The notes: generated from the sequence alone by a model not told the origin. 63,942 bases of DNA, filler included, from Aduncisulcus paluster (GCA_024181965.1; 7 parts of 7 records of this genome joined end to end with filler, not necessarily neighbours in it), one strand, 5' to 3'. Shown: positions 1 through 63,942, numbered from the whole stretch's first letter. Numbers and translations: made by a program.

Positions 1-235
1 AATTTAAAAAACACATATAAACGATTTCAATGCCGATAAATGATAAAAACATGTTTTATTTTCATTTCCATGTTTATTCTCGATAGCTCAGGCTTTTGGA
101 GAACCCTCAGGACTGGATATAGTTCTATTTTACGTGTTAAGAACATTTATGAACGATTTCAATGTCATTCACTGGAAATAAAAAATAATTTTGATTTGAG
201 ACTCTCAATAAATACTCGGAGTATTTATTTTTTAA

Positions 236-3200
236 TTATTTCAATACACCCTGGTTCTTCAAAATACTTACCGTTTCATCATTCATCATCCATCTTACAG
301 CCTCTAACCTGTCAATATGATCACCATAAGCCCAACATAGGATTGCACACACAAATTCAGCAGAATTGTCCTTCAATATATCACCTCCTTGACCCTCTGC
401 TCTTGCAGCCTCCACACTATCTTCAAACCATCTCTGCCCAATGTCCTTGCATTTCCTACTCATTTTCATGAATGCTTGTTGTGTTTTGTCAATGGTATCA
501 CTACTTCCTGCCCAAGGAACGGTGTAAACATTTGGCTTTTCTCTCTGTCCTTTCTTGCGTCTCAACAGCATAACAGAGGCTGGGAGAGGAGCTGATAAGG
601 ATGAAAAGGAAACAATCACACTCTTCCTCACATTCACAGTCTTGCCCTCGGAACTATCGACCGTTGGAGACCAGGAAGTAACAGAATTAACAGCAGAACG
701 ATGGGACAATGTATGGCAAAGCAGATGGTGGAAGAGAGAAGGCGAAATGGTACATACTTCTTCTTTCTTTTCTCCTCCTTTCTTCTCCTCTTCCTTTTTT
801 TCTTCCTCCTTCTCTTCTTCTTTTTCTTCCTTCTCTTCTTCCTCTTCTTCTTCCGTAGCATCCTTTTCAATTTCTTTCTCCCATTCGTTCAGACAGGCAT
901 ATCCCCACCCACCAAGAAGGAGGGAAACATTGTCCTCGCTGAGTACTTTCGTCCCATCACTAATATGATCTAAAAATAGATCTTTGAGTTCATTCTGGAA
1001 TCCAGCATCCCCAGCAAACCTATAAATAGATTCACAAACCTTCATTTTCTCCTCAGAGATAGCTACCACGAACACTTCGAGCCAGTCATGCTGTTCAAGC
1101 AAAGGCAGTAATAACTGAACAATCTCCACGTCAACATGGCTTGGCATGCATTTGGAGTAAGGATTCTCAATAGTAGAAGCCTTCTTAGTACGGCTGTTCT
1201 CTATCTTCACGCTACTTAACTTCTCCTCAGTAGAAATTGAAGGCAATGAGGTCATCTTCAATACAGTTTCTTCGCATTGTTTCTTCTTGGATAATTTCTC
1301 CTCCGTTTTCATCATTCTGTTGTACAATCCACGAACACTCAGTCCACAGCGTGCAAGGAAAGGATGGTCAGCATCATCGGCACTTCTGAGGCTCACACAA
1401 AGAGCCTTCTCAATAACATAGTTCACACGGGGGATGAGTGCTGTCAGATTGTACATGGATGATGATCCCAGCGCATCAGTAAGTCTTTCACGAGTCAAGT
1501 TCAGGAGTGAAGAGATGATTTTCTCAAGGGATATATCATGTGACTTGCAGAAATAGAAGATTGTATTACTGATAACATTGATGATATCAGCCTCGGCAGA
1601 AGAATTCTTGACAATAAACTGAAGTAACTGATCAATGATCTTATTGGACACAGATTCGTCAACAATGGAGAACAAGTATGAGAAGAGCAGAGGTGCGATC
1701 AGGGTCTTCTCCATTCTGACACCTTCTTCACCTCCCACACGATTGTATGTGATATTCCTCAGAGAGTGGGACAGCAAGGACAAGGGGACTGAGGGTGCGG
1801 ATAAGACAAGACCATCTTTATGGATGTGTTGGGCAAAATCACTGATATCCTTCCCGTGTTTCATACTGCCATCACGAGAGATGCAACAAATGTGGAAAGC
1901 TCCAGATTTCACCATAATAATGCACCATGACTCCTCAACGATTCCAGGAGGAAGCTCAATAACGCACATTCCAAAGACTGAACTCTCAAGTGAACGAAGA
2001 GAGAAAGACAAAGATGAGGATATTCTCCCAACTTCTTCTCTATCCAATGTTTCCTTATCTTTCTCTTTCTCTTTGGTTGGTTCATTTTCTTTCTTCATTT
2101 TCTCCTTCTTCTCTGGATGCTCTTCCTCTCCTACCTTCTCTGCTTTTTCTTCGGTAACAATGTCAGCTTTATCCACGTCTTGTTCGTCGATACTAAGTTT
2201 TGATATCTTTGAGGAAAGATAATCCCGATGTGAGAAAGTAAGCAACAATACATTTCCTTCGAATGAGAGAAGCAGGAGTGGAGGGACATGAACGTGGGGC
2301 GGCAGTTCATGGTGGCTCATCACAGTGCCGCTCGCAGGTAGTTTACAACAGGCAGGGATCTCAACACGTTTCACAGATAAGAGATCACGGTTGGGGTCCC
2401 TAATACGTTCTAAAACAACAATCTCACATGGTTTGTACCGATATTCAAGCGCAATATAGACAAACAGAGCACCTTTTTCACTGAATAGGGACATTCCAAC
2501 GCCAGATCCAATGCCTTTCACACGAATGACACGCTCAGAGTCTTTATCTTTCTGTGACGAGGAGAGGGGTGACTCAAGTAATGGAGTTGAGGATCCACGG
2601 CGGAAGAATAGGGGAACAGGAGACACGTACATGGCGTTGGGATTTGAATTGGGGGATGAGCCATTATCAGCACTTTCCTCAGCTGCCCTGAGTTCTTTAA
2701 GGCTTGCTGCATTGATAACACTCACATACATCTGTTTCAAGCTATTGCTCATGCTCCACACGATGCAGAGTGAGATGGGATCAATGTAAAATGCCGAGTG
2801 GAACACACAGTGAGCTTCTGTGGTATCACTGCACAAAACATACCTCCACATGCCTCTGGTGTCTTTCATAACGAGGTGGGTGTGTGTGTAGATAGCAAGG
2901 CAAGTGTCTGTGCGAGTGTTAGGGAAGGTACTGACTCCTTTACAAACCCTAGCAATGTGAGACACACCAGGAGTTGCAAGGTAGGAGAACCATGATGACA
3001 TTGAAGCAGGGGATGCGGCTGAAGTGGTGGATTTGATACCATAAGGATGGAAAAGCAAAGCCTCATTAGAACGCACGACAGAGGCACTCTTGGAGGTATC
3101 GCAGACACACAATGGGACATGGTGCATGTACCCATCTGTTGAACACACGATTATGCATGGGATAGTTGAATGCATGGGCAAAGCAAGAGAGATCCGACAA

Positions 3201-4267
3201 AGGGTAATGGAAGCAGCAGAAGATGAAATCCTTTTACGAGACTCGGGATGGTCACGTTTAACATTGAATACAACATCCAAAAGTTGGCCAGAGAGAGAAA
3301 ACATCCTCACTTCCTCTTCAGTGGACACACAAACACATGAATTGAGAGCTACGACATCAATGGGCATCTTCGAATTGTCACCTTCATCCTTGGTCTCACA
3401 TACATTGAATTTACATACCATATGATCGGCAATTGGGTCATAGATGTGACAAATGCCGACACTATCAAGGAAACAAACATAACTGCTGCCGATAGACACG
3501 GCAACAACTCCTGAACTCAACTGAACGTGTTCGTCCATGAATTTAACCTTAGGTTCTTTTGTAACACAGATATTAACACCCTTTTTACGCTGCAGAGAAG
3601 TGGTAAAGGAAACAGAAACGATTGATAAATCTTCTTGAATCAAAATAAGCTGGTCATCGAAATAAATTCCAGTTAGTGGATTAGATGTGGTAAAAGCAAG
3701 TTGAGTTGGTGGTTCATTTGTCCAAGGAACGACAGATACCTTGAATTCATTAGCAGACACATTTGCAACAGCAAGAGCTCCAACAGTCAATTGACAATCA
3801 ATAAATGTAGTTCCACTTTCAATGGGAGAAACATCATTAATATTGAAGAAGATGGTTTTGAAGGGTGAAAGCACGGAAGATATGTTTGGAGAAGCAGCGA
3901 CAGCTTGTTTCTTGCCTTTTTCACCAGGATCAACAGGACCCCAGAGTTGGGTTGCTTGAAATGCATCCTGTAAGAGTTCAGATATCTTAGAAGGAGTCAG
4001 AGATAATGAAATGCGAGCTAATTTCCCATCTGAACCAGTTATCATGATAGTGTGATTTTTTTTCTGAATTGTGACACTCATAATGGCACCAATACCTAAT
4101 TGTTCAGCACTTATTTCACATAATTGTATAATTCCAAGAGTAGGAGATACAAGAACGGCCTCAAGGTCAGCTGGAGATCCAAGGATCATTAACTCACCAT
4201 CTGACTTACAAAATGTTGGAATCTTACATCTAATATGATAGGAACTATGAGATCCTACCCGAAACAT
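236..4267 (-). CDS. Large beta-propeller-like plus alpha-helical protein, possibly RIC1-like (Rab6 GEF subunit)
   Basis: Intact 1343-aa ORF with beta-strand-rich N-terminal half, helical C-terminal part and E/K-rich linkers. ALCVSLRSADDADHPFLARCGLSVRGLY weakly recalls the RIC1 motif (CARKTE..W..LF...G.P..LF). The ORF is solid; the family call is tentative. Confidence 0.4.
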   Translation of the reverse strand: MFRVGSHSSYHIRCKIPTFCKSDGELMILGSPADLEAVLVSPTLGIIQLCEISAEQLGIGAIMSVTIQKKNHTIMITGSDGKLARISLSLTPSKISELLQDAFQATQLWGPVDPGEKGKKQAVAASPNISSVLSPFKTIFFNINDVSPIESGTTFIDCQLTVGALAVANVSANEFKVSVVPWTNEPPTQLAFTTSNPLTGIYFDDQLILIQEDLSIVSVSFTTSLQRKKGVNICVTKEPKVKFMDEHVQLSSGVVAVSIGSSYVCFLDSVGICHIYDPIADHMVCKFNVCETKDEGDNSKMPIDVVALNSCVCVSTEEEVRMFSLSGQLLDVVFNVKRDHPESRKRISSSAASITLCRISLALPMHSTIPCIIVCSTDGYMHHVPLCVCDTSKSASVVRSNEALLFHPYGIKSTTSAASPASMSSWFSYLATPGVSHIARVCKGVSTFPNTRTDTCLAIYTHTHLVMKDTRGMWRYVLCSDTTEAHCVFHSAFYIDPISLCIVWSMSNSLKQMYVSVINAASLKELRAAEESADNGSSPNSNPNAMYVSPVPLFFRRGSSTPLLESPLSSSQKDKDSERVIRVKGIGSGVGMSLFSEKGALFVYIALEYRYKPCEIVVLERIRDPNRDLLSVKRVEIPACCKLPASGTVMSHHELPPHVHVPPLLLLSFEGNVLLLTFSHRDYLSSKISKLSIDEQDVDKADIVTEEKAEKVGEEEHPEKKEKMKKENEPTKEKEKDKETLDREEVGRISSSLSFSLRSLESSVFGMCVIELPPGIVEESWCIIMVKSGAFHICCISRDGSMKHGKDISDFAQHIHKDGLVLSAPSVPLSLLSHSLRNITYNRVGGEEGVRMEKTLIAPLLFSYLFSIVDESVSNKIIDQLLQFIVKNSSAEADIINVISNTIFYFCKSHDISLEKIISSLLNLTRERLTDALGSSSMYNLTALIPRVNYVIEKALCVSLRSADDADHPFLARCGLSVRGLYNRMMKTEEKLSKKKQCEETVLKMTSLPSISTEEKLSSVKIENSRTKKASTIENPYSKCMPSHVDVEIVQLLLPLLEQHDWLEVFVVAISEEKMKVCESIYRFAGDAGFQNELKDLFLDHISDGTKVLSEDNVSLLLGGWGYACLNEWEKEIEKDATEEEEEEEKEEKEEEKEEEKKEEEKKGGEKKEEVCTISPSLFHHLLCHTLSHRSAVNSVTSWSPTVDSSEGKTVNVRKSVIVSFSSLSAPLPASVMLLRRKKGQREKPNVYTVPWAGSSDTIDKTQQAFMKMSRKCKDIGQRWFEDSVEAARAEGQGGDILKDNSAEFVCAILCWAYGDHIDRLEAVRWMMNDETVSILKNQGVLK

Positions 4268-4570
4268 ATTTTATATTGTTTGGATGTGAGTCAATCTCAA
4301 TTTGAGATTCTCAAAACAATCTTTATTGTGATCACTATGTGAGAATTGTGCATATTTGACATACAAATTAATAATTACTTGGTAAGTTTTCATACAATAA
4401 TTTATTTTTTTCACCATAAATGCTCAAAAGCAATAGATATAAACTTTCAATAATAAATCCTGGTGCTTGGATAATTTAAATCCAAAGAGTGAAAACAATA
4501 CATGAAAGATTTTATTTAATAACTTATCTATATTAAAAGGTAAAAGATTAAACAGACGAGTTAGTTAAAA

Positions 4571-6244
4571 TTAGATCTGGGGACCACCCTTGGCGATAAC
4601 GACGTCAGGGAAAACTCCTTCGTATTGCTTGAAACCCTTCTTGAATAACTCACAAAGCTGAGTAGCCTTAGCATCGTAAGCTTCCTGAGACTTCCAAGAA
4701 TTCCTTGGGATAAGAAGCTCAGAAGGAACATTTTTGACAGCAGTGGGGATCTCGAGACCAAAGAATTTATCGTGAATAGAACCTCCTTCCTTCTTCATGC
4801 TCTCAACAAGACTTCCATCGTGGATGGCGTCAACAATGCTTCTGGTGTGTTTAAGGTGGATACGGTGTCCTTCACCGTAAGCTCCTTGAACGAAACCAGT
4901 GTTGATGAGCCAAACGTTACTTCCATGTTTCTCAACAAGGTCAGCAAGAAGCTTGGCGTAGACAGATGGGTGCCAAATGAGGAAAGGTCCACCGAAGCAT
5001 GGGGAGAAGGTGGCCTTGGGCTCAGTGATACCAACCTCAGTTCCGGCAACCTTGGAGGTGAAACCGAGAGCGAAGTAGTATTGTTGTTGTTGTCTGTTCA
5101 AACGAGAAACGGGGGGGAGAACACCGAAGGCATCGTAGGTAAGGAACACAACGTGCTCAGGGTGGGATCCAGGGGTGGTGCAGCAAGGGATCTTGGCGAG
5201 ACGGTCCATGTGCTCAATAGGGAAAGAGGAACGAGTGTTCAAAGTGATGGAAGTGTCATGCCAGTCGACAGTTCTGGTGTCTTCACCCTTCTTGTCCTTG
5301 ATGAACTTAACGTTCTCAAGAATGGAACCGAAACGGATGGCTTTGTAAATATCGGGCTCCTTCTCGGCATCAAGGTCGATAACCTTAGCGTAGGCACCTC
5401 CCTCGATACAGCAGACACCGGTATCATGCCAGATGTGCTCATCATCTCCGATAAGCTCTCTTCTGGGATCAGCAGAAAGGGTGGTCTTACCAGTACCAGA
5501 AAGACCGAAGAAGATGGTGCACTTCTTGGTAGTGGGGTCTTCGGTACAAGAACAGTGCATGGGGAGGAAGTTGTATTCCTTGGGGAGGTAGTACATAGCG
5601 TAGGTGAGAAGACCCTTCTTCTGTTCACCGGCGTACATGGATCCAAGAACAACCTGCTCCTTGGTGTCAAGGCTGAGGTTAACACTGGCATCGTTACAAA
5701 CACTTTCAACAGATTGGTCGGCAGTCTGGGCACCAGCGTTGTACATGAGGAAATCGGGGACAAAAGCTTCCTTCTCTTCCTCAGTGATTCTCTTCATCAT
5801 GTTCTTCATGAAGATGGCGTGGTAGGCAAGACTGGAGATGATTCTGACCTTTCTCCAGCATTTCTCTTCCCAACCGATGATACCATCAGTAACGTATAAT
5901 CTATCACAAGAAGACAAGAATTCGATAGCAATCTTCTTGTTGGCAGCGAAACCCTCTTCAGAGATAGGCTGGTTGGGGGAAACTGAACCCTTGGTGTCAC
6001 GGAGGTGAGCACCCTCGGGCAACCACCAAACATCATCCTTGCTTCCCTCAGAGTAAACAATACGTTTATCCTTGGGGGATCTACCACAGTATTTACCAGA
6101 GTAAGCAACAAGGGCACCCATGTCACTCACCTTGGCACCCTCATGGAGGATGGCCTGTTCGTAAAGAACGGCAGCGGGAGCGTTGTGGAAGATAGTTTTG
6201 GTTTCGAGGTTCTTAATTCCGTAAGCAGCAAGATCAAGAGGCAT
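4571..6244 (-). CDS. pckA: Phosphoenolpyruvate carboxykinase (ATP)
   Basis: Motifs GRSPKDK, YAGEQKK, MHCS, P-loop FFGLSGTGKTTLSAD, LIGDDEH, EGGAYAK, NTRSSFP and FGVLPPVS. Strong codon bias (C/T-ending codons, AAG). Confidence 0.97.
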   Translation of the reverse strand: MPLDLAAYGIKNLETKTIFHNAPAAVLYEQAILHEGAKVSDMGALVAYSGKYCGRSPKDKRIVYSEGSKDDVWWLPEGAHLRDTKGSVSPNQPISEEGFAANKKIAIEFLSSCDRLYVTDGIIGWEEKCWRKVRIISSLAYHAIFMKNMMKRITEEEKEAFVPDFLMYNAGAQTADQSVESVCNDASVNLSLDTKEQVVLGSMYAGEQKKGLLTYAMYYLPKEYNFLPMHCSCTEDPTTKKCTIFFGLSGTGKTTLSADPRRELIGDDEHIWHDTGVCCIEGGAYAKVIDLDAEKEPDIYKAIRFGSILENVKFIKDKKGEDTRTVDWHDTSITLNTRSSFPIEHMDRLAKIPCCTTPGSHPEHVVFLTYDAFGVLPPVSRLNRQQQQYYFALGFTSKVAGTEVGITEPKATFSPCFGGPFLIWHPSVYAKLLADLVEKHGSNVWLINTGFVQGAYGEGHRIHLKHTRSIVDAIHDGSLVESMKKEGGSIHDKFFGLEIPTAVKNVPSELLIPRNSWKSQEAYDAKATQLCELFKKGFKQYEGVFPDVVIAKGGPQI

Positions 6245-7351
6245 TTGACGCAGTCAGTGTGACAAAAATGTAAAAGAACAGTGATGACAATATGTGTTGA
6301 TGACCATCCTTAATGCACATTGCTAATGCACATAGCCTTAAATAAGACGATCTATGAAATAAAAAAAAACAAATGTCCGAAGAACTATTGAATTATTCTG
6401 ATAATCAATTATACAATAAAAAAAATTCCAAGAATTGGAGAGGAAGGTGAAGATAATCATTGGAACAAAATCATACCTACTATCTGATTTTTAATAAAAA
6501 ATAAAGGGAAAAGGGAATGACATTGAAAACTTTTTATCAATTTACGAAATTGTATGACGAGACGGGCTTATAATCACAAATTATTAATGGTTGAGAATAT
6601 ACAGAATCCTGAGAAGACAATCACAAAAAATAAAATGATTTTCAGAAAAAAAAAATCATAATGAGCCCAAAATATTTTGCAAATTTCATTTGCATTAGCT
6701 GATATCTCAAGTCCTGAGAAATTAAATTCAACATGGATAAAAAAAGAAACAACGATATTGATTATGGATTAAATTCAATTGCGTATAAGAGAAATCAGTA
6801 AATAAATCAGATATTGCTCACGTTTATAACGGTTTTGTCAAAAAGTGGAGTTATGAAGGAAAATATAAAATGGTTAATTAAATTAACTTCATTGTAAGCT
6901 CATTCTAAATTATTATTATTTAATGAAAAAAAAAAACAATGAATTGATGGTGATATAAGACAAGGGAATCTGATAGCTACAATAGAAAAAATAAAATAAA
7001 GAGGAGGGATAAGAAATAATATATATCACCAATAGAATAAAATGACGATATGGGATATTCGAAATTAGCCAAACCCAAGACAAGGTCACGTCAAAATTTT
7101 TCTTGCGTCAAGCCTTGTCAAGAACAATAATTATCATCTCCGAGAAAGGCTAATCGTCACATATTCGAAACCTCAAAATTCAATAATTAATTTTTTTTTT
7201 GCTGCACAAGACTCATAATTCTATAAAGAAATCTGAATAGCCTTCTACACTATTAATTTGCATAGATCTCCAAAACTAGAATAAAATTATTCAAATAACA
7301 CAAATCATTGAAATAAACTTCAAAATAGAAAAGGATATCAAATTATTTATT

Positions 7352-8294
7352 CTATTCTAAGAAAGGTTCCTCTTCTCCGTAATGTTCAACATAACAATCT
7401 TTGGTAGGATAGCGTTGCCAACCATCTTCTGTCATAAGATAAACATTAATGAAACCTCCACTCATTGCGTCTCTATGAGTAGCATGATAAATAGCTCTCC
7501 TTCCAAGAGTAACAGCCTCTTCCACAGAGAGATCATATCTATATTCTTGATCGAGGATTGCATAGGCATACGTTGATCCACTTCCCACAGAGAATCTATC
7601 GTTATGGTATCTGACTCCATCGTTGTCGACATAGTACAAATGAGGACCACTGGCATCGAATCCGGCAACCATAGTACCCACACTAAGGCCCATTCCTTTG
7701 TAGTAATAAAGCATATTGGCAAGCATACGACTTGCGGCAGCAACTGTCACTTCTTCCTTGCTTTCAAGCTCCCTCAACCGAACACGACGAGCTAAACGAC
7801 GCTCCCAGTAGTCACAATCAGCTGCACCACCAGCCATTGTACCCAATAACCGTGGAGTGATCTCAATAACTTTTTTGACGGTTTGGGAAGAAATATATTG
7901 ACCCATGGTTGACCGAGAATCAACAGCTATTAACACACCATGCTGAAACACAAATCCAAGGGTTGTAGTACCATGAAGACGATGTAAACGGCCAGGAGCT
8001 GGTTGAACAAGGCCATCAACTGGGGGGGTATCTTTAGAAGTTTCTGTATATGCTATTTCTTCATCAAATTTGACAGGCTAAGATAATTTGCCAGAGAAAA
8101 GCAAAATATCCGATAATTTAAAAGAAAATGCGTTGTGAATGAAAAGAATATTAGTAAAGGAAGGAGAATCAGGATATAACCCCCAAGACACGAATCAATT
8201 GAACAATCAATTGATAAAATGGATAAAGGGGAGTAGAAACTCAATAATATAAACATACGTGTTCTTTCCCAGGAAGAACAAAAGATTTAAACAT
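7352..8294 (-). CDS. PSMB5: 20S proteasome subunit beta5; exons 8294-8259 and 8077-7352
   Basis: The spliced product reads [19 protein letters not shown]...[27 protein letters not shown], with the catalytic Thr1 after the propeptide. Also [15 protein letters not shown] and HRDAMSGG. Confidence 0.93.
8078..8258 (-). other. Spliceosomal GT-AG intron (181 nt) in PSMB5
   Basis: GTATGT donor at 8258 and TTAG acceptor at 8078. Removal joins ATG 8294 in frame to the propeptide. Confidence 0.8.
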
Positions 8295-8663
8295 TTGAAT
8301 TGTTTTCAAAAGAGGACTTAACTCTTGACGAAAAAACAAATATTTGTAACGATAGCTGATCAGTTTCTCTCCAGTAAAGGAAGAGTGAGTAACTTAAATT
8401 ATCTTAAAAATTTGGTTTTGGGAAGTTATTCAACTCCGATGTTGAATATCGAACAGAATTTTCGTCATCGGTCCGTCCAATATATCTCACAGAATAAATT
8501 ATGTTAATTAAATATATAATTCCAGTGTTTCTATGAATTCTCGCTGTGGAATAAGGTTTAAGACGTACATCCTTGGAAATACATTAATCGTTATGATATA
8601 CCCTTTTTTTGTCACATTGGCTTCAAATACCAACGTGAATTTAAAATTTATCAAATATCTATT

Positions 8664-10442
8664 ATGAATTCTCACTCACTTCACCCAAAAACAGAGTCAT
8701 ATCATGACGAGTCATATAAAGAACCTTGGGGTAATGAAAAGCAAGAAGAAGACGATCAAGAGGAAGAAGATGAATTACGTAGGGACTTTACCTTCACAGA
8801 AGGTGCTCAAGTGCCTCGCTCTTCATCCTTTTCACCATCTCCCTCACATTCCCGAAATGGATCTTTCGTCTTTTCTTCTCCCCCGGTTAGACATTCATAT
8901 TCACTCTCAAGTTCGAGATACCATAGTAGAAAACCATCGTCTTTTTCAGAATCAAAGAGATCTCACCAGAGAGCTCAATCTGTGAGTATTATGCCCAAGA
9001 AAGCTGGAACTCTTGTGTTCCATAAAAAAGGAGAATCAATAGACGAAGTTAAAAAAGAAGAAACCCCCGAACAAAAGCATTCCCGGAGGAAGAGTAGATC
9101 AAAACGGTGGAGCGCTGTTTTTGAAGATGGAAAGATTGTTGAACAGGGAAGTTCAAGGGATTCTGTTCAAAAGGACACGCAAGAGTTACAAATTGGTGCC
9201 AAAACGCTTCCTTCAACGGATAAATCTGTGTCTCCGACTTTTGAGTCTTCCCAAATCCAATCTCCCTTTTCCCGTTCTCAAAATTCTGAAATAACTTCAT
9301 TTACTAGAAAAAGATCATCTTTGTCAGCTTCATCACCTTCGGTCATTGTTGATTCCGAACATCTGCCCTCCAAGGATACCCAGTCTTCCCCTTTCTCTCC
9401 TCAGCCTAAATCTCGGACTTCTTCTTCTTTTTCTGAAGATTCTCGTGAAAAATACACACATTCTGATATCCCCTCTGACGATGACATTGATGAGCAAGAT
9501 GATGACAGCTTCGATGGACAACAGGACGATTCGACAGTGGTTCACCTTAACATCCCAACGTCGACTGATGGTGACGGGAAACAGACAGATTGGGAGGCCA
9601 AACAGCGTCTTGGTTTTACTTCTGGTTCACCAGCCATGTATGAGACATCATACCCGCCCATGTATCCCCTTGACTCTGGGTCTGGCATGATGAATCCTCC
9701 GCATACTATGTATTCCCAGTTCCAGGCATACTCTCCGCCTCAAGTCATGGTGAAACCATCTGGAATCCCTGTATCGAATGGTTCGGAGCGGGATAAGAGT
9801 GCAAGTCCAGTTCAGTATAGTCAACAGTCTCAAGAATTCATGGATATTGTTGCACAGGAATGTAGGGCTCCAATTGGATATTCAGACCCACAAATCCCAA
9901 GTCCTACTGGTGTAGTCGGTACTGCCAGTCTCGATACTGATTCTGTTGCCACAAAGCCTATTATTCCTGTATCGTCACCTTATGTCGTCGTTGACCCTTC
10001 CTCTTATGTTGCGATATCCACCTCGGCCAGTGTCATCGAGACAGATGTGGACAGGGTTACCCTCCCCGTGTTTGATGGTGACTCTAGCCACGCTGCTGAT
10101 GATATTTCCTCAAGGGATGACACTGAGCACGAACAAAGGCAGCAATATGAGGACTATGCCGTTGCTGAGGATGGTGAAAGGCTTGTCATTCCCACTTCTG
10201 TCGTTGTTGATGGCTCTGTCTCGTCAATTGGATCCACTGCGCCCATATCGCATTCTCTGATCTCATGTCCGTTACCAACAGGATGCTGGATGTTCTTGCT
10301 TCCTTTTAAACACTTTTCTGTTGCACTATCCCATTGTGATGAGTCAATGAAGGAGGCTGTGCTTTCGAGTGAGATCTATAAAGTTTTTTTAATTATTGGT
10401 CTTTGTTTTTTAATGGCATTTTTTCTTCCAATAATTATGTGA
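8664..10442 (+). CDS. Hypothetical Ser/Pro-rich disordered protein with C-terminal hydrophobic segment (possible tail anchor)
   Basis: 592-aa ORF with ATG after an AT-rich leader. It ends VFLIIGLCFLMAFFLPIIM; the 3' end is uncertain. Confidence 0.65.
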   Translation: MNSHSLHPKTESYHDESYKEPWGNEKQEEDDQEEEDELRRDFTFTEGAQVPRSSSFSPSPSHSRNGSFVFSSPPVRHSYSLSSSRYHSRKPSSFSESKRSHQRAQSVSIMPKKAGTLVFHKKGESIDEVKKEETPEQKHSRRKSRSKRWSAVFEDGKIVEQGSSRDSVQKDTQELQIGAKTLPSTDKSVSPTFESSQIQSPFSRSQNSEITSFTRKRSSLSASSPSVIVDSEHLPSKDTQSSPFSPQPKSRTSSSFSEDSREKYTHSDIPSDDDIDEQDDDSFDGQQDDSTVVHLNIPTSTDGDGKQTDWEAKQRLGFTSGSPAMYETSYPPMYPLDSGSGMMNPPHTMYSQFQAYSPPQVMVKPSGIPVSNGSERDKSASPVQYSQQSQEFMDIVAQECRAPIGYSDPQIPSPTGVVGTASLDTDSVATKPIIPVSSPYVVVDPSSYVAISTSASVIETDVDRVTLPVFDGDSSHAADDISSRDDTEHEQRQQYEDYAVAEDGERLVIPTSVVVDGSVSSIGSTAPISHSLISCPLPTGCWMFLLPFKHFSVALSHCDESMKEAVLSSEIYKVFLIIGLCFLMAFFLPIIM

Positions 10443-10888
10443 TTAAAAGTATTGATCATTTTAATTTTCACTGAAATTATATCATTATCATTTCTTTATT
10501 TCTTCCCTCTCTCTGCTCTTTCCTTCATCTTGTTGTTACAAACCTCAACATGATGTATATCCGTGTTTCTTTCGCAGGTAACTCTCATCTCGTCAGGAAT
10601 ATATAGCCTGGTAAATATTATATTAATATTTGATGTACATGACCAGGAAGTTGGGTAAATTCACCAAACTCATATGACAAAAACCTTACCTCTTTCTCAA
10701 AGGTTGTGGATAAGATTGTGCCACCATGTGTGGTCAAGTCTTCTTATTGAGAGATGAGCTTAATTTGGTATTTATTGGGAGAAATAAAGTAAATATGACC
10801 GACAAACCTTTTTTCAACATTTAGAAAATATCATTTGTTTTCTCCTTCTAAGTTTCACTTCAGAGTCTGAAACAGAACAAAATCATGT

Positions 10889-11163
10889 TGTTGGTTTAAT
10901 AACCTTTATAATGATGGTGGAGCAAATTTACTAGTTTGAGAATAAAAGAATGCGCGAAGAAAGGTAAAATATAGTCTGTAAAGAAACACAAAAACTTTCA
11001 AATATGATCTTCGGTAATAGGATGGTAATAGACATTCTGATATCGAAGTAAATATATTAATTAAAATCGTATTATAGAATATATATTAAATATTCAATAA
11101 TAATACTCCTTAAAGAAAATAATAAAAACGTCTGCTTTTGGCAACAGCCGTGTTATTCTAACA
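10889..11163 (-). mobile_element. Solo LTR (275 bp) with 4-bp TSD ATGT
   Basis: TGTT...AACA ends, flanked by ATGT at 10885-10888 and 11164-11167. Near-identical to 29805-30079 (two differences seen). Strand is taken from the PPT of the other copy. Confidence 0.92.
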
Positions 11164-11602
11164 ATGTCTTCTTTGAAAATAGTTCAAATCAACAAAATCT
11201 AGTCATTTACTGTAGTCTACAGTTGTAGAATTGAGGAAACAATCACATAAATTCGGGAGTATCACCCTCCTCTTGTTCAAGAACATAGTGTAAAAGTCGA
11301 CCCATAGAATTTCTGTTGATCAAGAGTTGATGACATCAGTATGAGTGCCCTCAGATGTAGAACAAGAAAGGGAAGAAGAAAATCAGATGTGAAAACATTG
11401 TAAAAAATGAAATAAAAATCAAAATTACAGTAAACAAAAACCACTTGTCTAACCATAGATAATGTAACAACATTAATAATTAAAATAACACAAAAATAAT
11501 ATAAAATTATAATAATGTAAAAAGACAATAAGAGTTACAAACAGATTTGATGATGGGATTGAAATCTTTTTTCTTCGTTTTTGTGCCAATTTCTAAAATA
11601 TT

Positions 11603-13314
11603 CTATTGACCTCGTGTGGCTTCAAATTTCTTCCCATTGATTTCTCCAATAATTCTGTCAAGACCAATCAATCTTGCATTTCCATGGCCAAGTCTCTTGA
11701 CTTCAGAAGTCTTTTCAGATCTCTCCAAAATATCAAAAGTGACCGTCAAGCTACCAAGAGTCTCACGGAATGTACAGTTAAGATCCAAAATACTTGGACC
11801 CCACTGGAATTGTGCATGATCATCCCTGAAAGCAAGGCGAGAATGAACATTATTCATTCCTTCAAATTCAATAACGTTCCACACACCATTAAAGGTTGGC
11901 TCAGACCTTGGCTCAGGTCTGGCTGGTTCAGGCCGAAGCTCAGTTCTTGTCTCTATCTTGGGTTCTGTTTTAGGTTCTGTTTTAGGTTCTGTTTTAGGTT
12001 CTGTTTTAGGTTCTGTTTTAGGTTCTGTTTTAGGTTCCCTTTTAACACCATGGTGAGAAGGAGATCTCCTCCCAAGGTCCCTCACTCTCTCTCTTGCTTC
12101 TTGATTAAGATCAGAACGCACGCTGTCATTGGTTGTGTCATCAGAAGTCTGAGAACAGTGTCGATGAGAGGATTCCCTTGTTTTGGGATNNNNNNNNNNN
12201 NNNNNNNNNCAGTTCTTGTCTCTATCTTGGGTTCTGTTTTAGGTTCTGTTTTAGGTTCTGTTTTAGGTTCTGTTTTAGGTTCTGTTTTAGGTTCTGTTTT
12301 AGGTTCCCTTTTAACACCATGGTGAGAAGGAGATCTCCTCCCAAGGTCCCTCACTCTCTCTCTTGCTTCTTGATTAAGATCAGAACGCACGCTGTCATCG
12401 GTAGTGTCATCAGAAGTCTGAGAACAGTGTCGATGAGAGGATTCCCTTGTTTTGGGATCATGGAGATGGTCAGGCTCATCCAAGCTAGAAATTGTCCTAC
12501 GCTTGCTTCCTTTCTTTGGAAATGATATTTTATCGTCAGCCCAATCTTGAAGCTCTTGAGACCACCCATCTTCTCCAACTTTGTGAGCAATTTTAAGATC
12601 AGAACGATATTTTGAGGAAGCTTTTCGATAGCTATTCATTGCGGTTTTTACACGGCTCAACAGATCAGAAATCAGCATTGTAACCTCACTTTCTTCACCT
12701 AATCCCCTGAGATACTCACGTTTCTTCTGTTTTAAAACGTCCATAATGGTTTCATGACGAAATTCGGATGTGTCTTTGGAGATGTCCTTCAATTGTTGTG
12801 TAAGTATCAAAAATGAAGCATGGTCAACAATAGGATTGAATGATTGTCCATATGACGCAATCGTTGATTCCATTAACTTGACCTGAGATGGTGTCATCAG
12901 AGTTGGATTGGTGACATTCTGGACAAACTTATCAATTCCATCAATCTTCTTCGTAATTTTGCGGACATCTTTTTTAATTTCTTGGATACTCTGAATTTCT
13001 CCAAATAATTTATCGATACGGGCGGAGATATGACCAAGAATAGCTTTCTGAGATAAACCGTCCAAAGAAGTGGGTTCACCTGTCTTAGCGACATCTGAAG
13101 CAAGAGAAACTGATTCTAATGGTGGACATGTTCCATCAACTCCATCACGAAGCACGTCAATACGAAGATTCTTCTTATCCCACCTGAGAATCATTCTCTC
13201 GTCAATATCGAGGAAATCATTCTTTGTACTTCCTTGAGGGTATATCAAAATAAACCCACGCTTTAATGTTTTATGTGTTTTACGAAGAGGATTAGAGAAA
13301 AAGTGAATGGGCAA
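11603..13314 (-). CDS. Hypothetical protein with coiled coil, (PKTE)n repeat and C-terminal beta-barrel-like domain; interrupted by an N gap
   Basis: ORFs 12082-13314 and 11603-12121 share the duplicated segment around the N20 gap. The frame stays open upstream to ~13482, so the true start is unclear. Confidence 0.6.
11961..12032. repeat. Tandem 12-bp repeat (GGTTCTGTTTTA)x6, encoding PKTE on the - strand; second array at 12230-12301
   Basis: Read directly from the sequence. Confidence 0.95.
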
Positions 13315-13761
13315 CCAATCTTTGGGAATTACAGACCAGATTTTTTCCTCAAAACTATCTTTTGGACGAATTTCAACAGAAATTTCATTCCTTTTACCTT
13401 CATCGCCGTCAATTAAGGCTCGAGAAGAAGACTGGCTTTGTGCCAGATAGTTATAGTAAAAGATAACACAGACTGCTGCATATTATTTTAATACGAAAGA
13501 TAAAATTACTCTAGACAAAAGTAATACAGAAAAGATCGGAATACACTGTAAGCAAATGTCACGACAATTGCTACCTCATTTTTTTGAACAAAACTAAGCA
13601 GATATTATACAAATATCTATTTTAACAATTGAAGAAAATTTTATAATTTTCAATAATTATGTGCAATTCCTATAATTTCACCCTTTACAACATCAATCAT
13701 TCTATCCAATCAAATAAAGCACTGACGACGTCATTTTATAATTTTTATTCTATATGGAGTA

Positions 13762-14583
13762 TTATAAATATTTTTCAATTATGTTCTTAGAAACAATCTT
13801 GGTCATAGCAACAATTTCATCGAGATCTTCGGCCAAATCTTCAACATCTTCCATAGACTGTCTTCCTTCTTGTAAAGCATCAACTAATCTCATGCAATCA
13901 AGTCCAATACGCTCAATAACCTCACTTTTGTCCCCCTTTTCTCTGTCCTGGAGGAATTTTATGGCGTGATTGAGTCCATGTTTAACAATGGTTTCAGAGT
14001 CGCTAGATTTGAGACCCAAACGAGGTTCTTTCATTACAATATCACTTCCATTATCAACAATGGAGGAAATTACAGACAGAGAAATCACCTCAGAGTCTGA
14101 ACCGACGATCTTATAATCAGCTTCGAAAATAACAACTCCGAGAGTCTTATCAAAAGATCCAATACGATGGACAACATATGATTTGGGTTTCACGATTCCT
14201 TTGTTTTCTGAAGGTTCGGGAGAAGGACGGAAATCAAGGAAACAAATAATTGATCCGTCAGCTTCTTTTATGAATTCTTTGGCAATTTTCTCGATAATTT
14301 CCTCAGAAGAAGCCTTTGAGGCCTCTCCAGACACATAAAATCCAACCAATGATTCGGTACTATGGCTAGCTTCATGAAGTCCTTTCATTTTCAACAAAAA
14401 TTCGTTCGAAAAACCCTTTTCATTATCATATATGCATGGGAAAGTTGAAGTAACTTCAATTTCACCAGAAGCTCTTTGATTTCCACACAAAGCACCAACA
14501 GAAAGATCAGAGGTATCACGACGACGAGAATCGTGAACAGCAACCTCGATAAAGGTTTGAGGATGTATTAAATTAAGAATCAT
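13762..14583 (-). CDS. MPN(-)/JAB domain protein, eIF3f-like (or CSN6/Rpn8 family)
   Basis: IHPQTFIEVAVHDSRRR...VGALCG...IEVTSTF...FLLKMKGLH...ESLVGFY matches the MPN- pattern. No JAMM HxH motif. Confidence 0.75.
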   Translation of the reverse strand: MILNLIHPQTFIEVAVHDSRRRDTSDLSVGALCGNQRASGEIEVTSTFPCIYDNEKGFSNEFLLKMKGLHEASHSTESLVGFYVSGEASKASSEEIIEKIAKEFIKEADGSIICFLDFRPSPEPSENKGIVKPKSYVVHRIGSFDKTLGVVIFEADYKIVGSDSEVISLSVISSIVDNGSDIVMKEPRLGLKSSDSETIVKHGLNHAIKFLQDREKGDKSEVIERIGLDCMRLVDALQEGRQSMEDVEDLAEDLDEIVAMTKIVSKNIIEKYL

Positions 14584-14914
14584 TTATCGTAAAGTGAGTG
14601 CTTCTCGTACTTCCCAAGAAAGACTGAGAGCATATGATTGATTGAGAAAATTGTCGAAATCAGAAATGTCGCGAATGAATTATTAATCTAAGGTTATCAA
14701 TCTGTTATATTTATATTTTCTTCTTCTTATTAACAGACGGTGGAATAGTTTAGCTTTTCTCTTCATTCACTGGTTGTAACCTATTATTTAGATGAAATTA
14801 AGTATTAATTCTTTATATCTTATACAACGATGTTTATTATTTCGAGGATTCGGCCTGAGGAGAAGATATAACAAATTTTCCTTCTGTTTTGCCACATCTA
14901 GTTTACAAAACGAT

Positions 14915-16158
14915 ATGTCCGAACCTCCAAATCTCGAATCGTTAACATATGAATATCTTTCTCCCTTTGAAAAAGAAGAATATCTTTTCAAACAAGGAGG
15001 AAAAAGGAAAGTGTGGAGAAAGCGTTGGTTTGCCTTAAAAGATGGCTGGTTGTATTATTTCAAGAATCAGCGTGATCTTAGGGAATCTCCTTCAGGAGCC
15101 ATTAAGGTTTATGATTCTATTGTTGAATCCTGTCTCATATCTGGAAAGACGAATACTTTTTCGATCAAAACATCGGATCGAACCTATTTTCTTCATGCTG
15201 AATCTCGTGCTCCTAAAGACCAATGGATCAAAGATCTCCTTGCTATCTCAGATTATGGAAAACCACTTACATTAAACCTTGCTATGACAGATGCCCCGAC
15301 TTATAGAATTGAATTAAAAGGCATGAAATGTAAGGAATGTGCCGATCTTGCGTATGATGCGTGTTCTCTTATTGAAGGTTTTGAGTTTGCTGAATCTGAT
15401 ATTGCCAATTGTGCATTCGATGTCTGGGGATCATTCATCTCATCCGCACCACTTCTGGATGCCCTTCGTGAGGTCGGTTTTGTGCCCAAAACACGCGGTG
15501 AGAGACATCCCGATGCTAAGATAACTGGGGATTATATGAAACGGAAGGCTGCCAGAGATTTGGCTAAACCTTCGATTTTAAATATGCAAGAACAAGACAA
15601 ACAAAAAATACAAGAAATTCAGGAAAAAAATGCGGAAGAAGAGCGTATATTGAAGGAAAAAGAAGCCATTGAAGCTGAACTTCAGAAGGAAGCTGAACGC
15701 AAAGCCAAAATGAAGAAATATGAAGAAGAAGAAGAAGACGACGGATTTGCCGATGATCTATTATTGGATCTTGATCTGGCTCCGAGTGAGAAAGAAGAGG
15801 AACCCGTTGTGCCTGTTAAAGGTGAAGATGGCGAGGAGACCGAGGATGAGACTTTTAGCGATGATGATTTGGTGCTTCAAATATTGACTCCCGAAGAAGA
15901 GAGGAAAAAGAAGGAATCTGAGGAGCAAAAGAGGAAAGAAGAAGACGAGAGGAAGAAGAAGAAGACGACGGATTTGCCGATGATCTATTATTGGATCTTG
16001 ATCTGGCTCCGAGTGAGAAAGAAGAGGAACCCGTTGTGCCTGTTAAAGGTGAAGATGGCGAGGAGACCGAGGATGAGACTTTTAGCGATGATGATTTGGT
16101 GCTTCAAATATTGACTCCCGAAGAAGAGAGGAAAAAGAAGGAATCTGAGGAGCAAAAG
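14915..16158 (+). CDS. PH domain + HMA (GMxCxxC) domain + coiled-coil/acidic repeat protein; 3' end broken at contig end
   Basis: PH: KEEYLFKQGGKRKVWRKRWFAL...RTYFLHAES...QWIKDL. HMA: YRIELKGMKCKECADLAYDAC...LLDALREVGF. Likely start is MSEPPN at 14915. Confidence 0.8.
15737..16158 (+). repeat. 227-bp tandem duplication running into the linker
   Basis: GACGACGGATTTGCC starts at both 15737 and 15964. The period is not a multiple of 3. Confidence 0.85.
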
Positions 16159-16258
16159 NNNNNNNNNNNNNNNNNNNNNNNNNNNNNNNNNNNNNNNNNN
16201 NNTTAATTAATTAANNNNNNNNNNNNNNNNNNNNNNNNNNNNNNNNNNNNNNNNNNNN
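16159..16258. other. Artificial contig linker N44-TTAATTAATTAA-N44 (also 24153-24252, 30433-30532, 42738-42837, 49812-49911, 59535-59634)
   Basis: The same 100-bp structure with six-frame stops occurs six times. Confidence 0.98.
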
Positions 16259-17218
16259 CATGCTTTAATTTCTGATAATCGTGAATTAGCTCTCAAGTTG
16301 GAAGAAAAAGAGTTTGAGCTTAGACTTTTGAAGGATAATTACGATCATTTGCTTCTCGTTCGAGGTTCTTCTTCTTCCCCTCTTCAACCGTTCACCTTGG
16401 CTTCAGACCCTTCGTCCGATCCATCCTTGCCCACAATGGATGTTCCCTCAGCGCGGGGAATATCTTCTTCATCTCCACGGATTTCTTTCTCTTCTTCCGG
16501 CAATGTTATTCCTTTACTCTCCACTCTTGATATCCCTCACCCTCACCCTCATCCTCATCATCCTCAGCAGGTGCAACAACGTCGTTCCCATAGTTTCAGT
16601 CACTCAAGAAATTCAATTGCTCAGAGAGAAACCATATCACAGAGTGAAGAAAAGATGATGGTTCCTATGGCTGCCCGTTCACTTGACATTAGCGGATTAA
16701 AACCAGACCTGTCCATTCCACTCTTGCCTACGCTCTCATTCTCTTCTTCTTCACCTCAAGGCCACTCACATACACAATATTCACAGGACCCAACTGTACA
16801 TAAAAAAGAAGAAAGTAATTATTCCAAATTGCAGTCCGAGGTCAAGTTATTGCGATATCGCCTGAACAGTGTTCTCAGAGATCTCGAATTCTATCAGCAA
16901 CATCAAGGACATTTATCACTTTCTCCAAATCCTATGCGAAGATCTCTGTCAATCTCAAGTGCTGAACGATATGAGAGTGGTTCAAAACTCCCTGCTGAGA
17001 CGCCAGACGTGTTTTCTCTCGTAAATTACTGTGAAAAGGCCATTCGTCGACTTAGAACGGAATCTATTCCCATGTCAGAGCAAAAATCACTGACAAACAG
17101 CCTCCACATGAAGTTGTTACTGGTTGAACAAATGGAAAGGAAAGTTGGTCAAGGTCTTGGGGCTGCTTCCCTGAGAGTTATAAAACGAAAGTTACGAACT
17201 CATCTTGGATTTGAATGA
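16259..17218 (+). CDS. 3' part of a hypothetical coiled-coil, Ser-rich protein (5' partial)
   Basis: Open from the contig edge; coiled-coil segments MEEKEFELRLLKDNYD and YSKLQSEVKLLRYRL. Confidence 0.7.
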   Translation, partial: HALISDNRELALKLEEKEFELRLLKDNYDHLLLVRGSSSSPLQPFTLASDPSSDPSLPTMDVPSARGISSSSPRISFSSSGNVIPLLSTLDIPHPHPHPHHPQQVQQRRSHSFSHSRNSIAQRETISQSEEKMMVPMAARSLDISGLKPDLSIPLLPTLSFSSSSPQGHSHTQYSQDPTVHKKEESNYSKLQSEVKLLRYRLNSVLRDLEFYQQHQGHLSLSPNPMRRSLSISSAERYESGSKLPAETPDVFSLVNYCEKAIRRLRTESIPMSEQKSLTNSLHMKLLLVEQMERKVGQGLGAASLRVIKRKLRTHLGFE

Positions 17219-17718
17219 AAGTTTTATTCGAAAAAAGTTTGTGTCTTTTAATATGTAATCCGTGATTGCTAATCATGTAGTACATGTGACATGAGATTAT
17301 TATCGCCTTTAGTGCTTATAATTACAGTTGTTATTTTAAATGTCTTTTCCACTTCTTTTTTATTTGCTTTTATTGTTATTCAATAACACGAAGGCAGCCT
17401 TCGGAAGGCTTCGCCAATGTCCTGTCTTTAATAATTTTCGTTTCGACTCGAAAGACTCGGAGTCTTACGAATATTTGCATTGAATTTATGAATTATTTCC
17501 ACAAATAATCCTTTTTATTTAAATAGAATATTTCAAATTTATAAAAAGTAAACTGTCCACGTTCAATCCTCACAGTATACAGGTTTGTGAATAAATTAAC
17601 ATGGGCATATAGGAGATAAGCTGGGTTTTTTGATGGAAGCCATGCTTACTATGCATGTAGCACCTGTTGCTGTTGTTCAGTCAACCTTTGCCACATATAG
17701 AGGCTAAAAAGATCTTTA

Positions 17719-20700
17719 ATGTGCGGATTTATCTATGATGAATCAATTATTGAGTTGAAATCCTGTGTAGACCACGGTTGTCATCGTTATGTCGGAAGAT
17801 TGATAAAATCTGTTGGTGGTTATGCTCCTGGTTCTGATGTTTCTTTATATTGTTTTCCAGGACTTAAAAAGAACTTGATGACCGTTGATTTTATTGAATT
17901 TATCCATGATTATTGCATGAATGCAATTTCTTTTCAAGAAGTTATCCAGCGAAATGGTGCTGTCAATCCTTTCGTAAAAATTTTTGGAGTATTTAAGACA
18001 TCGAAGGCTGTTCCCAAGTCCAAAAGATTCTATGGAATTATCACTGAGCTAGTTGAGCCGGTTCTTCCCTTGATGAAAAATGAAATTGTTGAGTCACAAT
18101 CTCTCCGACCTTTTTATCAGACATTGAAGAATTTGAGTTCCATTATCCCACTATCTACTCTTTTGATAAGGTAATTCACCTCATTCTCAGCCTCCTCTGG
18201 TTTTCACGGGTATCTTAATCCATTCGAGAGTATTGTTCGTGTATTTCGAGATGGTAATGGGGACAAAACAACTTTTTCAAACCAGTGTGCCTTTTTGTTC
18301 CCCGGATTCCACGTTCAAGTAGCTCTTAATGATTTCGACTGTGAAGATGAAAGCTCTGGTCAAAAATGGAGTTTTAGTCTCAAAGAGCACAAAGATCTTC
18401 TGTCCCCTCGTTTTGTTCGGTCTGGTAAAATATCGTGGGCTTCCGAATGTCATAACATCCACCGAGTTATTTCCATTCTTGCCGATGAGTCTCAACGGGC
18501 CTTAAAGTCCCCAGATAGAGATTCCATGGACGTGTTCCTTGAGTCATGCTCTATTTCTGTTCTAACAGTCCGTGATGTCACTCTATCCATGCTTGAAAGT
18601 GTGTGTTCGGCTATGGAAATGAGCTCCAATCATTTACTCTTTCAGTTGGACAAGGAAAGTGCAGCAAAGACCTCTATTGACTCTAAATCAGAAGATCTTG
18701 GCACCACAAAAGAGGGAAAAGAAGTTGAGAAAGAAGAAGAAGAAACCAAATCTGGAGATGGGAGTATTGTTCCTCATCCCACTTATGATCGTTCCGACCG
18801 TAAAGTTTATTCAATTGATGAAATTGAAACCTTTCATGAAACGTTTGGTGAGAAATTTTTCTCTTCTGCGTATAAATTTGAGATGAAGCAAAAAGCACAG
18901 ACTTTTGTGACTCAAGTGCGCGCTATTGTTGACTGTCCTTCCTCCGAAGTAATACCAAGATGTCAAAAGTTGATGGTATTATTTCATTAGAATATCAAGG
19001 AAGAATTTTCCCTGTGGTCTGATGCAGATGTATGTGTATCCCCAGAACTTTATCCGGCCATAATTCCACCCCTTTCTCGTGCTCTATTTGAGTATCAATT
19101 CAAATCCATGCTTAACTCCATGCTCGCAAAGATGAATGTTCCCTACTATTTAACCAAGATATTATCGAGGCCTGATACCACTCCTGATACTATTGGTTTA
19201 GTTTATGTTCTTCGTGATTTCTGCTTTGATGAAGGAGAAGGTGCAATCTGGAATCAAATATTCCAATCCTTCATCGATCTTATGACTTCACCTGACCCAG
19301 AAGAAGAAGAAGAGGGTAAGGCTGCAGATGATTTCTTTGAATTTCTTATAAATGAACAGGCCAAGTTTAAACATCGCTCTCCTGAAATCATTCCAATCTC
19401 ACAGGCTGTAAAAGTGAAGAGCCTTGAACTGAAAGACAAGATGTGGATTCCTGAAGGAGAGCCGGTGATGGGTGAGGAATTCTTCCAGAAACAATCACAT
19501 CTTTGCAAAAACTTTGATGATATTCTCAAATTATTCCCCGTTATTCCTGAGCTTCAATTTAAACCCCTTTCAAAGGAGTCTCCATCCGATTTGAGCATTG
19601 TTTTCCCTGAAATCTCTCTTGTTTCCCAACTTGCAAAGATTGAGAGTTTTTTCTTTTCTTACCATCGAGTTGTTCTTGGAATTATTTTTGCAAATATTAT
19701 TGATATCTTTGACAATATTGAGCAACTCATGATTCCTGATAACATTCTGGAGGTTATAAAGTGGTTGTATCAAATGAGAGACACTGATAAAGGTTGTGGA
19801 TTTTTCAACACTCTTTTATTCGCTCGTGCAAACAAGGATCTATTCCTCGCCGCTCCTTCGGATTCCCCTAAGGTTAGCGATATGAAAAAAAGAATCCACC
19901 TGTTGATATTCGAGTCTCTGTCCTCGATGGGCACTTTTGCCGGAGTTGAGTATTGTTTGATCAAACCCATATTTCAACATTTAATGGATATTTTTCTCAC
20001 TATAGGCGATTCTGAATCCATAATGTTTGATATTGAAGCAACCACAAAATCTGGTTTGTTTTCATTTGCCTTTGACATATTACTTGATTATCCTGCCTTT
20101 GATGAAGCCCTTCTTTTATTTTTCAATGGATTTTTCCAGTTATGTTCGTTCTCTTGATCAAACATCCAGAGAAGGATCCAAAACATCCCTTACTCATGAA
20201 TCCTCTCCTGAACAGAAGCTCAAGATTTTGTCTCAGTGGCCTGCGTGCATCGAAGAGTGGGAAAATTTTAAACCGATTCTTCGTGAGGATGGTATGGACG
20301 ATTTAAAACTCTCGATGTGTCATATTGATCTTATTTCAGATCTTGAGTCGTTATCCTTGTCTCACTGGCTTAGTGGAAATCCCTTGAGTGCTTTCCAGAA
20401 GTATACTTTTAAGGAGATTGAAAACAGTGCGCTCCAGTTGATTAAAGCCACTCTAGAAGTTTTGGTTGAAGGAACAGTGACTCTTTCATCCGTGCCTGCG
20501 ATAGATCCTGAACTGATTGATGGCCTTATCCATGCCAAATCTCTTAACGTTCTTTCCTTTATAGGGAATGATATCAAGAACATCATCGAAGTTCAAGATT
20601 ATATCTTTACTTTGCTAGATCTGCTGAAAGAATATGAAATTACACCGTCTTCTGCTCTTCAGAAAGATATTTTTGACATTTGGTCCGATTACACAAAGAA

Positions 20701-21769
20701 AGGTTTGTCCCTTGGTTCTTTGGATCACTTTACAACTGATGAAAGAATTGAATTTATTTCTGCTGCTGGATATTATAGTTCACGGATTAATTCATTGTTT
20801 CTCAGCTCTCTACATGAACAGTTTCAAGGGTTAATGATTCCTCTTGAGTTAATCGGAGGTATTTTTGGAGGTGTTCCTCGTGTCGATTGGCTGGACCATC
20901 CCTCACAAGCGATTTCCAATGTCTTCGATCTCCTCCATACAGCCCGTGTTTCCTTGTTTGAATCTATATCCCTAATCGATATTCTAAAATATAATTTCCA
21001 AGGATTTCTTATATATAACATGGAGCCTGTTTCAGATTTTTATGGTTGCTTTGAAGAAATGACAGACCTAATCAGGGTTTTATTGGGGTTTCTTGTATAT
21101 ACTGATGAAGAATTTGTGATGGTTGCCAGGAGATGCTGGGAAGAAACCTCAGAAGAAGAAATTAAAATTCACAGCTCAAAGTTAGGAAAACTGTCCACGC
21201 TCAAAGATTCAATTGGACGTGAATACTTCTTTTTTATTAATGAAAAGATAGTGAGGGCGTATTCAAAACACTTATCCGTTCTTGATAAGAAATCTAAACA
21301 GATTGAAAAGGAAGCACAAGGAACTCTCAAGAAAATCCAAGAACTAGGTGAAAAAGAAGAAGCGGGGGAGGAAGAAGAAGAGGAAGAAGAGGAAGAAGAG
21401 GCACCAGTGTACGGTGTCTCAGATCTCAGTCTATTTGGAGCTGCTGGAACTTCTATGTATGAAAACCGTCATCGAACCCCGAGTGCTATATATGCTTCCC
21501 CTCAATTGACAATGTCAGCCTTGTGCTTTGTTCCTTTCTTTTTATTTTTGACAAAATATTCAATCCCATTGATTAATGCTGCGATAAAACACATGACTGA
21601 CGATGAAACATTGGTGTCTTCTTGGGGAAAATCCCTCGAAGCTATACTGGAATGGTCTGATCTTTTCTTTAAATCATCGGATGAAATCGGAAAAGATTTC
21701 AGTGAAGTGAAAGAGGCTTTGGAACCAATCAGAAAGTTGCTGATAACATCCACAAAAGACGAGGAATAG
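17719..21769 (+). pseudogene. Large disrupted gene: in-frame TAA (18172), in-frame TAG (18988) and a frameshift near 20100-20150
   Basis: ORFs 17719-18174, 18295-18990 and 19108-20157 are in one frame and read open directly across single stops. 20027-21769 continues in another frame. The N-terminal NPFVKIFGVFK...YGIITELVEP is kinase-lobe-like. Confidence 0.65.
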
Positions 21770-22302
21770 ATCTTTAAATTGATTGTTTGAGAAGAATGTC
21801 CAAAAATAGATATCTAGATTCTAGATGATTGATATGTTAAACAGCTGTTTATCTAGCATCGTAATTTCCTTCGGTTTGTTCACAAAGAACGGATCAGATT
21901 GGATCTAAATTTAGATTCTAAATTGACAGATCGTCTCGCACGAAATGAAACTTTTGAAAATAATTTTTATTTCCATTGGAAATTTTCCAACTTATTCTTC
22001 TATTTTTAGAATATCTATATGGCTCACTGAGATCTATCTAAAGTGAGACTTTCTTACAAATCAAGTATTTCACACCAAAATAATATTGTCTATATCATAT
22101 TGTCTATTCAGTCATTAGATCACAATCTATTGAAATTCTATAGAAAACAGAAACAATCTCAAGAATAAAAATTATTAAAAAAAAAAAAAAAAACTCCAAC
22201 AAGAAAAATGATTTCAAATATAACATTACAAAAACTAATTAATTAATCAATCTCTTCGTCTAAAACAAATCCAAGTCCTCCGTGAATAAACATTATCTAA
22301 AT

Positions 22303-24152
22303 TCAATGTGTCTTATCTCCTTGCTCTTCTTCCTCTTCTTCTTCCTCTTCTTCTTCCTCTTCTTCTTCCTCTTCCCCTTTTTCTTCTGAATCTTCTTTCT
22401 CTGTCATTCCTTCACTTTCTGTCCTTTTCTCCTTCTTTTCTTCCTTTTCTTTCTTTTCATCCTTTTCTTCCTTGGATTTTGGCTTAGTTTCTGTCTCTTT
22501 TCCCTTGAATTCTGGGGGTTCAACATGTTTCTGTTCACACTGTCTGAGAAAATCACTCACATCCTCTTCGCTGATTTCTATACATTCTCCGTCATCGGTG
22601 TTGAATAAGGGAAGGCGTTGTCCTCGGCTGGCACCGGCAGTGGCCACATATGAACGAATATCCCCCAATGACATCCCTGAGGGAACATCTTTAGGGTTGA
22701 GTATGAACGTTGGAGGGGTCTGGGTAGCAACACATCGAGAACGACGACGTCCTAATTCGGGGCCGAAAGGAGTAAGAATGGCTGGTGAACTGATTCTAAG
22801 ATCGGCAGCTAATGAGGAAGGAAACGCAAGATCATGGGCTCCACCATCAATATTCCCAATTCCGGCATTCTTATTGTTCCCACTAATAGATGAGAGATAT
22901 TCAGAAGGGGACATAATACGGGGTGATATCGATGATACTTTTGTACCGGACAACATTTGCGGAAAAGATACAGGATCGTCCACATTTACACGAGGAGGGG
23001 AAGCAAATGTTATTGGAGTGTATTTATGGGGTCTCTTAGCAGCTGTTGAGCCTGTGTGGCCAGTGTGAGTGTGAATACTGTGATATTGTGAGAAAGAAGA
23101 AGAGGAAGAGGATATCTCAGATACATGCGAATTGGCAGAGTATTTGAGTGAAGTATGGTGAGATTTCGGAGAAGAATATCCACCAACTTTCCTTGAGGAT
23201 CTCAAAGAATCCTCAATTTGGGCAATTTGAGCCGTCAATTCTTTTTCCAGTTGTTCTTCTCGAAGTTGGGCAGGTTCCACAAAGGATGGCTTCGTTGGTA
23301 ATGAAAGATAAGGTTTTCCTTCTTCTTGTTCTTCAAGATGTTCTCCTTGGAGGGGGGGGTTCAATACAGACATAGTACTTGGGATTCCTTTTGAATAATC
23401 CACCAATGAAGGATCTATAGCAACAGTCGAGAGACCATTCGAAGTAATTCCCGGTCTTTCCCTGTTGTCGGCATTACTTGATGATGCATCGGGAAGAGAC
23501 ATGAAGGGGAAATCATCCAGACCAACAAGATGGGGAGACGGCGAATATGCAATGTCCTCAATCGTCGGAGTATGCTTTGAAGATGTTGAAGAGGAAGAGG
23601 AAGAGGAAGCAATAACGGAATGCGTAATAGAACTGGATGGCTTGGATGTTGAGGATGATGACACGGGTGAGAGTCGTTTCGATTCAATAGATTCCGAGTG
23701 GAGAATGGCAGGATCATCACCATATGCAATCGAAGAAAGCGAGAGAACAGACTGAGGGGATTGATAACTACTGGCGTGGAGTGGGGAGGGCTTCTGTTTC
23801 ACGCTTGTGGTGGAAGATAGTAATGGGGGGGTTACCGCTGGAAGAGGAGCTTGACCATTTGAATTGAAGGGAAATTTATCAAGAGATTTACCTTTTTCAG
23901 ACGGCGGGAAAAATTGCGGAACACTCTCCACTTTGGGGGGAGGATAATGACTACGGAATGGAGTTGAGGATTCATTTGCTTGTTTCGATGGGAATAATTG
24001 AGGGAGTGAGGGAAGTTGAAATGAAGGTAATATTTGAGTTTGTATTGAAGATTTTTGAATTGAAGGTCCATGAGATGAAGAATCGAACTCAAATCCGTAA
24101 GGGAGTTTATAACGTCCTATATCTGGAGTTTCTTTGTCACTTTTCTTTGGTA
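22303..24152 (-). CDS. Hypothetical Ser/Pro-rich protein with acidic C-terminus (5' partial)
   Basis: Frame open from the contig edge through the 542-aa ORF; poly-Glu tail. Confidence 0.7.
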
Positions 24153-24252
24153 NNNNNNNNNNNNNNNNNNNNNNNNNNNNNNNNNNNNNNNNNNNNTTAA
24201 TTAATTAANNNNNNNNNNNNNNNNNNNNNNNNNNNNNNNNNNNNNNNNNNNN

Positions 24253-27200
24253 CTCTGAAGAAGAAGATATTATCTTGGATTCTTACTCCGATATTCATGA
24301 GAGTCGAGAAAATAACATTGAGATTATTAAAGTCAAACAAAGTCAACCGATATCATATTCCGAGGAATCTTTAGAAAAGCTACCAATCTCATCAGAACAA
24401 AACATGATAATTGGTGATCAGAAACCAACTATTGTCTCTTCAAGTACCACGTGTGAAGTTTTATGTTATGATATCAATGAATCTTCTTCTTCTTCTTATC
24501 ACACAAAACAATCAGAAGGAGCAAAGAAAGAAAAGGAAGCGGAAGAAGAGGAGGAAAAGAAAGAAGTTGAAACAAAGGAAACAGAAGAGGAAAATGATTT
24601 AACCCAATCTAATTCTGAAGAATCAAGCTCTGTAATATCATGCTCTTATTCCTCTTCTTCCTCTTATTCCTCTTCTTCCTCTCCCCTCAATCCTTCAACC
24701 ACTGATGATCATCCACTTGAGACATTCATTTCAAAAGATGCAGAGAGTTTTAGTTCATTTATTTCGAAATATCCATCATTCAAATCTTCATATTTTCCAA
24801 GTTTTCATCTTCTTGATATTGAACTTGATAAAAAATATCAAGATTACAAATTGGTAACCGCTCTTGAAGGCTGGAATGATTATTTTGCAGGCATTGGAAC
24901 ATTATCACAAGACGACAAGATAAAATATCAGTATCTTATTCAATATTCTAAAGAAATGGATCCAAAAATTGAATCAGAGTCCCTTGAATTTAAGCTCATG
25001 AAACCTGGAATCGATTGCCATGATGGAACCACCCAAGAAGCCGATGAAGACAATTGGATTTTAGTTCGAGATTATCCTAAAAAATTTCCCATTGTTTCTC
25101 ATTCTAATGATGGAATTGAGAATAATATAATTCCCACCCACATGATTGACCAAGAACATAATCGAATGATATCTAACTATTCCCCCTTCACACATATGAA
25201 AAGGCTGTTGGATTATTTGAAGTGGAGATTGAGTCCCATGGAAATTATAATGAAAGAAAAAGAGAAGGAAGGAGAAGGTTGTGAAAAAAGAGAGGCTGAA
25301 CACGAACATTTTATTTCACAATTGTACAAATCTTCTTTTTTTACACTGTGGTTTGAAGCATTTATTGAAGCACTGACATTATTATGTGTTGATTATTGTT
25401 CTTCAAGATCTCAGTCGCTCTGTCCCGAGCAAGATTGCTCTTGTGACACTTTTACTGCATATATAAAGACACACTGTATCAATCCCGATTGTTTCTCAGA
25501 GGAGATATTTTTAGTATCATTCTCCTCAACCGAAAATTTTTCTAAATTGATCAGCCTTGTATATGATTTTGCCCAAAATGTTATAAAACAAAACAAAGAA
25601 GAACTGAAAGAAGAGAAAAAGAGTACTAAAATTCACGATTATCTCATAAAAGATATGAATAAGGCCAAACTTGCTGAATCGAAGAAGAGAAGAAGTGACA
25701 AAAAAATAATGTCAACTCTTTGTAACAAATCAAGGTTTGGTCTTTACCTTTCCTCTTCTTCCTCTTCTTCTCAGACCAGTTCTAAAAATAGTTTAACAAC
25801 CATTTTAACAATTCCTCATAGTCATCTTGAAGAATCGAAACGTCGTTATTATAAAGATCATAAGACCAAAAAATCAAAGAATGATCCCCAGTTTTTATGC
25901 TTCCTTATATTTGCTTCATCTCTCGTTTCTCCTTCTTCCATGCATCAATCAAACCAAGACAAATTGAATTCAATCCCATGGGATTTTGAAAACGCATCAC
26001 AAATGATAGAATCTCCAAGTCATATTTCTCCCCAATTCTCTAAAGAGAAGCCAGAAGTTTCTCAGACTTCTCCTTTTACCTCTGAAATTTCATATTTCTT
26101 GCCGATTTCGGTGTCAAAAGACTATTTTATTGAAAGAAAGAAAGAAATTGCCGGAGAAAAAGAAGCTTTACGACAAGAAGAAGAAGAAGATAAAATTTTC
26201 AACATTTTTAGATCAAAATATCATCGAAGGAAACGACAAGCCAAACAAATACACGATATATTTACTCATGGTGAAGATTTTTCTATCCCTTATTTGATAG
26301 TCTTGATTCCTTTTGAAGATCTTCAAATTTCTGACATTATGGAAGCATCGGAGAAGAAGAAAAGACCCCGTTTGACTCAAAAATCTTTGATAAAAGCAAT
26401 GAATAAGTACAGATATTATGGTGAATTAACGTATAAACAAGCGATTTCTAATATTTCGCCTATCTCTGCACGCATGGTATTCTTGGAACTTTTTAATTCA
26501 CTTTGCACTTCTAAATCTAGTCAGGAAAGAGAAGAAGAAAGAAGAGAAGCAAGAAAAAGAGAAAAAGGAAGAGAAAAAGGAAGAAAAAGGAGAAAGAAAA
26601 TGAGAGAATCGGTTCAAGAAACGATTCCACCTCTTTTGAATCAATTGATAACAGTTTATTATTCTTCTTTCGAATGGCATGATCGAAGCGAACTTCAAAA
26701 CTCCCTCAACATATTCATTTCAAATGAATTGCAGAATGTTGATACTCATTTTGATTCTAATATAGGATTAATCTGGAGAAATTTACCATCTCCGCAACAA
26801 ATTTTATCGATTAAACAACATTATGGGATAAAATGCTGTTCATCTTTGCCAACCGATGAATCTACCGGTCAATCTGCCTGTCCTCATTTCTCTACTCTCC
26901 AATATTTTTGCTGTGAAGATTCAATGAGATATCTTGTTTCTAATCTTTGCTTGGCTTTGGATCGACTGTGGTGGTATGTTAAAATATACATGATGCATGT
27001 AATTGTTGATAAAGAAAAAGTGAGAGACAACGAAAGGTCTTCTTCTTTTCACAAAAAAATCAATTCGACAAAACTTGCGAGATCTAAATTATTATCAAAA
27101 GAGAATGAAGGATCGTTACCACACCAAGATCATTCCCTTCGATCCTCTATCTTCTATGATCATCATATCGAACTTCAAGCTGAAAAAAGCAAACATTTCC

Positions 27201-29815
27201 ATATGAAACCGGCTGATATTGGAAAACTAATCAAAGCAAACACTGCAAAAGTGTCTTCTAATTTGTGTCAATTTGACAAATCTCTTCTTTCATCCGAGTT
27301 CATCCTTACTTCTAATGCTGAAGAACGCATAAAGACTGTAATAACATCAATCGAGTGTGGAATTCCCTTATTGTTGGAAGGAGACACAGGAACAAGCAAA
27401 AGTTACAGTGTTGAGGCAGCAGCTCTTGTTCGAGGCCTCTGTTTATCCAGTGTTGATAGTGCTCGAGACCACGATAATGAGAGTTCATCCTCTTCCTCTT
27501 CCTTTCATTCCTCTTCTTCGGAAGCTTTGAACCATTTCTCATCCAAATCATCCAGACCAACTCAAATGAAACTGTTGAGGTTCAATCTTTCCTCCCAAAC
27601 AACAAAAGCTGATCTCATTGGTCGCGAAGAATGGTGTGGAGATGCACTTCAACCATACAGATTCAATAGGGGAGAGTATTTAAAAGCTTTTTCTGAAGGA
27701 CATTATATTTTACTCGATGAACTTAATTTGGCTCCAGATAGTGTTTTGCAATGCATTGAAGCTTCCTTGGATAGCCGTTCTTTGTGGGTCAAAGAGCTCG
27801 ATAAAACAAGAAAATACACAATGCATCCCAATTTTAGATTAATTGCTACTCAAAATCCTCCACGAGGAATGTTCAGTGGGAAAAGAAAGGATTTGAGCTC
27901 ACAATTCTTGTCACGATTTAAACGCGTTTCATTCAGTAATCTCACAATTCCTGAGTGTGAATCCATCGCCAGACGTTCCAATCCAAAATTAACTCAGACC
28001 CAATGTCACAGTTTAGCACAAATTCACACATTTTTGTGTTCAATTAATCTTGCTTCCATCCCTTGTATTTACACTCTTAGAGATATGATAGGGGTTGCCA
28101 AAGCTCGACAAGTGACTCTAGGTTTCACAACTGTTTCTTTCGAACAATTATTGGGTTTGTTTTACGTAAAAAGATATTCATTTGATGAATTAAAACAAAT
28201 ATTTCAGCACAAAATCATTCCAAAACCGATTCAAACATTCCTTAAATCACAAATTGATTCTCATGGTTCAAATACCGCACCAACCCATCCTCAAAATCCC
28301 AAAAATAGACTTTCAACCCCCATGTCTATATTATATCCAGTTGTTCAACATCCCGATTTGTCCAATCCAGTTGCTGAACAAGAAGAATCAAAGGAAGAAG
28401 AAGAATCCAAATCAAAAGAAAATAAGAGAAATTTGCAATGTTTGATCGATTATTTTGATTCCAAGAAAGATTTTGAAGGTCAAGTTGGTGGAAATATCTT
28501 CAATTTACATTCAGATGACACAAATCTGTTATGTGCCGCTTATTTTTCTCATTCTCATTCTAAAAATATCGACGATGCTGTTATTGGTGCCATGCTTGGA
28601 AGACATGTGTTGTTCATTGGCCATTCCCTCAGTGGGTTATCCTTTATTGCAAGAGAAGCAGCTCAAAATTATCTCCAAAAAACCTATGATTCTTCACCAT
28701 CTGTCTCTTCATTATCAACAAACCCTCCACCATGTCAGACAATCGAATTTACATCCGATACTGATATTTCTTCAATGTTAGGCCAGTCTTTACCCATAAC
28801 AAGGCAAAAGAAAGGCAAATCTGTGCAATCTGTTGAATGGGAAGATGGTCCTGTAGTCAAAGCTCTGAAAGATGGTTCTGTGTGCATTCTTGACAATGTT
28901 GACAAAGGAGATCAAACTATTACCGAGCGTTTGAACCCATTATTGGAGAAGAATATGAAAATGGAAACGGAGAGTCGAGTATTTGAGCTCTCCGAAGCTC
29001 CAGAAGGAAACAAACATGTTAGAATTTCCACTCCTTTCCGATTTTTTGGGACTGCATGCATCACTGATCGTGGCCTCAATCTTTCACCAGCTTTTCTAAA
29101 TAGATTCCTGGTTATTCGAGTCGATCCTTTGACGGAATTAGATCTTGAAAAATTCGCTGCTAGTGTTGGATTAATTTGGAACAAAATGTTGGTGAATTCT
29201 ATTTTAAGAACACCTTTGCTGAAAAATAATTCTATTTTGGAACAATCTTATGATAATGAAGAAGAAGAAGATGTTGATGATGAGGAATCTTCTTCTTCGG
29301 ATATTGCTAATTATGGAATGAAAGGTGAGAAAGAATATCCATCTGAGAAAGATCAGTGCGAGGAAAAGGAATATAGTTCTTCAGATTCATATGATGATGA
29401 ATATTCTTCAATTTCTCCATCTTATTCTTCAGAATCCGAAGAACCGATGTTCCAGTCTAAAATTGAACTTTCTCAAGATGAAGAGAGTAGTTCAAGTGCT
29501 AAAAGTGACGATTCCATCCGATCTTTTGGAATTAAGAGTGAATTGGAGGATGGTAATGAAAAGGAGAGAATTTTGAAGCTTCTAAATATTTCTACCCATC
29601 TTCAAACAGCTCTGGATGAAGAATTCTCAATGAAAATATATGAATTTTGTTCATTTATCTATGATCAATATAAGAAATGTTGCCATGGATTTGATATTGC
29701 CCAATTTGTGACATTAACTAGGACTTGTGTGGGATTCATTCTTCATGATCAAATTCGATCCCAATTTATCCAAGATTTTTCGACAATGGAAGAAATTGAA
29801 AATGTGTTGGTTTAA
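24253..29815 (+). CDS. Midasin/Rea1-like AAA+ ATPase, 5' partial and truncated by an LTR insertion at 29805
   Basis: AAA module PLLLEGDTGTSKS / RFNLSSQTTKADLIG / YILLDELNLA / HPNFRLIATQNP / LSSQFLSRF. A second degenerate module has WEDGPVVKAL..G..CILDNVD...ERLNPLLE...LSPAFLNRF. The last codons (VLV*) come from the LTR. Confidence 0.85.
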
Positions 29816-30432
29816 TAACCTTTATGATGATGGTGGAGCAAATTTACTAGTTTGAGAATAAAAGAATGCGCGAAGAAAGGTAAAATATAGTCTGTAAAGA
29901 AACACAAAAACTTTCAAATATGATCTTCGGTAATAGGATGGTAATAGACATTCTGATATCGAAGTAAATATATTAATTAAAATCGTATTATAAAATATAT
30001 ATTAAATATTCAATAATAATACTCCTTAAAGAAAATAATAAAAACGTCTGCTTTTGGCAACAGCCGTGTTATTCTAACACTGCCCCTCCTTTCAAAGGGA
30101 TTAACAATAAATAATGCGGATGTTCCAAAACGTTATTTCTTCTTCCTGCCTCTTTTCTTGGAAGGACGTTCCCCACTCTGAATCACCGCAGAAAAGATTT
30201 CGGGGTGTTGTAATAAGTAAATTTCAAATGGAATCAGCTCCAATACGTCTTTTAACGTGAGCCATTGTTCAGAGTCATCCATGTAATGGGCCAACACCTC
30301 CAGCTTCTTCCCGACGAATCGGTGGTCAGAAATCAGAGTAATGGGCCAGGCTACTGTGTCAGCAGACCTGCAGGCTTTTAAGTCGTCCAAAGTATGGCTT
30401 CCTAGAACGTGGAACATGTTGGAGTGTGGGAC
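29805..30432 (-). mobile_element. 3' end of a Ty3/Gypsy LTR retrotransposon: integrase tail, PPT and 3' LTR (29805-30079)
   Basis: On the - strand, purine tract GAAAGGAGGGGCAG (30093-30080) abuts TGTTAGAATAAC...AAACCAACA. The LTR matches the solo copy at 10889-11163. Confidence 0.88.
30133..30417 (-). CDS. Integrase C-terminus with degenerate chromodomain-like segment
   Basis: PITLISDHRFVGKKLEVLAHYMDDSEQWLTLKDV resembles the chromodomain pattern I..I.dHR....leyLV.W....tW. It lies just upstream of the PPT. Confidence 0.6.
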   Translation of the reverse strand: MFHVLGSHTLDDLKACRSADTVAWPITLISDHRFVGKKLEVLAHYMDDSEQWLTLKDVLELIPFEIYLLQHPEIFSAVIQSGERPSKKRGRKKK

Positions 30433-30532
30433 NNNNNNNNNNNNNNNNNNNNNNNNNNNNNNNNNNNNNNNNNNNNTTAATTAATTAANNNNNNNNNNNN
30501 NNNNNNNNNNNNNNNNNNNNNNNNNNNNNNNN

Positions 30533-31993
30533 GGCACTGATTGTTCATCCCTTTGTCCTGTTTCTGATGATCTTGGTTTGTGCAGTGGATCTTCTCGTGG
30601 AACATGTGATGCTGCCACCCATACATGTGTGTGTGAGTCTGGGTATTATGGCTCAGCATGTAACCTCTATTGTGATAGTTTGTCAAAATGTGGTATGCAT
30701 GGTCGATGTGCTGTCGGTGATCTATCTTCCTCTTCTGATATTTCTTCTGATATTTCTTTTGATACTTTTTCTGATACTTCTGAGACATTGTATTGTGAGT
30801 GTGATGCTGGATGGAATGGGTCAACATGTTTCACCCAATATCCTGTTGAGACTGTTGAATATGTGAATGATGATGATGAAACAAACCCGACTATCGTTGA
30901 TTATGTGTGTGGAATCAATTACTCCACAGATCCATCTTCATCATATTCAGACTATGGATTCTATTCACCAGACACTGACACATATTCGTGTGACTGTTCC
31001 TCCTATGGTCTCATTACTGATGCATCCACATCCACATGCATTGATCCTGCGACTCATCCTGAATACAAGGACATTGCTGGAAATGACACAGCTTGCTTGA
31101 CCTGTGGAACAACCACGCATAGTCATGGCACATGTGTGTTTGGTGAAGGAGAAGATAGTTTCACGGCCATGTGTCAATGTAAGTATGGATGGGGTAATGA
31201 TGTGGATGATTCTTCAGAACCTTCATCGTCTTGCTCTGTAGACATGTGTGGAGTGAGTAAGGATGCATACACCGCTAGCAATGCAGATCCATCCTCTCTC
31301 TGTTCATCGCATGGAATATGCTATTGGTACAATTATAATGATTCTACTTCTTCTTCTTCTATCCCCTATGGTTGTGCATGTGATGACGGATGGAATGGTA
31401 CAATGTGCGATGAAGAAGATAGCAATGCCTTGAAAATCGTTGTGTTTGTATGCATTATCACGTCGTGTATCTTCATTATCGTGGGTATTATTGGTGTGAC
31501 TCTATGGTTCCGATTGAAGAATAATGTGAATAATACAGATCATCAAGTTCAACCTAATCCTTCTCCAGGAATGATCTCTGAAGGTGACATAAATACCACT
31601 ATGACTGTTGTTCAGGTGCGAGAAAATCCTTTATTATTATCAGTGCATGAAGATGATCATATCCCCACAACTATTGTCAAGAGAAGACGAGTGAAGAAAT
31701 CCAAGAAATATGGGGGAAAGGGAGGTGAAAAGAAGAGAAATAGAAAGAAGAAGATCATAAAGGAGAAACCTGACGAATGGAGGAGTGGCAAAGGAGAAGG
31801 GATAGATATGGATGCTGAGAAAGAAAATCATCAGGTTAAAGAAATCGAGTTGAAGGAGAAAAAAAGAAAGAAAATCAAGAAGAAAATGACGAAGACCATT
31901 AAGAAAAGGAAATCCAAATCGGCTCGGATTCTTCAACCCCTCCATCTTGTTGATGCACAAGAAACAATTGGTCTTGACGACCTCGATGAGTGA
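30533..31993 (+). CDS. EGF/tenascin-like Cys-rich type I membrane protein (5' partial)
   Basis: Repeated CxCxxGWxGxxC (CVCESGYYGSAC, CECDAGWNGSTC, CACDDGWNGTMC), TM IVVFVCIITSCIFIIVGIIGVTLWF and a basic cytoplasmic tail. Confidence 0.85.
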   Translation, partial: GTDCSSLCPVSDDLGLCSGSSRGTCDAATHTCVCESGYYGSACNLYCDSLSKCGMHGRCAVGDLSSSSDISSDISFDTFSDTSETLYCECDAGWNGSTCFTQYPVETVEYVNDDDETNPTIVDYVCGINYSTDPSSSYSDYGFYSPDTDTYSCDCSSYGLITDASTSTCIDPATHPEYKDIAGNDTACLTCGTTTHSHGTCVFGEGEDSFTAMCQCKYGWGNDVDDSSEPSSSCSVDMCGVSKDAYTASNADPSSLCSSHGICYWYNYNDSTSSSSIPYGCACDDGWNGTMCDEEDSNALKIVVFVCIITSCIFIIVGIIGVTLWFRLKNNVNNTDHQVQPNPSPGMISEGDINTTMTVVQVRENPLLLSVHEDDHIPTTIVKRRRVKKSKKYGGKGGEKKRNRKKKIIKEKPDEWRSGKGEGIDMDAEKENHQVKEIELKEKKRKKIKKKMTKTIKKRKSKSARILQPLHLVDAQETIGLDDLDE

Positions 31994-33024
31994 TGACGGT
32001 ATTCTGTCCTTTTATTTGGACTCTTGATTCATTTTATCTTGTTTATTAATGTTTATTATATTAAAAACAAATATATTTCTATTATTATGTTTTATTATAT
32101 ATTATTATTATTATTATTCCGATTTTGCTTTTATTACATTGTTTTGTTCGAGTATTATTTATTGGTACCGAAAATTTCGTTTCTTTTATCCGTTTTGTGT
32201 TTTGTTTTTTGTTTTTATTGGCATTAAAGATTGAACCTTGTGAGGTCTTGTGGTATTGACTACAGTCTAATGAAGTGACTTGTCACATTCGAATTGTTTT
32301 CGTCTTTTTATTGTTGTTTTGCTTGTTTTTGTTTCAGCTTTTTTCCTTCGTATTGTTAAATTCTCATCTGTGAATACATCATTCTGTATTTGCCTCGAGT
32401 TTCGTATTTGTTATAACCACATTGTGTGTATAATCAGTTTTATTTCGTTTATTAAAAAATGATTTCGATCATGAAAGTATCGTTATCAATATTGTTTCTA
32501 TAGCTTTTGTCCCTTCTATCATTGTAATTCAATGCTGATCTGTTTGTTTTTCCTTCTGGTTTTCGTTCGTTTGGGATCAAAAGTTATTGGAAATAATAGA
32601 ATTTCGTTTGTTTATTGTGTGATACCTTTTTTATTGAAATATTTTTGGAGCAATTCGGTTTTTGACTCAAAAACTTTCATTTCTTCCATTTCTTGCATTT
32701 TGGTCTTGCTTATCATTTTCAAAATGACATTTTGTTTAAATTTGTTTATTCTAGTGAAGGAAATATCCATTCATTCTTTTTCTGCCAAGATACTATTTGA
32801 ATCTGTTCTACTTTAGTACATAGAATTCTGCTGACATTATGTCAGACATCGAAGTAAATATCTTATCCAAAAACATTGGGACAATGATTGGACGTTGTTG
32901 TGATGGACTATGATGCCACTGAGTCAGTGGCACTGACGATATGACCGTTGTCATGGGTCCATGGATGACAGAAATGAAAGAATAATGCTATTATTAGAAA
33001 TAATTCGTACTTTGCAAATTTTGA

Positions 33025-36000
33025 CTATAAAATCATTTGTTTACAATTCTCTTGGTATCTTGCATAATCAGATTCAAAGACTGAACTTATAGATTCCGAA
33101 CCTGTTCCTTTTATCCATTTGTAATACTCTGGTTCCAATGAAAGGGTTTCCAAATTTCCATTCTCTTTACACCATTCCATGCTGGAATCATATTTAGGAG
33201 ATATGTGAGGGACAATAGATGGAACAGTCGATAGCATTGAAATGAGTTTGGACCACAACGGAATTCCGGATCCCCTCTTTTCATGTTGGAGAGAGTCAAA
33301 CCATCCATCAATGAGATCTTGTATATTAGTAAATACAATCTCGGCATATTCGGGAATACAACAAAAATTGGCCAAACATAACAATCCGTAGCATTTCATC
33401 GATTCAGCCCCTCCAGCAACACCGATTTCCTTAACAATAGAAAGGATATGCTCAAACATATACCATGAATCCTGACAGAGAGCTCTATTGGGTGAATTCT
33501 CTTCACATGACCACAGTGAATAGCCAAAAACCATCAACCAACGTGAATATATCGTTTCAGAGTGGTATGATTCCAACCAATCTTTAATATATGGTTTAAT
33601 TATGGACATTAGAGAAGCCTTTGTCGATGATGACGGAGTATTGGAGATATTTTCTATAACAACAACGATGAACAGAGAAACAATCCGAGGCAATTGACTT
33701 ATCGTTCCCCTTTCAAGGAAATGGTCTAGATTCGAAGATATCAGTGGAAGGAAAGCATCCTTCAACGGAATGAGATCATAGTGAGGTTTAACGCAGTACA
33801 AAACGTGTGAATATGACACACAAATGGACCAATATGAATTGGAAACCAATCCTTCAATTTCTTTCTCGAATCTGAGGATATGAGGGAGGAAAACTGTAAT
33901 AATGTCGTGAAGATCCTCGAAAAGGAGATATACTGATTGTTTTGATTCACTAGCTGAATGAGTCATTAGTTCTTGCAGGGCTATGCAATTGATCTCGATC
34001 TCCAAGGAATTGTTTCTAATTTCACTTGAGGATTGGAATGTTTGGAGAGTGGAAAGAATAGAATCTCGATGTTCATGGTAGAGTTTTGAGCTTGACTCTG
34101 AATCACCACATTCGGTCACATCGGTCAAAAGTTTGTTCCATTTTGTATGATTTGAGGAAACATTACTGACATAGCGAATATAATACCTCGGAATCTCTCC
34201 AAAAGTATTGCACCATGCCATATATTTGTCATATTTGGGGGATATTTGAGAAACAATTGAATGGTCAGTCGAAAATAAGGAGACAAGATATGCCCAAGCA
34301 TACATTCCCCATCTGTATTCCTGGCTTTTGATGACAACAATCCATTCTTCGAGAAGATCTTCAAGGGCTTCAAATATTTCAGGAATATGGGATGGGATGG
34401 AACATAAATTGGCCATTATCTTCACAAGATCATCATGATCATCCTCAATAATCATTTCACCAGCACAAATTTCTCGCACAAGATCGACAAGAGGATGGAA
34501 AAGAGACCAAGCAGAGGAACACAGGGACTCACTTTCAGTTTTTCCGATGCCATCTTCCGTGGATGTGATGGATAGTAACATGGCCTGCCACTGTTGGATG
34601 TATGAATTACCAGGATAGAGCCGGATCCAATCCTTGAAATAGGGAGATATTAATGAGAGAATTGAAGCTCTGGAAGGATATGATACAACGAGAGCGATAT
34701 TCTTAAGTGTGATAAGAGAATACAATGGAATACTCCTTCCTAGACTTCGTTTGGCACCTCTCTCGAAGAAAAGCTTAAATGTGGAGACAATTTTGGGAAG
34801 GATAGCTTCCTTGTTCTCTTTTATAACGACTGTGTAATTTGCACAGATTGTACAGTAATTTTCATCAACCGACCCTTTTAATACTCGTGTGGCAGTAGAG
34901 AGATAGTCAATGAAAGTATCAATAAGGTCATTGAATTGGGGAATAGGCAAACAAACTTCAGTTCTTTGAATGGGACGAACTTTTACAAACAATTTTAATG
35001 CCTCAAAACATAACATAATCTCATTTTGATGGACTTGAATTTGAACATCGGATGAGTAATTCTTGAATATAGATAAAATCATCTCTCGATTATCGAGGTA
35101 AAGAGAAGTAAGACCTTTTGTATCGGTAGTTTTCTGAATATTTTTCACTAACAATCTCATTCGACTTACTCTATAAGAGTTGAAGTTCTTAATATACGTT
35201 GAAATATCTTCATTCGAGGCCCCATTATCCTTACACCACTCCATATGGGTGTCATATTTAGGAGATAAGAGAGGAACAAGAGATGGAACAGTGGATAGAA
35301 TAGAAATGAGTTGTGACCAGAATTTAATTCCTTCTTCGTGTTTTGTCTTCTTGATAGCTTCATACCAACCATCGAGAAGATCTCTTGTGCAGAAATACAC
35401 TTCAAAGGCATGTTTTGATCGATCACTGCATAAATTTGTGAAGAATTGAATGGTATATATATTATTATTAGCCAAAATACTTTCTCCAACACAATATTTC
35501 TGAACAAAATCAAGAACACTTGGGAATAAAGGCCATGATTCAATGCAATTATAAATGTGAGGGAAATTACCATCAGAAGACCACGTGAGAGTCCCAAGGA
35601 TGACAAACCACTGAGATATGAATTGACAGAAACGATATTTACGGAGCCAAGCCTTGAAATGTGGAATAATTAATTGAATGATCGATGATTTCGTGCCATT
35701 CGTTGAATATCTGGCGATATTTTTCAGCAATGATACCATTATCAAATGAAATCGATCAAATACCCTTTTCTTGCATCCATTAATGAGGATTTCAGAGATT
35801 ACTGTGGACACTTTGGACAATATATATTCGCTTTCCTTTGCTAGGATGACGTATTTCCAACAAAACTGGAAGAATGGTTCGTATACAAGATCTTTCAACA
35901 CTTCAACACAAGTCAACATATAATCTGTGAAAGTTCCCACAATATCATTCAAAGAAGGAATTGGGAGAGCAGCCGCACCGAGTTTAGGAACATTGTGCTT

Positions 36001-39000
36001 GACGAAAACATTCAAACAATCAAATACAATAATAATCAACTTGGAATTACTCTCAATCTGTTCGGGTGTTTCATTTTTTTCGAATATTTCCAGTATTTTG
36101 TCTCGATATTTCTCATATAATTTTGTTAATTTTGGAGGGTAACACTGCAAAATGGTGGAATATAAAATGAACCATTTCCTCATGGAATGATCAGTGCAAC
36201 GAAGATACCTATAAAAGGAATCGGGCGAACCACTATAGCTCTTGTACCATGCCATTTGATAGTCAAACTTGGGTGAGACCTTGGACACAAGGGCTGGGAT
36301 TGTGGACAACATTGATACCAGCTCGGCCCAGAAAAGAATTCCCAAGTTACTCTCTGATGGATTATTTTCAATCTGTTTTGTGCATATCCCAAACCATTCT
36401 TCGAGAAAAGGTTGGATATTTTCTCGTTCATACACATCAACAGCATGACTGGAATTGCAGCATAAATTGGAGAAATATTTAATGGTATAATCATACTGAC
36501 CACCAAGGCCCTTCGTGAGCTTCACTCTTTCCCTTGAAATTACAAGAACATGATCAATCAGATGCCAGGCCTCAAGAGAGACTGGTTCGAGAGGGAGCAT
36601 GTCTTTTTCTGACCATGAAATATCTGCGAGGAGGGAAATCCAATGTCCACGATACTCTGATTGTCCCATGATAGGCATCAGATCCATAATAAAAGGTTTA
36701 ATGACGGAGACAATTATAGATATTTTGGTCTCAACTGAAGCTGTCGTAGATATGGACTTGAGAGTGGAGAAGATAGTGCCACAGATAGGGTGGTCACGAA
36801 GAACTTTTTTGCTTGACATTTTCTTAAGAATAAGCTTGAATGTCGGGAGAATCTGGGCGAAAAAATCATTTTTTTCTACTGTTAAATCTTGGGAAAGATA
36901 ATCTGAACATATTTGGCAGAAAATCTCAGAAAGATCAATTCCAAAACTCTTTTCACTTTCAAACCTTATAAAATGTTCAAAAAAGGTAGAAATAAGGAGA
37001 NNNNNNNNNNNNNNNNNNNNGCATCAGATCCATAATAAAAGGTTTAATGACGGAGACAATTATAGATATTTTGGTCTCAACTGAAGCTGTCGTAGATATG
37101 GACTTGAGAGTGGAGAAGATAGTGCCACAGATAGGGTGGTCACGAAGAACTTTTTTGCTTGACATTTTCTTAAGAATAAGCTTGAATGTCGGGAGAATCT
37201 GGGCGAAAAAATCATTTTTTTCTACTGTTAAATCTTGGGAAAGATAATCTGAACATATTTGGCAGAAAATCTCAGAAAGATCAATTCCAAAACTCTTTTC
37301 ACTTTCAAACCTTATAAAATGTTCAAAAAAGGTAGAAATAAGGAGATTGAGGTCAGAAATCGGTAGAAATATTGTGGTTCCAGAAATAGAATGAGAAACA
37401 AACAATTGCAAACATTTTGAACCGAGTAATATTTCCAATTTATGAAGCTCAATATCTGCAGCGGTTGTAGCCGCATCGAAAATATCCAATATCTCCTTAT
37501 GATGTTTATGATACAGTTCAACAGTGTTCTTTTCATCAGAATGTTCAAGTTCATGGATTATGTCAGCCCATTTCCTAAAGCAAGGATAGCAATGGTTCAA
37601 ATAAGTCAAATACTCACTCCAACCCCCATTATTTCGACAGAATTCCATGTGCTTGTCATATTTAGGAGATAAATGTGGGGTTAAGGATGGGTATGTTGAT
37701 AGTATTGCTATTAACTTTGACCAAGGAAGGATGTTAGAATGATATTTCCCAGCTTCTTTAAAAGTATCGAACCAGACATCGAACAAATCCTTTAAACTCT
37801 CATAGATTTCACTCACATGATCGGAGACACAGCACAGATTGGAGAAAAAGGACAAACATTTGAGGAGAGAATCATTATCAAACTTTTGTCCCATGGACTC
37901 TGATGAATCTTTGATAACATCCAATATAGGTCTAAACAAGGTCCAGAGTTGAGATGAACGTTCGCGGTGAGGACAAGAGTTATCTGCATCAAGAGTGATA
38001 TGCGCAATGATATCAATCAACATGAAGAATGATTGCTTGCTCGAGTATTTGAGTAATAGCGGGAAATATGGGAGTAGAAGAGATAAAAGGGAGTCTTTGG
38101 GGCTGTCACCCTTCATTGCAGCAATATTTTGACATATCTTAAGAATAGACTCTGAGAAAGTAATTTCAAACCGTATCTTTTGTGTTGATACCAACTGGAG
38201 AAGATCTTTGAGCATTGTCAATATTTGAGGATACTCTGATTCAATAGCTGCACTGTATTTAGATAGGATTGTCAGAGTCATGTTCAGCAGAATATAAGTG
38301 ATAGAATTGATCTTATCGGGCGAACGGAGGATACTTTCAATGTTAAGCATAAGATCCCAGAAAGAATCAACAAATTCTTTGATATATTTGAGATTAAGAG
38401 TCATATTGGGGTACAAATTGATATATTCGTGCGTAATAAAGGCCGACAAAAAGTCAAAACACAAAACAAACAGGAGTTCGTTCTGTTTCACGTCAGACGG
38501 TGTTGAATGTGCCTGAAATGTGGCATTTAAACGGGGTATATTTTCATCGAACAAAGATGTGACTGCTGACACCGAAGTAGCCATTGATAGTTGCTTAATC
38601 AGTAATTCTAATTCACCCTTTGAGAAGGGAGGGAGTATCAATTGGTTTCTCACCCTCTCTTCCCGTAAGACTCTCTCCATTCGCATGGCATCAAAGAGAG
38701 AAGAAGATGAGGAACTGAATGTGGAGACTTCAATTGTGCCAGGATCACCATCATACTTGGCAAGCTGGGAACTCACAATATCATCAATGGATGGACATTT
38801 CCACCCTTCTCCAATCTTTGGGAGGAGATGCTTAATCGACTGAACTTTCTCACGAGCAGTGTGAACATCCATACGTTTATCAACATCCAATAAAGTCAGA
38901 CCTTTGAACACTTCATTCAGACAATCATGGACAGGCTTGAACTTGCCATCTTCAATGGTATTAAGAGAATTAAAAAGAGGAGTTCTCGAGAGAGGTGAAA

Positions 39001-40042
39001 ATCTTTTTTGTTTGAGCAAATTCGCAACCATTTGGACAATGTCCATCGTTTTGCGAATCGGGAGCAAGCAAGGATGATTAACAAATGGCGGAGAGCATAA
39101 AAACAGTGCAAGAATAGACATTCCAAGAGAATGAGCATCACTTTTTTGAGATTGTTCACCATATTTGAGGGATTCATATGAAGAATATGAGACCGTTCCA
39201 CAGAATGAATGATGTTTCTGTTTTCCATCAATTTCGAGATGATCTTTCTTCAATGATTCCATATCGGCAATGGTAACGGTTGAACCAGACTTCAGGACTG
39301 ACTGTTGGATCATTGCAAGTCCAAGATCAGCGAGAACAACAACACATTCTTGATCCTTGGGGTCGGTTCGAACAAGAAAATTCTCAGGCTTAATGTCACG
39401 ATGAACAAGGGTGGGTTTGGCGGTGAATACATCGTCAAGACACTCGATCATTCCCACACATAATGAACAAACTCTCAGAGGATCAAGAGAAAGGGGATCA
39501 TCATGATGGTCATTCAAGGGTGCTGTATCAGAGTCTGATTCAGAGTTAAAAAAGAAATCATCTGAGAATTCGTCATCAATAAGTGATTTTTTAGGTTTTC
39601 TCTTGCGTGAGCACCAGCTCTGGGCAAAGGCTTTTACACTACCTCCCACACAAAATTCCATGCAAAAACCATAAATTCCTTGGTAGTTTGCATCAAGAAG
39701 GTCAAGAATGTACAAAGGTCGTGGAATACGATTGGAACACATAGGATTCATAAATAACTTACATTGATGCTTGAATTCTTTACGACAATCACTGACGACT
39801 TTGCTATCACCGATACGAAGCATTTTTTTCAAGATGCAAGGAGCTGTCATGCCAACAATATTTACGAGAATTACTTCTCCGAAGCCTCCTCGACCAAGAA
39901 TACATAAAGGTTCCATATTTGACGAGGAATAAAGTGTATTTGAATCATGTTTCTTTCTTTTATGTCCGTGAGATGAACTTTGTGAAGATCTTGTAGAACC
40001 ACTAATTGAATCCACTTCTTGCATAGAAATGGCTTGCTTCAT
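33025..40042 (-). CDS. Ser/Thr-type protein kinase fused to five ~345-aa helical repeats (~2223 aa after collapsing the gap duplication)
   Basis: Kinase motifs LGRGGFGEV, VHRDIKPEN, LADLGLA, CGTVSY and SDAHSLG. 36675-37000 duplicates 37021-37346 around the N20 gap; removing 346 nt restores one frame. Confidence 0.85.
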
Positions 40043-40635
40043 TAATAATTATGTGTTTTATATAAAATAAGTGCAAAAAATAAGTTCAAAAGAAACAAAT
40101 TGTTTTCTGGATAGAGAATAATTTCTCTTGAAGCAAATAGTAATCCATCATTACTACCACATTTAAATATTTGTGGGATAATACATCTATTATTTATTTT
40201 CTGGCAAAATGGAAATTATTATCGATCTTGTAAAAAATTTAGCGAGAACCTGTTACGTCCTATAAATAAACTGAATCTTGTGAAAGTCACTCAAAAATCG
40301 ATTTTCCTGCCAGGAACAGTGACTGTTTCGTCCTATTTTATAGGAAAAAGAGATAACTGGATCTCAGATTGCATGCTGCTGTTTGCGAACGGGAATGTAT
40401 CGTCATAGAATTTATTAAGCAAAAATCATCTGCAAACTTAGATCGAGATAATTTGCACAATTGTGAATTCCTCAATTTGAGTTGAGATCAAAGAGAAGGG
40501 AGAGAGGAAGAAATTAACGAGAAAAAAAAAGTGAGAAGAAAAAAATATATATATATTTGCGACCAACAAGGTTCGGGAAAAAAAAATTAATGTTCAAGCA
40601 ACGTAAGTTTAACACACAAACAGAATAATGTCGAT

Positions 40636-42032
40636 TTAATTAAGATTGTGCATATCGTAGACAAAGCCAGCGAAGGTGTTCAAGTTGTTTGTATCCATGA
40701 GAGTGTCAGTGAGTCTTAAGTATGTAAGACGGTTGATGTTGTGTTTGTTAGAGTGCTCAAGGATCATGTTGTAGTGATACTGGTCATAGAACTCAAGGGC
40801 ATTCTCTCCAGCGAACTCTGTACCGTTGTCATCACATTCGCCCATAATTTGTTCAGTCACAGCCTCGGGATCACACTTGGCATAAGCTGGCTGGTCTTGG
40901 GTGTACAGCTCCATGCAAGTAAAGTCGAAGGCAGATCCATAGCCTCTCAACATATCCTCAATGGGCTCATAACCACTCCTGCCATAGACATTGTAGTATC
41001 CTGCAGTAAGTTCGGCTGCGTGGGAACCGTCGTCGTACCACCAGTGAATTCCGGCAATCTTTGCAGCGAATCCCAACTCTGGGAAGTTCATGAAGGCATA
41101 TTGGGCCTGTTGGAGGACATCATTACCGTGTTGCACGATCATATCTTGGTACCATGTCAAGAAAGCAACACCATAATCACTGTAGTAGCCAACGGTAAAG
41201 AATTCAGTGTCAGAAGGGACGGAATTGTAACCCCCAGCATCGGTGGGAGGAGAGTTCCACTCAGCGTGGCCTTGAGCAGTGGCGTAGGACACCCAAGAGT
41301 TAAGCAGGTACTTATCCCAACATTGGAAGGCACCAACACCAGGGAAGGACCAACGATCGCTGGGATAAGAAGGGTATCTGAGTTCACCGGCAGGTCCCAT
41401 ACCGACCTGGACTTCGTTGATGGTGCCATCGTTGATGTAATCGGAAAGACTCTGAGAAAAGGCGACCATAAAGTTATAGTAGAGGTTCAAAGCAGTTTTT
41501 CCATTGACAAACTTAACATTGTCAGCTGAAAGGGAGAGATACTCTTCATCAACGTTTCCCCACTGATCTTTATAGAGTAAATCGGCGTTACGGGCAGGTT
41601 CCAAAACCCAATCAGGAAGGGGAATGTTACAGTCGTCTCCGACATTTCCTCCACACTTGTGGAAAGACATCACAAATTGCATGTTCAATCCTTTGGACTT
41701 AACAAGCTCTGTAAGTTCAACATAGGCATCGAAATCGTATGAATTTTCACCACCACGTTGCACAATACCCCACCAACAGTCGGTCATAACGGCATCAGTG
41801 CCAACAGAGACCAATTGATCTAATTCCCAAGATAAATGATCGTAGTTGTTTAAAACACCATCATTTGAAATGGTATCAAGAGGAAGCATGACTAAATTGA
41901 ATTATTAATCAGAAATGTCATCAAACTAAAAAAAGAGGGAAATGTGGCCAAATACATACCAGAAACGTCAGCACTACGGGAAAACACTATTCCGACACAA
42001 AGCAAAAACACAAATATTGATAATATCTTCAT
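40636..42032 (-). CDS. Secreted beta-amylase (GH14); exons 42032-41960 and 41891-40636
   Basis: Motifs VMLPLD, DCWWG, SFHKCGGNVGDD, GPAGELRYPSYP (catalytic Glu), KIAGIHWW, FTCME and GENAL (catalytic Glu). Exon 1 encodes the signal peptide MKILSIFVFLLCVGIVFS. Confidence 0.95.
41892..41959 (-). other. Spliceosomal GT-AG intron (68 nt), phase 1
   Basis: GTATGT...TTTAG; splicing gives ...ADVS-V-MLPLD in frame. Confidence 0.88.
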
Positions 42033-42509
42033 TAGTTTACCAAAAAAAGAAATCCAACATGATCAACTTTGAAAAAGAAAAAAAAAAATACGAAAAGGGT
42101 TTCAAAAATGTTTAAAATCCTTCTTGTAACAGATTTTTATTTTTATTCGTAATTATTTTGCTATTCATGGCCAATTCTAGTTGACCCCATGCCGGGATAA
42201 AACGAAAATACCGGGACCGGCAGGTGCCGGTATTTAAAATACCGGCAAAATGTTCCAGCCAGAAATAGTCATTAAATTAAACATTTATGATATTATTTTA
42301 AAGAATTTGTGTGTTTATAACTCGATTTAAGCATTTGAAACATTATAACTATTTGATATCAGACATTGGAAGTATTTGGGAGTTTTTTGTCACATTTTGA
42401 AAGTGATAGTTCATAATTATAGTGAAAAAATGCTTTTAAGGTTACTTTTATAAATTTAAAGCGACTTTTATGCTCAAATTAAATGAATGAAGATTTTATT
42501 TGTCATTTT

Positions 42510-42737
42510 TTATTTTTGGGAGCGTTGGGATCTTTGAGAAGTTCTTTTCATAATTTCAGGTTTTTCTATTTTCATAGATTCCAGATATTCAACCCAATTT
42601 GGCAAGGGGAGCGCCTTAGTCTCCTTTTGTTTGCACTTCTTAAAACATGAGCATTTCCCGGTTACACAGGGTATTCCAGCTATAAAGCATGGACATGTCA
42701 TCTTTTCTGCACAATTATTAGAACCTCGGCATTTGCA
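42510..42737 (-). CDS. C-terminal fragment with CXC/CRC (tesmin-like) 9-Cys domain (5' partial)
   Basis: Translated from the contig edge: CKCRGSNNCAEKMTCPCFIAGIPCVTGKCSCFKKC, close to the CRC spacing C-x-C-x4-C-x4-C-x-C-x6-C-x3-C-x-C-x2-C. Confidence 0.6.
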   Translation of the reverse strand, partial: CKCRGSNNCAEKMTCPCFIAGIPCVTGKCSCFKKCKQKETKALPLPNWVEYLESMKIEKPEIMKRTSQRSQRSQK

Positions 42738-42837
42738 NNNNNNNNNNNNNNNNNNNNNNNNNNNNNNNNNNNNNNNNNNNNTTAATTAATTAANNNNNNN
42801 NNNNNNNNNNNNNNNNNNNNNNNNNNNNNNNNNNNNN

Positions 42838-45417
42838 AGAAGAGTCTTCTGAGTATTCACATGAGGTGTGTGCGGCAGGATCTTGATCGGAATACGCTAG
42901 AGTGATCGCAGTCGGATAAGATAACGCATCGCCATCGGTGAGCCAAATCTTATTGGAGCTCACATCAAGGGAAGTTAAGGTGGCCTTCAGGTTGAACAAC
43001 AGGGAAATGTCCGTAAGGTCATTGGATTGGAGGGACAATGTCGTAAGGTTTTCCAGCTTATAGATGTGGAAAGTGTCAGCATCCGTGAAACCTGTGTTAT
43101 TCGCACTGAAACTCTCGAGCTCTGTAAGGGCAGAAAGTGAAGACTTGTTGGCCAACGAAATCCCATCCACAACAAGCGTAACAACATCGGTGGGAATCTT
43201 ACTCATGTCCGTGAAGCCAGTGGTGTCACTAAGGTTCAAGGATGTAAGACTGGACGGGAACGGAGTGCTTGCTGAGGAGTCGAACGTAGAGTCCGATTGT
43301 AAAGATAACGTGGTCAGAACTGTGAAGTCACTGAAGCTTTTCCCAGCAGGAACAGACACATTGTTCATGATAAGTTCCGTCACAGTCTTCGGGATGTTGG
43401 TCAATAATGCATCGTTCACAGTGATTTGAGTTGAGCTTAAATTGAGATTGGTTAAATTTGTGGCAAGGATTAAACCATCACAATTCGTAACGTCCGAAGT
43501 TGAAACATCTAATGTTGTAAGATTTAGAATTTCTGAAGGTAATACTTTTTGTCCAGATTCACATTCGACGGCTGAACAAACAGCTGCTTCCAGAGTTGTA
43601 TCTGTAAACCCAACATATTCACATGCATCTCCTCCATATCCTTCGGCACAAATACATACATGATTTGTTTCGTCACAGGTACCATTTGAGCCAGAACAAA
43701 CATCATCTAAAAATCCAAACGGACAAACCTCATCACAATCATCACCATACCACCTATCTCTACATTCACATGATATCTTTGTTCTTCCATCATTGATTAG
43801 AACGGGTTTTGTTGATGAATGACGCGAACATACATTAATTCTAGCAATTTCAGAATCGGAAGTAGGCAATACACACGATGAAGTTGCCTCATCATAATAA
43901 TACCCAGCCCAACATTCAATAGACCAATAGTCAGTAAATATTTCATTACAGGCCGTCTTTTCATCATAGAAACTGTATGTTTCATCTTCATCATATATGT
44001 CTTCACAATGGCAAGTCTGCTCTTCAGAGGAGAAAGTCCCAATTTCCGAAGAAAAATCTCCACAAACATTGTTATTTGTGAGAGTAACTCCTGATGTTAA
44101 ATTTAAATCTGGAAACTTTGATGAATCTAAGAGATATGATATATCAGAAATACTATTTTCGGAGATATCAAGAGTTGAAACGGCAATAACGTCATAAGAA
44201 AATTCGCAAGCAAAAACATCCACGAGTTTAGAGATTCCTGTATCACTCACAGAGAGTGAAGTAACTCCATAATATGTGCTCTCATCATATGTTTTTTGCA
44301 TTGTCAAAATTCGAACAACATCACGATCAACCTGATTCAAGCTCAAATCATATCCATCAAGAATTAGAGATGTTGTCAATCCAATATATTCTAATCCTTG
44401 GAGTGTCGAAATGCCAGATACCCCTGAAATATCGATGGGAAAGACTGGATCATGTTCATATGTTCTAAGACTTGAGACAGGAATTATACCATTCACAAGT
44501 GAAATTCCATGTGTATCAGTAAGATACGCCCGTAAATTAGAATCGTGAATGGTATAACATAGTCCGCCAGAACTAAGTGCAAAATAAGCACATTCTTTTG
44601 AAGATCCATCGTCATTGTAAACCTCATTAGCAATAATACTTGGGCAGTCATCATCAACACAATAATCCTCAGAACCATTAAGACTACAAGCGGATGTATC
44701 CAATTGAGGTTCTGTCGCATCTGAATGTGAAAGAAAACAGGATGCGAGAAAACTGAGTAAAGCAGAATCACTCTCAGACCTACATACAGTTGTACCGATG
44801 TTAAAATCCATGTCCTCAGCCGCCCAAGCTCGGTAAAAAGGAGATATATCATAAATAGTGGAACCTCCACAGAGGGAAATCGTAGTTAATCTCATCATCC
44901 TAAACGCAAAGTTAGAGTTACTATATATATCATTAATGTATAGAATTTGGGGGGCTGTGATCACAAGCAAATCATCTGAAACATTAAAAGAGCTCTGAAA
45001 GTATCTGTCGAACCTAATTGCAAAAACACCAAGGTATCCTGAAGTTGTGTAGATAGATTCTGTAATATAAAGTGATGGTTCTACCGCCAGCATAAACTCA
45101 TTTGACAGACATGATTCATCGCATGGTATACTGGCACCGAAAAAACAAACAAATATATCTAGAGAAATTTCTTCAGAACCAATTCCTACATCTTCTTCAT
45201 CAGACTTGGTCCCAATGTTGACTGAACTAGATTTGTAACTATTATTCAACCAATCTGGATAATCGAGGAAATTTTCTGAACTGGCGGCAAATGGTGGTGA
45301 GATTCTCTGGATAGTAGAAGCAGATCGTATCATATGGGGGAAAATAATCAAAAAGATGATGATTATAGCAATAATTTGGGGGTGAAACAATGCATTCATG
45401 ATGGTTCGGTGTGACAT
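42838..45417 (-). CDS. LRR + EGF-like surface protein with signal peptide (3' partial)
   Basis: N-terminal hydrophobic IIAIIIIFLIIFP; LRRs (LTTLSLQSNDLTDISLL, LTSLDVSSNKI, LDISENSISDISYL); EGF (CECRDRWYGDDC, CICAEGYGGDAC). Start codon uncertain (45486/45417). Confidence 0.85.
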
Positions 45418-46395
45418 AGCTGATATTGGTTGGTATATACAATAATTAGAGGATAATGATAATATTTCTAGATAGATGTATTGCACAAGTGTATAATTGT
45501 TTCAAAAGCAATTATATGTATGACAAATATGAAATTTTTGCATATTTTAGGTGAGGCAACTTTTTGGGTGTTATCGAATACGAAACCCAAAAAGTTGATG
45601 AAATTAGGCCTTCGAATTAGGCATAAATTTGGGGGGGGGGAATATTTTTTGGGTTATTATTATTATTGTAACTAATATTGAACAATTTGAATTGAATTTT
45701 CGCTTTAATCCTATCAATACGTGACTATTGAATGTATAAGATGTAATCATTTTTGTATTATTATTATTGTTCTTTATTTAAGCTATTTTCTTATGTTTAA
45801 AAAAGAGAATTATTTTTAAGTCCTTTCATTTAGGTGGATATTGATAGAAATATGGAAAATGAATTTACGACGAGAATATCAAGTCAAATACAAAATATCG
45901 ACAAAGAAAACAATTTAAATGTCATTATTATTCAGAGATTCAACCATTTCAGTTGCAAATAAGCTTGGAACGGTCACAAAATCGCAGGTGTGTGTGTGTT
46001 CATTCCATTATGGAAGGTATGATACCTTTCTCTGAGATTATGAGCCTTCTTCTTACGTCGCCAACACCTATGTGGTCAACTATCTTCTAAACTCCGCTAG
46101 GAGAAAAATAAAGCGTGTTTTGCGATTCGTCGTTCGCAAAATTGTTTGCGAAATCCCTATTTAATAGGAAAATACTATGTAAAATATACAATACATATAT
46201 TGGAGAATTATCCAACTGATATGTAAAATATTAACAAAATCGTCATAAAAACCATAGATTTGCATTCTAAAACTATTATAATTGAGTTCAAACAAGTGAA
46301 GCACAAATAATTGTATATTTTCACAATGTTTTAAATTTGACATTGCCAGTGGTACCAGTAGTACCGATCTATCCGTATTATTCACATCCTATATT

Positions 46396-49300
46396 CTATA
46401 TCCATTCAAGAACTATGATACTATCACCTCGATTCAAATGAGTCCGATATGACGGGTGGACAATTGGATGTTTGACACCTCCCCGACATACATAAACTCC
46501 AAGAGGATATTTTCCCAAATCAAGCAACTTTCTCACTTCATACATATAAATAGAATTGGATTCCACGGTTACACTTCCTAATCTGGCATTTCCCTCAACA
46601 AGACACTGGATAAAAGTACATGGATTGTAAAACAGAGCTGCGATCAGTGCGTACAACTCTGATCGTATGATAACGCTGCCTGAAAGGTATGATGGGGTGA
46701 ATAGATATGAATATTGGCTACTTTTGTTTAGTAATTGCCGACAGATGATGGAACATCCTGTGTTATTGACGCCACAAATCTGCTCCGAATGAATGTCATA
46801 GTCAAGCACCCTGGCACTTGTTTTCGTAACAAGAGTGACGACTATTCGCGTGAAATCAGGCGCATTGTCCTTCACAACGCGATAGACAACGGCGGCTTCT
46901 TGGTCATCATCCACAGTGGAAAGATGGGGAAGTATAACAACAGCCGCAGCATGGATGAGACCTGCACGAATCCAATCCGCAAGAGAGAAGGGAGAACCAA
47001 GGAAAATGGAAACAGGGATAAAAGGAAATTGTTTCTCAATTGAAGATAAATTTAGATCAGTAAATGTCGTAAATAGAACGTAACGGGACTTTGTATATTT
47101 TTTATCTGTCCTAAACTTTAAAAAGAGGATAAATGACTGCAAATCTCCATAAAATATGATCAAGGGAAGTGTTGGATGGGCTGGAGACGTTAGTGTTGGA
47201 GCAAGGTTTGTGGGGGGAGTTACTATGGTGCTTGTTGAGGAAGATAGAGAGGAGGGGGATATTGAACGTGATGGTGATCTTGACATCTCTGGATTATCAT
47301 TACTCTTATCCACATCAGAGTCCATGTGGATTGGTTTATCATTCTTAAAGGATTGTTTGCCATCCATGAGGAGGGGAGCTTTCGCTTCATCTTTGGCTCC
47401 ATCAGCTTGAATTGTTTTCTTGGAAGGAACGATAGTTTGTCCGTGAAGGGCTTGATCGGTTATTGATCGTTTTGAAACTGTACCCTCTTTCTCACCCCTT
47501 TGAGTCTGAGAAACTCGGTCAATCGGTTGTTTTGCTTTGGATGGTTGTTGCGTTGTGCCTGTCGTACGGTCTTTGTGGGAAGACTGTTCACTCTCCGTCC
47601 GTGGAGAGAGTTGTGAAGGCGATTGAGAGAGGTGGGTTGAGCGAGGAGAGTGCTGTTGAACTCCCATCTCCTCTTCCCACTCTTGTTCTCTCTCGCCCCA
47701 TTCCTTCCGCACAGAACTACGATGGAATGCATCAACGGTGATCTTTTCATGATCTGACAGTGGAGATACGATTGAAGGGCAACCATCGTCTTCTTCTCCA
47801 TTCTTATCCAACTTACCATACTGCTCTATACTTCCATCAACAATGGAATGTCCGTCTACAATGTCATGTCTTTGCATATCCTTCCCTTTCACATGGAGCT
47901 CTTGATCAGAAGATTGAGGACTGCAGAAATGAGATGTTGATTCGACTACTCTGTTACTTATATTTGGAGGATTAACGGAAGCAACTTGGGGAGTTATATA
48001 TTCTGAGCTAGGAGCAGGAAAAGGTGGACGAACAACATCTTTTGTGGAAATCTCTCTAGTTTCTCTGGGAAACTCCTTGTGCTGACTCTCAACTTCAACC
48101 TCCTCTCTCCGCTTATGGGGTTTCCTATCTTCTAACATCTTTCTATCTTTGCGGGAATGATGTTGGATGATTCCATACTCCTCCCCAGGTCCTCCCCTCG
48201 CAATAGTGGGGTCCACTGCCATGGGATCTTTGATCATTTGCTCGAGCTCTTTCATTTGCTCCCTTCTTTGCTCTCTCGTCAGTCGATATTTATGTGAGCT
48301 TCCTGCACCTTCTACAACGCCCAATGTATGAGTGGATCTCTTGTCCAGATAGGCTTCTTCTGCCTCGGTGGAAGTTCTTTTAATTCCAGGAATTCTTGGT
48401 TGTTCCACGTGCGGTTGGAATCTCCTCTCTTCTTCTTCTTCCTCAGCTATCTGCTTGTCTCCTTGCTGAACCATATTCACAGGTAGGTTTGCAGCCCCAG
48501 CCCCACCATTGTCTTGGCGTTCTGGAGGTTCTCCTCCTTGCTCTGGGTTGATATTACTAGGTGCCCAGATAGGATCGTCCAAGATTGGGAGAGAGGAATA
48601 TCCAATCCTTGGGATATCAATACTTCGACGTAGATCAACAGTCGATGCACTGAAATCGCTGCGAACAGTGTCAGATGCAGAACCTGCTGAGAGATATGTC
48701 CGCACAAGTGCAGCGTGGGTCCACTCACGACTCAGAACAAAAACAGGGGTGTAAGGGAGCAGAATTGCATTGGGATTGGGGGCCAAAGTGATGTTATCAT
48801 GCGGGGAAGTAGGAGAGAACGTTACAAGGACAGAGTCAGGCTCTTCAGAGCGAGGTAAGAATAGTTCCTCTTGATGTGAACTGAGCAGTCTTGAAGCTTC
48901 TTGCTCTTCTTTTGTTTGAATTCGTCCATCGATTCCCAAAACCATCACCCCAAGCTCAACAAAGAGTTTAGCACAAACGTCTGAGACCAACATACCACTG
49001 AAAGCGGGTGATAGATGTGTTCTGAAGATACGACTGCTTAATCCAGCGGCGTAATCCATTGGGAAATCCAATCGGAAGAGATATTCGTCAGAGTGGAGAA
49101 CAAGCAAGGAAGGGGAAGGTGATGTGGGGGACATGACTGCCAGTCCTCCGACTTGGGTGGGAGAAGGGCCCTCTCCTTGTTGAGCGAGTTGTTTCTTGCC
49201 TAACATTTTCTCCTTTTCGAGACGTTCTTCGTTCAATCGCTCCAGTTGCGCCATCCTTTGGAGAGCAGCAGGAATTGTTGATGGATATTGCTCTGAGGGG

Positions 49301-49811
49301 TACTGATCAAGATCTCTGCTTCGTCTGGATTTGTCAGTGAGGGCATTCTTGATAGGCCTTTTACCGTCACGTGTAGCTGAGCTCCCTCTGTGACTACGGC
49401 TACTCTCCCGTGTCTTTCTCGACGGGTGGGTGCTGTCATCACTCACAGAGAACTGCACGGCTGGATCAGAGTCAAACGACATGATATATTCCTTGTTCTC
49501 AATGGAAACTGATCGGGTGTGTTTCTTTGTGACCGTGACAGAGCCAGAGCCAGGAGGGAGGGCAGAGTGGAGGTTGGAAGGGGATGGACCAAGACCAGCA
49601 GACTTGGCAGAGAACATTGAGGAGGACGGAGGGGGATGAGAGGCGACTGTGGTCGGTTGTAATATCTTGCTATCGGCGGCTTTCATTCGTTGAGCTCGCC
49701 TCATTTCCGCCCGTCGATTAATCTTGTCGATATGTCGTTGTTTGCGTCTTCGCTCTCTCTCCCGTCTATCTTTCTGGTGAACTTCCAGACGCCCAGTGAA
49801 ACGGCCAGCCT
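46396..49811 (-). CDS. Slo/BK-family K+ channel cytoplasmic RCK region (5' partial)
   Basis: RCK1-end-like YAAGLSSRIFRTHLSPAFSGMLVSDVCAKLFVELGVMVLGI. RCK2-like IFLGSPFSLADWIRAG..AAAVVIL and YLFTPSYLSGSVI..SELYALIAALFYNP. Confidence 0.75.
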
Positions 49812-49911
49812 NNNNNNNNNNNNNNNNNNNNNNNNNNNNNNNNNNNNNNNNNNNNTTAATTAATTAANNNNNNNNNNNNNNNNNNNNNNNNNNNNNNNNN
49901 NNNNNNNNNNN

Positions 49912-50825
49912 CATGCAAATCGGCTGAAAAATGGGAAGTCGTTAACTTTCTTGTAAATGATATCATTAGTCGTTTTGGTGTGCCAAGAGAGATCATTAGC
50001 GACCAAGGAAGACAGTATGCCAACTATTTATCTGATCATTTATTTGATACCTTCGGTATTGTCCATCATAGGACAACATCAGATCATCCTGAAGCCAATG
50101 GACGTGTGGAACGTGTGAATCGGGAGGTAAAGAGACACTTGATGGGATTTGTTTCAGAGCTCATCGAGAAGGATGAATGGGATTCTTGTCTTCCTCTCGT
50201 ACAAAACATTATAAACCACACTCCCCATTCTGCCATTGGATGTTCTCCCTCGGAGATGCTTTTTGGCGGAAGAAAATCAAGAAGTGTCATTGTTGATTGG
50301 CAAAACTCTCGGGAAACATCTCTTTCAGAATTGCCTGAGGCACACAAACATGTTGATGAATACGTGAAACAACTCACGGACAACATTGATGCTATGCACA
50401 GAAGAGCTAGATTCCTGCAAAAACGAGTCTATCCAGAAGCTGACCCCGATCTAACAAATGGTGATTGGATAATTCTTAAAAGGTTTCCTCCTCCAAAGAA
50501 ACTGCAGATGGCGTGGGAAGGACCCTTCCAAATCATTGCTAAAACTGCAGATCGGGAGTACACTGTCCGTTCTCCTTTGGGTGCCACACGAACAGTCCAC
50601 TCATCTGATATTAAGAAAGTTCCAGGTGTCGACGAGTCAGGTGCTTTAGATGCAATCGCTGTGGATCTTGGTCTTCGTCTCCCTCGTGAAGTGCTCAAAA
50701 AGAAAGGGAGAGGAAGAGGCTTACAATATCTTGTAAGATGGTATGGCCTCCCGGATAACAAAACTTCCTGGGTCCAAAAGAAAGACATCGAGCACTCAGA
50801 GGCATTCAGAGTCTTTTCATCTTAA
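49912..50825 (+). mobile_element. Ty3/Gypsy integrase (core, GPY/F, chromodomain), 5' partial
   Basis: RFGVPREIISDQGRQY, HPEANGRVERVN, NHTPHSAIGCSPSEMLFG, WEGPFQI; chromodomain QYLVRWYGLPDNKTSWVQKKDI. Confidence 0.92.
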
Positions 50826-50826
50826 A

Positions 50827-50950
50827 CTCTATTCTATTCTATTACATTCTATTCTATTCTATTACATTCTATTCTATTCTTTTACATTCTATTCTATTCT
50901 TTTACATTCTATTCTATTCTCTTATCTCGAACCTTCTATTCTATTCTATC
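50827..50950. repeat. Degenerate (CTATT)n microsatellite
   Basis: Read directly; about 20 units with TTACA interruptions. Confidence 0.9.
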
Positions 50951-51080
50951 TAATGTATTCTTGCAATCACCTATTATTCTACTCGTTAACATTCTTTTGA
51001 TATACTTCCTTTGTTTGATGTGGCTATTTCTGCCCACTATTATCTTCTCTCTTGTGATTGCTTCCTATTCTCTAATCTAA

Positions 51081-52649
51081 GGCTATATTATGGCAAACCA
51101 CCGGATAGTTTCGAAACAGGTCTGTTTTATTCGAATGTTGCGATGCTACCGGCATTACCGCCACCTACCGGTGATATTTTATTTTAATAAATTTGCTAGC
51201 CGTCTTCCATAAGGAAGTCAATAATAATATTATTATTGTTATACCCATACTTTTCAAAATTTTTTCCTTTTATAAAAACTTTGAAAATACTGCTTTCTAA
51301 GCGAACCCATATTTTTCTATTTTATTACTAGTAATCTCCAACTTATTTTCATTTATCATGCCTACCCACAAGAATTACAAACGTAAGGGTGAAAAGTGAA
51401 GTTGTCAGACAGGGAACAAGTATTATCAACAATGTTAAAACTGAGAACCGGCTGGGAATGTAATAAGATAGCCAGTTTACTCCATATTGCAAGATCAACT
51501 TTTTCAAGAACATTTGCACATGTTATTTTAATTATGGAAGAGCGATTAGTCCCGAAATTTATCACGAGACCCCCTATTCAGTCTTTGAGCACGGCAATTC
51601 ATGTTCCAAATGGAAAACTTATTGTTGACGGAACGATACAACACGTTTCACCACAGAGGTGTTATTGTTTCGGGGACAAAAAAGCATGGTTTAGTCATAA
51701 GCATCACAGCTATGGCATAAAATCCCAGGTTATTTGTGATGTGAAGGGCATAGCACGATTCGTCCATGCTGGATTTGTAGCATCGTTACATGACAAGACA
51801 TTATTTCTTGAACACGGAGATTATGATCTTGTTACGAGAGTATCTAAATGGTCACGTTATAATTGCCGATTCCGCGTATCATGGAATTGAATGTGGAGAT
51901 GATGGGTAAAAGCTGTATTTTCAGATCATATTTCCGGTCTCAGAGGAGATGAACGGAGAATTCAGCATGATATTAGTGCTGCTAGAATGATAATTGAGCA
52001 GTACTATGGTCGGTTGAAGCGTGTGTGGAAAATATTAACAAATACATGGAATCTTGATGCAGAACTTTATAGAGCCACATTTACAGTTTGTTGTGCGATT
52101 ACCAATCAATTAATTGAAATATCACCACTCCGGAGCGAAGAATATAAGTATCACCGAAAGGTCGAAATTAATTGGTTACAGAAGATGACAGATAAAGCCA
52201 AGAAAAGGCGGACTTCTCAGCAAATTTATAGAAATAGAACAAGTATGCAAGGTGAAATTCTCCAATTTGAAGTTGCCGAGGCTTCGAGTTCATTATTAAC
52301 ACTTTCGGGTGATAACGAATAAAAATTCCATTCTTCATAATAAAAAAATCAAAAAAATAACAAAAAAAAAAAAAATAATACTATTAATTATATTTCATCA
52401 ATACAGCACAGAAAAACATTATGGAACAGGTATGTCGTTTCGAAACAAGTCTGTCGTTTCGAAACAAACCATGTTGTTGCAAATAAATAGGGGTTGTTCA
52501 GGAACAAATATTTTTGTTTCGAATTTACTTTGTAGTTGCGTAACGCACCTAATATTTTTTTGATTTTATTAATTTGGTCGCTGTATTGAAAACATGATTT
52601 CGAAAATTGACGAATCAAATTACAGTTTTGCCCAATTCCAATATAGCTT
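51081..52649 (+). mobile_element. Harbinger/ISL2EU-type (DDE_Tnp_4) DNA transposon, frameshifted transposase 51358-52322
   Basis: HTH LSDREQVLSTMLKLRTG; LIVDGT; FSHKHHSYGIKSQV; SLHD; IADSAYHG (other frame); RMIIEQYYGRLKRVWKIL. Ends GCTATATT/AATATAGC, with TAA on the left and GTTTCGAAAC motifs near both ends. Boundaries are approximate. Confidence 0.75.
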
Positions 52650-52887
52650 CTTAAAGTTCCATTGAAAAAATTGCTGGAAGAGTGTTAACGGAGACCCCGG
52701 TACAAATAGCATTTTTGATTAGTATTTCTCTGACTTTATGTTTCTTTTTACGAAGAATTTCCGCTTTTTTATCTCTTAGTGTTGATTTTCTTAGTGTGGT
52801 GGCATGTTTTTCTGAGCATATATGATATGTAAGAGCTTCCATGCTTTTAAGTTGATTGATGAATCAAATTCGAAGTTTTCTTTGAAT

Positions 52888-53750
52888 TTAGGATCTTCTA
52901 TTAACATGTTTATTTAAACATACTATAGACAGAATTAGCTTATTAATTCTATTTGATATCATGGGATTTATATATTTAAAACGACTATTATATTTCATCA
53001 TTGAATTTAGCATGAGTGTATCTGTTAATTGAGATGATCTGGAGGGTCGATTTAAATTCTTAACTACACTAAAGAATCTCTCTAACGATGCCCCTGAGAT
53101 CGGAAGAATGGTCATTTGTCGAACAATTTGATATAATGCTGGATATTCTGTCTCGATGTCAACTTCACAGGGTTTCGATATACTTTCACAATACCTTCTT
53201 AAATCAACCGATTAATCTTCGGCAAGTGCAATCCCTGTTAAATAGATTCCTTCTCTTAAATACACAAACCTTAAATTTAGCGATTCTTTCCAGGTATGTG
53301 GTTGAAATGCAATTATACAAAAATATATCATGTACTCATTCTCGCACAAAAGATGTCCAGGATCATGCAATTCTGTATCACCTTGAATATCCAGTCCATC
53401 TTCCTCTTCAATCATTGAAACAATCGTTTCTTTCAATAAATTTAACTCATCGCATGTTTCATTTCCAAAATGATTGGATACAAACAATCTCCTGCCATCA
53501 CAAAGAATTTTTCTTTGAATATTAATGTCTTTCCGACGACTAATCGTTTGCAAGTTAAATCTAACTCACCAACAATTGCTTTTTATTGTTCCGTCAGCAA
53601 GAAATACCATTTGTTGTGAATTACGAATAAAGAGCATCGGGAATATTTGTTTTAACTTAAAAACAACATTTTCACTGATGATATTCACGTTAGTTTCTGT
53701 ATCTAACAACGCCTTGGCCTCGAACTGCAGATAGAACCATGTTTGATTTA
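52888..53750 (-). pseudogene. Decayed hAT transposase with dimerization domain
   Basis: MTILPISGASLERFFSVVK...RSSQ matches the hAT dimerization motif P.S.A..ER.FS; upstream ORFs are fragmented. Confidence 0.65.
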
Positions 53751-54277
53751 AAAGTTGAACTTGGAGATGCAGTCCCTCACCATTTTAACTTTATCGCTGG
53801 CCGATCTTTGCATGAGATAAGTCAGGTTTTTGTGGATTGATTTCACCAAATACAGCTTGATGTTTTCGCAGGATAGATTCTAATTCTGTGTCCAAGGGTT
53901 TTTCGACTACCTCAGGCTCTTCCTCAGGGTGCTATAATTCCTCCAGTCTTTGCAGGTCGAACACATCTATCGATTCATTCCCTATTACAACATCCTCAGG
54001 AAGAGTAAGCAGAACATGGTAACAGATTTCCAGGTTTAGTTATTTGATGATGTTTTGAACTCGTTACAATTTATTAAAAATATGGGTGGGCCACTGAAGG
54101 TCCTAAAAATAGAACATGAGAATATTAGATCGTATGGAAATTAGAAGTAAATATTATTAATTAATTATTAAACAATATTTACTTCTAATTATATTATATC
54201 GTATATAACAATGATCCTTTCTTCAGTTTAAACTATGTAAATACTCGAACTAATTGTTGGCATTCAACACCCTTTCA

Positions 54278-54520
54278 TCAGCCACTTTTACCGTAACGGG
54301 TTCTTTTTTTATAAAGACTCCTTGAGATTTCAGATTTTCGAATACCTCCTTGCTGATATAGTGTTTTTCCGGCTTCTGTGTCCATTAAAGCTGAGCGTTC
54401 TACTCCATTTATCTCTATCCTTTTCTTGAAATTCTGGCTAGCATATCTCATCCTCTTCTCCTGATTCTTTTTCTTTTCTTTCAGATTTGGATTGGTGACA
54501 TTAAACTTTAAAACAATCAA
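54278..54520 (-). pseudogene. Retropepsin-like protease fragment
   Basis: IEINGVERSALMDTEAG, a degenerate ALxDTGA. Confidence 0.45.
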
Positions 54521-55086
54521 AATTTATAAAGTTTAACAATAATTATTGTTAATTTCAAAGAAAATAAAATAAAATAATCTTTGGGCTAGCAATTTTTTTT
54601 TTTTTTTTTTTCAGATTCAATCAAATACAACACTGGTTTTTGAACGTCAGAGATTGTCATAGAGATCGAGCGATCAATTTTCTTGGCGTATATATGTTAA
54701 GAAGAAACTCAGGCCTAATGGTTCACAGACGAAGAAACAGCCTTCTATGGAATACATATGAAGGTACTACCTTATTTCTAGTAGAAATCTTTTGAAAAAA
54801 TGCTAAGCTGATGAAGTTAGAGCGTAAACAAGGTGCTAGCTCGTGATCGAACACCCACATCCACAAAATAATGTTCACATAAATCTCAAAAATAACGCTA
54901 TATTCATGGTCTTGAGCTGGAAGGAGGCCTCAAAAACAGTATTCTTCATAGGGCTAAAGATTGGCGGGGAGATAGAAAATAATATGGTGGAAAACTGCAG
55001 ATAACAATAAATCATACTACGATTTATTAATATAGTATATTGGATGTGACATTCTTTTTCAACTAAATTCTTATCAACTCGCACCA

Positions 55087-55284
55087 TTAACGGTCACGAT
55101 CAGATATTATTGATATTATAGATGATTTCTGTAATCCTATCCTGTCTATTTCCTCTTCAATCGCAGTTGTTAGAAATTCTGTTGGTTCTGGCATAACTTC
55201 ATGTATCATACTATGATACAGGATAGTATCCGAATAACACGCTAATCTGTTCTTTATATTTCTAACAATAAATCTTACAGTCAC
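55087..55284 (-). pseudogene. Probable hAT transposase fragment
   Basis: FLTTAIEEEIDRIGL..SIISIISDR resembles the hAT catalytic-region pattern (I..IvtD). Confidence 0.35.
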
Positions 55285-55605
55285 ATCTTTCTTTTTTGCA
55301 TAATCACTTTCTCTAAGGCTTGATTGTGTATTGTCGAATAAGCGAATAACAGCCTATGGTGACCTTTTTTCGAACTAATTCGATCGATAACATTCCCAAT
55401 TTATGTTCTACATCATATTAAGAAGATATTGGTAGCGGTACATATGTTTTTAGAGATCTAATATAATCTTGGATTTCTTTGTCTAACAATTTTGCTGCAC
55501 AGGGTAAAAATATCCAGGGTGGTAGTATTCTCTCACCAGATGCTTCACTGTAATACGACATCGGAGAGACAGAGTTGCTTGATTTTTATAGTTCTATCTT
55601 CTGGT

Positions 55606-56740
55606 TCATTGGTTTTGAGTTGTATGCCGACCATCCAGCAATCGTTTGGCGATCATTAATAAGGTCCTGTCCAATTCATCAATGTCAGTGACTCCATCAT
55701 CAATTAAGTCATAGAGTGGGCCACTCAATTTGCGAATGTATATGACCTTGACGTAGATTTTAGTGTCCGGAGCTGAGTCATACACTTCTAAAAATGAAGA
55801 ATTATACTTATGAATACAGTTTAAGTCATTCTTCCATTGAAATTCAATCTTCTTCAGACGTGCGAACAGTTCATCACCTGTGGATGGAGCCAGTTGTTTG
55901 CGCAATAGATCCATTAATGGAAGATCTCTGTCTTTGGCTTGTGAATAGAATCTAATAAGTCTGCACACTGTGGAAGAAAGGCATAATTCAATAGGTTTAG
56001 ATCCACCTTTTTGCATATAAGCTTTGTGGTGCCTTACAAACTTTTCATACTCGTGAATGTCTATTTTCTTAAGAACTGGGGGTTCTATTGATGTAGAAGA
56101 ATGATGAAATGGGTTTGTGGGGGATCGGGATGGAATAGAGAGGGTGGGAGGGTGACAGTGTCATCTGGAGTTTCAAGATCTTTTCTTAGCAGTTCCTTCT
56201 CAGGAGGAGGTTCTTCCTCTTCTTTTTCAAAGTCTCGCAGATGATGCTTGATAGGCATCTGTCCTACTTGAACCTCATTGGTCTGTTGGACCATGGACTT
56301 TACCATTTTCACTAGTGATTGGACGGAGCCTGTTAAATCGTTGATTTGTTTTTGCTGCTTCTCCAGGGATCCGAGATCGTTATCTCAGGTTGTCCCTGAC
56401 TCGCATTGGCTTTAGCGATCGGTGTTCTCGGGATCATGCTTTCCGAAAACAAAAGAATAAATATAAATCAAAATATATAGAAGAATATTGTCAGAATTTT
56501 AACAATAATTATTGTTAACCGATAAAAATATTAAATTTAGATCGGTGGCTAGCAAATTGATTCATTTGAGAGAATCAATTCGATTCCACAATAGATGGAT
56601 CTAGCCGCTGAATCTATAAGAGCAAATAAGTGAGCTTCACCCCCAAGAGCACGGTACTTCTGAAATTCTTTAGTAAAGTGTCGAAATAAGGGTTTTCCGA
56701 ATCCAAATAGTCTCGGAATCTTCAGAATATCCGTTTTCAT
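55606..56740 (-). pseudogene. Gag-like retrotransposon fragments
   Basis: Two fragments share F..F..Y...GG...L/I..L (YEKFVRHHKAYMQKGGSKPIELCL; FRHFTKEFQKYRALGGEAHLFALI). Located next to RT relics. Confidence 0.35.
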
Positions 56741-57196
56741 AACAATAATTCCACGAAAATAATTATTTTATAGTAGATCTACGGCATATTTATTGAATAA
56801 ATATTAAGAACGAATAAGATCTAAAAATAGAAATGAGAATATTCTATAAAATAGTCCTTAAGGGCTATTACACGCAGCTTCTTTCTTGATTTATAATAAG
56901 GGGACATTAAAATAGCATAATAAAAACATAAATTGCCTCGAGAAGGCGGGTCTATAAGAACAGCATCCTTAAACACTCGTTTTATATCTTTTCGATCAAA
57001 CTTTGAAGCTTTCAAAGCCATTGGAATTAATTCATGTTGTGAGATCGAGATTCTCAGTGGTCTATTTATAGATCACTGGGTCTCCTTCGTAATTGAATAA
57101 ATTGGCTTACAGAAAACTTTTATTCTCAGGACAATATCGATATTGAGTCTTTTATGAAAGCAAGTAAGGATAAACTTCATCCCAACCTGTTCTACT

Positions 57197-57421
57197 GTGT
57201 GTGAACCCCTATCCCGCCTCACATCCAAGGATATCGAGTTCCACTGGGATGAGGAACAAGAGAATGCCTTCAAAAAGCTAAAGGCCGCTCCCACTCTCGG
57301 ATTCCCAGCTCAGAGTGCTAAATTATCCCTCTTTATGGACGCTTCTGATGTTGGAGTTGGTGCTGTGCTGATACAGGAGACTGATGACAAGAAGAAGGTC
57401 CTTGCTTTCCTTTCGAAATAG
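57197..57421 (+). pseudogene. Gypsy RT-RNase H connection fragment
   Basis: PLSRLTSKDIEFHWDEEQENAFKKLK...LFMDASDVGVGAVLIQ. Confidence 0.85.
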
Positions 57422-57466
57422 CGAAACACTCTTTCTCGATCAGCTTCCATGCTCTTTGTGTTGCTG

Positions 57467-58501
57467 TTAACGTTTTTGAAATAAATCTAATGATACTCTT
57501 TCTCCGTCTGGTGCCTTTTGGAGTAGAACACCCCCGGTCCCATAATCAGAAGCGTCAGTATACAATTGTAACTCCGATTCTTTTGTCGGGAATGACAATG
57601 TGGGTGTATCACTCAGCTTTTGTTTTAACTTGCTGAAAGCGTCTTTGCATCTCTTATCCCAGGAAAAAGGAACATCTTTCCTTGTCAATTGAGAAATAAA
57701 GAACGTTAACTCAGAACAATCTCCAATATAATCTCGGCAGAAATTTATCATTCCCAAAAAGGAACACACCTGCTTCTTTGATTGTGGTGTCTTAATCTTC
57801 AATATGGATGTCACTCTTGAAGGACTCATTCTATTTCTTCCTTAGAAATCACGAATCCCAAATAATCAAGTTCTTTCACACCAAATGTGCATTTTCCCAC
57901 GTTAATTAAGAGTTTATATTCTTCTAGCCTATTGAATACCATCTTTAAGCTCATAATAAAGTCTTCATCATCTCTGCCCATAATTATTAGAATGTCGTCA
58001 ATGTATATAATGCATCTTTTCCCAATTAGGTCAGCAAAGATGTGTGTCATTGCCATCTGAAAGTGGCTCGGACCATTTTTCAACCCAAAAGGCAGCACAT
58101 TCCATTGGAAGACGCCAAAAGGGGTTTCAAATGCTGTCAAATACCTTTGGTCTTCTTTTATAGGAATTTGATGAAATCCACTGCTAAGGTCGATTCAGTC
58201 CAAAAACAGAATGACCCTCTAACTGGTCGATTAAGACATCAATCTGGGGAAGGGGAAATTTGAATCCAATTGTTATCACGTTCAATCTTCGATAGTGGAT
58301 ACACATCCGCCATTTGTTTTCCTTCTTTGGAACAATCACCAGAGGAGAGAATGCGGGTACTTTACATTCTACTATCTTCTTTTCTTTAGATAGGTTCCTT
58401 ATTTCTTCGCTAATGAAATTCATATGTTTTGGGGACACTCGTCTTCTTTCCAATGCAACGAATTTCTTCCCTTCTTCAATAATTGTTTCATATTCCTCCA
58501 T
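57467..58501 (-). pseudogene. Frameshifted Gypsy reverse transcriptase/RNase H
   Basis: SPLVIVPKKENKWRMCIHYRRLN; TAFETPFG..PFGLKNGP..FQ; YIDDIL; FLGMINFCR; LYTDASDYGTGGVLLQ. Confidence 0.92.
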
Positions 58502-59153
58502 TCCCCGACCAGGGGGAGGTCATCAGCCATCATCCTCATGTAATGGTCCGTTATCTCCAATATCGGTTCCTTTTAGGTGTCGATCGTTTGATCAATCCTA
58601 GAACCCTCTGATATTGAATCTTCGGACTCCACAGAACTGTTAATTATAAACATTTTAGATATTTTAATAATCAATCTCGATGAGTTATGATAGTTTTTTA
58701 AATTATTTTACTGTCTTGATCTTTTTCTTGACGATTAAAAGAAACTCTATAAAATCGAAGGATGGAAAATTAACATACATGTTAATTCCAATTCACTGAT
58801 AACCGGTAAAATACCGATTCACTCCTTCAAAAGGTTTTTCCGAAAAATCTTGTTTTTCGTTCGGTTTTATAATTATTTTCGACAAATTGATACATTCAAT
58901 CATAGGTTTCCATTTTTTTGAAATGCAATTTTCAAATAAATTCAAATGAAACTATTTATATTTTTAAATATCATAAAATAATAAATCATTTATTTTTGGC
59001 CCTACTTTGAAACAACTAATGTTTGGCTATTTTTAAATGTCTACTGTCAATTTTTCTTTTTTCTGATGTTCATATATAATATTAATGATAATTGGGCATA
59101 AGTCTTTATAATTTATAGAGTTAAATAGTTTGTATGATTCATTTTATTAATTA

Positions 59154-59534
59154 TTACAAAAGTTTTGTCTTAGAATTAAAAGTATAAAAAACGTTATTCA
59201 TGAGAGTTTCTACCGACTGGCTTGCGCGTAAAGGTGTATCATACCTCCGAACAATGCTGAACATTCGTTCAACGGATGCACCAGTCATTGGTAAGGTCTT
59301 ATAAATTTGGGATATTCGAACAAGCCAAAAATAGTCATTTTCAATACTTAAATTACAATTATCTTTCTTATTCTTGCAATACGATTTCAATTGTTCCTTT
59401 TCTTGTAATGATAAGACAATGTTTAAACATTTTGTGGAATAGATTAAATGTTGCTCGTTTATCTCGAAGTCTATACCTGGTAGAAATGCAATATATCCAT
59501 AGTAAATTGCTAAATTTCTTTGTAAAAGATTAAA
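59154..59534 (-). pseudogene. hAT transposase C-terminus (dimerization domain), 5' partial
   Basis: KTLPMTGASVERMFSIVRR...LRASQSVETL. Confidence 0.75.
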
Positions 59535-59634
59535 NNNNNNNNNNNNNNNNNNNNNNNNNNNNNNNNNNNNNNNNNNNNTTAATTAATTAANNNNNNNNNN
59601 NNNNNNNNNNNNNNNNNNNNNNNNNNNNNNNNNN

Positions 59635-59996
59635 TGAACAGCACATTCATTGATTCCAGAGAAAGGAATAGTTAGTACATAAAAAAGGTGGAGTTGGTTA
59701 TCGTATGTTTCATCGTCAGTTTCACCTTTTTTTGCAGCCAATGAGAAATAAGAGGTCCCTCTTTCGAGGATAGTAGTAATTGGTATGAGTATCAACGTGA
59801 CATATAAGAAAAAAATAAAGCGCTCAATGAGTAAGGAAGCACTTGAATCATTGTATATATTGAGAGAAATAGCTCTTTTCCTGATTTTACGAAAAACAGA
59901 TATTACAATGCTTAACACCACAATTGAAAGTACGATAGAAACTGGAGTGAGTATCATTGCAGTATTCGTTAAGGGATGATCATCTGAGTCTGTCAT
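59635..59996 (-). CDS. N-terminal part of a multi-pass membrane protein (3' partial)
   Basis: MTDSDDHP followed by three hydrophobic segments, running into the linker. Confidence 0.55.
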
Positions 59997-60220
59997 TATG
60001 TTAGTATGGATCAAGAAAAGCTTGAATTCGGTCTGGCAAAGTACGGCCCAATAAAATTTACTTAATATTGTTCTATTTTTCCCTAAAAATTCGAATTTAT
60101 ATTTGTTATTATATTTTTATCATGAAATGGAAAAAATTTGAAGGTTGAATTTTGAAAATGACCGTTTTGAACCATATTCTATAATTAAAGCAAAAATTAT
60201 TTCGTTATTGATTATATTTT

Positions 60221-61264
60221 ATGAATCCACGTGATAGACATATAGCCCAACACCCTACACAGCGGGAACTTCGTCCATATAATGAGACTCACATCCATTC
60301 CAGACCTATGCGTGGTCCGCATCAATATCAACCGACAAAAGGAAGGAGAACTGATCAGATTGGTGGAACACGTGGTCGGAGACCCCAAGGTCGTCAGCCT
60401 GCTGGTTTGCAAAGAACCAGAGGTCGCAGTGATGGTGGGGAATATCGGGGTCCATATCCAACCTCTCACTCAAAATATGGACCGAGAGTTCAGTCGCAAG
60501 CCTCCTATGAAGATTATGCTGATCAATCTGCTGTTTCCACTCCCATTGCTCCTTCAGCTGAAACTCCCGTTCAAAAACATTCTGTCCGTCCTCGTCCGCC
60601 TCAAGCAATTCAATACGCGCCCCTTGATTCTTCTTTGCCTCCGGAACTTGTTGATCTTGGAAAGGAGCCCTCCCCCGATATCGATACATCTGCCCTCTCC
60701 ATGCTCGTTCGTGATATTAGAGTTTCTCTTCTTGATGTTGGGGAAGCTCGGGAGGAAATGATAAAGGTTCTTGAGCGAGTGAAAGAAAGAGAGGAAATTC
60801 TTGCCACTCATGTTCGTGATCTCACATCTCTCTATCTCAAGGATGTGCAACAACTGAAGAGTCAAGTCTGTGTATATTATCAAAAGAGCAAACGGGCAAA
60901 TGAAGCCCTTGTTAGAGAAAGAGAAGCAAGGAAATATGCTGAGAATTTACTTCTGAAAGGAGCTGTAATATCTGTTTCTAAGGAAGAAAAAGAAAAATTA
61001 CAACATCAAGATAATGCACACAAAAGACAGCTATCGTCCGACCAACAATCCATAGAACATTCAGCGCTACGTGCATCTCTCCATGATATTCGTATTCCTG
61101 TTCAGAAAACTGATGTGTCTGATGAAACAAGCGATCGAATTGAAGAACAAGCAAAAAAGGTCCGAGAACTCGCTGAAGATGCTCGTCATGGAAAGGAGGA
61201 AGAAATATCGCCTGAACCCCCTTCCCCACGTGTTGAAACCACTGGAACAAAGGAATATGAATAA
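60221..61264 (+). CDS. Hypothetical coiled-coil protein
   Basis: Intact 347-aa ORF with disordered N-terminus and heptad-rich middle. Confidence 0.8.
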   Translation: MNPRDRHIAQHPTQRELRPYNETHIHSRPMRGPHQYQPTKGRRTDQIGGTRGRRPQGRQPAGLQRTRGRSDGGEYRGPYPTSHSKYGPRVQSQASYEDYADQSAVSTPIAPSAETPVQKHSVRPRPPQAIQYAPLDSSLPPELVDLGKEPSPDIDTSALSMLVRDIRVSLLDVGEAREEMIKVLERVKEREEILATHVRDLTSLYLKDVQQLKSQVCVYYQKSKRANEALVREREARKYAENLLLKGAVISVSKEEKEKLQHQDNAHKRQLSSDQQSIEHSALRASLHDIRIPVQKTDVSDETSDRIEEQAKKVRELAEDARHGKEEEISPEPPSPRVETTGTKEYE

Positions 61265-61498
61265 CTATATGTAAAAATATCTTGAAAAAGGGAAGTTTCT
61301 ACTAATCTAAATCGTTTTTTATAAATTTTCATTGCTTTACTGGTGTTCATAATGCTTGTTTTGGACATATTATTCTAAATCTTTAAAATTGAAATTCCTT
61401 TTATATATAATTGATAAAATAAATAGAAAATATAACAGAGTTAATATATATCAGGTATTATCATCAAATAACCATACAATCTCACTTCAAGACAAAAA

Positions 61499-62653
61499 AT
61501 GAAATCTTGTCTTCATAACATGAAAAGAAGAATACCAGAAACTGAGAGAGAAACTGTACAGGAAGATAAACTTGTTAGATCGCCTGTCAAACGAGCTCAT
61601 TATGGAAAAGATGAGGAAGATGAATACGAGAGTGAGCATGAGGCCAGGTCGAATGAAGAAAGCCCAAAAATAATTGAAGATGAGTTAGAAAAAGAAGAAA
61701 GTGCTCAAATTGCATCCGAAGAAAAAGTTTCTGAAGGTCCATTTCATCTAGAGGAGAAGGTTGAAGATTTTGTCATATCACCACAAGAAGAAGTTTCGAG
61801 ATCTGACGATGAAAAGAGTAGCGAAGATGAATATGGTAAAGATATTCAGGGACATGAGCTAGAAGTCGAAGAAATGCCTCGTGTAATTACCTCTGCTGAA
61901 ATGGACACTAAGCTCCCTGTTGGGGTGAAATTTACAAAAATCGTGTTTAAAATTAAGCATAGATTAATTCCATTAATTCTTTTATCTCTTGGAATTCTGT
62001 TTATTACATATTCTACTCTCTTCATCCTCTCCGTAAAAAGTGAAAAGTTCGCTGCTTTTATTTCTGATAGGATGCAAAAACCAATTGATGATGGGCGTTT
62101 TGATGTATTTGGTGATGATGACTCGGTTTCGATGATTTTAGAAGAGGTGTTTTCCCATAATCCCTCTCCTGCTGATATTGATGAGAGTATCCTTGCTATT
62201 TCTTGTGCATCTAATATTCTATTCCCTTTTAATTTTCCTATTTGTCCTGCATTTAGAGATTTATTCGTTTTAGATGAGGAAATGCTTGAAATGTGTGGTG
62301 TGACATGTAGTGGAGCCTTGCTCGCTTGTGATTCAAATGGTCATGAAGTATCCGCAGTTAAAAAGGAGGATGAATTATTTCAACTTCTTGCTGTTCATGC
62401 AAAAGTCATGAAAATGAAAGGTTTACAAAAAGAAATGACCCGGCTCATGAATTCTCGATTGGAGTTTGTCCAATCGTTGTTTGAAGATAAATCAATCATT
62501 ATTCAGGCACCATTTGAATATTTTTTGAAACAAAAAGGAAGAAACTTGTCAGAAATAACTCTTGATGAATATTTGAATCTTCTTAGAGTGGAAGCTGAAG
62601 TGAGAGAACATACAAAAGGATGCGGTTGTGAGTTTGTAAAGTTATGTCAATGA
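61499..62653 (+). CDS. Hypothetical single-pass membrane protein with acidic N-terminus
   Basis: 384-aa ORF; TM LIPLILLSLGILFITYSTLFILSV. Confidence 0.8.
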   Translation: MKSCLHNMKRRIPETERETVQEDKLVRSPVKRAHYGKDEEDEYESEHEARSNEESPKIIEDELEKEESAQIASEEKVSEGPFHLEEKVEDFVISPQEEVSRSDDEKSSEDEYGKDIQGHELEVEEMPRVITSAEMDTKLPVGVKFTKIVFKIKHRLIPLILLSLGILFITYSTLFILSVKSEKFAAFISDRMQKPIDDGRFDVFGDDDSVSMILEEVFSHNPSPADIDESILAISCASNILFPFNFPICPAFRDLFVLDEEMLEMCGVTCSGALLACDSNGHEVSAVKKEDELFQLLAVHAKVMKMKGLQKEMTRLMNSRLEFVQSLFEDKSIIIQAPFEYFLKQKGRNLSEITLDEYLNLLRVEAEVREHTKGCGCEFVKLCQ

Positions 62654-63424
62654 GTTTCACATCTATCGGATAGAGTCTGATTTGTTTCTCGATTTTCTTT
62701 GAAATCTGCAAGTTGCAGATCATCTGTGCATGATGCACACATGCCAATACTGTTATGACAATAAATATTAATAGTGTATCATACACTGTGACATGATGTT
62801 ACAGAATACTTGCTGAACATGATGGTCAAATAATCCAAGTATGTAATTTTTATTATAAAATTATTAGGGTAATTATATTAATAAATATAAGAACGATACT
62901 TTTTATGCTCTTTTCTTTGAAATTGAGCATTTTTTTGGGAAGTTTGCTCAACGTCGACATAAGAGAGTTCACAATTATAGATTGTCAAAAATTATACTAT
63001 CATATTGCTTTGATCTTTGTGAGAATACTGATATTGTGATGGGTTTTTCTCTTCATCTCTACATAATGTATTTTCATCTACATTCAAGTGTAACGCTAAC
63101 CACTTCAATTCATTTAGTCATGTTATCATGAATAACGCTGAATAGTTTTTAAATTTATTAACAACATATAATACAATTCTTCAGCCATTCCATTTGATTC
63201 GTCAGACCTTTAATGACAAACTTCAATAGTATTTGGGGGGAAATTGCCTACATTTATTGATGTTGGCTCCTTATTTCCCATAATTTCTTTCTAAAATGTC
63301 ATTTTTATTTGGATTCATTGATTTATGTGATTTTGTTTTTTCTTTAGAATATCTCGCTCTAGACATTTATTAATGCTTATTTTAGTTTTTTAGTGGATTT
63401 TTCTGAAGAAGAATAATTGATTCT

Positions 63425-63820
63425 TTGGTATCTTCAAACAGAAAAATGAAATTCCCTTGGTTGTGTACTCGCGAAAGACTCCGCAGAGGCACCGCTGTAA
63501 GCTCCCTCGGTGAGATGGTCCAAATTGCCAACAGTTCTATTACATTTATACCTTTTGCTGTTGACTCTATTGGTACCGTTGGATCTGAGGCTCTCTCTTT
63601 CTTGAAAAAGATTGTTGCTTGGTATGGAAATCCGAAACAACGCATCTCCTCCAAAGAAGGTGACAAAGCTGTCTATATGACGAGGCTGAGGCTACTTCGG
63701 AGACGCATCGGACAAGCTGTGCTCATGAGAGCATTTGGATCGGCTGACAAAGCCATATCCAAACTTCTCGACAGAGCCGGCTTTACCAAGAGAGCCAGAG
63801 CTTCGATGGCGTTTCTCTAG
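63425..63820 (+). mobile_element. 5'-truncated non-LTR retrotransposon 3' end (RLE/CRE-like clade)
   Basis: FIPFAVDSIGTVGSEALSFLKKI...LRRRIGQAVLMR matches the C-terminal pattern F.P...E/D..G..G..A...L...R.S.A.qR of RLE-type elements. Confidence 0.6.
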
Positions 63821-63942
63821 TATGCTTAACCTAGAATAGTTTCCTAAAACAACTCCTAAGGCTTCCCACACAGTTTTCTATCCTTCCAATAATTTTCTTT
63901 CTATTTCAATAACATCTCCTACACTAATACTTTCCTTTTCTA

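Follow-up and report, generated by a model that had tools for sequence, protein, structure and literature searches.

One-base-centred palindromes in the non-coding DNA of Aduncisulcus paluster as probable excision footprints of two kinds of DNA transposon

Palindromes in the window and in a wider sample

The window analyzed here is a stretch of 63,942 nucleotides from the free-living flagellate Aduncisulcus paluster, in which seven records of the genome are joined end to end with filler; the assembly is fragmented, with duplicated sequence around N gaps. Its non-coding DNA carries perfect inverted repeats whose arms are separated by a single base, and one remnant of a hAT transposase domain (Table 1). 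A preliminary description had listed "at least 16" such palindromes with arms of at least 7 bp and placed all of them in non-coding DNA on five contigs. All 16 were found where listed, each with a 1-nt centre and each outside ORFs of at least 100 aa. However, the list was incomplete, as the window holds 34 palindromes at spacer 1 and only 3–11 at each of the other spacers from 0 to 10, and the positions of the joins put the 16 on four contigs. Eight of them fit the scar of an 8-bp site described below, three the C...G twin scar, two are C- or G-centred singles and three are none of these. The palindrome at 42225–42247, which had been counted as the same kind, is probably a repeat-end motif rather than a scar.

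Table 1. Palindromic features and transposase remnant in the window, with positions counted from its first letter
Feature	Position	Strand	Basis or remark
Class A 22-nt scar, inferred 8-bp site ATCTCAAA	4294..4315		Perfect template match; covers listed 4293-4309 and 4301-4315
Class A 22-nt scar, site CGAAGGCT	17389..17410		Perfect match; same sequence in contigs from both runs (X1, X2)
Class A 22-nt scar, site ATTTCCAA	21969..21990		Perfect match; identical in both runs' contigs; new to list
Class A 22-nt scar, site TCATTTTG	32713..32734		Perfect match; new to list
Class A 22-nt scar, site CCACTGAC	32916..32937		Perfect match; covers listed 32914-32932 and 32923-32937
Class A scar, right side one base short, site ACTGTAGA	11209..11229		Template comparison
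Class A scar without left tip base, site ATCTAAAT	21903..21923		Template edit distance 1; listed as 21908-21924
hAT transposase C-terminal domain remnant	53014..53154	-	PF05699 over cut-off, E 3.1e-5, contig C10891:3103-3243
Class B twin scar, centres C202 and G218, common GA, 2-nt joint overlap	196..229		Pair search
Class B twin scar, centres C17447 and G17459, common GA	17441..17466		Pair search
Class B twin scar, centres C54767 and G54781, common TA	54761..54788		Pair search
Class B twin scar, centres C55211 and G55226, common TA	55202..55231		Pair search
Class B twin scar, centres C62721 and G62732, common AT	62716..62739		Includes listed 62725-62739
Class B twin scar, centres C62780 and G62795, common AT	62773..62802		Right palindrome with one mismatch
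C-centred single adjoining the class A scar at 17389	17374..17388		Class B scar, probably one-sided or overwritten
G-centred single overlapping the class B scar at 62716	62704..62720		Probably an earlier, overwritten class B scar
Twin palindrome, centres T and G, common AT	46003..46028		Likely class B with changed left tip
Twin palindrome, centres C and G, without common dinucleotide	40304..40327		Partial class B fit
T-centred single	21812..21826		Putative; fits a short Ac-type scar whose 8-bp site is self-complementary
T-centred single	32831..32845		Putative; may be a right-trimmed class A scar
Two inverted ACCGGCA motifs	42225..42247		Edge of a repeat common to locus L023

A 636-kb sample of this genome, de-duplicated and comprising 154,295 nt of non-coding and 482,128 nt of ORF-covered DNA, was scanned for palindromes, and the counts were compared to 20 local dinucleotide shuffles. 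The non-coding DNA held 136 spacer-1 palindromes with arms of at least 7 bp against 29.7 +/- 6.4 after shuffling (maximum in any one shuffle, 43), whereas spacer 2 (26 against 19.5) and spacer 3 (24 against 20.8) were near chance. ORF-covered DNA held 38, and in a 510-kb sample coding DNA was at chance (34 against 37.8). Spacer-0 palindromes were also in excess (49 against 25.4), some of them adjoining LTR-like ends, but the triple structure was absent from this excess, spacer-0 triples being at chance for 3–10 bp. Singles centred on A or T, with arms of at least 7 bp, that belong to neither class numbered 33 against 20.5 expected, about 12 above chance. Density was 1.53/kb within 150 nt of ORF 3' ends and 0.48/kb near 5' ends, which bears out the 3'-flank bias noted previously.

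A fold-back artefact of library or assembly is hardly credible as the source. The fragmented assembly, its duplicated sequence at N gaps and the derivation of both sequencing runs from a single sample would allow for one, but coding DNA has no excess, decayed copies are present and one scar is interrupted by an inserted element. Furthermore, the clusters at 17274–17466 and 21812–21990 show zero letter differences between contigs of the two runs (X1 and X2) of this sample, and the independent contigs carrying both clusters have word depths of about 1300 and 75–200.

Class A: probable 22-nt scars of an 8-bp site

Centres of palindromes with arms of at least 7 bp lie 7 nt apart in 14 pairs and never 4–6 or 8–13 nt apart. 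Among the 18 spacing-7 pairs with arms of at least 6 bp, 14 have both arms of at least 7, which fixes both centres as complements. This is the pattern expected if an 8-bp site abcdefgh were converted by annealing of tails to abcdefg h'g'f'e'd'c'b'a' bcdefgh, a 22-nt product that would exceed the empty site by 14 nt and have 7-nt arms and a centre spacing of 7. The corresponding double template had 14, 8 and 12 matches at 0, 1 and 2 mismatches, compared to 0, 0.2 and 2.2 in shuffled DNA. No perfect match was obtained for sites of 7, 9, 10, 11 or 12 bp, or for the 8-bp template in coding DNA. Intermediates with 4–7 added bases number 0–3 each against the 14 perfect full-length forms, and short Ac-type scars, with one added base on each side, are weakly enriched at most (14 against 5.5). 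Locus L001 has the 22-nt form where its paralogue L002 has a single 8-bp site, a difference of +14 nt. T occupies position 2 in 19 of 42 strand-symmetrised class A sites, a count from AT-rich DNA taken without a shuffle control; Ac-type elements prefer targets with T at position 2 and A at position 7.

A hAT family with 21-nt inverted ends is flanked by exact 8-bp duplications in both of its complete copies, and the genome contains eight hAT domain matches. In a second hAT-domain family (L013, L097) the 8-bp duplication is missing in both copies. Class A is probably the footprint of hAT excision from an 8-bp target duplication. In the available part of PMC5873905, the centre of Ac/Ds footprints is the complement of the adjacent base and microhomology is usual. 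Class A resembles the Ac/Ds and Hermes hAT footprints, as far as the accessible portions of PMC5873905 and PMC2921059 describe them, in its complementary centres, 8-bp duplication and microhomology at the joint. Unlike the plant and Candida hAT footprints in those portions, where mostly 0–3 nt are added in varied forms, class A is dominated by the full 22-nt product, which has accumulated genome-wide in the wild.

Class B: twin palindromes centred on C and G

A palindrome centred on C is followed by one centred on G in 41 pairs (0.85 in shuffled DNA), as compared to five pairs in the order G then C (1.15 in shuffled DNA). The two palindromes have exactly 2 nt in common in 27 of the 41 pairs, 3 nt in one and 4 nt in none; 14 pairs lack a common dinucleotide. 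The target dinucleotides of the 27 scars are AA/TT (8), TA (7), GA/TC (3), AT (3) and others (6). Locus L099 carries a +16-nt twin scar where its paralogue L063 has a single TA whose neighbours are neither C nor G but T on both sides, and the comparison of L103 with L063 likewise sets a twin scar against an empty site. The ancestral states are read from scar-free paralogues at three informative sites. Comparisons of L047 with L053, of window positions 1–330 with L139 and of L143 with L076 yielded no empty site that could be used.

Several geometries were rejected for class B. hAT geometry, in which the tip base is complementary to one in the target, would require a 4-bp C-ab-G duplication; C precedes the common dinucleotide in only 21 of 54 oriented sites, and the L063 empty site has T on both sides. 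A flush footprint of the plant CACTA or RAG type disagrees with a centre fixed as C or G and with the chance level of spacer-0 triples for 3–10 bp.

A route to both classes without transposons would be synthesis at breaks or stalled forks, by template switching or snap-back, in which a short word is copied again in reverse. Two template switches generically produce motif-inverse-motif, and the few surviving elements stand against inferred thousands of scars. Nevertheless, this explanation is quite improbable: it accounts neither for the length of exactly 8 bp (none at 7, 9, 10, 11 or 12), nor for centres of one base instead of 3-nt loops (counts at spacer 3 are at chance), nor for the left C and right G that are missing from the empty site. 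Still less probable is that the palindromes are selected signals for 3'-end formation, termination or replication. Such signals would fit a 3' density three times that at 5' ends, but this bias also agrees with insertions being selected against in promoters and genes. The palindromes are missing at paralogous loci and also occur in repeated, non-genic DNA; matches with 0, 1 and 2 mismatches are similar in number, as in decaying neutral DNA, and the rules follow duplication geometry instead of stability.

These results change the earlier picture. Centre spacing, centre base and flanking dinucleotide are all highly non-random, contrary to the statement that the palindromes have no consensus. The suggestion of structure-based signals is not supported, since the palindromes are absent at paralogous loci and neither C-then-G order nor 7-nt spacing matters for folding. 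The suggestion of scars of hairpin processing is supported, with transposon excision preferred to general fold-back repair as their source, because the geometry is set by duplication length (8 or 2 bp) and includes a base missing from the empty site.

Candidate makers of class B include a clade of elements whose ends read CATG; TA lies immediately outside all 19 of the 19 family-motif ends and on both sides of its complete copies (L092:286-915 and C12514). Its transposase, P0122, matches 45 pieces of the genome. The nearest clusters to P0122 are CACTA, Mirage and Plavaka, with atlas features of 0.93–0.96 and TM of 0.60–0.75 to clusters with PF02992, PF06869 and PF18759. By Foldseek its nearest solved folds are HzTransib and RAG1, a weak resemblance (best E 1.1e-3; model mean pLDDT 46). 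Its DDE-core motifs are YVDD 184, CDSP 273, CSRC 295, DFLH 329 and EERLN 477. The core is of CMCT type, in which C(2)C and H(3-4)H lie between the second D and E; four P0122 relatives have H-x4-H, and P0122 itself has N for the first H. Catalytic roles are assigned by analogy. In the available part of PMC12730594, the CMCT clade comprises EnSpm/CACTA, Mirage, Chapaev, Transib, Plavaka and ESTA as well as Lanisha, and ESTA is EnSpm-like with TA duplications. P0122 and its relatives share the CA..TG ends, a duplication within 2–5 bp and the fold or profile similarity of this clade; with ESTA, as portrayed there, the agreement lies in the ends and the TA duplication only. No curated Pfam family matched a P0122-type transposase over cut-off. 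No P0122 relative was found outside Aduncisulcus paluster, and a further search matched 12 proteins, with the source given for few. The PF02992 profile had no match in the genome, but none in the controls either.

A second family begins with CACAGG, has a 2-bp CC duplication and is represented by one complete copy. The duplication is confirmed because this element sits within a class A scar and deleting exactly 2 bp restores the scar perfectly. No transposase was found for this family, the element having an ORF without a usable look-alike. Since the CATG clade is TA-specific, yet TA is common to the palindromes in only 7 of 27 scars, the other 20 need other families. Two further families were rejected as makers: a CATAC-ended hAT-domain family, with a 2-bp repeat in one copy and none in the other, and a DDE_Tnp_4 family, whose one complete copy seen has a 3-bp duplication and AGG ends.

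The makers of class B probably belong to the CMCT clade (EnSpm/Mirage/Chapaev/Transib). It is possible, though unlikely, that class B comes from excision without a CMCT hairpin, by a mariner-like 1-nt stagger inside the element sealed by host ligase or by a transposase of another group. The stagger would leave an identical product, the footprints of plant CACTA elements appear flush, 20 of the 27 scars lie at dinucleotides other than TA and no transposase was recognised for the CACAGG family. However, the sole abundant C...G-ended, 2-bp-duplicating clade found, with its 45 genome pieces, is the one that weakly resembles the hairpin-forming HzTransib and RAG1, and the DDE_Tnp_4 family, with a 3-bp duplication and AGG ends in its copy, does not fit.

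Proposed excision through hairpinned flanks

The palindromes are very probably the accumulated excision footprints of two kinds of cut-and-paste DNA transposon that leave hairpinned flanks with one-base tips. On excision, each host flank would be sealed into a hairpin whose tip is a single unpaired base; off-centre opening by the host would leave long 3' tails that it joins by microhomology. In class A, the tip would be the complement of the element-adjacent base, giving tails with exactly 8 complementary bases in common. In class B, each flank would keep the element's first base as its tip beside a 2-bp duplication ab, so that ..ab[C]b'a'.. and ..b'a'[G]ab.. could be joined over 0–5 common bases. 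The hairpin intermediates and the assignment of scars to enzymes are inferred from sequence comparison. Both scar types usually shift the reading frame and so survive almost only outside genes; selection may likewise have produced the position bias, and repeated hits at the same places may have produced the clusters. Loss of Ku-dependent joining might explain the long uniform tails: Ku had no match in this fragmented assembly, one ATP-ligase domain was found, and the available part of PMC8516963 reports NHEJ as missing in metamonads.

In the accessible section of PMC5499845, RAG/Transib and plant CACTA form host-flank hairpins, which the host opens and then joins, with palindromic bases added, and the same source gives the MULE Muta1 a flank hairpin of 43+43 nt, with >90% of excisions precise. 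Class B as read here would share the host-flank hairpins and palindromic additions of the former, and the flank hairpin and long duplication also recall Muta1. Unlike Muta1, spacer-0 triples for 6–10 bp and 9-bp scars were not found in the sampled genome DNA, and the genome has one MULE match. RAG/Transib hairpins are flush. In a retally of Arabidopsis Pack-CACTA1a footprints (PMC6379663 supplement), flush hairpins fit 10 of 34 clones and a C tip 1–2 of 34. The class B tip would differ from the flush RAG/Transib and plant CACTA ends in being one element-derived base, and because the Arabidopsis footprints read flush, class B would need chemistry unlike that of its plant relatives. An ESTA-like or new CMCT transposase may nick one base inside its own end and seal this base into the hairpin on the flank. 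This would add a third register to the flush one of RAG/Transib and to that of hAT, which lies one base into the flank, and without Ku joining every excision would leave a readable scar; we consider this proposal evenly balanced between right and wrong.

What is new is that candidate makers are named for both scar classes, and the class B cutting geometry seems to be undescribed for its transposon group. The literature searched, which included few of the older reports on Tam1/Spm footprints, held no biochemical account of excision by EnSpm-like transposases, ESTA included. Excision footprints are normally too short and too varied to be recognised in a genome. Here stereotyped scars are estimated at about one event per 1–2 kb of non-coding DNA, which would make excision a major writer of intergenic sequence despite the few surviving elements. 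Class B predicts a precise cutting chemistry for EnSpm-like transposases, relatives of the RAG recombinase. If this interpretation is true, the genome is a record of thousands of jumps from which cutting geometry, duplication length and hairpin-opening distance could be read without biochemistry, even for vanished transposon families. Both templates could be used on any genome, above all those without classical end joining.

Palindromes with one central base in non-coding DNA

The assembly of Aduncisulcus paluster, which we take to be a metamonad, totals 29.55 Mb in 23,235 contigs. The organism is a compact eukaryote whose genes include proteasome, kinase and PH-domain genes. The seven contigs of the window are joined in the form N44-TTAATTAATTAA-N44. 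Palindromes were counted in the window and other stretches of the same genome (~636 kb once duplicates were removed), a sample covering ~2% of the assembly and biased to long contigs and some loci chosen for transposon content. Stop-free frames of at least 150 codons formed the coding set (482,128 nt), leaving a non-coding set of 154,295 nt.

The preliminary description listed 16 perfect palindromes with one central base (spacer 1); all 16 were found in the window, on four contigs and not the five claimed. The suspected excess was borne out by 20 local dinucleotide shuffles: non-coding DNA holds 136 spacer-1 palindromes with arms of at least 7 nt, as compared to 29.7 +/- 6.4. Spacers 2 and 3 were near shuffle level (26 vs 19.5 for spacer 2; 24 vs 20.8 for spacer 3). 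The excess peaks at an arm length of 7 (96 vs 19.9). The coding set contains 38 such palindromes, with no excess in the sample in which coding DNA was shuffled (34 vs 37.8). Spacer-1 palindromes reach 1.53 per kb at distances of up to 150 nt from 3' ends, compared to 0.48 per kb around 5' ends. Two clusters were identical to the last letter in contigs from two sequencing runs of one sample. At window 19298, within frame 19108-20157, both runs have 3 extra nucleotides that the assembly lacks.

Spacer-0 palindromes are in twofold excess (49 vs 25), to which perfect ones with 10-nt arms at window 51219-51238, 54533-54552 and 56499-56518 contribute; these three lie close to retrotransposon-like sequence. 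The 20-N gaps within window 11941-12458 and 36675-37346 are each bordered by a 250-330-bp near-exact duplicate. Such duplicates also flank gaps in many other contigs and are a scaffolding artefact. The palindrome at 36860 and 37206 is a single site that appears twice.

The 136 comprise 45 palindromes in 22-nt scars built on one 8-bp site (class A; 0.9 shuffled), 22 in twins centred on C and then G (class B; 0), 36 C/G singles (8.3) and 33 A/T singles (20.5). The 16 listed initially divide into eight of class A, three of class B, two C/G singles and three unassigned. Among them, 42225-42247 consists of one motif in two inverted copies; the motif is found again at the edges of repeats.

An 8-bp geometry and probable hAT excision

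The centres of neighbouring palindromes (arms of at least 7 nt) were 7 nt apart in 14 pairs; spacings of 4-6 and 8-13 nt did not occur. Such a class A pair reads abcdefg h'g'f'e'd'c'b'a' bcdefgh, from the single 8-bp word abcdefgh. This template gave 14, 8 and 12 matches with 0, 1 and 2 mismatches (0, 0.2 and 2.2 shuffled). Words 7 or 9-12 bp long gave no perfect match, and the coding set contained none.

Passages of PMC2921059 describe a one-base overhang sealed into a hairpin during hAT excision, and passages of PMC5873905 describe footprints whose centre is the complement of the base adjoining the element, with microhomology in most. The class A form is the product expected from this model. 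By our derivation, an 8-bp duplication would leave both opened 3' tails complementary across exactly 8 bases, so that the arm would be 7 and the gain 14 nt. Two loci of the genome, copies of one hAT-domain sequence, form an empty-site pair: L001 carries the 22-nt form and L002 the single 8-bp word.

The genome has eight hAT domain matches, one within the window. A hAT family with 21-nt inverted ends shows exact 8-bp duplications in both complete copies, which are ~99% alike over their aligned part. The 8-bp duplication was absent from the two copies checked of a second hAT-domain family (L013:4218-4779 and L097:1502-2276), which is short, has CATAC ends and retains a remnant of the hAT C-terminal domain. 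A third copy of this family is broken up by LTR-like insertions with ~5-bp duplications.

C-then-G twins and candidate elements

Outside class A pairs, 61 of 102 palindromes have a C or G centre (shuffled 8.5 of 26). Abutting pairs run C then G in 41 cases (0.85 shuffled) and G then C in five (1.15). The dinucleotide before C equals that after G in 27 of the 41 C-then-G pairs and is not shared in 14; three bases are shared in one and four in none. Arms measure 3-11 nt and overlap by 0-5 nt, most commonly 2 nt (11 pairs) or 0 nt (9 pairs).

Compared to its paralogue L063, which has a single TA with T on either side, the twin scar of L099 adds 16 nt; 35 nt beyond it, a one-sided C-centred form adds 9 nt. 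L103 compared to L063 provides a further such case. Because the L063 empty sites lack the C and G, these bases are not target bases. They are most simply derived from a C...G-ended element with a 2-bp duplication, whose first base would stay behind on either flank at the tip of a hairpin. A staggered cut, with the end then sealed by a host ligase, would lead to an identical product.

One candidate is a clade with CATG ends. There are 26 distinct 9-10-nt seed matches, of which 19 continue into the family motif; seven, divergent beyond the seed, were excluded as chance. TA directly precedes all 19, and complete copies have TA on either side. TA is shared in just 7 of 27 class B scars (background 8.7%). 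For the transposase, 45 matching pieces were counted genome-wide, no Pfam match passed the cut-off, and the three database matches all came from Aduncisulcus paluster. The protein carries C(2)C and H(4)H motifs, which define the CMCT clade in passages of PMC12730594; there, CA..TG ends are usual in CMCT, which includes ESTA, EnSpm-like elements with TA duplications. The closest Atlas clusters bear CACTA, Mirage and Plavaka domains, and a poor structure model matches HzTransib and RAG1 weakly.

A second candidate family starts CACAGG. Five of its ends were located in the genome, and their flanks differ. The sole complete copy (4.1 kb, CC duplication) holds no recognisable transposase and is a Pack-like cargo element. 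It is inserted within a class A scar, so the same spot was hit repeatedly. Deleting exactly 2 bp there restores a perfect 22-mer (0, 1, 3 and 4 fail), which confirms the duplication length.

Other families are present (see table). DDE_Tnp_4 has 17 matches in the genome, with a broken copy at window 51396-52106. The 278-bp repeats are probably solo LTRs, and the MULE-domain gene is possibly domesticated. Named relatives of the PEP carboxykinase, among the best 119, are bacterial or metagenomic, and acquisition by old gene transfer is possible.

Elements and genes in the window and at other loci of the genome
Feature	Location	Strand	Description
CACAGG element	L053:318-4463 (G000:C12574)		22-nt CACAGG ends, 2-bp duplication, two ORFs of no known family
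DDE_Tnp_4 (Harbinger-like) element, complete	L136:684-2554		AGGTCAG ends, 3-bp AAT duplication
278-bp repeat	window 10889-11166 and 29805-30082		99% alike, starts TGTT
LTR retrotransposon pieces	window 57467-58140	minus	reverse transcriptase and RNase H fragments
MULE-domain gene, single	L095 (G000:C9722:17267-17560)		809-aa frame, weak SWIM match
ATP-type PEP carboxykinase	window 4571-6244		best 119 database relatives only 49-54% identical

Host repair and a proposed offset hairpin

No Ku match was found in the genome, while the control search was positive in Bacillus. Just one ATP-ligase domain was found. Metamonads are described as lacking NHEJ, with alternative end joining in Carpediemonas (passages of PMC8516963, in which Aduncisulcus paluster is not named). 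Joining via microhomology alone would make the full 22-nt product dominant and class B tails long, a link that we infer.

The flank hairpins of RAG and Transib are flush. Flank hairpins are known for hAT, Transib, RAG and Muta1, according to passages of PMC5499845. We tallied 34 empty-site clones, not independent of one another, of an Arabidopsis Pack-CACTA element that has an AAG duplication (PMC6379663 supplement): 10 had flush palindromic additions, an element-derived C or G is possible in 1-2, eight were wild type, and the others were plain deletions or partial duplications. Class B, whose central base would come from the element, thus departs from its plant relatives. This difference is both the interest of class B and the chief doubt on its assignment.

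The palindrome signal is real and strong, and known chemistry accounts for most of it. Rough scaling of our small, biased sample suggests thousands of scars genome-wide. The contribution lies in separating two geometries with controls, in empty-site pairs for both and in matching element families. To these we add the testable proposal that an EnSpm-like transposase makes an offset hairpin, which no paper was found to state in searches of the open-access literature.
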